A DNA stretch of 63,933 bases, filler included, from Rhizaria sp. SCN 62-66 (GCA_001724265.1; 3 parts of 3 records of this genome joined end to end with filler, not necessarily neighbours in it); one strand, 5' to 3'; shown: positions 1 to 63,933, numbered from the whole stretch's first letter. Notes: a model not told the origin generated them from the sequence alone. Numbers and translations: made by a program.

Positions 1-3000
1 TGCCAGCCGCGCCTGGCGCCCGCCGCGCTCGCCGCAGACGCCGCCGCGGCCGCCGCGGCCTCGGGGCCGGGCTCGGCCGTCGCGCTCGCCGCCGCGGCCG
101 GCGCGCTTGTCGCGTACCGCGTGCGCCCGGGCCAGAGCGCGAAACCGCAGGTGCTCGACCCGCGCTTCGCTGCGAACAACAACAATCACACTAGCAGTAG
201 CGGCGCTCAGAGCGCGGGCGCGGGCTTGAGTGCGGCCACTGCAACTGCAACTGCGGCGGCAACTGCGGCTGAGGCCCCGAGCGCGAGTGCCGGCGCTGCG
301 AGTAGCCCGGTGTCCCTGGCGGCGCTGCGGTGGGGCAACGTGTGCCGCGGCGAGTACGGCGAGTGGGGCGCTCCCCTCGTCTACTGGGGCGGCTTCACTT
401 CGGGCGAAATGACCGTGGGCACGCTGGTGACCGTGGGCACCGACCCCGTGCCCGACGACGTCGCCGCCGCCACCATGGCCGAGACCCCCGTCGCGACTGT
501 ACGCACAGACAGCGGCAGCGGCAAGCCGCCGGGGCACGCGCGCAACGCCAGCGTCGCCCCCGCCGGCGGCGTGCGCGTGCCCCTAGACGACGACGCCGCC
601 ATCGCGCCCTTCTGCAGTGGCGGCGCGTACTCGCCCCCGGCGCCCCTCGCGGCGCATACTCCCGCCCTCTCGGGCCCCGCGGCCGCCGCGCTGGTCGCCC
701 GCGCGCGCGTGGGCACCTTCTGCGTGTTCCACGGCGCCTTCGCGGGCGCCGTGCGCCGCAGCGGGCCCGCGCGTGCGCTGTGGGGCGTAGGCGCGGGCGC
801 CGCCGACGCCGCCGCCGCGGGCTGGGCTGTGCACTGCGTCGCGCGCGCCGCCACCGGGAGGACGCTGCCGCCCGGTGCCGCAACGGCGGGTACGGCTGAC
901 GCCGGCAGCAGCGGCAACGGCAGCAGTAGCAGCTCTAGCCCCGCCGCGGAGGGCGATCTGAGCGGGCTGGGCGACGCGTTGGCCGCGCTCGAGGCCGCTG
1001 CGAGTGGCGTCACGCCGCAAATGCGCGCTGCTGCGGCCGCCGCGCTCGCTGCGGCCGGCCTCACTGCTAGTGACTGTGACCAGCAGAGTGGTGACCGTGA
1101 CCGTGAGCATACCCGTGACCGTGATCGTGACCGTGAGTGGGACATCGCGTCGGTCGCGCTCGCGCTGCCGCAGTGCGCGCGCGGCGACGGCTACGTGTGC
1201 CACTTCACGGGCCAGTGCGCCGAGGGCGTGCTATCTAAGGGTATACTTACTCTCGCCACGGGCCATGTGTTCGACGGGACCTTCGCCGTCGGCGTGCCTG
1301 CCCACGGCCGCCTCCTCTCGCCGCCGGTGCCGCTGCCACCAAGCGCACTCGCCGCCGGCGCCGCTTCCAGCGCAGCCGGTGCCGCGCCGCCCGCCGCGTT
1401 CGAGCGCTACGAGGGCACCGTGGACCCGTGGCTGCGGCGCCAGGGCCGCGGCACGCTGGCGCTGCCGTGCGGCCGCGCCGTGACGGCCACGTTTGCGCGC
1501 GGCGTGCCCACGGGAGCGGCCACTGTGACTTTCACAGCGCCGCACCCGTATGCCGGCGCGGTCTACTGCGGCGGCGTCGACGCCCGCGGCCGCATGCACG
1601 GCGACGGCCGCATCGACTGGAGCGGCTGCCGCGCGCTGTACGGCAGTGGCAGCAGCAGCAGCAGCAGCAGCAGAGACGCCCACGCAAGCGCCGGCTCTGA
1701 CGCTGAGCGCGGCGTGAGTAGTGCCGGCGAGGTCGCGCTGCGGGCGGTGAGCGGTCTCTCGTGCTACAAGCTGATCGATGTCGTGGGCGACGTCGACGCC
1801 TACCTCGACAAGACGCTGAGCCACAGCAGCGCTGGCAGCGCGAGCTCTGCTCCCACGAGTCCGGTCGGCGCTGGCGTCGGCGCGAGCGGCGACGAGCCCT
1901 GTCTGATGGGCACCAACGCGGCCCCGCACGCGCGAACTCTCACCGTCGCCGCCGCCGCCGAGTCCGCGCTTGTGCATGACTCCGCTGCGAATGCGACTGA
2001 GAAGAAGGCTGAGGCGCCTTTCTGCACGCGCTGCGGGTACGCGCCCCCCGCGACCGCCGGCCAGGCCGTGTCCCCGCTGCGGTGCTCCCCGTGCGACGCG
2101 CACGAGGGCCTGGCGCTGTGGCGCCGCTTCGAGGGCTCTTTCGTGAGCGACCGCATGCACTGCGGCGAGATGCGCTACCGCGGCGGCGCCGTCTTCACCG
2201 GCACGTTCGACGTCACGGGTCGCAAGATGGGCGAGGGCTCCTGGGTTGCCGGCCGCGAGGACGCCGTGGACGCCGCCGCAGACTCTGTTTTGAGCGCCAG
2301 CTCCGCCGCGGGCGGCAAGCCCCCGGTGGCCGTGGTGGAGGGCTGCGACGGCACGCTCGCGCGCCTGCGCCGGTGGGTCGCCGAGGCCGTCGCCGCTTAC
2401 GACGCCGCCGCGCCCGCGGCCTCCCCGCGTGCCGTCGCCGCCGCGGCCGCCGCGGCCGCTGCAGCCGCCGTCGGGGCGAGCGAGGCGGCGCTCGCGCGCA
2501 CAGCGGCGCTGCTGCAGCAGCACGCGCGGCCGCCCGCGTCGGCAGCGGCGACGGCGCACCGGTGCTACCACGCGCACCGGCCTTGCGCAGTACCGCTGGC
2601 GTTTCGCGGCGGCTACCTCTTCTCGCGCCGCGAACAGGGCCGCGCGGTCGCCGCCAACGGCGACGTGTCCGAGGGCGTGTGGGCGCTTCGCTCACAGCGG
2701 CGTATGGGCCCCGGCACGGAGCTCGTGGTTGTGCAGGACTGGGCGCGATACCTGCCGCTCTTCACAGAAGGGTTCCGCATCGGCCGCTTCGCCTCGGCCT
2801 CGATCGCGCGCGCGCGGGGCGAGAGCCTCGTCACCAACAGCAGCGGCGGGGCGAGCGGCGGCAGCGGCGCGGCGGCGGGACAGGGAGGCATCGCTTCCGC
2901 GTTCATCTTGTATCCGTTCCCGCGCGCTCACCCGCTGTCGATGCAGTTCGAGGGCACCTACTTAGACGGGCTTCCGGCCACGGGTCTCACCGAGTACCTG

Positions 3001-3022
3001 CTCACGGTTGCCACGGCCGACC

Positions 3023-3055
<33 letters not shown>

Positions 3056-6000
3056 AGTCGATCACGGGTGGCAGTGGCAGCGGCGGCGGCGGCGGCGGCG
3101 GGCAGGAAGCGTTGCTCGACGCCGCGGCGGCCCGCGCTGCCGTGGCCGCGGCGGCGCTGGACGAGGAGCGCGCCGTCGCTGCGCACTCGAAGCAGGCCCT
3201 CGTCACCGCGCTCCTCAGCGCCATCGGCGACAGTCATGGTAGCACAGGCGCAAGCGTTGGCGGGACGCAGTCGCCTGGGAAAAGCGGCGCTGCGGCCGCG
3301 GCGGCTGCGGCGGCGGCGGCCACGCTCGCGCCCGCGGTCGCCGCGGCCGGCCTGCCCGCCGCGCTGCGGTCGCTGTGCGCTGCCGCTCTCGGCCTCAGCG
3401 TCTCCGGCGCCAAGGCCGCGACGACTGCTGCGCCCGCGGTCAGCGTCGCCGCGCTGCCTGTCGCCGAGGCTGCTGCCGCGGCCGCCGCGGAGGCGACCGA
3501 GGCCGCCGCGGTGGAGGTCGAGGCTGAGCGCGTCGTGACCGACGCCATCGGCCAGCTCTGGGCTCTCGCCACCGACTGTGAGTACGGCGATGAAGCCAAG
3601 GCTGGCAGTGACCGTGAGCAGCGGCAGAGTGACGGTGAGCGCGATGACTCGGAAAGCCTGGTCCCCTTTGACCCCGCCGCGGGCACCACGCCTGACGCTG
3701 TGGCCGCGGTCTCTGGCGGCCTGACTTCTTTCCTCGCGCCTAAGTCCTCCTGCGCGCGCGTGGCGGCGTCCGCCGTGCCGCACACGGCCACCGAGGCCGA
3801 GGCCGATGCGCTCTCCCCGCACACTAGCCATAGCAGCAGCCACAGCAGCCGCATTGCCGCCACCAAGGCGCGCCCCGCCGCCACGACCGCGACTGCGAAC
3901 GACGCGGACAGCGGCGGCGCGTGGCGCTGGCAGTGGGCGCTGCCGCGCTCCTTCACGGGCCCCGTGACGCCCGCGCTGCTGCCGCACGGCCGCGGCGTCG
4001 CCGTCCTTGCCTCAGGTCCCGTGTGGGACGTCGCCGCGCGCTTCCACCTAGGCGCGCCCGCCGGCCCAGCGGCCGCGACACTGCGCGACGGCGGCGTTTT
4101 CCTCGGCCTCTGGCGCGGCCGTGCGGGCCCCGCGTGGGGGCTGCGCGCGTGGGCCTCGGGCGAAGTGACCGTGGGCGACGTCGACGGCCATCTGCGGCCG
4201 CACGGCGCCGCGACGGGCGTGTTCACCGACGTCGGCCGCAACTACGGCCGCATCGCCTTCACCGGGCTCTGGGTCGCGGGGCATCCGTGGCGCGGGCAGA
4301 TGGGTTACTTGCACGGCGCTAAGTATCAGTCGCAGTTTTTCGACGTTGTCACTGGCACGGACGCACCGTTCGGCTGCTCTGGCGCGGAGGAGGCCGTTGT
4401 CGACACGGAAGACTCAGCAAGCACGGAGACCGAAAACAATCCCTCTGCTGCCGATGCGACTGCGGTTGCCGGAGCGCTGGGTGCGGAGGCGATCGCTGCG
4501 ACGGCGGACGCAGCTGCCGCCGTTGTCACTGCCAGTATCACCACGCCCGCTGCGCTCAGGAACACTGAGGTTCAGAGCTCCAGTGCAGCGGACGCTGATG
4601 GGGACGCGGAGTTCGACGCCGAGGTCGAGACCGCGATTGCATACCCGACATTCGGCTCCGACAACAGCGACAATGCCGCAGCAGCCTCCCTCTCGGACTC
4701 TGTCCCTGCGCGCCGCCCGCTGCGCCCCGCGTCGCTGCAGCCCCTGCTGCGGCCGACGCATACGCTGCACCTGCGCGACGGCTCGCGCTACTGCCACGCC
4801 GCGTCGCTGCACCCGCTGCTGGCCGCGCGGCGCAAGGCGCTGTCTTCCGCGCTGGCGGCCACGCACGCGCACGTCGCGGCGCTGCTCGCGGCCGCCGCGC
4901 CCGACTGCTGGCCGCACCTGCCCGCGCCGCCGCGGCCCGCGCTGCCGCCGCGCGCGGTCCGCGCGCTGCACGCCTTCCAGGGCCGCGGCGGCGGCGTGCG
5001 CGCGCTGCTGCTCGCCGCCGAGGCCGCCGCCGCGGGCGCGCGCGCGGCGCTGGCGCGCGTGGTGGCCGCGGAGGGCTGGCCTGTCGCCGACGAAGCCGCC
5101 GAGCGCGAGGCCGCCGCGCGCTTCGGGGCGCGGTACCGAGGCGCCGCCACCACCGGACCCGACTCCAGCGCCGCTGCGGGCTCCGGCGCCGGCTCCGGCG
5201 CATACTCGGCCGCGCTGGCCGCCGCGAGCAACCTCAGCGGCCTCAACGGCGCCGGCGGCGAGGCCGACAGCCTGGGGCTGAGCGAGGTGCTCACCGCGGC
5301 GCGCGCCGAGGCCGAGGCCGCGGTGGCGCGGGCGCAGGAGCTACTGGCCGACCTCGCGGCCGCCTGGGCCGAGCCCGACGCTCGCGCCGCCCCCGCGAGC
5401 GCCGCACTGGCGAGCGTCGCCCCCGCGAGCGCGGCCCGCGGTGCGCGCGCGCTGCCACGCGTGACGCCCGGGCTGACGCACCTGCTGACCCAGCAGCAGC
5501 AGCACCGGCTGACGTTTGGCGAGGAGCGGCTTCTCTCGCGCCACTTCGGCAACAGCAGCGCGCGCGATGACCACGATCACTACGACCACCAAGATCACCA
5601 CGATCGCCATGACCTTGACAGCACCGCGCGCACCAGCAGCGCGGACGCGGACAGCGAGGGCGCGGCCGCAGTGGCCGCGGCCGGCGCCGGCGTCGCTGCC
5701 GTTGCCGCGCGCGGGGCCGCCGCGGTGGCCGCTGTCGTCGCGAGCGGCGCGGGCGCCAGCGCCGTGGCCGCTGCGGTGGCCGCCGCCGTGGCCGCGGTCG
5801 CCGACGCCGCGGACATGGAGGACGAGATGTGGCGCCTGGCGCTGCCCAGCGACTGTGAGCTGGCCGAGAAGAAGGCTCTCATCGAGGCCGCGGCCGCGTA
5901 CGACGACGGCGAGAGCGATAGTGGCGACGACGACGACACGTACGATGCGAACATGACTGTCGATGATTGCAACGGCGCGGACGACGACGGTGGCGATGAC

Positions 6001-8451
6001 GGTGACGCTGAGCACCGCGACGCCGGTGACTGCGGACAGGAGGACTCGATTGTCACGCGGTCCCCCACCCGGGGACAGGGCAAGAGCGGCCTGCCCGAGT
6101 CTGACTCGGCCTCTGCCTCGGAGTCCGAGCCGGAGAGCGAGTTCGAGGGCTTCGGCTCTGAGAACGACCCCGACGGCAACGATGACGTTGATGGCAAGCC
6201 CGACAAGCCTGTCAAGAAGTCTTCGAAGCTCAAGACGAAGACTAAGAGCAATCTCACGAACGCGGCAGCGAAGACAAAGACCTCTGTCTCTGCCTCTGCC
6301 TCGGCATCTGCCTCAAGTGCGCGCCCTCGCTCTCTGCTCGCGCGTTCTCGTCCGCGCCAGCGCTCCGCGGCCGCCGCCCGCGCCCGCCGCAGCCGCCATG
6401 AGCACGAGCGCGGGCGCGAGCGCGCGCCGCTGTGCCCGCAGCAGTCGCTGGCGGTGCTGGTGCCCGACGTGTCGACGCACGAGGCCGCGCTCGCGGCTCT
6501 GCTGGCGCGCTCCGCCCCCGCGCTGCGGCTCTCGCGTTCACTGCTGCGCCTGCAGTCCGAGTCCGAAGCGCTGCTGCTGGCCACGCGCCGTCTCTCCGCG
6601 CGCCTGACCCAGCTCGACGGCTCGCTCCTGCCGAACCTGCTCCTGCACCCTGCGCTCGACTCGGCGGCCGCGCTCGCCCGCTACGCCGCGCGCGCAGAGG
6701 CCGCGACGGTCGCGCCCTGGGCCGAGGCCTGGGAGGCGCAGCGCCGCCGCGTCGCGCCCGCGCTCGCCGCGCACTGCCGCCGCGCCGCCGCATTCGAGCG
6801 CCTGCGCGCGGAGGTATTGGGCAGTGACTGGGCCACCGCAGCCGCGGAGGTGCTCAGCCCGTCCTCCGTCGCCGCGCTCTCTTCCTCAATCTCAACCTCG
6901 GCGTCGGCGTTGGTGTCGGCGTTGAGCCCCAGCAGCGCCACCCCGAGTGGCGGCAGTCCCGGCGCGGGGGCCGGCGAGCACGGCCACGGGCTGCTCGGCG
7001 CGCTGTCGGCCTCGATCGAGCGCAACTGTGCGGCTGCAGAGGCGCTGCTGGCCCGCGCGACCACGCTGCGCAGCGAGACGGACGCGCTGTCGGCGCGGCT
7101 CAAGGCTTCGGTGACCGAAGTGGCGGCGCACTGGGCCAGCGCGCGCGCGCACAGCCGCAGTCGGCAGTGCCGCGCGCTGCTGGGCGCGGAATTGCACGCC
7201 GCGATCCACGCCAAGGACGCGACCGCGGCGCAGGCGCTCCTTGACAGCGCCGCCAGCTCCCTCACCAACAACACCGACAACGATGGCCATAACAGCAGCA
7301 GCAGCAGCAGTGCGGGCATCGGCGTGGTGAGCCTGGTCGAGTGGGAGGACGACGCCGGCACCGACGCCGTGCGCCTCGCAGTCCACACGGGCCAGCCGCA
7401 GCTGCTCGACGCTGTCCTCACGGCCTACGGCCACTATGCCGCCGCCGCCGCCGCTGCCGCCGCCGCTGCGGAGTCCGAGGCGGACGGGCGCGCGGACGCC
7501 GCTGCGCAGTCGCCGTCGGTACGCGACGAGGGCCGCGCCGCGGCTGCGGCGGCCGCGGTGAAGCACCTGCTGTCGCGCCCCAACGCCGTCGCCGAAACGT
7601 ACCTCTACACCGCCGTCGCGGAGCCCGCACCCGCGCCCGTGCCTTCTAGCCCGCGCGTCCTCTCGCCGCCGTCCGCCTCCGCTTCTGCGGCCGAGTCCGC
7701 GCCGTCGTCGGCCGTGGACTGCCTGCCGGTGCTGCTGCGGCACGGCGCGGACCTGTATCAGCCCTGCGACGCGGCGCAGCGGTCCGTGATGCACGTCGCG
7801 GCGACCGCGGGCGACGCCGCGCGCATGGCGCTGCTGCTGCGGCTCGGCTTCCGCCTCCGCTGGGAGCGCCTCGACCGCCGCGCGCGCGCCTCGCTGCACT
7901 GCGCCGCGGCCGCCAACTCAGTCCCCGCGGTTCAGGCGCTGATCGACGCCGGCGCGCCGCGGCTTAACTTCCCCGACGAGGCGGGTGAGACGCCGCTGCA
8001 CGCGACGCAGAGCGAGGCCGTCGCTGCACTGCTGCTCGCCAGCGGCGCGCGCGTGGCGGGGGCCAAGACGGCGGCCGTGCTGCGCAGCGGGCAGATGGCC
8101 GGCGCGGGCGGCACCATGTCCCGCGCGGAGGCCGCCTGGCGCGCCCGCTGCGCGCTGCCCGCGCTGGTCTCCGCCGCGGGCCTTGTCTCCGCGGACGACG
8201 ATCCCGAGGGACTGTGGGCGCTCGACGCCGACCACCCCGTGTGCGTCGGCTGCGGCGCCGGGTGGGGGCTCTTTTCGCGGCGCCACCACTGCCGGCTCTG
8301 CGGGCTCGTCTTCTGCGGCAAGTGTAGCGCCAACACCGTGACCACGGGGCCCAAGGCGCTGCACCGCGTCTGCGACGGCTGCTGCAACGCGGTCGCCGCG
8401 AGGAAGGCTAAGGAGGCCGCTGAGGAGGCGGGCGCTGGCGCCACGCACTGA
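1..8451 (+). CDS. Large MORN-repeat / ankyrin-repeat / C-terminal FYVE zinc-finger protein (5'-truncated)
   Basis: Frame 1 is open from base 1 to TGA at 8449-8451. MORN-like motifs: RYEGTVDPWLRRQGRGTL, VYCGGVDARGRMHGDGRI, GAVFTGTFDVTGRKMGEG. Ankyrin motifs: SVMHVAATAGDAARMALLLRLG, SLHCAAAANSVPAVQALIDAGA, GETPLH. Canonical FYVE at ~8215-8385: WxxD...CxxC...RRHHCRLCGLVFCGKCS...RVCDGC. Confidence 0.85.
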
Positions 8452-9050
8452 GTCGCGGTGACTGCTTAACGTAGTAATCGCTGTTTAAACTCGAATAGCA
8501 GCTCTAGGTTAAAGAAATTCACGCGCGCTGTCCTTGTCGATGCACTCCTGTCATTTGTTGACACTATGTGCTAAGCCTGGTGGAATCGTGCGACTTATAT
8601 GTGGGATATGTAGATATGTATATGTGTTGAATGTTTATGTTTATTTCAGTACTTAAATCAGCAAGACGTGTGTTTGTTGTCATTGTGCAAAGCTGCGCTG
8701 CAACGGCGACCTCGACGGCGCTGAGTAATGAACAGCTTTCAGCGCGTATAGAGGCACAGAATCAATAGTTGGGAGCTTCATATATTATTTGCGTTGTGCG
8801 TCTAGTATGAAGTTGTCTTTTTCACATACATATTGTTCTATAATTCTTATCATTCACGCGTGAAAAACATGATTTGTTAAAATCTAGTCGATGCGCTGTC
8901 TGAGGTGACCTCCGAAAGTCAACAAGGATGCAAGATGCATGATTAGAATTGTGTGTAGCGCGTATAATCAATCGTCAATAGAACATCTGTCCATTTTTTG
9001 ACTAACAAGGTTTGAGTATGTCTACTTTCTTTTAATTCCATTGAACAGAT

Positions 9051-10070
9051 ATGTATATTTACATCGCAATCGGCGTTCTCGCGCTTGTTGCCGCAAACTT
9101 TGCTAAGATCCGCGCTGTCATCTACGATGTCGTCATTACCTCTATGACCAAGGAGTGGTACGTAAACAACTGCTATATCAGATAGACCAATGTACAAATT
9201 ATGCAATCATATTGCTTCATTCACTCACACTCACATGTATGTCATTTATGACGCCTCTGCGCCCTTCTGTCCTCAACAGGTACCGTTCCGTGTTGGAGCG
9301 TGTTCCCCGCGGCGCCCGCATTCTCGACGTCGGCATCGGCACCGGCACTGCTCTGCTGGCCAACAAACAGCTCATCATTGACCGCGACCTTACCATCGTC
9401 GGTGTTGACTATGACCTCGACTACGTGCGCCGCTGCGAGGCCCTGATCGCCAAGCACGATTTCGCCTCTCGCCTCACGGTGCACCACGCGTCCATCTACG
9501 ACTTCGCCCCCGCCGAGCGCTTTGACGTGGGGTACTTCTCTGGCTCGCTCATGATTATGCCCGACCCGGCAGCCGCGCTGCTGCACGTGCAGCGCCTGCT
9601 GACCTCCCCCGCGCGGCTCGAGGGCGGCAAGGTCATCTACACCACCCAGACCTTCCAGGTGCGTCGTCAAACCACTTTGAACTCGTATATCTCCATGAAT
9701 TAAGGACATAACTGTCTGATTGCAGAGCTTGATGTGCAAACCTCAATTTTGTATTTGAAAACCTGTGTATACCTCCGAGATAGTCGAATATGCTTTTCAA
9801 ATGTCTCATATCTATTTACTCAACTTTTATATTTGTTTGCACTGTTCGCAGGAGAAGCCCAACGCTCTGCTGGAGCTGTTCAAGCCGCTGCTCAAGTTCC
9901 TCACCACGATCGACTTCGGCCAGGTGACGTACGAGGCGCAGTTCCTCGCCATGGTCGCCAAGGCGGGCTTCGAGCCCAAGCAGGAGACGATGGCAGCCTC
10001 GGGCCTCTCCAAGAAGGTCAGCGAGGGACGCAAGTTCAAGCTCTTCACCCTCACCGAGAAGAAGCAGTGA
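9051..10070 (+). CDS. Class I SAM-dependent methyltransferase with hydrophobic N-terminus; 3 exons (9051-9157, 9280-9658, 9852-10070)
   Basis: Spliced frame reads MYIYIAIGVLALVAANFAKIRAVIYDVVITSMTKEW|YRSVLERVPRGARILDVGIGTG, with motif I, VGVDYD and FDVGYFSGSLM. GT-AG introns are phase-compatible; the stop is TGA. The start codon is slightly uncertain. Confidence 0.85.
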
Positions 10071-10631
10071 AGTGATATTGCACTAACCACGTGTGCAGTA
10101 GAGCACGATCTATGGAAACATCAGCAGCGACGACAATGCGTTGATACAAAGACGAACATCAACGCGCTTACTACGCGCGGGACAACAAACACGGCACCAC
10201 TCGCGAGGGGACAATTGTATATCTCTGATTGACCATGATGTTGCTGTTGACTTTGATTACATTGGACACATATATATGTACATATTGTACATGTACATGA
10301 TTAATGTGCTGAACTGCTGCTTAATACAAGGCCAAGTCTGACTCATTCACCCAAGAAATTGTCGCGCGCGCATGATTGTTAAAGTTATGTTGTTTGTATT
10401 CAACGCGTTTGCTAAAATGGTCAGCTAAATTATATAACGTTCACAACAATCATTCGATTCAGTTGGCCCAGTCTTCTGTTGTGTGCGCTATCAAGCGGGT
10501 GTGCGTGCGTGGCCAACCACAACAACTGCAGCAACGACACCTCGATAGTACACCGTCGACTCCATCAACTCTCTCAACTCACCCCCGTCTCCCATCGGTC
10601 AATACCGTGTGTTGACTCGGTAGCCGCTCGC

Positions 10632-13600
10632 TCACACGGAGTACGCGAAACCGAGCCCGCGGAGCTCAGCGAGCACGTCCTCACCGCGCATGGCCTCACC
10701 GTAGACCTCGCCGTAGCGCATCATCAGCGTGCCCGTGTCGCCCTCGACCGCGCCCCAGGGCTGCGGGGCGACCGTGGTGTCGGCCGCCCACGCCGCCGGG
10801 TCCTTGGCGGCCTTCTTGCGGTCCAGCGCGGCGCGCTTCTCGGCGACGCGCTCCGCCGCGGCCGTCTTGTCGATGAACTGCACACCGCGGTCCACCGACG
10901 ATACCGAGCCCAGCAGCTCGGAGTACCGCGCGGGCACCATGCCCAGCCCGCCCGCGCCGCACGCAAACGCCGACGTCGAGGGCGGCGCCAAGGCCGAGGT
11001 GGCGCAGGAGTACGGCGCGCCCGAGCCGCCGTGGAAGTCCAGGAAGGCAAAGTCCCAGTCCACAGACGCGGCCCTACGCAAGGACGATATGAGCGAAAAG
11101 AAACGAAGACATACAGTATAAAGCAATTATTGAGAAAAACAACATAAAAGCAACATAAACTATTCAACACAATAAAATATAAAATCAACAAATTCATCAT
11201 TAATGACATTGTGTGATATGTGTGAGGAATCCTGTTAAATCGCGTACCTGGCAGCGGCGACCGCGAAGGCCTGCATGCAGGCGCGCACGGCAGCGGCGGA
11301 GCGCAGCGGGCCCGTGGCGGCGACGATGTCCTCGACGGCCGCGGCCGAGAGCGGCGCCGCAGCGGGCGACAGCGCGCGGAACGCCGCGTACGCGCGCGCG
11401 GCGTCGAGCTCGACGCCCGTGTCGGCGACCAGCAGCGCGTCGGGAGTGCTGGAGGCAGCAGCGGCGGCAGCGCGGGCCGCAGCGGCGGCGGCGGCGGCGG
11501 CGACGGCGCCCGAGCCCGGCGCGGCCGAAGACGCGGGGCGCGTGGGCGCCTGAGCGGGGTCGCTGGCCGCAACAGGCACGGCTGCGGCTGCGGCAGCAGA
11601 CAACGCGATGGCCGCCGCGTTGACCTGGCCGACGCGCGCCTGCGCCACGGGCCCGCCCGGCAGCGCAGAGCCAGAGGCGGCGGCGCCGGGCAGCGAGGCG
11701 CGCTTGGCGGCGGCCGAGGCGCCCCACGGCATCGGGGACGCGGTCCGCATCGCGCCAGGGCCCATCGCGCCGGTGACTGTGGGCGGTACCAGCGTCGCGC
11801 CCGCGCCCGCGCCCCCGGGGCCGGCGACAGGGCGGCTCTGGAGCGAGCGCGGCGTCACGGCGGGGGTCGACGCATAGCCAGACGAACCGGCGGCGCCGGA
11901 GGCGGAGGCTGCGGCGAGGCGCGATGACGGGGGCAGCCCTGCGCGGCGACTCGACGCGTAGAAGGGGGGCCGGCGCGCGCCCGCGCTGGCCGCGCCACCG
12001 ATGCCGGAGCCGGAACCCAGCGTAGCGGGGCCGCGGCGGCCGGCGAGCCCCCCGCGCGCGCCCGCGACGCCGCCCGCGGCGCCACCGACGCCCGCGGCGG
12101 CTCCCGAGGACGAGGACGAGGATGAGCCCTCGGCGGAGGCCGACACGAGGCCGGCGCCGTACGAGTCGGAGAGCGCCGGCCCCAGGAAGACGAGCTTGGG
12201 CACGACGTTGATGGATGCAACCGAGAGCGCGTTGGACGACATGAGCTTCTCCTGACGTTGCGCTTCCTCGGTAGCGGCCTTGGTCTCGGCCGCCGCCTTG
12301 GCCGCCGCCGTGGTGACCGCGACCGACTGCTCCTGCAGCACGCCCGTCTCCGCGACCATGCGCGCGACGCGGATTTTGAGCTCCTTGCCGCGGTCCAGCG
12401 CCTTAAGTTGCGCCACGACCGCGGGCGTGACGGCCGCGTCGAGCGCGCCCTCGCCCGTCATGTAGCTGCGCAGCGCGGGGTCGGTCCGCGAATCGGCCAG
12501 CAGGACCTCGACGACGCGCAGCGCCGACGCGTCGCCCTGCCCCGCCGCGCGCGCAGCCAGGTGCAGAGCCGTCTCGCCCACGCTGTCCTGCTTGTTCGGG
12601 TTTGCCTTAGCGCGCAGCAGCGCGTACGTGACGAGCGCGCAGTGCGCGTCGGCGGCGTAATGCAGGAACACGCGGTCAGCGTCGCCGAACGTCTTGTCGT
12701 GCAGCGCCTTCTCGGTGAGCAGGCGTGCCGTGCGCTCCTCGGCCAGCTGCGTGAGCAGTCCACGCTCGAGCGTGTCGCGCTGCGTAGCGTCGTCGCGCGC
12801 GGCCACCAGCGCCGCGAACTCGGTGCTTAGCTGCTTCATCGCGATCTTGGAGAACTTGAGGTCCTGCTGCAGCTGCTTCTTGCGCGCCTCGATCGCGGCC
12901 GCGGCCGCAGCGGCCTCGTCGTGCGGCGTCACCGTCAACGTCACCGCTGCGGCAGGGCCCGCAGCCGCGGACGCGCCGGTCGCGGCGGCTGCGGTGGCCG
13001 AGGCGGAGCCGGTGACGGCGAGCGAGGCGCGGCGACTGGGCGCGGCCGACGAGGGCATGGACCCACCGCCGCCGCCGCCACTGGCGAGGACCTTGTTGAG
13101 GTCGAAGCCGAGGCGCTGCGCGCGGTCGGCGGCCGTCTCGCCCGCGGCGTCGGTGGCGTCGGTGGGCGCGCCCGCATCGAGAAGACGGCGGAAGACCTCG
13201 CGGCCCTTGCCGATGCGGACGTGGTCGACGCCCACGTGCAGCGGGGTCTCCCCGGCGTCGTTGCGCAGCGAGGCCGAGGCGCCGTGCGCGAGCAGCCAGT
13301 CCACCAGCGCGGTGCGGCCCGCGGCCGTGGCGCAGTGCAGCAGCGACGTCTGCGACCCGGGCTTGCCGAACAGGGCGTTGGGGTCGAAGTGGTTCGGGAT
13401 CAGCCCCTTGTCGGCGACGAAGTCGAGGTCTTTGAGCACCTTGGCGTCGGTAGACCGAGACAGCGCGGCCTTAAACACCAAGCTATAGAAGAAAACACAT
13501 AGAAGCAAATGAAACAAAAGAGGCCAACTGGTTGTGAGAGAGCTGCGCCTGAACAACGGGTGGCTTAAACAGAATGAGTTAAGCTGGGGGCAGTGCAGAG

Positions 13601-13837
13601 CTTTGTTGTGCGTTTGCGGGGTTGCAAGAAGACGTACCTGATCTTCTTGAAGAGCTTGGCGCCAATGTTGGCGTCCGCGGAGTACGCGGCAGATGGTGCG
13701 GCGTGGCTGGAAGCCTCCTCGCCCTCACCGACACCGCCGCCGTCAACAGCACCTCCGTCGTCCTCGGCGCCGTCGGCGTTGTCGCCGGCGTCGGCCATAG
13801 ACACGGTGCCAATCAGCTCCTCGGGTTCGTCCGACAT
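10632..13837 (-). CDS. Ankyrin-repeat / coiled-coil protein; 3 exons (13837-13638, 13482-11248, 11073-10632)
   Basis: Two ankyrin clusters (SLLHCATAAGRTALVDWLLAHGA, GETPLH; FLHYAA...KANPNKQDSVGETALHLAA) separated by a coiled coil. Donors are GTACGT and GTACGC with TAG acceptors in compatible phase; the stop is TGA. Confidence 0.8.
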
Positions 13838-14450
13838 TGCACAGGCGGGCGCTCCAGGGCTACAGCAGCGGGTGGCGCGCGGTGAGAGAACGGGGTAGTT
13901 CAAGGGGAAAAAGGCGAAAAGGCAAGGGCAAAGGGGACCGATCGGGAGGAGTAAGTATAAGACAGGTATAGGGAGTTGAAAAGCAGAAATGAAACGTTGT
14001 ACTAATTCACATATCTAGACGTATTATACCGCGGCGATAACCCAATCAACGGTCACCTGGCGTTACACGAGCCTCGCTTAAATCGGGGGGCAAATAACGA
14101 CTGGTTCTCGGTCAGAGTTCGACAGTCGGACTTAACTTCACGATCCAACCACAAACGCATTTCGACACAATCGAGCCGTTAACGTGACAGGGCTCGGTGG
14201 CGAACAAGAAGGGACTGGCCATGAGGCGCGCCCAGCGGATGATGTTGGGCGATCGAAGACGCTTTTGTGCTCTATAATCTCTCCGTGCTTCTGCAAGTTT
14301 TTCTTTGTTCATATAACTATTTGTTTTGTTATCACTATTTACAAATTGCAACAACATTCTTAGCTCATATATACACTTATCACAACACTTCCAGACCCTC
14401 GTCCTCCCACCCAGCCCCTCGCGCCACCGTCCCGTTTCCCTCGCGGCCCC

Positions 14451-15362
14451 ATGCTCTCGCAGCGCCTCGCCCTTGAGGAAAACGCCTCCGCGCGCCTCCA
14501 GTCCGCGCCCGGGCTTGTGAAACCCACGCTCGGCGCCGCCGCGTCGACCCGCGGCCCCGCCGCCGGCCCGGCCCTGCTCAAGCCCGCAAACCCCAACGCG
14601 CCCGCCGCGTCCGGCCCGACGAAGCTCGGCGCGGCCCCCGCGCGGCGCGCGTTTGGCGAGATCACGGCCAACACGGCCCCCGCGCCCGCCGCGGCGCCCG
14701 CGGGCGGCAAGAAGGGCGTCCTGGCTAAGGCCCCGCCCCCGCAGGCCGAGAGCGCGCCGGTCAAGGCGCAGGTGCAGACGCGGGCGCGCGCCGCACGCGC
14801 AGTCGCCGCGCCGCCCGTGTTTGTCGCAGAGGACTTCGCGACCGTGGAGCTTGTGCACGGCTCGGACGTGTTTCCGATGGCCAACGGCGCTCCTTTCGAG
14901 AGTATGTGAAACAAAACGACTGTGAAATGCATAGCTTCGAACGATATCCCACTGCGAGGTATACTCGTGGTATATCTTGCACTCTGTCGAAGTTTCAGTG
15001 GAATACCTATGATTTATCAATCAATATATGCGAATCTCAAATATGAATCACTTGCATCTCCACCCACGTGATATATCCTCTCTTATGTTCTCTCCATGCT
15101 TCTTTCTTTCTTCTTTTTGTTTTCTTTCCTACCCCGCCCCGCGCTCGCAGCTGGTCTCGACCTCTCCTCCCTCCCCAGCGGCATTGACGGCGCCGCCCTT
15201 GTCGCCGCCGTCAACTCCTTCGCCGCGCCCTTTGCCCTCGATTTCGCGCTGCCCGACTCCGCTGGATCCGGTGTGGGAGCCAACGCCGGCGACAACGCCG
15301 CGGCTGCTGCTGACTCTGGAGTCGAGCTGATCGACTTTGACCTCGCAGAGCTCGACTTCTGA
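14451..15362 (+). CDS. 220-aa D-box-containing disordered protein, possible securin; 2 exons (14451-14901, 15151-15362)
   Basis: D-box-like RRAFGEITAN, basic N-terminal half and acidic C-terminal half. Phase-1 GTATGT...GCAG intron; the stop is TGA. The gene model is solid but the function is inferred. Confidence 0.6.
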
Positions 15363-16055
15363 GCGCGCATCGACACCAAAGTCCAGCAAATTGTGATGAC
15401 GCGCGCAGTCGAGTTGTATCTATAGACTCTATGGACTGGACTGTTTAATCCGTGCTCTTTGCACAGCGCAAAACGAGTCCTGGATGTGAAACTGCGCTGC
15501 GAACCGGGCCAAGCGTGCCAGAGCGTGATATGCGTGTGCACGCGCATTATTTTTGAAGTCACAACACAGCCACAACAATAGCAACAATGCGGCAGGAGAC
15601 CGCAGTTTCTGTTCATGTAAAACGAAACATTGATATCTGTGACTTTTTAAGAGGCGAGTCCGTCATATGAGACCAACACGTGTAATCAACAGGTTGATGA
15701 CCAGCCATGTAGCTTATGCACATGAAACGTGAATGCATTCAGTATTGTTCTTGCAAGGATATACGACAATTTTATTGAACATCTTCATATGTATCAACAT
15801 ACACACTTTTGTTGACACACGTAAACACTCTGAACATACGAATTAGCTATAATGAACCAATGAAACTACTGTATCTGTCTTAAAATGGCCTGTATATACG
15901 CAGCAGTGGCCATAGTCAGTGATATAAATGCTTGAAATTCTCAATGAACTGCAGAAAAAGTGCTCTGTAAGCTTGCTTGCTTGCCCAGGCAAGCCCCTCG
16001 GAGAGCGTCGCGCTAATTGCCGACGGTCACTCACGGTCGCTCACGGCCGCCCAGC

Positions 16056-17525
16056 TCAGTCCCCCTTGCGCTTGCCCGCGCTCCGCACGCTCGCGCTCGC
16101 GCTCGCAGTGCCGTCCGCACTGAGATTGGGGTTCAGGCTGGGGTTGACATGCCGCGCGCCACCGACCGCGGCCCCGATCCATGGCACACGGTTCACCCGG
16201 CCCATCAGCGCCCGCAGCGCGCGCTCCGCCGCCGCGTCGGCCTGGCGGCGCCAGCGCCGGTAAGCCCAGGGCACCGAGAAAGCCACCGCGGTCACCACGA
16301 CGAGCCTGCGGTGGGGTGGGGAGGGCAAGGAGGAAGAGACAAAGTTCATGAAAAGACGGTGAGATAAACATAATTCGAAATGAAACTATATATTTAAAAC
16401 AAACTCGGCAATTTATATACAAACTCTACGTTTTAGATACTTATGTGCACATATGAGCCCGTTTCTGATCGAACGTATGATGAACGTACATGGTGGTTGC
16501 GGTGACGAGCGCGCCGACGGATGCGAGCGCGAGCGCAGCCACCGCGACGAGCAGCGTGAGCCACGGCCGCTGGCAGCGCAGAACCTCGAGCGCCCACGCG
16601 GCGACGACGTTGACGGCCTCGGCCGTGGGGTGGAGGATGTCGGCGACACGGTCGTGGGCGATGAAGGAGCCGCCGCCGGAGACGCCGGAGCCGCCAGAGC
16701 TGAGCATGGGATGGGAGTAGAAAGTGTCGGAGGGGACAGGGACACCCTGGAAGAGGCAGATAGCGCGCATGAGGTGGATGTAGACCACGCAGACGACGAT
16801 CTGCAGCAGCACGATGTAGCTACGAGCGGGTATAGGTTAAGAGCAACAGACGCAGTGCAGCGTGTAACAAGACGCAAATTGAAGATCAGATGTGTGTTGA
16901 CAAGATTATGAAGTGTGCATATAGATAAAACGCGAGTATAATACGGAGAATTATCACGATCGTGTTGTGGTAAAACAAAAACAACATGTAGCGACGTATA
17001 TGTAGTCTACTGTTCGGTTTTGGTGTTATTCAATGTGACGTACCTGAGGAGCATGACGACTGTGAAGCCTGCATAAGTGGTAAGATAGGCAAACAGAAAC
17101 ACGGAGAGGACAAAGAAGAACGACGAGAGGGGGCGCTCCCAGTATATCAGTTGCGCGACTGCGCAACAAGAGTGCCACAACACAGACGGCAGCAGAGTAA
17201 GAGAGTCCAGTGGCAAAAGTAAGGAGTAGAATAGTTAAGCATGTGAGTAGATGAGCGCGTGCGAACGCAGAATGGACATTGAAGCATAACAATTAGAATA
17301 TTTTCAATGCAAAAATAGCAAAATCAAGCACTCACAAGTTTGAGTCACAATGCTACTGTGTCCAAAATGCGATGTGCAAGTGAAGTGTTACGTACTGCGG
17401 TTGGTGATCACTGCGGGGTTGATTTGCATCTCCAGATCAGCAGCTGTCGTCATGCCGGGCGCGCCAGAGAAGCCGCCAACACCGTTGCCGCTGGGCACGG
17501 ACAGCCCCGCGTACGAGGGATACAT
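16056..17525 (-). CDS. Reticulon-family ER membrane protein; 4 exons (17525-17396, 17158-17044, 16819-16490, 16305-16056)
   Basis: Spliced product has the reticulon signature IAQLIYWERPLSS followed by two long hydrophobic segments and FSVPWAYRR, and ends in the KxKxx ER-retrieval motif KRKGD. All three donors are GTACGT and phases are consistent; the stop is TGA. Confidence 0.85.
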
Positions 17526-18457
17526 GAGGCCAACTCAGGGAGAAACAGGGCGAGGCCGAGGGGTGGTTGAAAGAAATGCTAATGGGATGAAGCAAAATAT
17601 GTACAGGATCGTTTGATGAGGTCGGGTGATATCATACTTTAAGGGCCGTTTAAAAAGCCAACTATTGTTTTACGTGCAAGGCAGAAAAGTGAATTAACGG
17701 AGAACTCAATGAGAACGGCACATCAAATCGGAAGCGTCGTCGTCGTCCACCGGTCTGGAGAGTCAATCGTCCAAACCAACGACAAATGTGGCGATGTCTC
17801 AACACAATAGTTGTCTCACGCAGCGTTGACTTGACATAATGTCGGATAGTGTCAATTATACCGGCGATACAAACTTTTAATGCTTGAAAATGTGTATATC
17901 GATGGTGTTCTAGTGGAATCTGGATTGCTGAGTCGTCTGGTGACCGTGAGCGGCCGGATTCCCACGGTCGCGGCCTAATTTGAGATCGCTCGTGGTTAAA
18001 ACTTCCGAGGCACTTTTTGAAACTAGCTGTCCTCAGACGAGCACCCCAATAATTAAATATTTAGTTCATGCTATAATATATTTGTATGTTGAAGGGTTTG
18101 GCTTCCTATCGGTCGGTCTTGTCGCAAAACGCGTCGAAATGTCGCCTCTCGACTCCCTGACTGGGACGAGCCTCAGTCCCCTCTTTGCACAGACTATCTC
18201 GCCAACCCTTCCTCAAATTGCGATTTCTGACCGTCTACTGATTTTTTACTCACATTGACTCTGCCTTTTATGCGGTTTTTTTGCGCTCGAAGGATATCTT
18301 CCTAACTTTCTACCCGGACCCGCCCACAGTCCCCCCACCACAGTCACACCCCTCCCTCACCCAGCCCTTTCACGCCTTCCCGCGCCTCGCCCCGCTCCCC
18401 GCGCGCGCCGCCGCCCCCTCCCAGCCTTTCCCCACGCGTCCTGCTCCGCGTGCGGCG

Positions 18458-21400
18458 ATGTCGCTCCTATCTGCGGCCGCGCCCCTGCCGCCCGCCCCCG
18501 GCCCGGCCCCCGCGTCCGCCCATCTGGACACCACGTCGGGCTCGTCGTCTCCGGCCTCTGGCGCAGCCCCCGCCGGCCCCGCGCCCGCCCCCGCCGCCCC
18601 GCGCGCGCCCGACGTCTGCGGCTACACCTCCACGGCCTCGGCGGCCTGCGCCGACGCCGCCCTGTCCTCCTCTGCGACGGCGTGCGGCCTCCCCGTGAGC
18701 TGTGCCAACGTGTGCGCCAAGGGAGCTGCTGCCGTAGCTCCCGCTGTGGTGGCGGCGACGGGGCTCAGCGCGGCGCCCTCGCTCGACGCGCCCTGCCCCT
18801 CGGCCTCGTCGCTCGACGGCCAGACCGCGCTGGACCCCGGCGCCGCCGCGGGCTCAAACGCTGGCTCAAGCGCGGGCGAGCCGTCCAATGCCGCGCCGCC
18901 GCCGCCGCCGTCGCCCGACAGCGACCACGACAACGGACTCGCGACGGACTCCGCCGCTGCGAGCGCCCGCGTGTAGCCTAATCAGCCCCACCAGCAACAG
19001 CAGCAGCAGATGCCGGCGATGGTGCCGATGGCAGCCGCGGTCGCCGTGTCCGCCTCGTCCTCGGAGGCGTCATCAACGGCGTCCTCCACCTCCGACGCTG
19101 AAGCCGAGACTGAGACGGAGAACGTGGTGAACGTGAACACGTCCCCCAGCGCCAGTGGCGCCAGTGCGGCCAGTGCGGCTGCGGCGCCTGAGGGCAGCTC
19201 TGTCCAGTCCCAGGCCCAGAGTGCGAGTATGGCGACTGCGAGTATAGGTCCCGCGTCACCTGGCGCCGCCGCCGCCGCCGCCGGTGCGGTGGGCACATAG
19301 CCGCCGACGCCGCAGCGCCCGCGCGCGCCCGCCGCCGCCCCCGGCGCGCCCCTCGCGCCCCGCCAGTCCTTCACCCAGCCACAGTCTCAGTCTCTAGCCC
19401 AATCGCAACCGCACTCTCAGCAATCTCAGTCTGAGTCTATTGAGCAGTCACCGCCCGCGACTACGGCCGCGACCTCGGCCTCGACCGCGACTGCGGCTTC
19501 GGCTGTGTCTGCTTTGCCGTCACTGCCGGCCTCGCCGTCGCCCGTTGCGGCCGACTCTGCCGTCACGACCGCGGCCACTGACGCTGGCGCTGGCGCTGGC
19601 GCTGGCACTGGCGGTGCGACGATGGCGATGGGCGACGGCGACGACAGTGGTGTCGTGTATGATGACAACAGCAGCAACATCAACAACAATCACAATAAGA
19701 GCACTGACACCGCTTTCTATAGTAACAACAACTTGGACGTCCACAACTTCGCCGGTGCCACTGCGCCTGCGCCTGCGCCTGCGCCGAGCGCTGCTGCTGC
19801 TGCGCCGCAGAGCAGCGCCAACGGCAGCCTGGCTGCCCCGGCCGACAGCGGGGCGGCCCCGGCGACCCACGGTCCCCCCGTGCCTATGGCCCCGGCGGCC
19901 CCCGTGACCGTGGCCATGACCGACGACGGCGACACGACCAGCAGCTCACAGTCCTGCTCACAGTCGCTGCCACACACTCAGTCCGTTGACTCCTACTCGC
20001 AGTCTCCACTGTCACAGACCGCGACTGATACACAGGCTTCGCAGTCGCTCTCTGCGCCGGCGGTGCAGCGACCCATGCCCTCTGCCTCCGGCTTCGCACC
20101 CGCCGGACCCGCAGCGGCAGCGGCAGCGGGAGTGACCGTGAGCAGCCCCGCAGAGACTGCGACAGCGGCCGCGGCCCCCCAGTCGGTGGCCCCGCAGCCC
20201 GCGCCCTCGCCGTCAGCGCCTTCGCAGTCAGCGCCCCCGCAGTCCGTGCGGCGCGAGCGGTCGTCGCGCATCGCCGCCCAGTCCCTGTCCCCGCCGCCGG
20301 CGTACATGTCCTACGCCACCACCTCCGCGCTCGCCAACGCCGCCAACAACGCTCATCCCGCCAACAACAGCGCTAGAAGCGGTGGCGGCGACATGCTCGA
20401 CGCCGTGGCTGCGGTCGCCGGCGGCAGCGTAGCCGGCCATGTCTCCAACAACAACAACAGCAACGGCCACGCGGGCGTGGGGGCGAGCCCCCGCCTGGCC
20501 GCGGCGGCCGCGCAGCAGCCGGGCGCCGCCGTCTCCCCGGCCCCCGCCCCCACACTATCGGGCGCCATGTGCCGCGCCGCGCTCCGCGCCGAGCAGCAGG
20601 CGCTTGCGCTCTCCTCGGCCGCCGCCTCCCGCGTCGCCCCCACAATGCCCCGCGCAGCCGCCGCCTCCGCAGCTGCAGCAGCCGCAGCAGCAGCGGCTGC
20701 GGCGGCTGCAGCGGCTGCAATGCCAGCGAGCCCCGCCCGTTCAGCCTCCGCGGCCGCCGCCGTGTCGATGCCAGTGCCGGTGCCAGCCGCTGTGGCGGCT
20801 GCCCAGAGCTCCCCTGGCGCGGCCTCAGGAGCGACTCTGGGCTCCCCTTCTGCCGCCACGGCGAGCGCGAGTGCGAGCGGAGCCCCTTTGGCGACCCAGC
20901 GCATGCGCCGGTCTGCCGGCAGCCTCAACTACAAGCTCCTCAGCTCCGGGGGCGCTGCCGCCGCCTCGGCCGCCGCCGCCGTCGCCGCCGCCACCACGGC
21001 GACTGCGGCCGGGACAACGGACGACTCCGGCTGTGTGAGCTCCGTGGCCACAGAGCTCGACCAGGCGCAGTCTATTGACCGTAACGCTGGCGTCAGCTGC
21101 GTGGGCTCGCCCGCCGCGCTGCCACAGTCAAACTCGGCCGCAGCGTCCCTGGCGGCGGGCTACTATGGCGGCCATGTGGGCAGCGGCGGGGGCAACGCGG
21201 CGTCGACCCCTGGGCTGACCGCGCTCTCAGCGCTCCCCATGCAAAACTCCCTCGCTACGGCGGCGGCGGCGGGCTACTCCGCAGTCTATGGGAGTGCCGC
21301 TGCCGCTGCGCTACCAGGCTCGGCCTCGCTCCCGGTCTCACTGCCCTCCAACGCAGTCGGCTACGCCACCTCTGGCGCTAACTATGGCGCTGACTCTGGG

Positions 21401-24400
21401 CTCCCAGGCTCGGTCCCCGGCTCCGTGCCAGGCTCGGTAATGCTCTCGGCCGGCGCCTCACCGTTCCCCCTGCTCCCGGCCACCAGTGCGTTCGCTGCGC
21501 AGTTAAACAACAACAGCAACAACGGTAACGGTAGCAGTGGCACCGCTGGCGTTGCGGGCGTCATGTCGCCCGCCTCCCTGCCGTCCTCCGCGGCCTCGTT
21601 CCCGGCTCCCAACCTCCCCGCTGCTCACGGTCATCTGCCCGCAGCGCCCACTGCCGCCGCCGCGCCATCGTCGGCGGCGTCCAAGGGCCGCGGCAAGGCC
21701 GGCACGAGCAGCAGCAAGAAGGGCGGCTCGAGCAAGGCCGCCACTGCTGGTGGCAGCGCGAGCGCGGGCAAGGGGTCTCTGTCGGCCGCCACCGCCGCCG
21801 CCGCCGTTTCCGGCGCCAACGGCAACGGCACCGGCAACGGCGGTAGTGGAAATGGTAAGACTGCTGCGCTGCGCGGACTGAGCATCCACCCGCCCACCCC
21901 CTCGGCCTCCAACATGATCACGGGCGCAGGTGGCGCGGGCAGCTCGTCGTTCTTCTCCTCCCTGTCGCTGTCCCCAGTGCCCTCGAGCTCCAGCGTGGGA
22001 GGGACCTCTGGCGCGCCGCTGCCGGCGCTGGCGCTGGTGGCCACCTCGCCCTCGCTCTCGCTCTCCTACTCCTACTCGCACTCGCAGGCTCACTCCCAGG
22101 GCGTCGCCCCGTCGGGCACGCTCCTCCCCGCGCTCACCCCGGCCTCCGCGGCCAGCGCGCAGCCGGTGACGACGACTGCGACGGCGATTGTGGAGACGCC
22201 GGAGGTCCGCCGCGTGCCGGTGCTGGGCCCGGTCCACTCGAACCCCCGGTGCCCGACCGCGATCGCGTCCGTCGCCACGGTCAGCGCGCCGCTCGCCGCG
22301 CAGCAGCACGTCCCCGCCGCCGCCGCCGCAGCAGCAGCAGCAGCAGCGGACTTGGCCGACAGCGGCGCCGCCACTGCCGCCCCGGGCGCTGTGACGGCGA
22401 CAGTCAGTGCGACGGGCGCTGCCGTGCGCTCCTCGGCGCCCCCGCGCACCGAGGACGCGCTCTACCGCGACTGGGTCACCGCCCCCGCCGTCGTCGCGGC
22501 GCTCGCGGCCAAGGGCGGCTGGGTCCACGACCGGCGCCACCTCCTCGCCCGCCGCGCGCGCTGTCAGCCCGCCTCTGCGACCGCGGCCGCCACGCTCGCC
22601 GCCGCGCCGCGCGTCGTCGTCGTCCCGGTCCCGCCGCCGCCGCTGCCCGCCGCGGTCGCCAGCGCTAACGCCGCCGCCGCCACTGCCGCCGCCACGGCCG
22701 CGCAGGCCCAGGAGGCGCTCGCCGCCGCCATCCAGCAGCAGGCGGGCAGCAAGAACAACTCAAACAGCAGCAACAGCAACAGCAGCAATAGTACCAGCGC
22801 GAGCAGCAGCAACAATAGCAGTGTGAGCAAAAAGGTCGCCGCTGCGACCGCGGCCGCCCACGCCGCCGCGGCCGCCGCCGAGGCCGCCGCGGTCCACGCC
22901 GCCAGCGTCGTCGCCGCCGCCAACGCGGCCGGTACGGCGGGCAGCGCCGCGACCGCGGTGCCCGTGTCCGTGGTGCTGACGGGAGGCGCGGCCGCCAGCA
23001 GGGCCCTCGCGGCCGTCGCCGCCGTCGCGGCCGAGGCGCGGGCCGCGGAAGACGCCGCCGAGGCCGACGCCCTTGCCGCTGCCGCTGACGCCGCTGGCGT
23101 GACTAGCGAGGTGACCGGGAACGTGGCGGTGTACGGGGAAGCGTGGGATGTGCTGCCGACGCACAGGGAGCTGCGCCTCGCGGCGCGGGCACACCGCCGC
23201 GCCGCCCGCCTCGCCGCCGCCAGCGCCGCTGCTGCTGCTGCTGCAACCACTGACGGTACGCTGGTGATGAGTGATTGTGCGAGTACCAGTGCCGGTACCG
23301 GTGAGGTCAAGAGTGAGTTGGCCGGTGCTCTTCCTATGGGCATGACCGACTGCGACCGTGACGCCGCCACTGCCCCCGCCGCCACTGCTGCGCCTGCCTC
23401 TGCTGCCCCTGCTGTTGCTGCTGCCTCTCAGGCCGAGGTCAAGCAAGAGCAAGAGCAGATCACGCTTGACTACACCAGTGTTAAGACTGAGGCCACTGAG
23501 GCCGCGACTGCCCCTGTTGTTGTCGGCACTGCGACTGCGCTGCCGCTGGAGCCCAGTGAGCTCAAGGCTGAGCCCAGCTCCTCCTCTGCCATCGGCAGTG
23601 TGAATGCGGTCCTCACCAGCCCCGTCCCGAGCCCCACAGAGCCTTTCCCTCCGGTCTCCAACGCCGCGCCCACGGCCAGTATTGCTGCCACTGCCCCTGG
23701 GACGGCGGCGGCGACTGCAGTCAAGTCCGAGACCGCGACCCCTCGGTCTGCTGCCGACCAAGTCGAGGACGACAACGACGACGCCGACGAGGAAGAGGAG
23801 GAGGAGCGCACGGACGACCTGTTCTACCAGCAGCTGCACATCCGCGACGAGGCGCGCCTGCAGACCGAGTGGGACGCCATCCTCCTCAAGCACGGCCTCG
23901 CCCAGCCCCCGCAGCCGCAGCCCGCCACTGCCCCCGCGGCCAACGGCCCCAGCGCCAGCGCTAGCGCCGGCGCGGGGCGCGTGGCGGCCGTCGCGACCGC
24001 TGCCGGCAAGGCCACAGGCCGCAGCGCTCCCGCCGCCGCCTCTGCGGCCACTGCCGCAACGGGGGGCAGCGCTGCCGCGGGCGCGGGGTCGCGGCCTGCG
24101 TCGCGCCCTGGCTCGGCCAAGGCCAAGGCGTCCCCCGCGTACTCGCGCCCGCCCTCAGCCTCCGCCTCCGCTAACTCCGGCTCTATCGCTGCGGCTGCGG
24201 CTGGCACTGCCGCGGCCAACTCTGCCGCCCCCGGTGCCGGTGTCGGTGCTGGCGCTGTGACCACTGTGGTCCCAGCGGGCTCTGGCGGCGTCCGGTTCTC
24301 AGCCGTGCCCGCCGCGCCCCTCTTCAGCGCCACCAGCCCCCCCAGCGGCGGCAGCAATGGCTACAATAGCTACAATGGCTACGGTGGCTACAGTGGGAGC

Positions 24401-24650
24401 GGCAGCGCGGCGCAGCAACACCGTGCGCTGACGCGGCCCTCGACGCCGCGGCCTATGGTCGACCTCGACCCCCTGCCCACGGTCACTAGCCTGCCCACAG
24501 TCGCTGGATGCGCCGCTGTGGACACCGAGCCCACGGTCCCTCTGCCGTTCACTGCGCCAGTGTCCGCGCCTGTGGCTGGGGCGGATGCGGTGCTCTCAGT
24601 GACGACGAGCACCGCGACCACCGAGACCGAGGGCTCCAGCTCCAGCGCCT

Positions 24651-24711
<61 letters not shown>

Positions 24712-26092
24712 CTCTGTGACCCCCGCACCAACGCAGACGCAGACTGAGTTGGCCCCGGTCGCGGGTGCGCCCGTGCTCGACTCGGCCACGGGGAGCCCTG
24801 TGTCCACCGACCAATCCCCCGCCTCTGCGAGCGACTCAACTGGAGCGGCGACTGGGACCGCCGCCTCACTCCCCGCGACTGCTGCAGCAGCAGCAGCTCC
24901 TGCCCCTGTGGCCGCAGCCTCATCCTCATCCTCATCGACCGCAGCGACTGCGAAGGCGACGGCAACTAATGCCCCGCCACAGACTGTGCCCCCGTCGACG
25001 ACGATGGTGTGGTCCGGCATCACGGAGCCCTGGCCGTCGCCGGCCTGGGTCTACAACTACCGCGTTTCGCCGCCCTTCGCCGCGCCCTTCCTCTTCCCGC
25101 CGCACTACATCCGCCCCGCGCACATGCTGCCCTCGGCGCAGCTCCTCGCGCGCCTACAGGCCCTCCACGCGCACTCCTCCTCTGCCGCAGCCGCAGCCGC
25201 AGCCGCAGCCGCTGCCGCCGCCGGTGCGACCGCACCGTCCACCGGCACACAGTCCGCGGCGGCCGCATCTCAGTCCGCGCTGGCGGCCTCGGCGGCCTCA
25301 GCGGCGGCGGCGGCGCAGGCCTCGCTGGCCGCGGCGGTAACCCAGGCCGCGGCCATGGGCGTCTCGCTCGTCCTCCCTGGCGGGCCCGTCGCGGCGCACA
25401 CCGCGGCGCCCGGAGCGAACACCAACGGATGCGCTGGCTCCGCCGTGTCCGGTGACGCGGCCGCAACCGCCGCGACCTCTGCGGCGACTGCGGCGGCGGG
25501 CAAGGCAGGCAGCAGCGGTAACGGCCACGGCACGCGCTCTGCTTCGTCTACGGCGTCGGCGTCTTCTGCGGTCGCGGCGTCCCCATCCAGCCTTAACACG
25601 CGCCGCAAGCGCGCCGCCGACGGCGACTCCTCTGCGGCGGCCAACGGTGACGACGACGGCGACATTGACAATGACAACGACGCCGGTGACACAGGCGTGG
25701 CCGGCGCGCGTTGCCACCGCCGCGGCGGCTCTGGCACTACGCCCTCCAAGGCTTTGTCAAACAGCAGCACTAGCAACAAGTCGACTCCTGCCAAGAGCAC
25801 TGCGACTGGCAAGCGCAAGGGCGCCTCGTCCTCCAGCAACAGCAACAGCAACAGCAGCAGTTCCTCGAACAACACGGCTGCAAACGCCAACTCTGGTGCG
25901 AACGGCAGCGGCAACGGGAACGGTATGATGCCGCCGCAGATGATGGCCGCCATGCAGGCGCAGATGGCTGCAATGGCGCGCTCTATGGGCATGACGATGT
26001 CGTTCCCCGGCGCCGACGCGGCCAACGCCAGCAGCGGCGGCAGCAAGGGAAGCAAGAGCAGCTCCAACAGCAAGGGCAAGCAGAGTCAAAGT

Positions 26093-26129
<37 letters not shown>

Positions 26130-26800
26130 TGCAGCAAGGCATGATGATGTCTCCGGCGATGATGGCGCAGTGGATGCAGCAGATGCAGCACATGCAGCAG
26201 CAGATGCAGCAGCAAATGGGCTGGACCGCGTCGTCACAGTCGTCTGGCTCTGAGATGACAGAGCAGCAGCAGCAGCTCATGCAGCAGCAGCAGATGCAGA
26301 TGATGATGATGACTATGGGCGGCATGAACATGGGCAATAACATGGGTATGCACAACATGAACATGATGAACGGCCATGGAAACGGCAACGGAAGCAGCAA
26401 TGCTAGCAAGAACACTTCTGGCATGGCCAACTGCTTTCCTGTCGCGCAGCCGTCTCCGTCCCCCACCGCCTCGTCACATTCGCAGCAAGCGCAGTCGCAG
26501 TGTCCCCCCTCTCAGTACGGCTACCCGTCGGCGCAGCAGTGCCTGACCCCGCAGCAGCAGCAGCAGCAGCAGCAGCAGCCGATGATGACGATGTCGCCGC
26601 GGTCGCCCTCTCACGGCCATGGCCAGTCCGGGGGCTCGCCGTTTACCGGCGGCGAGACCAAGCGCCGCCGCTCACTGGCATATGGCGCGGACGGCAACGG
26701 CAACGCCGATGATGATGATGACGACGACGACGGCGGCGACGGCGCGGAGCACAAGGGCCGCGGCAAGCGCGCTGGCGCCGCCACTAACAGCAAGGTCTAA
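18458..26800 (+). CDS. 2780-aa low-complexity nuclear protein with a split PEHE-like motif (MSL1/KANSL1-like); contains two in-frame TAG codons (18974, 19298)
   Basis: Track ORFs 18281-18976, 19010-19300 and 19505-26800 share one frame and are separated only by TAG codons, with coding-like sequence across both junctions. Motifs IVETPEVRR and EERTDDLFYQQLHIRDEARLQTEW; Q/M-rich C-terminus; ends in TAA. Confidence 0.7.
24653..24715 (+). repeat. (TCTGGC)n coding microsatellite encoding an (SG)10 tract
   Basis: Perfect tandem hexamer visible in the sequence. Confidence 0.95.
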
Positions 26801-27581
26801 GTAAGACTACGCTACGTGCAGAGTACCATGCTGTCTGTGACTACTGTCTCGCGTACTCGTAACGCGATGTTTAAAATAATATCGCATCAAGTATATGTGA
26901 ACAAGATCTAGTGACATTAGTAATATTGAACAGAATGAACTGTCCAACGCGAGGAAATGACACAAAATGAACATGAGTCACAACAGGCACGACAAACACC
27001 AGCTCCAACAACAAGAACATGAACACAAATCACGTCAAATCGAATCAAACCAAACTAAACTAATTGTGACGCTCCATATGGAGTTTGAATAGATGTCCTG
27101 TTGCTTGCGCCGCGCTGCTGCCCCGCATTAGCGGTGCAGTGCGCGGCCGGTGGCCTCAGCGTCTGCTTTTTTACACTTCAAAACACACATATTCCATGCA
27201 CGCTCAGTGCGAAATCTCCGCTACACTTAGAATCACAACATGTAAGAATTACACGAATACACAATTCACATCCTTTGCTTTCATTCATTTTATCTGCGCT
27301 CCTATTGGAAACCCATGTAAAAGGACTTCGCAGTCACTGGCCAACTTGAAGCATGCGTTATCAACTTGAAGAAAACATTCGTAAAGCTTTCCTCTCCAAC
27401 AATAATTCGGTTTATTACAAATTCAGACGGAGAGCTCTGCGAAAAAATATATATGCATTCAGGTTGACGAAGTGCTTCTTGTTATAGACGCTCCGAGAGA
27501 CATCACGCGCCAGGCTGCAGTGAAGAAGGCTCGTTGATAGGAGCGGATCAGATGGCGGCCTGATTTGCTGGACTCGCGGTG

Positions 27582-27681
27582 NNNNNNNNNNNNNNNNNNN
27601 NNNNNNNNNNNNNNNNNNNNNNNNNTTAATTAATTAANNNNNNNNNNNNNNNNNNNNNNNNNNNNNNNNNNNNNNNNNNNN
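27582..27681. other. Artificial contig-joining spacer (N44-TTAATTAATTAA-N44)
   Basis: Exactly 100 nt with a palindromic all-frame stop linker, identical to the spacer at 55244-55343. The following gene begins mid-ORF. Confidence 0.97.
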
Positions 27682-30600
27682 GTGTCCACCGCTGTGGCCG
27701 TGGCCGCCGCGGCCGCGGGCGCCCGCGACGGGCCCGTGCTTGCCGCGCTGCGGCTGCACCTCTTGGCCGAGCTGGCGTCGTTGCCGGCTCCCGCGACCGT
27801 GGCGCTCGTTCCCACAGTCGCAAGCTCCGCTCACGGGCACTCTGCTCACGGTGGCTCCGCGCGGTCGCTCACTCTGCGCTCGCAGTCGTCTGGCTTCGCC
27901 CAGTGGCGTGCTGCTGTCGTACAATGGCAGCAGCTGCAACAGCAGTCGCTCGGCGGTGGTGTGACCAGTCTGCCCCCGCTGCTGCCGGCGACCATGCCCC
28001 ACGTGCCGCTGCTGCAGAGCTCCGGCCTCTTCCTCGCCGCGCCCGCGCTGCCCGCGCCCGGCCGGTGCTTCGCCGCGTCGGCCTCCTCGGTCGCGGTCGA
28101 GTACTCCACTACGGCCTCGGCGCTCGTCCCCGAACACGGCCGCGCGATGGCGCTCCGTAGCAGCAGTGCGTACAGCATGAGCAAAGCTGACTATGACGCG
28201 GACGCGTTCTCGAGCAATCAACTCGTGTTCAATGCCAACACAAGCGCGCTGCGCAACGCCGTCGTGCCGGGCACTGCTGGCGCGGTCACGTCTCTGACTG
28301 CGCTCAATACCCACGGCGACGACCTCGTCTGCGAGACTGCCGCCGCCGCGACCGCTGGGAGTGCTACTATCGCTAAGATGGGCGACGACTCTACGAGCGG
28401 CCTAACTTCTGCTGCGAGCGGCTTGGCCTCTTTCCTCCCCGCAGCGCCGACCGAGGTCGCCGTGCACCGCCTGTTGACGCCCCTGACGCCCCTACAGCGC
28501 GCCGCCACGCGCCTGGCGTTACTCCGGGCCCTCAGCGAGGTGAACTTTGCCGACCTGGCGCCGCTGCTTCCGCCCTCGACGCTGTGCGACCTTGCGATGC
28601 TGTACTCCGAAGGCGCGGACGTCGCCGTGTTCGTGCCCGCGCTTGAGCGCGTGGCGCTCTGGGCGCAGTCGCTTTCCTCGGGCGTGGCCTCAAGTGAGAA
28701 CAGCGATGCGGGGGCGAGTAAGACAGCGGCGGGAGCTGTGCGGGATGACAACGGGGACGCGACTATCAATAACAACGAAGATGACGACGCCGATGTCGAC
28801 GCCGAAGTTGACGAAGCCGAGGCTGACATCGACGACAACTCTGGCGAAGGCGACGATGGTGACGCTCAGATCGAAGATGAAGACGAGGACGAGGACGAGG
28901 AAGGCGGCGCCGATGATGGCGACGACGGCGACGACGAGAACAACAGCCGCGGCACGAAGCGAGCGAACGGTGATCACGACGACGACGACGACACTCGTGA
29001 CGTTGACGCTGATCACTCTGGCGTGGCCATGCCCGCTGCCACCGGCAGCCGCGCCCGCGCCCGCGCCACCGCCGCCGCCGCCGCCGTCGCCGCCGCCGCC
29101 GCTGGCTCGGACGCGCTCTCCCGCCGCTCGCGCCGCGTGTCGACCGCTGCCGCCGGCTCTAACCCGTCCGCCACCGCTGGCTCCGCGTCGGCGTCGTCGG
29201 CAGGCGCTGCATCTGCCTCCGGCTCTGGCTCTGCTGCGGCTGCACCTGCAGGGGCAGCGGCGGGCGCCAGTCAGTCTGCCGGCGCTGGCACTGGTGCTTC
29301 GGGTGCGAATGCTCTGCTCGACAGCGTCGAGGCGCTTGACGAGTACGGCCTGCCGCTGATCTACACGGGCCGCTCCAGCGCCAGCGACGGGTCTGACCCT
29401 GGTCGCAATCATGTCAGCGGCCGCGGCGGCAGCAGCGGTCGTGGCCGTGGCCGTGGTCGTGGCCGTGGCCGTGGCCGCGGGCACGGGCGCCCTGGGACGA
29501 CGAGCTTCCTCTCGCACTTCGCAAACGCGGACGTCAACGGCAGTGCCGGTGTCGATGAGTTTGGCCACAAGCTGGTTGCTGCTGCCCAACAAGGCGGGGA
29601 GAGCGGAGAGCCGGTCAAGCGCCCCCGCGGCCGTCCCCGTGGCAGCGGCAGCGGCGCCCCCAGTACGTCTGCTCCTGACGCTGATAACGCCGACGCAGAC
29701 CCCAGCAGCTCCGCCGTTGTCGCTGCGGCCCCCAAGCCCGTCTGGCCTCCCCAGGACCCCACCGCCTCCTCGGACGTCGATCTCGCTCTGGCCGGCGATT
29801 ATGACGACGACGACGCGCTGGCGGCCGCGGCGCCCGCCTCGCGCGGCCCCGTGTCGGCGGCGGCGCTGCGCGCGCACCTGTCCTCGCGCCGCGGCCGCGC
29901 GCTGACGCTGGCGCTCACTGAGCTCATCGCGACGCTGCGCGCCATCGCCACCCACCCGATGCTGTCGCCGCACGGCGCCGGGCCCTCGCTGCTCGGCTTT
30001 GACGGCGCGCCGCTGAGCCACCTGCCAGCCGCGGCCGCGGCGGCGCTCGAGCCGGCTACGGGCAGCAGCGACGACACGGCGGCCGCAGCGGCCGCGGCGG
30101 CGGCCTCGGCGGCCGCGGCGGCTGCGGCCGACGCCGCTGCAGGCAAGGCCAGCCCCGAAGCCGTGGCTGAGGCAGTGCGGGCGGCTGCGGCGGCGGGCCG
30201 CGCCGCTGCGAGGATCACGCAGGCTCGCTTCGACATCATCATGGGCACCCCGGGCACTGTCAACGCGGCCGCCAAAGAGAGCGTGGGTGCGGGCGCGAAC
30301 GAGAACTCGCTGATTGACGTCGACGCGCTCAAGGCGGCGACAGTGGCGGCGGCGGAGGCGGGAGGTGACGAATCTGCGGAGCAGGGCTTCGTCACTGTCA
30401 ATGGCTCCCGGGTCAGCACTAAGGGCCTGCACTGGCGTCACCGGGTGAAGCTCGAGCGCGCAGCCGCCGCGGCCAACGCCGCAGGCTCTGAGGTCGTTGA
30501 CAACGACGAAAGCAGCGGCGCCAGCGCCAGCGCCAGCACCAATGCTGGCGGTGCTGGCCAAGGGCTCGTGGGTATGATCGCGCTCGCGCGCCGCAGCGGT

Positions 30601-33600
30601 CCGCGGCCCCGCGCGCTCAGGGCGTTCCTCGCGCTCGGCTTCGACCTCCTGCGCCCGATGCGCACGCTGGGCGACGCCGCGGTCGCCAAGATGTTCTACG
30701 GGTGGTTCCGCAAGAACATCTGCCGCTCCGGCAAGTTTCTGGCGCTCGACAACCTCATCACCAACATCTTCTACCCTCACGCCGCGAACGCCAACGAGAG
30801 CGGTGCGAGCGCGAGTGGTGCAGCGGACTCTATCAGTACGACACTGCTGTCAACGCCGCAGCCCCGCAAACTGGTGCTGCTCACCTCGTACGGCGACGCC
30901 ATTCCGCTGCTGCACACGCTGTGTCTCGCGCGCGGCCTCTCGGTCACCGCCGTTGACGCTGACGCGCCGACCAGCATGCTCGCGCGCGCCGTCGCCGCGT
31001 TCAACCTACCCATCCGCACCCACAGTCAACATAGCACAGCGAGCAGTGGCAGCGCTTCCGCGGGCAGCGACAGTGTGTTCCTGACGTCCTCGGCGGCGGC
31101 GGCGCCGCATGTGCTGGTGATGCTCACCGCGGCGGCCGCGCTGGCGCCCGCGGTTACGGGCGCGGACGCCATCGTGGTGACGGAGCCCGCGCTGCAGTGC
31201 CCCGACGTCGAGGCCGTGCTCGAGAACGCCGCCCGCGAGGAAGACTCGCTGCGCTGCGTCGCACGCTACTACCTGGCCAACCCCGCCGCGCTCGGGTCAT
31301 GTCTCAGCATTGAAGCGACAGCCAATAGCGCGAATATCGCGAACGGCGACGGCAACAGCTCTGCGGCGGTCGCGGCCAACAGCGCTGCGTACGCGGCCGG
31401 TGCGCTGGGACGCGTGGTTTTCACGCCTCAGCGCGCCGTGCCCGTGCCCGCGGTCGGCGCCGGGTGGACCTGGACGCCCGTGCATGGCCTGCGCCACAGT
31501 GAGGAGAATGAAGTTGGCAGCAGCGCCAACGCGAGCGAGAATGAGCACGATGACAATGATGACGACGACGACAACGAAGACAACGCTGCCGGTGCGAAGC
31601 CGAAGGCGCTCGTTGGTCGCAATGCGGACGCGGCGCAGGCCACAAAGAGCAGCAGTCGTAAGGATTCGTACTTCCTCAGCCTCGTCAGCCGCGGCGGCCG
31701 CGGCGGCGGTCGGCCGAGCCGTGGCGGCGGCCGCGGCGGCTCTGCCAGCCGTGGCGGCGTCAGCCGCAGCAGCCTCGCCGAGCCTGGCGCTGCAGCCGGC
31801 GGCGGCGCCGGCAGCGACGCGAGCGACGGCGAGAACAGCGGCGATGACGCCGACACGTCCCTGCCCAAGACCTCGGTCGGCCGGCAGCTCAACCTGTTCG
31901 CGACCGTCACCTGTGCTGCCACGGGCAGCGAGCTCGCGGTCGACCTCGCGTTGATCGCGCGCGCTCTAGCGCTGCGGCCGCGCGCGGCGCCACTGCCTGT
32001 GTACGAGCTCGTCACCGAGGGCAGCGTCGAGGAGGAGCTGACTGCGTACGCGCTGGCGCGGGCGCGTGTCCTCGGCGCGGTCGCGGCGGGGCCCGCGGGC
32101 GCGAAGCATTCGCTGCAGGACCTCGTCGAGCGCACCACCAACACTGCGCATGATGCGCAGAGTAACACCAACCGCAGCAGCACCGTGAACGCCAACGAGT
32201 CTAGTGTCGCTACGAACAGCATCAGCAAGACTACTGAGAAAGCTCGTAACGACGCGCTTGTTGTCCCATCTCTTGTTTTCGAGCATCTGACGCACCTTTC
32301 CCAGCGCGCGCGCCGCTTCGCGCGCCACCTATCGCTGTTCCAGACCGCGCCCTCGCTGCCCGCCGACTGCGTGACGCCGCTCGACGCGCTCGCGCTGCTG
32401 CTGCGGCCCTTCGCGCGCGCCGTGTCCGACGCCGGCCTCGACGAATGGCGCAAGCGCGACGCCGAAGCCGCAGACGAGGTGCTGGCTGTGGGCGTCGCGG
32501 CGCAGAAGGAGTTAGACGCGTTCTACGCCGCCAACGGGCTCACGCACGCTGAGGCTGTTCGGTTCCTTACAAGCACCGACGGCAGCGACATCGCTGCAAC
32601 CGCATCTGGCTTTACTCAGCCGCTCATTAAGGCGGAGATCAAGACTGAGACTGATGCGAAGACCTGCTCCGACGCGTCTCACAGTGACGCGGCGACGAGC
32701 AGCGGCGGCTGCCCCGCGTGCGCGGCGCCCGCCGCGGCGCTGCGCTGGCAGGCCGTGCACCTGGGCGGCGTGCTGCCCACCGAGGCCGCGGCGTGGCGCG
32801 GGCCCGGCGCGCCCCAGTGCGCCGCGGGCGGCGGTGACAGCTGCAGCACGCGTGACGGCGGGAGCCGTAGCGCCAGCAGCAGCGCCAGCGCGGGGGCGGG
32901 TGTCGCGATGAGCGACGACTCCGGAGCCAGCGCGAGCGCGAGTGCGGGTGCGGGTGTGTGCGACGGCAGCCGCGCCGCGGTGACGATGGCGGACGTGGCG
33001 GCGGGATGCGTGTGGGCGATTGAGACCGACGCGGCCACCGACGCTAGCGTCCCTTGTTGTGATATCTCTCTCGTCACCACGAACGCGACCGGTGCTGGTT
33101 CTAGCTCTAGTGGGAGTGGGAATACTGGTGGAGCCTACTACAGCTCGTTCCGCGCCCCCTGGTACCACGACGCGTCTCCCTTCCTCGCACGCATGCTGCA
33201 GGCGGCTTCACTTAAGTTCGCGCCGTTCACGCTGCCCAGCGCGACGCTGCCTGTCACACTTGCATTGTCTGATAGCAACAGTCGTGATATCAAGGACGGC
33301 GGTAATGCGAGTGCGAGTGTCAGCGGTCCGACTGACCGCGGCGACGGATGGCTGCCAGCCGCTGGTGGGTTTGCGCTTGCCAACGACAAAAATGACAGCA
33401 TAGACAGCAGCAGCATGACTTATATCGACACTGACAGTGTCCGCAGCGCTGCTCCTTTGTTTACACCTCGCATCCGCTTTATCACCCGCATTTGCCCTCG
33501 CCCTCACCCCAACGCTACCGCTCACACGAGCGTGAACATCGCGAAGCCGGTCATGTACGCTGTCACCACCCTGCGCGACGTGGCCTCCTCGGCTCTAAGT

Positions 33601-35041
33601 ACCCCCTTAGTGGTCGTCCACGCGGCCCCGCTCGCGCCTCTCGCGCTCGCCGCGGCCCTGCGCCCGCTGCTCGCTCTGTCGCGCCGGCCGCTGCGGTACA
33701 ACCCCTTCCACCGCGCCCGCCTGACCGACATCGCGATGAGCTGCCGCGACGCGCAGCAGTCGGTCTGGCTCGGCAAGGCGGCGCGCGAGCGCGCGGCTGC
33801 GAAGATCGCGCAGGCGGTTGCGTATGGGGAGCGGAGTGCTGTCCGCGGCAAGAGCGCTTACGCGGCTAAGTGGGCTACTTACATGTCGGCTATTGACCCC
33901 CAGTCGCTGCCGTACACGGCCGCCCTCAGCATTGTCAACGCCGCCAACGGCAACAAGCTGCAAACTGCCGTTACCGTCAAGCCCTCTGTCGTCGCAATGT
34001 CCGACAGCAGCAACAACGACAGAAGCGACAATGCGAAGGCCTCCGCCTCGACTGCGACTCCGACGGCTGCGCTGCTGCCTCCTTGTGCGTACTTCGTGCC
34101 CGAGTCCCGCGCCAGCGACGCGGCCTTCGTGGCCCGCGCGCGCGCCTGGCGTCTGCGCGACCCGCTGCAGCGCGCCCAGTGGCTGCAGGCGCGCGAGCAG
34201 TATCTGCGCTGGCATGAGTGGGTGCAAAGGAGCCAACAAACGGCCCCAACCGCCGCAGGCTCCAGCGACAGCGGCTCTGCGAGCGTGAGTGCTGCTTTCC
34301 CCAGCACGGTCGTTGTGCGCGATGAAGCCGGCACGCTGCGCACGCTGCGCTCTGCCGGGCTCACGCCGCGCGTGCTGGCGGGCGTTATCGCGATGCCGAC
34401 GCCGCCCCCGCACGCAGTGAGCCTGGTTGCGCTGCAGCTGCGCGCCGCGGCCTACGTCGATGGGCTGCTGCTTCACGCCATTCCCGCGACTACTCAGGCG
34501 AACAGCAGCACTGCTAGTTCTAGCTCTAGCCCTCCCGCTACTACAAGTATGTGTGCCACTGCTAGCTCTGAGCCTTGCTTCCCCGTCGGTTCCGCCCCCG
34601 CCGTGCTGGCCCTGACCGCCCTCACGGCCACGCTGTACTACCAGGCGCCGCACCGGCCTGAGCTGGCCGCCGTGCTGGCGCTGCAGCCGCCCGCGCGGCC
34701 GCAGCCGCACCGGTCCACGCCCCCGCTGAGCGCGCTCGAAGAAGCCTTCGCTGCCGCGGCCGCAGCCACGCCCGCTGCTGCCACCGCCGCGAGGGATGGC
34801 AACGAGGCAGTGGCGATGTCACGGTCGTCGCTCGTGCCGCGCAGCAGCGAGGCCGCCGTCGTCGCCGCCGCGACACAGTGGATGCCGGCCTTCGCGGCTG
34901 CAGTTGTCACGGCCGCCATCGCCGGCGCGCGCAAGGCCAGCTCCGTCGCGGACGCGATGGCGCCGCTCAAGGGCGCCGACGCCACCGCTGCGACCGGCGC
35001 CGCCGCGTCAACGTCGATGCCGACGACCAGTGCGGCCGCGA

Positions 35042-35073
<32 letters not shown>

Positions 35074-38000
35074 GCTGCTGGCGATGGTGATACCATGACT
35101 CTCGGCGCGAGCGCTGCCGCGGGCGCCAGCGCCAAGTCGCTGCCCGCGCTGTGCTGGCTAACCAACCCCGCGCCGCCGCTGCCGTGGGCGTTGCCGCACG
35201 CGCCCTCCTGCCCTACGGTCGCCCCCGTCCTCGCCGCGACCATCAGCGTCTCGGGCAGCACCGGGGGCGGCTCTGCGACGGCTCCCGGTGCCGGCGCAAG
35301 CGGCGCGCCCGTCGTCGGCCCGGCGCGGCTGCTGTCTTACCTCTCTCTCATCAACGTCACTTTCACCCGCGGCCCCGGCAGCGGCGGCGGCAGCCTCCGC
35401 GCCGGCCACCTCCGCGCGCCGCAGCCCGCGGCGCTGCGCGAGCTCCGCGAGGCTCTGCGCGCGCAGCAGCGGCGTTTGCGCACGACATTGCCCTTCTGCG
35501 CGCCGCTTAAGGTCACCGCGCGCCGCGCCGCCGCGGGGCAGGGCTACTGCGGCGCTCTTGCGATCGAGTTCGCCAGCGGCAGCGGGCTCAGCCGCAACGC
35601 TCTGCTGGTCAGCGACGGCAAGCGCGCTGGGTCTCTCGATGGTGGCGACGACGACGATGACGACGACGACGGCGACGCCCAGGAGGAGGAAGAGGAAGAA
35701 GACGAGGACGCCGCTGGCGCGATCGACGGGGACGTCGCTCTGCCTGCAGGTGGGATGCGCGGCGGACTCATGCGGGCCGCGGCCGCGGCCGCCGCCATTC
35801 AGAACACTGCGGACGCGGTCCTGGACCGTCTGCCCACGCCCTCGTGCGTGCGCACCACCGCGAGCGGCGTCAGCTACATCCTCGCGCGCGACCTGGCCTC
35901 GGCGGAGCCCTCCGCGACCGTACCGGCGATGATGACGTCCTTGACCACGCTCGCGCTCGCGGCGCCCAACGTTGCCACGCACGTCGCTGTTGCGTCGGGC
36001 TACTCGACCGCGATCAGCAGCAACGCCGGCGTGAACGCGTCCTCGAGCACGAGTGGGGCCAGTAACACCATGCACTCGTACGCGTCTAGTGCGACGCCAT
36101 CTTATGCCTCAAACATCGCCAACCCCGCCGAAATCAGCACATATGCTGCTGCGGATGCTACTGTTGCAGATGATGCTGCTGCCGCTGCTGAGGATGATAG
36201 TGACCGCAACAAGCCCCCGGTGTTCAGATACGCAGGTGCCTACCTGCAGTGGCCTCTCGGCGCGGCCCGCGCGCGCGTAACACACTCGTTCGCGGCCCTC
36301 GCTGGGCTCGCAGCCGAGGAAGACGCGCTCCGCAGCCGCAGCGGCGCGGAGGCGCTCAGTGCCGCGCCCACGCACGCGCGCGCGCTGCCGCCGGCGCTCG
36401 TTCCGCCCGCGCTCTCGCTCGTCGCGGCCACCGTAATGCGCTACACTGCGCTCTGCAACGCGCTGCCCACCGAGCCCGGGTCGACTGTGCGCGTGACGGC
36501 CTCGGGCTCCGTGGCGACGCCCTATCTGCCCCGGCCGCTCACGGCGGTCGAGGCGCTGCTCGAGCGCGTCCGCCTGCTCCCGCTGTCAGCGCGCTACACG
36601 CCCGCGCTCAACGCGAAGCTCTGGGCGCCCGACGCGCGCGACGACGACGACGCAGCCGCCGCGGCCGCGGTGTCCGCCCAGGCCGTCACCAGCGCCGCCG
36701 GCAGCCAAACGAGCGGCGCTAGCGGCGGCAGCAGTCTCAGGCGGTCGTCTGTGCAAAAGGGGCTGCGTAGCCTCCGCGTGAGGCTCACCCTCAACGGGCA
36801 GCCCGCGCTGGCCCCCAGCGCCGCTAGCTCCAGCGCCAGCTCCAGCTCCAGCGGCAGCGACAGCTCTGTGCTCATCGCCAAGCCCGACCTGGTCGCCGCC
36901 GCCGCCCTCGAGTTCACCGCGCGCGGCTGGCCAGTGTGGCACGCGCTCAGCAAGCACTATCACACTGAGGGCGAGCGGTTCCACGGGCAGCTTGCGGCCC
37001 TGGTCGCGGGGGGACGTCCGAGCATGCGCACGGCCCCGCAGCTCGCCGAGGAGGCCGCGCAGGCCGACGCCGACGCTGGTCGCGCGGTCGCACTGCGCCA
37101 ATGCAACCCATGGGACGTCTCCGAGCACGCGGCGCAGCTCCAGCGCGTTCTCGCGGCGAGGGCGGCGGGCGCGTCCCCGTGGGCCGCCATGAGCGACATC
37201 TCGGACAGCAGCGACGACGACTACGAGCTCAGTGATAGCGAGAGCGTCGGGGACGTCGACTGCGACGACACGGGCATGCCACTGCCGGGCGCGTGGAGCA
37301 GCATCGTGCTCAAGCTCCACAAGACCAGCGCGCGCAGTGCGCACATCGCGCGCGCTAGAGCGAGCGCGAACGCCGACGCTGCTTCGACTGAAGCGGCAAA
37401 CTCTCTTTCTACTGACGCTCCTCGTGCTAGGAGCAGTGCTGACGTGAAGCCTTTCAGTGTCAGCTCTCGCAGCAGTGACAGTCACGGAAGCGTGGCTGCA
37501 CTGGCAGTGCCCATCGGCGTCGTCGGCGGCGTCTTGAGCCCCGCCGCCTCTTCGGGTGCGCTTGTTGCCGGCGGCGGCAGCGTGATTGCCGGCGGTCTCG
37601 AAGCTGGGGGGCCGCTTGTGCCCATGCACACGCTCGTCGTGCCCGTCGCCGACTGCCCCATCACCGACCTCCGCGTCGTCGACGTCGACACCGCGTCGGC
37701 CGCAAGCTCGCACCCTGGCACTGGCACCGCGGGTCGCGGCCGCCGCGAAGCCGCCTCTGCCGCCGCTGCGGCTACCGCCGCGGACGCGGGTCTGTCGCAG
37801 CAGGTGCTCGACTCGCTGGGCCCCTACGGCTGCGTCGTGCGCTGCCAGTCGTGCGCCTTGTGGTACTCGTCCGTCGCAGTGGGCCTCACACAGAGCCCGC
37901 TGGAGCCCGCGGTGGGGCCCGCGGCCACCGCCGGGGCCGCGCGCGTGGTCGCAGCCGCCGCCACCGCTGCAGCTAACGGCGGCAGCAGTGATGGCAGCCA

Positions 38001-41000
38001 GGCACAGCTGGTGCCACGGTGTGTCGAGGCGCTGGAGATGCTGCCTCGCTGGCACTGCCTCAACTGCATCGCGTTGACACCCGCGGCGAATGTGAGCACT
38101 GCGGAGTCTCTCGACGCCGCCAATGAGGCGCTCGCGCCGAGCATTGCTCAGACCGAGGCCAAGACTGAGAATGGGACCGAGACGGCGTCTGTTGCTGCTG
38201 ATACCGCCGCTGCTAAGGTTGATACAGTGGTGAAGACTGAGCCTGGTCCAACTGTCAGCGTGACCGACACTGACGCACCGATCAAGACTGAGCCGACGCT
38301 GCGCTACAGCAATGCATCAGCCGATAGTAGCGCTCCTCACAGTGCCAGCTCCAGTGCCATTGTCACCGACGCCACGCCGGTGACTGCTCGCGCAGGCCTC
38401 ATCCTCGTCTCGCAGCACACTCTGATGCGGCTGTCGCACCTGGGCAACGAACGCCACGTGGGCAAGCTCGAAACTGCGGCCATCGCGCGGGCCAACAGCA
38501 CGAACCTCAGCGCACTCAAGTCCCCGATCGCGACTCCCAACGGTGCGAATATCGGCGGTGTTGGCATGATCCCGCGCGACCTGGTCCCTGCGCTGCACAC
38601 ACGCGGCAACTTCTGCGCCGTCCGCAAGACGCGCGCCAAGGAGTATTCACTGATGCGCACTGCGCTGCTCGTGAACCTTGGCTTCCGCGTGCCGTTTGGC
38701 TACGCGCTTGACTGCGACGCCGCGCTCTCTGCGCTCACCGCTGCAGAGGCTGTCGCGAGCGGCAGCTCCACTCTTGCGAGCGCCGCGCTTGCCGACGGCA
38801 ACGAGGGCGACGAGGACGGCGGTGAGCAGCACCAGGAGCAAGACCTGGACGATGGCGGCAGCCGCCGGCGGTCGTCGCGCACTGTCGCTATTGCCGCCGC
38901 CGCCCGCGCGCGCCCCGCCGGCCCCACCACCGCGCGCGGCGTGCTCTCGCAGACCTTCCGCTCCGGGCTGGTTTACCCGGTCCCGCGCGCGCCGCTCTCG
39001 CGCGCCTGCCTCTGCTGCGGCTCGGCGCGGTACTGCCTGCGCGCGCTGCTATGCCTCGACCCCGAGTACGCGGTCGCGGGCACCACCGCGGTCACGAGCG
39101 CCGCGGCCGCCGCGATCGTCAACGAACGGCGCGCGCTGCTCGCCCAGTCCCGTCGTGAACTGAAGGCTGCGCTCGCGGGCACGGGACGGAACAAGGCCAC
39201 GAGCGGCGGCAGCAGCAGCGACCTGTCGGCGCTGAGTCTTAACGTCAACGCCTCCTCTGACGCAAGCTCTGCTTACGCCACCAGTGGCGGCTGCATCAGC
39301 GGCGAGGACGACAATGAGTTCGAGGAGCCCTCGGCCGCGGCGCTTGGTTTCGCCGACGATGACTGTGACTGGAACGCGATGCGCGCCGCGGGCGTCAGCG
39401 CGGCGGAGATCGCTCAGCGCCGCGAGCGGATGCGGGGCCAGAAGCAGGCTGACCGGGCGGATCACGCGCGCGCGAGGGCGGAGGCCAAGGCGCAGCGCCG
39501 CCGCGAGCGCGCGGCAGCCGCCGCCTCCGGGGGCCACGGTTACGGCCAAAGCCACAAGAGCCACAAGAGCAAGAGCGCTAGCAGTAGCAGTGCCGCGAGC
39601 GGGAAGCGGCTGCGCGTGCGCAACCGCGGCATCGGCGCCGCATCCGTCGCGGCCACGGCGGCCGCGGGCGCGCTCGTCGTCAAGATCACGGAGCAGGGCA
39701 CTGCGTGGGTGCCACCGGTCACGGGCATGCCGCTGGCGGACATTCTGACCGCGCTGGGCACCGCGACGGAGAGCGGTGGCGGCGGCGTTGGCGCGCCGAG
39801 CCGGTACGCGCAGGCGCTCGCTGAGGCCCGGAAGGTGGCCCCGGTCAGCGAAACGGAAGCGCTCACGATCGCTGGCTTTATCACGAGCTCGAGCGCCACC
39901 GCTGCTGACTCCGGTACCGCTGGTGCCAATGCTAGCGAGTCCGCTGCTGCTGCTGACGCAAAGACTGTGATGACCGACAGCGACAACGCAAAGACCACCA
40001 CTGACACCTCCACTGACACCGCGAACTCTACTGCGATCGCAAGCGCAAGTGCAAGTGGTGCGGGTTCAACCGTTGTGGACGTCAACTTCAAGTGGGCCCA
40101 GTCGCTGCGTTACACCGGCGCGCCCCTGACCACTGCGCAGATTGCTCTGCTCAAGCTGTGCTTTGAGGAGCGGCTTAACTTCCTCTCGCGCTTCACAGTC
40201 AACCGCAACGCGTATCACGCCAGCGCGATGGTGGCGCATAGCGCGAGGCGCGCACGCGACGAGTCGGTGCTTCTTGACCAACAAGGACAACAGCAGCAAA
40301 ACGCGCAGTTTGTTGTTCCTCTTGAAGACCCCATCGCGGGCAGCGGCGATATCGTCACTGCTGACCTGCGTGCGGTGTTGATGGCCAACAAGCTCATGCG
40401 CCAGGGCATGGACACAGTCAAGGTTCCCGTCGGCAGCACCGACATGAGCACGTTCGCCAACACGGACCCCAGCGTGAGCACCTCGAGTGCCACCGACAGT
40501 GCGGGCGCCACCACGGCCACCGCGGCAGCGCCCACAGTGATCGCAACGGAAGACACTCCAATGACGCCCTGGGTGCTGGTGCAAAGCAGCGCCAACAGCG
40601 GCTGCGGCTTCGCGCTGCCTACCGAGCTCCGCGGTGACTTACTGCTTGCGACTCACGCCTTTGTGGAGAGCCCGCTGAGCATCCCGTCGCGGCACTGGAA
40701 GAGCGAGGCCGTGCAGAGCTGGCTGGCCGCCGTGCTGGCCGCTCTCGCGCTTTCGCGCGACAACAGCGGCAACGGCAACGGCAACGGCAACGACGGCGAC
40801 AATATGAACGCTGCGAGTGATTCTGCTGAGGCTGCTGGTGAAACTGAGGCTGATGCTGCCAAGGCTGCTGCTGCCGCTGCTAAGGCGAAGGCTGCAGAGG
40901 CCGAGGCCAAGGCCGCTGCTGCCGACAAGGCCGCTGCCGATGCCGCCATTGCCTTGGCCGGCGAGTTAGAGCTCTCCGGCGATGACCTTCTCTTGCTGAC

Positions 41001-42003
41001 GTCAGCAGAACTGCTCTCGGACTTCGGGCTGTCTCAAAGTCAGGCTGCGGCCGTCGCGACCAAGCTCAACAGCGCCCGCCTCATCGGCTTTGCCGGCGGG
41101 CTGGCCGCGGCAGCGGGCGCATTGACCGCGGCGACTGAGACCGCGACCAAGATCAACGCGAATGTCGCCCGGGTGATGCGCATGCGTGCCTCCGCCGCTG
41201 CCTCCGCCGCCGCCGCAGCCGCTGCCGCCGCCGCTGCTGGCTCTAACCCCGACGGCGTTTCGCTGCCTCCTCTCGCCAGCCCCGGGACCGGGTCACCCAG
41301 CAGCAGCAGTAGCTCTGCTGTCTCCGGCAGGGCTGCTGCTATGGCCGCTGTCGCCGCCACCGCGAACGCGACGCCTGTGGTCGCTCACGGCTCGCGTCAG
41401 GCGGCCATCCTCGCTTCCGGCGCCGCCGCCGGTTCCGGCTCGGACTCTGCCACGGCTGCGCTATCGGCGGCGATGCTTGCCGCCTCGATGGCGGCGACCG
41501 GCCGCAGCAGCAACAGCAACCCCGTTTCCAGCCCCGTCTCCGCCGCCGCAGGCCCCCGCCCCGGCGGTGCTAGTGCTCTCGGCGCCCGCACCGGCGCCAG
41601 CGACATCTCGCTGCTGGCAGGCACGATGGCCGCCCAGATCGCGGCCCGCGCCGCCGCGGCCGCCGTGTCGGCCGCGGGCGCCGCGGGCTCGCGTGCGACT
41701 GCGACCGAGACACTGGGCGCGGCGCTGAACCGCGGGCTGCGGCGACCGGCCGAGCCCGCGGCGGCGGCGGGCGGCAAGGGCAAGAAGGCCAAGAAGGCCC
41801 GCGGCTCCGACAGCGACAGCGACAGCGAGTGGACTGCGAGCGATTCCGAGAGCGATTCCGACGTCGAGTACGGCGGACGCTACGGCCACGGCCACAGCCA
41901 GGCTCAGGAGGAAGAGGAGGAGGACGATGACGCGTACTTCGAGGACGGCGCAGGCGTTGGTGCTGATGGCCAGAGCGACATGTACTACGTTGTCGACAAT
42001 TAA
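27682..42003 (+). CDS. Very large chromatin protein (5'-truncated): degenerate SNF2-type helicase C-lobe, AT-hook, PHD-like finger, SAM-like domain
   Basis: Open frame of 4773 codons ending in TAA. SNF2-like motifs in the correct order: PTEVAVHRLLTPLTPLQR, LRAIATHPML, SGKFLALDNLI, RKLVLLT, AVAAFN, TGADAIVV, PVYELVTEGSVEEEL. AT-hook KRPRGRPRG at 29617-29643; VRCQSCALWY...WHCLNC; WKSEAVQSWL...LSGDDLLLLTSAELLSDFGL. Confidence 0.7.
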
Positions 42004-42312
42004 ATGCAGTTTGAAGAAGTGTGGCTGTTCCATAATTGTTGATAAGGATAAGATCCTAGAAAACATCACACTTCATAGATGTAATTAGTAAAACAATAAT
42101 ATTTTAAAGCGAACGAATAAATAACATTTTTTTATTTCTCTGAGTCTTCAGAACAATTGTAGATCAAGGCCAGGACCATGCTGGGCTTGCTACAAATTGA
42201 ATAATGCGCCTTTCAAAGATCCAAAAAGACACTCGTCATAAAACAGAGTAAGTTACAATACTATACCTCATTTTCTTAAGTAATTCGGCGTTTGTCAAGC
42301 CCTTCTTTCTCT

Positions 42313-45300
42313 TCAGGGGTACCGTCCAGCGCCACCGCTGCCCGTCACTGCGCTAGTGACATGGGCGCCCGTGCTGTCTTCGAAGCCCTTGATCGGCTTT
42401 CCGTACATGCCCTCGACGACCGGCGGCACGCCGAACGGGCGCGACTCCTTGTACAGGTCGCCCATGCTGGGGTCATACCCGCCGTTGTTCATGCGACCCA
42501 GCATCGCGTTGACGCCCTCGCCGCCGCGCGAAGGCTGCGTCGGCCGCTCGCCGCGCGCCAGCTGTTGCATCTGCGCGGGGCTCAGCCGCGGCGCGCCGAG
42601 CCCGTCGACGCCCAGCGGCGCCAGCCGCGCCTGCGCCTGCGCGATGTACCGCTTCGTGTCGGCCTGCCGCGCCTGCTCCAGCAGCGCGGGATTGCCGCCT
42701 TGGTACGGGCTCACCGCGCTGCCATCGCTATAACTGCGCGCAGGGCCGCCGCCGCCGCTGTAAGGGCCGCCGCCGTAGGGGCCGCCGTTAGGGCCGGCGC
42801 CGCCGCCGCCGCCGTTGTAGTAGTTGGCCGCGGCTGCATAGTTGGCCGCGGCCGCGGCGGCTGCGTAGGGGCTGATCGGGGCGGCGGAGGCGGGAGCTCC
42901 GTACTGAGCCTGCGGAGGGTAGCCGTAGCCGGGCCCGTGGGCCGCGGAGGCCGGGTAGCCCTGTCCCTGCTGGTGTTGCTGCATTTGCTCCTGCAAGAAC
43001 TGCTGCTGCAGTTGCTGCAAGTAGGCGCGCTCGTCAGCGGTCATGTTGCTCGTGTCGATGCCGAAGTCGTCCAGACTCATGTTCATGTGCTGCTGTTGCT
43101 GCTGCTGATGTTGATGCTGCGGAGGGCCCCGCGGCATGGCATGCCCTTGCCCTGGCTGCTGCTGTTGCTGCATCGTCATGCGGCGCATCTGGTCCCGCTC
43201 CCGCTCCTCAGCGGTCTCGTCGTGCACGGCCACGATCTCGCCCAGCTGCGCCATCTGCGCGTCCGTCAACCTATCGGTGTCGAAGCCGCGCGACTTAAGG
43301 AAGCCGTCGACGACGGCGTCGGCCTCCTGCTCGGAGCGCGGCAGCGGGCGCGAGGCCAGGAAGCCGTCCAGGTCGCGGTACAGCGCGAAGACGGCGTCGG
43401 CGCGCAGGTTGCCGCTGCCTGGGAACACGAAGCGGGGCGATACGCCACCATTCGTGGGTGCAGACGCAGAGGCAGACGCAGACGCATACGCGGTGGCAGC
43501 GGCATTGTTGGTGTCCGTCGACTTGGTTGTAGCAGACTCGGATGGTGAGCTAGAAGCGTTGCCCTGAGTGTCGCTAACCTTAGCGACAGCGGCATCAGCA
43601 GCGTTGGCGCCCGTGCCCTTGCTGAGGTAGGCCGCGACGTTGGCCTCCGTCTCGGCCGAGAACTCGCGGAGCTCGCCGAGGCTGGCCGCGGACCGCGCTG
43701 CGATGGCCGCGAGCTCGGCCTCGTCGTCGTGGGAAAGCGGGCCCTGGGCGCCGGAGCTCGAGCTCGCACTAGAGTCGGGGACTGCAAGCAGGGGGGAGGC
43801 GCTCACGAAGGATGTTAAGTCGTCTTTGTTCGAAGTTGAGCCGCGATCAGCTGACGCAGCGGAAGCTGTCGCTGCAAGCTCAGCAGTGACAGTTGCATCC
43901 TTGCTCGAATTGGCAGGAGGAGTGTCAGACTTCGAGTCCGTCTTCGAATCAGTCTTAGCGTCAGACTTCTTGCCACGGCTGAAGAAGCCAAAGAACCCAG
44001 AGCCCTTCGACTTGGGCTTCGCACCCTCAGTGTCACCGCTGCTACTGTTCACCGCAGAGCTCGAGACAGAGCTGGGCATCTATGTGCTGATGCTGCTGTT
44101 GTTCGCCTTGGCGGCGTACGCGGCGGCGGCGGCCTTGCGCTTCGCCTCGGCCTCCGCCGCCCTCAGAGCCCGCTGCCGCTCCTCCGCCTGCGCGCGCCGC
44201 TGCTGCTCCTGCTGCAGCACACGGTTCCACTCGTCCGCGAAGCCCGCCGTGTCGCCCGCCTTGCCGCGGCCGCTCAGCACCCAAGCCCGCGCCACGGCCC
44301 GCATGCGCCGCCGCTCCTGCTCACGGTCGCTCGCGCCACTCTCCGTGTCGGCCGGAGTCGCAGCCGCGGTCGAGGACTCGTGGTCATGGGAACCATCCCC
44401 GTTTGCACCACCGTCGCGGAGGCTGTCGCGCGCGCTCTTGCTGACGGCGGGGCTCGAGGGCTGCAGAGGCTCCCCGCGGCCGCCGCGGCCGATGGCGAGC
44501 TTGCGCCAACCCTCTGCGACGCGGTCGCGCATCGAGGTGCTCACGGCGCCGGGGGCCAAGTACGTCTCGAAGGCCGCGCGCGCCAGGGCGGGCGAGTGGA
44601 TCGCCACGGCCGGCGGCGGCGGCGGCGGCGCGCGCGGCGCGAGGGAGGGCGCCGGATACTGCAGCCGCAGCAGGTCCGCGTCCGGGTCGGCCTCGAGCAC
44701 GTCCGGCAGCGACTGCGCCGCGCCCGCGCGCTGCTCGATCGCCAAAGCGCGGTTGGCGTTGCGCCAGTCGGCCACCGTCACCGTCTGCCCACTCGCAGTG
44801 CCGTCTGCAGCGTTGTTGTTGCCATTGTTGTTGTTGACGGGCAGGGGCGCGAGCTTGGGCGGTGTGTACGCGCAGCCGCGCGGGAGCGTGACCAGGAGCG
44901 AGCCTTCGGTGGTCCACGTGAAGACGACTTCGTCGCCGCGCTGGTACTGCTTGACCGACTCGACGACGTGCTTGAGCGCAGCCAGAGCCGCCGCGGCGCC
45001 CGCCTCGCCCTGTGCCAGCGCCGCCGCCAGCACGCGGTCCTCGTCGGTCAGGATCTGCGCCTCGATGTCGGTCACGTCGTCCTCGTCCAGCTCCACACTC
45101 GCCGGGTCCACCACGCCCAGGGTCGGGTCAGCGCGCTCCATGGCCGCCGCGATGGCCGCCTGCCGCTGCGAGGCGAGCTGACCGAAGGCCGCGGTGCGCT
45201 TGGCCGACACGGCGCGCGCGCGGGCCAGCAAGGCCTTAACGCGCGCGCCGAACGAGGCCTCGAAGCCGTGTGAGAGATGCACGCCCTTGGTCGGCTGCAG

Positions 45301-46167
45301 GAAGACGAGCCGCATGGCCTTGGGGAAGAGGGACGTCTGAGCGAGCATCCAGTGCGAGTCGGGGTACTTACAGTCTAAGGGGGTCGCGGGGTTCTCGCTC
45401 AGGGCCGTGGCGATGTCGCGCGGGATGTAGAAACCGGCGGTGTAGGCGCGCGCGAGGCGCAGATACGAGAACCCACCCATACTCCTAGAGCAGCATCGCG
45501 AAAAGCACAAAAGTAGGGATATGTCGATGAGATTATGTGGTATTGATCCAAAGCTTGAGAACTAGATATTCGTAACGTGTTTAAGTCATAATATAGAGCT
45601 TAATGTAGATATTTTTCCGAAAATGCGGAGATGTACGCACCTGAGTCCGACGCCGACGAGGCTCATCTGCGCCGTCGCGTCGGGGTCCACGTGCAGCCGG
45701 CAGTGCTGCGGGTAAGTCACGCCCGTGGTGGGCTCCGTCGCCTCGGGCTGCCAGTCGCGGTACGACGCGTCGGCGACCAGCGACCGCACGGCGGCCTCCA
45801 CCGCGGGGTCGGAGCTCTCAGCGTCAAAGCGGGCGAATACGCTGTCCGCATCGTCGTCAGAGACAGGCTTGCTCTCGTCTTGGGCGTCGGTGTTCTCGGC
45901 CGCGAGGGAGGTAAGCGCCGCGAGCGCGAAGGCCGCGGAGACGCCGAACGCCGCGTAGGACGCATTGTTGCGGTGGAAAGAACGCTCGCGGCGGCCATCG
46001 TGCTCAGAAACGAGCGGGAGAGCCTTGCTGGAGGCGGTCGTGGTGGTGAGGGCACGAGAGGGCAGAGACGAGGACGGCAGCAGAGCGGAAGCCTTGCGGG
46101 AAGCGCGAAGAAGGCATCGCTGCGCTGTATAATTAACAGCAAGAATTGACTTCACTCGGGTAAACAT
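42313..46167 (-). CDS. Chalcone-isomerase-fold (Aim18/Aim46/FAP-like) protein with likely mitochondrial presequence and long C-terminal extension; exons 46167-45641 and 45484-42313 with in-frame TAG at 44082-44080
   Basis: CHI-fold motifs EPTTGVTYP, LVGVGLR, AYTAGFY, GDEVVFTW and IHSPALARAAFETYLAPGAVSTSMR. The N-terminus is Arg/Ser-rich and lacks acidic residues. GTGCGT...TAG intron. The in-frame TAG is followed immediately by a further 588 codons ending in TGA. Confidence 0.72.
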
Positions 46168-46543
46168 GGTTTGTGTCTCACAAGCGAAGTTAACGATCAA
46201 GCTATCGCACAAGCCTTGACGGAGATTCGTCCTGACCTTCGAGACTGGGCAGCTTGCGGCCGCTGCCACGCCTGACCAGTGACGGATATGCATAAAAGAA
46301 GATAAACAAAGTGTATGTTGATCATATTTTTATTCCAAGCGCTCTATAATGGCCATTGAACGGCCCTATAAGCTATATAATCAGTCTTCTCTCTATCCTT
46401 GCCGCGATATCCCTTCAAACCCAAAGCAAAACTAAATCACCACGACTGGGATGAGGCAAGAGACAAAGACACGTTGGTGAAGAGCATAGGTTACTCAAAA
46501 ATCAAGCATGTTGTGACCCACAGGACTGCGGGCGATGCGTCGT

Positions 46544-48607
46544 TCAAACAAACTTATCCTGCGTGGGGATGCCCTTGTCGAGCCGGTGCGCGATATCCGC
46601 CAGGTGCGTCTTGATATCGGTGAAGTCCTTGCGGAACGCCTGTATCATAGAGCAACAACAAAAAATTGAAATGGAACGGGAATATGTTAGCCAAATCAAA
46701 CAAAACACAGGTACTATATACAAAATCTAAATTTAAACAGTCTTGACAAAATCTATGTCGGTATACAAAGATCTTACTATATAAAAGTGCATATCCGACG
46801 AACCATAAGCTTGATCACCTTGGGGTCGATGCTCTCGACCCCGTCGGCGCCCGCGGGCACCTTGGTCGTGCCCACCGCGCGCTCCAGCGCCCGCAGTCGC
46901 TCGCGCGAGGCCTTGACGTCGGTCTGGTAGCCCTCCATTTCGAGTTTGCGCCGCTGCTGCAGCGCCTTGTGCTTTTCCGCCGCGGCCGCGAGCTTGGACT
47001 CGAGGTACTTGATGCGCTTCTCGTACAGCATGTGCGCGGCCTCGTACTGGCCCTTGATAATCGCCAGGTCTTCCTCGCTGCCCAACGCCTGGTTGCGGAA
47101 CATCGAGACAAACGCCTCGGCCTCTTGCTGGCGCTTGGCCTCGCGCGCGTCGCGGTCCGACTCGGCGCGCGAGAGCGCCGCGCGGAGGGCGCGGATCTCG
47201 GCCGACAGGGCCGCGCACTCTTCGCGCAAAGCCTGCGGCGGAAGAAGAAAATAAAAAAGAAATATAAGAATAGAAAAGAAGACATAATTGTGAGTCTTAA
47301 GTGATTCATTCGCTCGTATTTGAAAAGAAGCAAAACATTGCGAGATATATCCCGCTGAAGTCTGTAGTCCGACTCCTCGAGTAGGTGCTCTAAAGTGATG
47401 CGTTCAAGTTCGTTTAGACGGGAACTAGATCAGTTTTCATTGCAATTCTTAACACATGTACATAGCACCTTGAATTCGTTAGATCTATCAAATATCTAGA
47501 TGCACGCACCTTCTCCTTCTGCTGGAGCTCCTGTCGGAGGTCGAGGTAGTCCTTAGTGGTGGCCGTGTGGACCTCCATCAGCGCCTTCAAGTCCCGCTGC
47601 AGCTCACCGATCGTGCGCCGCGCCACGGCCTCGCGCTCCGCCGCCTCGCCCTCGCGGATGATGCGGTCCTCGGTCAGGGCCTGGCAGCGCTGCTCGGCGA
47701 AGCTCTTTTGCTCATCGAGCTGGGTCCGCAACGACTGCACGATGAGCTTGAGTACGTCGACGCTCTCATTCGGCATGTAGATCGTGCGCACCACCTGGCC
47801 CCCGCCCCGGCCCATAGTAGCGTGGCCCAGCCCGCGGCTCACGGCCGCGGTCGCCGTCGCCGGACGTGCAATAGCGCCGGCACCAGAGCCAGAGCCAGCG
47901 CCAGCGCCAGCGCCGAAGTTAGCGCGAGCGCGAGCACTGTTGTTGCTCGAGACGAGAGAGTTGGAGCCGTTGCGGGCAGCAGCGGCGGCGCCGCCGGCAG
48001 CGACCGCGGCCGCCTTGGCCTTGGCGCTGGCACTGGCGCTGGAACTGGCGCTGCTGTTGGCGGTGGCGCCAGAGGCGGCGGCGTTTTTGTCGATTTGCGT
48101 GTAGTTGCGGGAAACCTTGCCGGGGCGGCAGTCCCGGAAGTATGTCACCTCCTGCGACACGGGTTGCGTCAGCGCAAGCAGGTGTTGAATGCGCTTGCGG
48201 TCCTCGACCTCCTGGATGCGCAGCTCGTCATTCTCGGCAGCCAGCTTCAGCACCTGCTCCCGCTCCTCGTAGAGAAACACGTGCGCGTCCGACAGTGCGC
48301 GCTGCAGCTCATCGACCTGCTCGTCGCGCTTCGTGAGCTCCCACTTGAGCTTGTAGTACTCCTGGCGCGTGCCCTCCAGGTCGTCGAGGCGCGAGAGCCA
48401 GTCGGCGCGCTCAGCTTCGAACGTCTCCACGCGGTACTTGTAGTACTCCAACAGGTCCTTCTGGGCGGGCGTCAGGCCCGCAAGGAGGCGCGCGTCAACG
48501 TCCAGGCGGGGCGCGGGGACCGACGCGGAGGCAGCGGTGGAGGAGGCAGCGGGGGCAGCAGCGGCGGCGGGGTGGGGCCCGCCACCGGGATAGGCTGAAG
48601 GGGGCAT
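46544..48607 (-). CDS. CCDC77: Coiled-coil domain-containing protein 77 homolog (centriolar); 3 exons (48607-47510, 47232-46804, 46639-46544)
   Basis: Recognisable motifs LLEYYKYRVETFEAE, ELQRALSDAHVFLYEEREQVLKLAAENDELRIQEVEDRKRIQHLLALTQP and RRKLEMEGYQTDVK. Phase-0 introns; the stop is TGA. Confidence 0.88.
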
Positions 48608-49129
48608 AGTCTCTTGACGTGTATACGCGTTTAGAGCTGCTTTGTCGTCCCGTGTTTTTCGGCACAGACAGTGGTAAAGGAGCTAAAGTACGTAGGCAAA
48701 AGCCTTGTTTGGGGTTTAGAAGAGAAAGCAATTACCTGGGTCTCTTCTAAAGGAAAGTAACTGTTGGTGTGGCAAGGCGGGAGAAAACGAGGGATACATA
48801 GCAGAGTATAGCAAAGCGTGAGAGGAATGTTAAACTTACATCCGCAATAAAATCAGCGTGCTTAATCACGCCAGGATATCATCAATCCCAACAACGGACG
48901 TGCTATTGTACAGATATACGTTCTCAAAAGGGACGAAAGTTTCAAAACTTTTGAGCCGTTGGGTCGGGATCGACCACCGCGTCCCGACGACCAGGGTCGA
49001 AAAAAGGTTTGAGGAATTGAGTGATCAAAAGTAAGTCGCTAGGTAGGGGGCCGCGGACTGGGGCCGCAGTGCTCAGCGAAAGTCACCGCGATGAGCTGTT
49101 TTGTTCGAACATTGCTCGAAAAGATCAAG

Positions 49130-49777
49130 ATGCCGGTACGTCGTATGGCTTGTAGCCTTGTTTTGTGACTAATCTCTTTGATTTTAATTTCGACGGGGCT
49201 TCGCATCCGCTTCTACGTGCCTAACAAGGCCTGCGGAAATGGCTCTGTGGCCCCCACCACTCTGTCTCGCCCTCGGCCCCAGTGCTCACCTCCCGCCGCT
49301 CTCCCCGCCCCGCTATGCGCCTTCTCGCTTCCCTGCAGATTGACCACGACCTTCTTAACCCCCCCAAGGCTTACGAGGCCAAGCTTCACAAGCTCACCAA
49401 GCTTGTCCAGAAGCCCAACTCGTTCTTCATGGACGTCAAGTGCCCTGGCTGCTACCAGATGTACGTCCCCCCGCTTTCATTCCCACGCTTGACCCCCTCG
49501 TCGACCTCGCGATATTCTCTTTCGATTTGTGGAGCATTGCCAAGCTCTTATTTTCTTTTTTTGCACCCTCGCATTCCCTGTTTGCTCACTTCTTCCCCCT
49601 CAATTATCCCTTTTCCCGACCCTACTTCGGCTCCGCACCTACCACCACAGCACCACCACCTTCTCGCACGCCTCCTCTGTTGTTCAGTGCACCGGCTGCC
49701 AGACCGTCATTGCCTACCCCACCGGTGGCAAGGCCAAGCTCTCCAACGGCTGCTCCTTCCGCATCAAGGCCGAGTAA
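49130..49777 (+). CDS. RPS27: 40S ribosomal protein S27 (eS27); 3 exons (49130-49135, 49339-49460, 49651-49777)
   Basis: Spliced product [11 protein letters not shown]...[68 protein letters not shown] donors; the stop is TAA. Confidence 0.97.
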
Positions 49778-50525
49778 GTTGGTTGCTTCCCTGCACCACT
49801 GTTCTTCCCATGGCTCTGAGTGGTGAGGCTCGGCTCGGTCGAGTGCGCTCCCGCCGTGCGCGCTCTCTCGCGGCAGGCGTCCCCTGTCGTTTGTGAGTGT
49901 CGCGCATGTAACCACGCGGTGAGAGAGGTTTATGCCTTCTCTTGCTCTCCGTGGTTGTTGCTCTCTCTCGCGCGAAGATTCGCCGTGCGCCTCGGCGCCC
50001 GCTGTTCGTCTCGCGACCGAGAGAGGCTTCGCTTGCAGCTTGCCCGTGTCGTGTCTGCCGCTTGGGGCTGGCATCTTCAACAAATACAATCATATCTTTC
50101 AAACCACCCGTTCTGTTCGTTCTTGATGTCGCTTTTCCTATGCTCTGCGTTCCTTGATCTCCCTTTTACGACCTTAAAATGCTCATTTATGTCCGCAAAC
50201 CGTGCCCGCGCTGTACCGAAGTCCAGAGCCTCGACTCGAGTCCAACTTTAACCCCAGATTTGAAGCTCTATGAATCCGTTGATAGTGATGCCCGTGCTGC
50301 TGCGTCTATTAAATATGTGTTTCATTTCCAATATTGTTTGTTATATCTCCATCAAAGCTTATCCCGTGCATGTTCCGTCCTGTTCCTCGCCCTCCTCTCA
50401 CACCTCTCAACTGTCTCTCCTCCTGAACTCGTTCTCTGCCCCCAGAGACCCAAACTCTTTTTCCCTTGAGCAAGCCTCTTGTCTCCAGCAATTAGTCGTT
50501 GCTCTCTCGCGCTTTAGCCACTCTA

Positions 50526-53500
50526 ATGCCTACCCCGGGCCATCCCGGCCAAGGTGGGCACCAGCCTTTCCCCCCGCCGCCGCCTCCGCCGCCTCCGCCG
50601 CCGCCATCGACGTCATCCTCGGCCCCCGCAGCTGCCCCTGCCGTCTCCGACGCCGCCGCCTCAGCCGCGGCCTACGTGTCCCGTTGCGTTGCCCTTGCGG
50701 ACGCCGTGTTCAGCGCCGCGCCCGCCGCACTGCGGGTCCGCGTTGCAGCGGCCGTGGAGCAGGCGGCGCTGGCCAAGATCAAGACGCTTAAGGCCAGGAA
50801 CATGATCTCGCTTGTCAACTGGGGCAAGGAGCCGCTGGTGTCGGCTGTCGACCTTGGGTTTGAGCCGCCGCCGCTGTTTGTAGCCCTCAGCAACGACGCC
50901 GCTGACGGCAGCAAGAAAGATAAGAAAGACAAGAAGGACAAGAAAACCGACAAAAAGAGCAAAAAGGGTGACAGCAACAGCAGTACGGACACTATCTCTG
51001 AGCAAAAGCAGCCTTCTAATGCCCCACATACGCAAAACGCTGACTCTGCTACAAGTTTGAGTGCCCCAGCCTCTGACTCTGCGTCTGCGTCTGCGTCCGC
51101 GTCCGACTCCGCGTCCGCCGACTCTGCCCCTCTGGTGGCGCAGCCGTGGCTGCCCGCGGCCCTGCAGCGGCCGACGGTCAGAGAGGACCAGTGGCAGCGC
51201 CAGGCGCTCCAATGGCAGCAGAGCCAGCGGCCCGAGGCCTGGGTCTGCGAGCCCCACGTGACTGTGAGCAGCAAGGTGACCGTGGGCAGCGAGGTGACTG
51301 TGGGCAGCAAAGCGACCAGTGAGAAACCTAGCATTTCTGCCACAAGTGAAAATGTTCCTGCTCAGAACCAGTATCAGCAGCAGCATTGGCAATGGCAGCA
51401 GCAGCAGCAGCAGCAGCAGCAAGGCTACTATGCCGCAGCAGCTGCTGCTACAGCCAACGGAGCCCCTCCTCCGCCGCCGCCACCGCCGCCGCTGCCGCAT
51501 TTGATGTCTCAGCATCCGCCCCCGCCCCCACCGCCGCCGCCTTTGCCGCCGGGGCCGTATCCGGGAGGCATGGGTCCCGCGGGTGCCGTTGGCTATAACA
51601 ACTATAATTACAATTATAACTATGGCGCCGGCGCCGGCGCCGTCCCTGGCTACCCGTATCCTTATAACGCGCCGAATATGCAACATGCGAGCTATATGAG
51701 TGGCTTTTACAATCCCCAGCAGCAGCAGCAGCAGCAGCAGCAATACCAGCAACAGCAGCAGTACTATCCGTATCCGCAGCAGCCGCAGCAGCCGATGGCT
51801 ATCGGAATGGCTGGCTACAATGCCACGACTGCCGTCTCGAGTGCGAGCGCAGTCGGTGCCAATCGTGCTCCGCTGTTTGGTCCGACTGCTCCTATCCTCG
51901 GCAGCAGCAGCAGCAGCAGCAGCGCTAAAGATGCGAAGACAGCTAAAGAGAAGAAGAAGGACGAAAGCCATGCCGCGTCGTCGAGAAGTCAAGCCGCTAC
52001 TGGCCAGAAAAAGCGTGCCTTTGGTGACACGATTGTCGCCTCTGTGCCTCTCTCCAGTGACGACGACGATGACGACGACGATGACGATGGTGAATCCTCT
52101 TCTCGCAACACCAACAACAAGAACGATAAGAGTTACAACAACAAGCGCGGCCTGAGCATCAACACAGGGAGCTCGTCAGCTTCGCCCCAGAAAGCGGCGG
52201 CCAGCAGCTCCAATGACAAGAGCTCCAAGAAAAGCAAGAAAAACCATGCCGCTGCCGCCGCCTCGTCCTCGGCCGGAAGTCAGGCCGCCGCGTCTGCGTT
52301 CGTAAATCAAGCCGCCATCGCGAGCCGGCTGCAGCGCTTCGCAGAGCACCACAACCTCAGTGCCAGCGGTGTGAGCACTCCCTTGTCGCTGTCGCGCGCC
52401 GGCTCTGCCGTTGGTGCTGGCTATAACGCGGGCGAGAACGCAAGCGGGACCAATGCGCAGTGGTACCTGCCGTCGCCGGTGCCGCCATCCTCTGCCCACA
52501 GTCACTCTGCCCTCACAACCACGCTCAGCTCACGCACGAACAGCGTCAGCCGGTTCGACACGAACGGCTACGACTACGACGGCGACGGGGATGCCTCCTC
52601 CGCCGCAGCGCCCATCGTGGGGACGTCGCAGGAGCTCGAGAAGAAATACCTCCGTCTGACAACCCTGCCGGACCCGTCGAAAGTTAGGCCGCTAGCCGTG
52701 CTGCGGCGCTCGTTTGCGCTCGTCCGCGAGCGTTGGCTGCAGTCTGGACTCGGCTACAGCAACACCTCCGCGAACACAACGGCGACGAACGCTGCTCATG
52801 GCGCCGCGTCATACGGCTACAAGTGGGTTGGCGAGCAGCTCAAGACGATTCGCCAAGACATCAGCAGTCAACATTTGCAGCACACGGCCTTCAGCACTCT
52901 CGTTTACGAGACACATGCGCGCATTGCACTTGTTGTCGGAGACTTGAGTGAGTTCAACGCCTGCCAAACGCAGCTCAAGCGCAAAGCAGCCATCTCTCAT
53001 ACTAACGAGGCGGGGGCTGCGAAGTCCAAGACGAAGTCGACAGACTCTAAGTTGCTGTCCAAGGCCAAGGCAAGTGACCAGGGTGAGCCACATCAGCAGA
53101 GTTGGGCAGGTGTCACGGACAACTTCATCGAGTTTACCTGCTACCGCATTATCTACTACGTGCTCTCTGAAGACACGGGAGGCCTAACTTCCCTGCTCCG
53201 CGGCTTGACTTCTGACGCCCTCGACCACCCCGCAGTGTTGTACGCGCTCGCGGTCGCGCGCTCGGTGCTCAGCGGCGACTATTTCACCTTCTTTGACCTC
53301 TACACGCGGGGCCTCGCAGTCACCGTCAACTCCACTGCTCAGAACAGCAACAGCAGCAGCAGCCTCCAGGCATCTCAGTCCCAGTCTCAACTGCAATGTC
53401 AGTCGCACACTTCTCGGCTGCTGCCGGTGCCAACGTACTGCAACCAGCCGTTCTTGCTGCACTGTCTGACGCGCAAGCTCGTGACCCACGTGCGCTTCAC

Positions 53501-54395
53501 CGCGCTCCAGCGCCTGCTGCCCGCGGCGCGGCCGGTGACCGTGGACGCGGCGCGCGTGGCGCGGTTGCTGCGGTTCGGCGTCGTGGTCACGCACGGCGAC
53601 GCGGCGATCTACAACGCTGCGTACTGCAGCAATAACAAGAATGACAACAACATCAGCAACAGCAACAGCAACAGCTCAGGCGCGAGCAAGAGTAAGAGTA
53701 GCAGTAATAAGAAAAAGACAATCACGACTTCTGCTCACGGCCACGGTCACGGCCACGGCCACGCTGCCCCTTCTCTCAACAACAATTACGGCAACAGCCC
53801 CGACACCGCGCTGCCCGCTCTGGCGGCAACCGAGGACACGCTGCGTTACACGGGACACTGGTTCGGGCTGCCCACGGCTGCAAACGCGGCCGACGCGGTG
53901 GAAACCACCGACTGTGAGCAATTATGGGGCGGCCTGACGATGGCGCCGCCGGGCACGACGCCCCACGCCGCCGCCGCCGCCGCTACGGCACCGGCCGCGA
54001 CTAGCCATGCCATAAAGACTGAGACTAAGCTGCAGAGTGACGTGAATGAGGCGGTTGCAGTGGCGATGGTGGCTGAGTTTGTGCGCGTTCACGGCGGCCG
54101 CGCTGAAGGACCTCACTGGCCTCCGCAAAGCAGCAATTATAAAACCCTACATAGCAACAGCAGCAGCAGTAACAGCAGCCCCAAGACCAGTAACGACACG
54201 AATAGCAGGGTTGGTGTTGCAGTGAGTTGTGCCGAGCTCGTGCGCGCCGTGCAGGGCCTGGTGTTTGCGACGAGCAGCGACGCCACCGCGTTGTGCAAGC
54301 CGGACCCGGCGACGCTGCCGGGGGCCGAGGACGCCGTCAAGAGCGCCATGGACCGCGGCATCACGCATGCGCACGTCGGCATCGCTGAAATGTGA
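50526..54395 (+). CDS. SAC3/GANP/THP3-family protein (LENG8/Thp3-like)
   Basis: Motifs [68 protein letters not shown] and [10 protein letters not shown]. Apparently intronless; the stop is TGA. Confidence 0.88.
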   Translation: [1289 protein letters not shown]

Positions 54396-54852
54396 GATGT
54401 TGACCGGGCATACGTTTCTGGAAGGATATATAGCGAAATGATATAGATATAGGTACGTATGATATATTGCTGAATTATATTTTTAACGAAATAAACAACT
54501 TTTATCCTGTCAAAACCTCGCAAAGCAAGCAAGTAAATCTCAAGTCGCGTGGGGCCGAAAAACAAAAATCATTTTCGGTCCCGCAGTCGGTCTGGCCTGT
54601 TCTTGGGCCGAGACTTTGGAGGCGACAAGTGACATGCGGAGTCCGCCCAGATAGAGATGGTGTTTTAGAATCTGTTGCAAATGGGCTGTTTTTGTTGTGT
54701 TCATAAATTCAGGCGTGTGCATGACCCGTCTCGGCCACGCATTTCCCTTCTTCAACCCTCGCAGCGGCTGCCGCTCCTACTCTTGCCATCGACTCACATT
54801 GCCCCGTCTTGTTGCTCTATTTTACCTCATCCCCCGTTGCTCCCAGGACACT

Positions 54853-55243
54853 ATGGTGAAGCAGATTCTTGCCGCCGAGGAGGTCGAGGTCATCAAGGGC
54901 GGTACGTTTTCCATCCCATCCCTTTCGCAGCACAATATCCCTTCGTAAACTCCCAGTCCCGCCTCGCCTCACCAACCAGAGAGCCTGCCCGTTGCCGTCT
55001 GGCGACTGCGCCCCGCGCCGCGCGCCTTTGCTTCCTCTCAACACCGCCACATTTGCTCACTCTGCTTTGATTTTTCTCTCGTTGCTTTTGTGTTGTTTTT
55101 TTTGCGCGCGCACAGTTAAGGTCCAGGTTGTCGGCCGCACTGTTACCGTGACTGGCCCCCGTGGCAAGCTCACCAAGAACTTCAACCACCTCAACATCAC
55201 GCTCGCGCTCCTCAACAAGGGCCGCACCGTCCGTGCTGAGGTC
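54853..55243 (+). CDS. RPL9: 60S ribosomal protein L9 (uL6), 3'-truncated by the contig end; exons 54853-54901 and 55116-55243
   Basis: Spliced product MVKQILAAEEVEVIKGV|KVQVVGRTVTVTGPRGKLTKNFNHLNI. Phase-1 GTACGT...CAG intron. Confidence 0.93.
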
Positions 55244-55343
55244 NNNNNNNNNNNNNNNNNNNNNNNNNNNNNNNNNNNNNNNNNNNNTTAATTAATTAAN
55301 NNNNNNNNNNNNNNNNNNNNNNNNNNNNNNNNNNNNNNNNNNN
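55244..55343. other. Artificial contig-joining spacer (N44-TTAATTAATTAA-N44)
   Basis: Identical 100-nt layout to the first spacer; it truncates RPL9. Confidence 0.97.
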
Positions 55344-55605
55344 TCAAGGCGACCAAGGTGCTGCAGCCACTGGACATCACGATCTTCAGGCTATATCGTG
55401 ACGCACTCCGGAAATTCTACCAGATGTACACGCGTGAGCTGGTGGCGGAATTAAGAAAGCAGCCGCAGCCGCAGCCGGTGGATCTACTGCGGACAGTATC
55501 ATGCTGCGAGTGCGTGCGACCCAGTACGGTCTGTCACTGACCCGAGCGCATTCCGTCATCGACGGGTTCATGATGATGGTTGGCTTGACCCGAGACCAGT
55601 TGTAA
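55344..55605 (+). mobile_element. Remnant C-terminal part of a pogo/Tigger-type (DDE_1) transposase, frameshifted
   Basis: ATKVLQPLDITIFRLYRDALRK matches the TxxLQPLDxxxF third-catalytic-residue motif of DDE_1 transposases. A shifted frame continues SVIDGFMMMVGL, resembling the downstream I..F...G motif. It lies at a contig edge. Confidence 0.6.
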
Positions 55606-56625
55606 ATGCGTGTTTTTAAGCGCAGTATTATGTGACTATGTTGTTTTATTCTCAAACTAATTCCGGGTATAAGGACAAAAGCGAGAAGAAAGCGGCCACA
55701 GAAAGGCCAAATGAGGTTTTTCGATGCAATCGATACTAATGTGGGTTAGATCATAACTAAACACTATTACTTAGCACAAAACTAGTTTAAACGATTAAAT
55801 GCGTAGTTTTATTGAAAATAACGTTGATTCATAGTGTCTTGGACAACACACAAAACCGGCCTTGGAGGGTCAGCCAGACTATTTTATCGGTCCAGTGGCT
55901 GCCGTTTTGTCCCCTGCTCACGGTCACCCAGCGACGTCGCCTTCTTGACTCATCCCAAAATAAAGCATCACATATGCTTTGAACAGGCGTATTTGTAGCG
56001 TATTATTCTCATGTGCAACAAAGCTGTGGAGGTACTATGACGATTATTACAAGCTGTGTACATAGACGAGTAAAAGTCGCGGCAAAGCGACGTCACCTCT
56101 AGCTCAGCCGCTCTCCTTTGGGAAAGAAGGGGCCTGAATTCGAAGTAAGGGGGTAAGGTTGGGAGCAGCTTGGGCGACCTTTTTCACTTCACAACTCTAA
56201 CGTTGAAACCTGATTAAAACTCGTTTGCAATAGTTAAACAAGACTACTATAATTATGTTCCACCCAGTTTCCCACATTTTATCTCCCTTTCTGCGACCAT
56301 GAGCTGCTAATTCACGTCTCCAGACTGGCTGGCCCTACTATCCGACCAGAGACATCACCCGACGAGTCTCGGGAGGACATAAACGCGTGAACCTTCGACA
56401 CCTTGCCAACATTGATACTGTAACGTTTCATTCACTTCGCGCACTCACCTTTTGCTCCCTTATTTTATCTTAATCCTGCATTAGAAGCGCTCTGTTTGGC
56501 ACTTTCCTCCGAATTGGATACCTGCTCGAGTGAAGGAACAGACGACTACTTTCCCGTGATCAATTGGCTTCACCAACATTACGATAATTATATCTACAGT
56601 CTGCTGACAGACCCAAAGCTGGGCA

Positions 56626-59600
56626 ATGTTTTTGTGGTCAGTAGCTCTCTTGGCATTTTTTGCTATCTGTAGCAGCACAGCTGTTTCAACTGTGCAAGGC
56701 ACACCCACTCCGGTCAGCCTTTCCTTCTCAGCAACGCTTGCATCGACACTATGCAGCCCAGCATATGGTTACACATCAGTCTCCGTGTCTGTTTTTGTTC
56801 CTGGCCTTGATGTTGCTTCCGACACCACAGTAATGCTGGACTGGTCTTGTCCGCTTTAGAGTCAACTCAATCTTGACCTAACGGAGGCTGCACTTACCTC
56901 TGCTTCCGCCGCTTGTATTGTCGTTGACTCGACGTTGCCTGACACGCTCCGTTGCATGCGTGTATCTCGTGCCGCGTTCATGATCAAGGACATCCGCGTT
57001 TTGTTTAGAGCGTTCCGCGCTTTCAGGGAGACTACCGGCATTTTGGCGGCGTGTCTCGGTGTCAAAGTCAATGGCGTCGTGGCTACAGCCGATGCCACGG
57101 TCGCAGACGCCCTTTTACTTGCTCCTCCCATATCAAATGTCGCGTTCGCTCTCGAGCGCAACAAGGATGCGAGTACCGAAGCAGTCGGTGGCAATCGCAA
57201 CGCCGCCGCATACAGCTCTGTAACGCTTACTGTGCGGGTAACGCTGCCAGCACGAACTGAGGGGATCACTATTGCCACCGTGTTCAGCGCCGATGCCGGA
57301 TTAGCGTTCGACACCAACGAGACACAACTCTTTATGATAAAAAATGACGACAAAAACGGCAATAGCGAGCTTACAGCATGCAAAGTTATGCGTTTCGCCA
57401 GCTTGCAAGGTGCAGGAGTAAACTGTACTGTTTTATTTGCAGGACAGGTTGTTTTTAGAATGACCCCAATTCCAATTAGACACAATTATGAGAGTAGCAT
57501 TCAGAGTCTCACGAAGTCAATTGGTCTGTTCCTCAATGGCAATGCGCTCGATGCATCCGTTTTGAGCGATCCTATGTTCTTTGAGGCAGGCTCAGATCTA
57601 AGACACGAACATCAAAATGCTCGCGCGCAGCAAGAGTCGGCGGTGCCACATGCGCTTTCATCGCATCATCTGTTCCAAACGCAAGATCACCCTTACCGTT
57701 TTGAAACAAGACCTTCGATGATTGTTCAACCGGAAGAACCCGAACCTATTCCTTCGCTCGATTGTCCCCCGAATTGTTTCACGTTTGTTTATTCTGTGTC
57801 ACACGAATTCTCAGACATTGTGGCCTTGAGTATCGATAATCGCAAGCGCATGGGTACACTTGTCTTCTCTGCGACTGCGACTGCGACCCGATCAATAACA
57901 CGGCATAAGCTGACGGCGAACAAAGCGTGCTCCCCATTTGTCGATTTCAGTCAAACTACTGTATTTCTGGTAGAACTTGGGCACCCATGCGGTCGTTACT
58001 CAGTCTCTCAATCTGAAATCGTCATAGATGTCGGCGCCACAACAGAGGGACAACCGTCATCATGTGGACTTTCGTCAGTTTTAATCACGGCACCCACAAA
58101 TAATATCGGATATGTGCTATTTAAGGACTGTATTACTTATACTGAGATGGCTGGAACAGTAGAGACTGGAAATACGGCAAGTCCATGGAATTCTCCGATT
58201 GACGCGACGCCCGGCCGAGCTTCGTTTCAATTCGAATTTGACCGGGCCAACGGCCATGACTACACACGTAGTGTTGCTCCAGTACAAAGCTTCTCTCGCC
58301 GCTTTGACCGATATCTCATTAGTACAGTGCAGCTTCGCGGTATGATTCTGAGTAGCACCCAACCAGTATCAACGAACGCTGTGAAGATTGCAATTGGAGG
58401 CAGCTGCAGTGGATATTACACCATGACTACGGATTCGTGTGCAACGCAAGTGTCTTCATTACAATTTGCAATCCCTTCTGGAAGCTCGATATTTTCTCTG
58501 ACACCCATTACGCTTTGTGTGCGGCCTACACAGGTTATATCGTCGCTTCCGACTTCTTGCTTTACAGTGACGTACAATACTTCATTCACCATGTCAGCCA
58601 TAAACTCGAGTGATGCCATAACCGGCAGCTCGTTTGGTGCCGTTATGAACCATCACATTGTCAACGCGACTGCCATTAATGTCCAAAACAGTCCGGAGCT
58701 GACAACTTTTTCTGTCACACACGAGTTTTCGTTCCTTTTTTCCATTCCACCGACAACGGACACGATTACCCTTGGAAATCCGAAAACTTGTTTATGTCCC
58801 GTTGCCAATAGTGTTGTCACGACGACTACCGCAACAGCTTTCTCACAGGCACCAAGTTGTTCACTCACGTCATCCATGTCGACATCAATAGATGTGAAGT
58901 GCGGCATGTTACCGGCTAACATCTGGCAGGTTTTTACAATTCAGTGCCCATCAGGGTTCACGCAGTCGTTGATGGATGAATGTTTTGTCGATATGGGTGA
59001 GGGTATAATTCCGGCAACTGTATTGATTAATCCCCCATTTTCTCTTCTGCTGTTCCATTATGATATGATCTTTGTGGAACCCCCCAGTAAAGTTATCACT
59101 GTTGGGATATTGTCCGGTCGCACTGTCGACAATATCGACTCGAGCTCCAGTCATATTGAGGAAACACCAACACAAGTCATGCTCGGACTCTGGTTTTTTT
59201 TCATAGCTTTGCCACAGTCCTCATTTACGCTGACTATTGCCTCTGGGCCACCGTCAGATTTTGCTTTTAATAGCAACACAACAGTCGTGCGTTCTGCCAG
59301 CTTCATGACGTGTGCGGTTGTGTCTAAAACGCAGTACACGTGTCCGCGCTTTACTTCACGTTTTGCAAGTGTTGCGCGCGCGTTGATATTCCAAAATCTT
59401 AGCGAGCCTTCGGGTCCTTGTTCATCACCCTCAACCAGCATGTTCAGTGCGTCTGTTTCCTTCGGTGCGACTTCAATGGCCTATTTCATCAATCATCCTA
59501 CAGAAGTGAACTTTGCATTTTACATCGAGAACAAATCCGGCGTCCAACTAGATGGAGCCGACTACATTGACTCCTTCGATCTATATTTTCTCCCACTTTC

Positions 59601-62600
59601 CATCTCAGCATACGGCAAGTTGTACTTCTCTCTCACGGCGCACGATCAAGAATTTAATCTCAATTCCCTTCAAGTTACTGTCTCGAGTCCACAGACTGGA
59701 GCAGTCCTTGATATGAGCCCACTTACGAAATATAATATGACGATGACATCAAAATTTTCACTCTTTGGCTCGTATGCAAGGTTTAGGGTAGAAAAAGGCC
59801 TCCAAATGAAGACGATACTTGCTGAACATCATCTCGATGGATTTTCAAGTGATCAATACCAGATGAGTCACTATGCCTCTGGCGAGTCTATCACGTTCAA
59901 TGCTACAGCTAACACTAAGCTTGGGCCATATCCAGTCATTTATACTGCACCACAGTTTACTTTTACCACAACGTATGTCTATGTTTCAAATCTAATGTCT
60001 CGAATTCGTGTTGCCAACGTCACGGTTGATCTGGTCCTAGGAACGAGCGGTGGCCCGAACGCACATTTTGTAATCACAACTTCGGGCTGCAGCATTAATT
60101 TTGCTGGTGCCTCGGTTGCTGGAGGATCTTTAATATTTGTTAGTCAGGCGTCCGATTCGTTTGTCGTAAACGTGCCCGCGTCGTGTACGGCAGGCTCCGT
60201 CTGCTCTGGTATGATTCGGTCTGTAATCGTCACCGCACCTGTGGGGTCGCTGAACTGGAACCAAACACTCGCTGGACAATGCCTCACGGGGCAGCTTCTA
60301 ATTGCAGGTGTTAAGAAGGGTCCAAGTGCGAATGCGATAGGCACAGTTAACCTTTATCAAACGATTCACGATCTGCCGATGTACACTTATGTTAGCGACA
60401 TCGTGCCTGTACCTGCAATCACAATGGCTATGTCAATTGGTGGCACTTACGCCACGCGCTACCAAGGATCGTTCGTATCGACTCCAATCAAGATCATCGG
60501 AGCAAACCTTGCCGGCCGCTCAAATCGAACGTACACCATAACAAACGTGTGTCAAAGTGTGAATCTGCAGAACTCCGAGGGTATGGGAGTCAATATGCTT
60601 AATTTTAACATGGACTTCAGTGTGTATGATGTCACCACAGTGTATTCTTTTATTGTCCTGATTAATCCAGCGTTTTCTTTTGACTCATTATCATTTTCGT
60701 GTTTTTCATTGAAAGATACGGATTCAGGAGCGTATCTCAGTCCCGTCTCAGCGGCTGCAGTCATCAATTTTGTGTACCCAGTTGCCTTCTCAGTCGGCCT
60801 GGTTGAAACCAGTCTCATGTCGCTTTCGGCTGTCAGTGCCACTCAGAGCAAGTTTGCAATGACGTACGAAATCAATTTTTTTCCCCACACGCAACTTGCG
60901 ACAGGTCGTCCCATTCGAATTGCTGATTTGCCCAAGTGTTTTTGTCCTGACTTCAATGGTGCTACCCTTAAGACGTCAACTGCAGCCGCAATTGGACAAT
61001 TAAAGATGGTTGACACAAGCTGTGTTATCCTGCCCACCGGCTCTGCAAACGCTACCATCACTTGTAGCGGCATCATTTTCGAGCGCGTATGGAGCTCGAT
61101 AAACATCTACTGTCCAACGGAATTTTCTGCCGAGGAGCTCCACAACTGCATACCTAACAAGGTGCTCCAGTCCGTTACACTTTCGTATGACGGTGCGGCG
61201 TCAGTTGCTCCTGTTCCCACGTTTTTCAATGCAGGCAATGAGGTCATTCTTGCTCCGCGCTATATTAGCCGCAGATTCCCTAGTGGATTTGACCCGGCGC
61301 TGGGTACCGATTCTCAGGTTGTTCAAACGGTGCAAATCGTGATGTACATCATTACAGCTCCAACCGTTCCATTCTATTTGAATGTTGAGTCAAGCACAGT
61401 TACATTTGACAAGCCCACCCCGTCCTCGGATCGAATGAATGACCAATGTTATTCGTACAGTGCAACTGCAGTGGCTTGCACAACGTTGACTGGATATGAC
61501 GCCGTAAACACGTTTAATGTCAACAGCATTTCTGGCACCCTTGCCAATAGTCATAATTTGTTTGGCTCCGGTGCTATGAAGACATCAATTTCACCAGCAA
61601 CAGTTCGTTTTGCTGCTACAACGGCACAATGGTATGCATCAGGTGCAGAGTATAGTGGCGAATATTTCGGCTACACAATCACCGGCAGCAACGATATTCC
61701 GCTATACCAGACAATCCGTTTCACCCCCAGTGTTTACATCGCAGCACTTCACCCCGAATATGCTGTGTCAACCACATATATTGTCGACTTTTCGACAAAA
61801 TGCAGTGCGGCCATGGCTGCCGACACAACAAAGTCTCTTTCCAGGATTGTCCCTTCTTCAAATGTTGGAGTCGTGATTGTGATGAATGTTGGCAGCTTTA
61901 GTATCAAGACGGACTGCACCTTAGGCACCTTCTCACAGTTCGCAGGATTACATGCCGCGTTTCTTGTGCGCTCACGCTACATCAATTACGTATCCACCGG
62001 ACTTGTATCGTCGTGTTTCGATGTTTCCGCTGGGGGAATCACGGTATATTATTCACCCAAGAGTCAAATCGGGCCGTATAATGCCACCGCAGCCCCTCCT
62101 CTATTTTACGGCATTCCTGCTGCGTTTAGTGTTGTGGGCTTTTCGACGACCAGCACCACGTACGCATTCAACTTGTTCATTGCTCCCCGCTATTCTCTGG
62201 AATTAAAAGTTGACATCTCCATTGAGTTTGACTACATGGAGTGTCCGATGCAGTTTCCAACATCGGTCCAATTTAACGCGTCTGTCCCTATTACAAACGT
62301 AATAACTAGTCGAGGTCCATATCCATTTAACAGCTGCAACCCAACAATGGCATTGGACCTCCAAAGCGCAATTGGGATAGCATGTATCGGCACTTTTGAC
62401 CCCGTGACTCACGGGGCTATCGTAGTTACGGTTCCCCAGCTTGTCATTAATTTTGAAGGAAGTCTTTACTCGGGCCGACTCGACGGCAATTGCTTCAAGG
62501 TGACCGTAGCGCGTCAGTATGCGGGTTTTACTGACCCCGATACCCACAGTATGGCGGGCAGCATGGTGCTGCCGTCGCTGCTAAGTGTCCATCAGTCGAC

Positions 62601-63933
62601 GGTGTTTGACGACGGCGCGAACAACAACACAACGACCTCTATGTCTGTGTTATTAGGTAACGTATTCTTTCCCGCAAACAAGGCGCGCGAAATCATCTTT
62701 GGTTTTTCGTCAAGCCGTCTTGTGCCTTATAACCTTACAACTCCCTTCCAGCGCGGAGTAGACAACGTCACGCTAGTGACCCCGTCTATGGCAGTTGTTT
62801 CTGGTAACGCGCTGTCGCTAAGTATGACCGCCGCGTCGGACGTAATTTGCAGCGTCTACTCGCCATATGGCGCATGCCTGGCAAGGCCTACTGGCGCTGT
62901 TCCTGGCACTGCGTACACACGCCCACAGGTGCTGCTTGACTACACTCATGTGTGGGATAAGCGCAGTGCACAGGTCACCAGGCTTGCTGGCGTTGCGCCC
63001 ACGCGCCGGCTGCCACTCGCGGTGCAGCGTTCGTCAGCTCGCTTGACTGGCACAAGCCTCAATGTGAACCTTGCCAGTCTGGGCGGGACGGGAATCACGC
63101 TTGTGCTCAAGTACACGACCACTTTTCTCACGTCGGCCAAACATCTTATCACGTTACCAAGCACGTTGTCTTATGCTTCGACGAGTGCAAGTGCTGTCGG
63201 CTTTGACACGCTTAGTTGCGTCAGCAATATCTGCACAGGCAAAGCGTCAGTGAACACGGCATTCACAATTACGATTGATGGAATTGTTGCCTCGACCGCA
63301 CCGTACACACTATTGCGCGCTAACATTGCGATATATGACACTGCCACGGTTACTGGCAACATTTCTCTTTCAATTGCCGCGTATGCGGCACCGGAACTGC
63401 GCGCGATTGAAGGCTATGAGCCTACAGACAGGCTCATTGCGTGCACAACCGTCCAGTCTACTATCTCCTTTTTGGGACGTATATCTGGTCCTATGCCGCC
63501 ATATAATGAAGATTACATCGTTAGCGTTACCGGCTCAGCCGGCAGCTTTACTCTGACGTCGCAAATAACACTCGCGTATACGCGCATCTTGATCAGGCCC
63601 GGTGCAAATTTCAATGTCCAAATTGCGGTAGATTCACCTCACCTGCTTGCTGGCGGGGCCCCTACGCTTAATAGCGTTGCCGTGTTCCGGCCCGGCACGC
63701 CGACTTGTACGGTTCCAGTTGTCGCCAATATCGCATCGCTCGGGGATTGCTCAGGCTTTCCACAAGACACCATCGTCAACCTGGAGATTACCACGGGGCA
63801 CACGCAGCTTCCCGTGCTCCCGGTCTGGATTGACGTGCTGCTTGGCAGCGATAAATTTGTGCGCTTCCCAATCAAGCTGCCAACGACTCCGCTCCCATTG
63901 ACCATTTTGTCTGTGACAGAACCGGTTCCTGAA
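56626..63933 (+). CDS. Giant secreted or surface glycoprotein (at least 2436 codons, 3'-truncated), Ser/Thr/Val-rich with spaced cysteines; one in-frame TAG at 56857-56859
   Basis: Signal peptide MFLWSVALLAFFAICSSTAVS. After the TAG, frame 1 stays open to the window end, so the ORF track lists only the 77-aa stub. Many NxS/T sequons and an internal duplication of about 716 aa. Confidence 0.8.

Follow-up and report, generated by a model that had tools for sequence, protein, structure and literature searches.

We analyzed a window of 63,933 nt, the whole stretch of DNA considered here, which is composed of three contigs (1-27581, 27682-55243 and 55344-63933) with runs of N and a ttaattaattaa spacer between them. 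The host is a GC-rich, intron-containing eukaryote, and its sequence was traced to wastewater and bioreactor metagenomes. The nearest matches of the eS27 piece are plant ribosome chains, and the nearest Atlas clusters of the SAC3 domain are labelled Chlorophyta or Ascomycota. An earlier note on this DNA treated the three contigs as parts of one organism, which is unproven: GC3 lies near 0.85 on contigs 1 and 2 (0.74-0.88 for their long ORFs), whereas contig 3 has a GC3 of 0.50 and thus no such bias. Because its codon composition is quite unlike that of contigs 1 and 2, contig 3 may come from another organism. Searches of the 64-kb window revealed neither a tRNA gene of whatever type nor an Rfam match, and eRF1 is not among its genes. 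The eS27 ribosomal protein gene (49130..49777, + strand), ending in TAA at 49775, served as a control for intron signals and terminators; its introns (49136-49338 and 49461-49650, +) have the form GTACGT...CAG, and RNA contigs from both X5 and X7 contain the splice joint 49460>49651. About 75 strain differences in 19 kb were counted among those listed, and the strain indels measure 3 and 6 nt in coding DNA and 5 and 2 nt in non-coding DNA.

Three giant genes in the window carry in-frame TAG codons. Gene 1 (18458..26800, +) spans about 2,780 codons from its first ATG at 18458 to a TAA at 26798, and encodes a low-complexity product rich in Ala, Ser, Pro and Gln that belongs to no Pfam family. 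It holds TAG no. 1 (18974..18976, codon 173, context gtg TAG cct) and TAG no. 2 (19298..19300, codon 281, context ggc aca TAG ccg), and the first in-frame ATG 3' of the latter is at 19622. Gene 2, on the minus strand, consists of exon 1 (45641..46167, with ATG at 46167 in the context acc ATG ttt), an AT-rich intron of 156 nt (45485..45640, GTGCGT...CTCTAG) placed from the sequence and a family motif, and exon 2 (42313..45484), which ends in TGA at 42313-42315. TAG no. 3 (44080..44082, -) is codon 644 of about 1,232, in the context agc aca TAG atg ccc. The N-terminal domain of this gene is putatively chalcone-isomerase-like, as suggested by sub-threshold Pfam matches (E 0.056-0.064) and by a motif that we take to be of that type. 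Gene 3 (56626..63933, +) covers at least 2,436 codons, runs off contig 3 and encodes a Ser/Thr/Ala/Val-rich product with repeated Cys modules, for which neither a family nor a homologue was found. Its TAG no. 4 (56857..56859, codon 78, context ccg ctt TAG agt) follows a putatively signal-peptide-like N-terminus and lies inside a Cys module whose spacing, CP..22..C..13..C, is found again at residues 722 and 1438. An alignment of the N-terminal segment with an internal unit extends over the TAG, at a score that 5 of 300 shuffles reach.

All four TAGs described in the earlier note were confirmed, in frame, at these positions, as was its statement that no TAA or TGA interrupts the genes; the same applies to every other long ORF examined. 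In-frame stops amount to 3 TAG, 0 TAA and 0 TGA per 13,724 codons on contigs 1 and 2, and to 1 TAG, 0 TAA and 0 TGA per 2,435 codons on contig 3, that is, 4 UAG per about 16,100-16,400 codons, in 3 of approximately 9 genes. No in-frame TAG occurs in the eS27, SAC3, FYVE/Ank and Ank genes or in the ORF of 4,773 codons, and two giant ORFs with 7,589 codons together are likewise free of it.

Codon-usage models trained on other ORFs were applied to the segments flanking each TAG, and the flanks of all four scored frame 0 as coding. The advantage of frame 0 was 0.27-0.78 nats per codon on contigs 1 and 2 and 0.19-0.29 on contig 3, against about 0.1 or below 0 for UTR controls, and G/C-ending codons continue to one codon before the TAG. 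On contigs 1 and 2, GC-rich, CDS-like composition sets in with the first ATG or shortly ahead of it; true 5' UTRs, by contrast, are AT-rich, and the true upstream regions of control genes are both AT-rich and stop-rich. After the TAGs the frame stays open, without frameshift, for 2,499, 588 and at least 2,358 codons in genes 1, 2 and 3, respectively. The codon models and the composition of the control upstream regions rule out a chance open frame or UTR. An antisense artefact was considered, as one antisense frame of a GC3-rich gene was calculated to be interrupted almost only by TAG; it is ruled out since, in each segment of genes 1 and 2 that was tested, the sense strand scores above even the best of the antisense frames, and same-strand homologues of gene 2 flank its TAG. 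A test for pseudogenes revealed no frameshift, no in-frame TGA or TAA, and coding scores equal to those of intact genes, a result still compatible with very recent nonsense changes.

Confirmation in independent data was run at 44080-44082, where the TAG recurs in a DNA contig from another study: record 4 of X3 covers 43053-44599 (1,547 nt) with 0 differences, TAG no. 3 included. The ORF calls P0010 and P0001, seen on three contigs and one more, stop exactly at this codon, which is thus stable across studies and years. The listed piece of X4, a more divergent 2025 strain, stops at 44057, and among the RNA pieces listed for contig 2 none crosses TAG no. 3. The upstream part of gene 2 has homologues in P0004, P0002, P0003 and P0005, and its final ~156 residues in P0006. 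A HMMER search of the read-through product against 1.84 billion representatives yielded 9 matches at E<=0.001, none of them across the TAG. A homologous-protein search with genes 2 and 3, partly saturated by low-complexity words, gave no match; the six ORFs around the TAG sites had no exact match in the sequence collection, and no related loci were found in metagenome, genome or viral contigs. No homologue covering any of the four sites was found in these searches, and none of the sites is at a conserved position. The long tail of P0004 does not align significantly with what follows the TAG in gene 2, as 77 of 300 shuffles reach the alignment score. By eye, a collinear resemblance can be seen between the two (ERAYL, polyAla-Tyr and Gly-rich stretches).

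The gene ends and codon counts allow these interruptions to be compared with chance. The earlier tally of 8 TGA and 3 TAA among 11 gene ends was not reproduced, although its count of 0 TAG holds for the eight ends that we consider firm: TGA at 8449, 42313 and 54393, and TAA at 11235, 26798, 42001, 47414 and 49775. Of these, the TAA at 11235 is in doubt, since it is directly preceded by a donor-like GTACGC. Given a TAG share of 21% among non-coding stop triplets, 0 of 8 has p=0.15. The notion that finding only TAG points to a changed code was weakened, since most one-step nonsense changes in GC3-rich genes yield this triplet: its share is 0.68 on contigs 1 and 2 and 0.375 on contig 3, so that four interruptions all being TAG has a joint p of about 0.12 under random nonsense. 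TAG makes up 0.6% of the putative Gln codons on contigs 1 and 2 and 1.3% on contig 3. A GC-driven bias, which had been offered as a cause of this rarity, fails to account for it, because the TTG/CTG ratio (59/462 on contigs 1 and 2) predicts about 53 TAGs where 3 are seen if CAG and TAG were neutrally interchangeable; on that assumption contig 3, without the bias, should hold about 26 and has 1. C at position +4, the weakest termination context, follows 2 of the 4 TAGs and 1 of the 8 terminators, the latter being the doubtful one. Two of the three TAGs on contigs 1 and 2 share GC-ACA-TAG; ACA accounts for 64 of 13,724 codons, and the sharing has a p of about 6.5e-5 before allowing for its post-hoc choice.

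The reading we favor, with a probability of roughly 0.4, is that the four UAGs are translated into an amino acid, the codon being either sense but very rare or a stop that leaks, whereas UAA and UGA would terminate. Ribosomes would then pass the TAGs, as suggested by the exonic coding context in frame with long ORFs. Several observations support decoding: there is no GTRNGT donor nearby, the flanks are coding, frameshifts are absent, none of the eight ends is TAG, and C occurs at +4. In gene 3, the position of the TAG inside a Cys module and downstream of a signal-peptide-like N-terminus would agree with it. Against it stand the small number of events (four), their rarity, their 5' bias, the ATG-CCC at TAG no. 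3 and the possibly foreign origin of contig 3; in addition, the distant N-terminal relatives of gene 2 end about 130 residues before the TAG position. The rare sense codon proposed in the earlier note keeps in its favor the coding context, the recurrence of site 3 and the lack of TAG ends, and has lost ground through rarity, 5' bias and the chance p values. A complete reassignment with a dedicated tRNA-CUA and an altered eRF1 is unlikely; we hold it to be similarly doubtful that UAG has been uncoupled from UAA, has ceased to terminate and is being captured as a sense codon, so far a very rare one (<1.5% of Gln-type codons), and an ambiguous or leaky state of UAG is, by a shade, more doubtful again. 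With UAA still a frequent stop despite a GC3 near 0.85, such a capture would represent an early stage of stop-codon reassignment observed in nature, in a non-ciliate of activated sludge whose lineage has no known case. Of Gln and Leu, Gln is the one-step guess for the amino acid; no site aligns to a homologue that could separate the two.

A standard code, in which the TAGs are genuine and tolerated stops, is a possibility to be taken seriously, although we would not bet on it. Gene 1, and perhaps gene 3, would carry recent nonsense changes in dispensable N-termini, and an in-frame ATG further downstream would serve as the start; gene 3 could alternatively be a dead copy; and in gene 2 the TAG would end an N-terminal-domain protein while ATG-CCC starts a second polypeptide, through fission or reinitiation. 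All but one of the four TAGs fall among the first 300 codons of the gene concerned (p=0.0055), and the ATG-CCC directly 3' of TAG no. 3 resembles the Met-Pro that opens eS27, the 47414 gene and SAC3 and is found at 3 of 5 placeable starts on contigs 1 and 2 versus 19 of 188 Met codons overall; the bias and the start-like triplets therefore fit real stops with downstream initiation. The distant relatives P0005 (425 aa) and P0003 finish soon after the core domain, ahead of the TAG position, and in a relative there are separate calls for an N-terminal ORF (P0004) and a C-terminal-domain ORF (P0006), each on a 5,492-nt contig, probably the same one. That relative's ORF boundary (after 976 aa) is, however, at another place than the one in the window. 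TAG is the nonsense codon expected in GC3-rich genes, and its extreme rarity, with none in the 7,589 codons of the giant ORFs, agrees with real stops, as does our arithmetic that about 75 listed strain differences per 19 kb would yield a few nonsense changes if these were tolerated. Conversely, a standard code needs three to four independent events in some nine genes and 64 kb, all of them nonsense and none a frameshift, and the coding signal 5' of the TAGs has not decayed. Gene 3 would forfeit the signal-peptide-like sequence at its N-terminus together with some of a Cys module, the gene-2 TAG is stable across studies and years, and a gap of zero nucleotides between eukaryotic cistrons would be unusual next to the several hundred AT-rich bases that form the intergenic spacers elsewhere in the window.

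Chance frames, UTRs, introns and assembly errors are poor explanations of the TAGs because the flanks are coding, no donor lies within 400 nt and the gene-2 TAG recurs. That the codons are removed or changed in RNA, as 3' ends of short non-canonical introns or through U-to-C editing to CAG, is very improbable. Every TAG does end in AG, the gene-2 intron itself ends in TAG (ctctag|g), none of the RNA contigs among the pieces shown crosses a TAG, and a GTAATG stands 30 nt before the end of TAG no. 4, delimiting a unit GTAATG...TTTAG (56830-56859) whose length is a multiple of 3. Cutting these 30 nt from gene 3 would nevertheless delete a CP motif that its internal modules keep. Spliceosomal introns containing the TAGs are disfavored by the lack of the local donor type, as no GTRNGT occurs within 400 nt upstream of any TAG, by the size (156-203 nt) and lower GC content of the three introns seen, which start with GTACGT or GTGCGT, and by the codon bias that reaches the codon before each TAG. 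We know of no nuclear U-to-C editing of such a kind. Sequencing errors or chimeric contigs are hardly credible: the source is a metagenome assembly and the independent check covers one site in four, TAG no. 3, but that site recurs without a difference in another study and in ORF calls on four contigs, and the absence of frameshifts from ORFs as long as 14 kb points to a very low error rate.

If UAG is decoded, this would be a further independent case in which UAG and UAA differ in meaning, the first for a GC-rich eukaryote that is not a ciliate and comes from an engineered ecosystem, and the low usage of the codon would offer a natural intermediate for testing codon capture against the ambiguous intermediate. 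Standard gene callers would then truncate or split proteins, as P0001 and P0010, which already end at a TAG, illustrate. Should the TAGs be no more than ordinary early stops, there would be nothing unusual in the finding, yet it would still call for caution in arguing from frames that only TAG interrupts: accidental stops in GC3-rich genomes are nearly all TAG, which makes this pattern weak evidence of a code change.

Dual-meaning stops of the Condylostoma and Blastocrithidia types and viral UAG readthrough motifs are known. The window resembles them in that a stop would be passed at some sites while the gene continues in frame and in that GC-ACA-TAG is found at 2 of the 3 sites on contigs 1 and 2. 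It differs in that UAG is not seen at all as a terminator; the contexts of the TAGs contain no CARYYA-like or other common 3' motif, and no RNA structure stands out in the 120 nt after each of them (z = -0.12, +0.53, +0.49 and -1.36). Uncoupled UAG codes have been described in Iotanema spirale (Gln), the rhizarian exLh (Leu), and, among phyllopharyngean ciliates, Hartmannula sinica and Trochilia petrani (Gln) and TARA MAGs (Leu). Here, as there, in-frame UAG is the only interruption and no terminators other than UAA and UGA (5 TAA, 3 TGA in this window) are seen; the published gene ends are 56 UAA and 15 UGA in exLh and 104 UAA and 15 UGA in Iotanema, the latter with 204 in-frame UAGs across 126 genes (PMC5304391). 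Most genes in such lineages contain UAG in frame, often where Leu or Gln is conserved, and suppressor tRNAs were found in some; in the ciliates with UAG=Gln, UAG makes up 18.5-31.8% of Gln codons and occurs internally in 78-91% of genes (PMC11687900). By contrast, this window has 4 UAGs per about 16,400 codons and none at a conserved position, in-frame UAG is not widespread across its genes, conserved ones included (3 of ~9 genes against the published 78-91%), and the genome is very GC-rich and unlike that of a ciliate. As in nonsense alleles and young pseudogenes, the stops are isolated, mostly 5'-proximal and located in family-less giant genes of low-complexity or surface type; unlike them, they occur without frameshifts, within undecayed codon bias, as one stop type only, and with one site stable across studies.

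The earlier note held that UAG is probably read as an amino acid while UAA stays a stop, and the four in-frame TAG codons behind that claim were all confirmed (4/4) in position and frame. Two of them (18974-18976 and 19298-19300, both +) fall at codons 173 and 281 of gene 1, a low-complexity gene of about 2,780 codons (18458-26800, +), the third (44082-44080, -) is codon 644 of gene 2, which has 1,232 codons (exon 1, 46167-45641; intron, 45640-45485; exon 2, 45484-42313; -), and the fourth (56857-56859, +) is codon 78 of gene 3, which runs from 56626 (+) to the end of its contig and has at least 2,436 codons. No Pfam family was found for any of the three genes. After the TAGs the frame stays open for 2,499 codons in gene 1, 588 in gene 2 and at least 2,358 in gene 3. 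No TAA or TGA lies within these genes, again as claimed, or within any other long ORF. Because open frames arise easily at 75% GC, the test applied was one of coding signal. With a codon model built from other ORFs, frame 0 was preferred on both flanks of each TAG, the margin being 0.27-0.78 nats per codon, against about 0.1 or negative values for UTR controls under the same model. The 77 codons before the TAG of gene 3 scored 0.19-0.29 with a model built from the gene-3 body, inside the range of in-frame chunks. In the tested segments of genes 1 and 2, all antisense frames scored below the sense strand. Relative to a 2025 population (public sequencing runs X4 and X5), strain indels measure 3 nt (40915) and 6 nt (5+1 nt, 43787-43791) in coding DNA, and 5 nt (42249) and 2 nt (54984) in non-coding spacers; judged from sequence, this frame-keeping pattern fits purifying selection, which would extend to gene 2 past its TAG.

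Our leading reading, held tentatively at a probability of about 0.42, is that UAG is decoded at these sites; complete reassignment, taken on its own, is doubtful, and leaky or ambiguous decoding very slightly more so. In favour of the TAGs being passed stand the long frames beyond them, the frame-keeping strain indels, the homologues of gene 2 on either side of its TAG, and the N-terminus and Cys module of gene 3 (below). Neither tRNA genes nor eRF1 were found within the window.

The window is dominated by giant low-complexity genes on three joined contigs: contig 1 (1-27581) and contig 2 (27682-55243), each followed by N runs with a ttaattaattaa spacer, and contig 3 (55344-63933), the last. 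Contigs 1 and 2 are eukaryotic, as indicated by an intron-bearing eS27 ribosomal protein gene (49130-49777, +) that is spliced in RNA. Its two introns (49136-49338 and 49461-49650) both begin with GTACGT, and the second (GT..AG, 190 nt) is absent, as spliced joints, from RNA contigs of two runs; eS27 also has the best RNA-run coverage. The local introns (n = 3) span 156-203 nt and start with GTACGT or GTGCGT. Further genes on these contigs encode FYVE plus ankyrin, ankyrin, SAC3/GANP and methyltransferase domains. In the ankyrin gene, the TAA of the long ORF directly follows a donor-like CAG|GTACGC (11235-11250, -), and a coding-like ORF (10632-11126, -) lies about 100 AT-rich bases beyond on the same strand; the gene probably has an additional exon and a true end at the TGA at 10632. 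Two intron-free ORFs, 1-8451 (+, 2,816 codons) and 27682-42003 (+, 4,773 codons, no Pfam family), are truncated at their 5' ends by the contig edges. Coding DNA on contigs 1 and 2 has 65-85% GC, with GC3 of 0.74-0.88, and spacers and introns have about 30-55%. Part of contig 2 is present in at least 11 runs; these belong to 7 studies of metagenomes from bioreactors, wastewater and activated sludge, and they include a poly(A) metatranscriptome. Contig 3 has about 48% GC, its lone giant ORF has a GC3 of 0.50 vs 0.74-0.88 for the long ORFs of contigs 1 and 2, and it may derive from a different organism.

Several observations weigh against a full reassignment. TAG accounts for 68% of one-step nonsense changes in the GC3-rich genes of contigs 1 and 2 and 37.5% on contig 3, so that finding TAG at all four sites has p=0.12. 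The earlier tally of 11 gene ends (8 TGA, 3 TAA) was not reproduced, and 8 firm ends were obtained instead, comprising 3 TGA and 5 TAA, one TAA being doubtful; the absence of TAG among gene ends did hold (0/8, p=0.15, given that 21% of the stop triplets across 5.8 kb of non-coding sequence are TAG). Codon counts on contigs 1 and 2 were 3 TAG, 414 CAG and 71 CAA, and on contig 3 they were 1, 32 and 42. From the TTG/CTG ratios (59/462 and 28/34), a neutral synonym of CAG would be expected about 53 and about 26 times, respectively. GC bias, previously offered as a possible cause of TAG rarity, does not account for it, least of all on contig 3, since these expectations lie far above the counts seen (3 + 1). 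Three of the four TAGs fall within 300 codons of the gene start, a region that holds 11.5% of the codons examined (p=0.0055), and none occurs in the two 5'-truncated giant ORFs (7,589 codons together).

Under the standard code the TAGs would be early stops that are tolerated, or gene 2 would be split, which we regard as a real but less probable alternative. It requires 3-4 independent tolerated stops among about 9 genes, with all lesions nonsense, zero frameshifts and an undecayed coding signal. Reassignment, for its part, needs an unusually rare, 5'-biased sense codon and a chance ATG-CCC after one site, and the rough likelihoods of the two are close. Gene 2 has homologues in one frame flanking the TAG, namely P0004 and other proteins at residues 31-365 and P0006 at residues 906-1061 (E 1.8e-5), which speaks for the TAG being passed. 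P0005 (425 aa) and P0003, distant relatives of its N-terminal protein, end soon after the core, about 130 residues short of the TAG position. In a closer, GC-rich relative the two regions are separate ORF calls: P0004 (976 aa) for the N-terminal part and P0006 (262 aa) for the C-terminal domain, each on a 5,492-nt contig that is probably one and the same. Their boundary differs in place from the TAG of the window, and one gene could have been independently interrupted more than once. Homology between the P0004 tail and post-TAG gene 2 was not significant, the score being met by 77/300 shuffles. The codons directly after the gene-2 TAG are ATG CCC. Of the starts placed on contigs 1 and 2, 3/5 are Met-Pro (eS27, the 47414 gene and SAC3), vs 19/188 among all Met codons. 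ATG CCN stands at three bona fide starts (48605-48607, -; 49130-49132, +; 50526-50528, +), and the ATG at 44077-44079 (-), directly after the gene-2 TAG, likewise precedes a Pro codon; initiation in this organism may favour such a context. The upstream regions of the control genes are AT-rich and contain all three stop codons.

Gene 3, a giant ORF rich in Ser, Thr, Ala and Val, contains Cys-spaced modules in repeated copies, and no search returned a homologue for it. Its residues before the TAG (MFLWSVALLAFFAICSS...) resemble, in our own reading, a signal-peptide-like N-terminus. The TAG lies inside a module, two residues past a CP motif, and the Cys spacing is repeated at residues 722 and 1438. 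Alignment of the N-terminal segment with an internal unit across the TAG scored 61 (null 43±6), a value equalled or exceeded in 5/300 shuffles. Protein and contig searches found no homologue across any TAG, nor a related locus.

On contigs 1 and 2, two of the three TAGs directly follow the rare Thr codon ACA (64/13,724 codons, 0.47%; nominal p 6.5e-5 for the pairing), within the octamer GCACATAG. The octamer occurs three times in the window, at the in-frame TAGs of gene 1 (19293-19300, +) and gene 2 (44087-44080, -) and in the spacer that follows the first gene (8571-8564, -). The shared ACA may point to an effect of context or to a hotspot of mutation; neither a 3' motif shared across the TAGs nor unusual downstream folding was found. 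A mixture, with separate causes at separate sites, takes up the remaining probability.

Removal of the TAGs at the RNA level is highly improbable. Codons ending in G/C continue up to the codon adjoining each TAG, which argues against introns, and an intronic TAG was rejected on finding no GTRNGT in the 400 nt upstream of any TAG; none of the RNA pieces listed crosses a TAG. Least probable of all is assembly or sequencing error, as at the gene-2 TAG, the site compared, a DNA contig from another study spans 43053-44599 with zero differences, and an ORF terminating there is recorded on 3 contigs, with a fragment on a fourth.

In phyllopharyngean ciliates, UAG makes up 18.5-31.8% of the codons for Gln or 6.5-10% of those for Leu, with 78-91% of genes carrying a UAG (PMC11687900). 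In Iotanema (PMC5304391), UAG is likewise in wide use, with 204 UAG in 126 genes, whereas 4 TAGs are found here.
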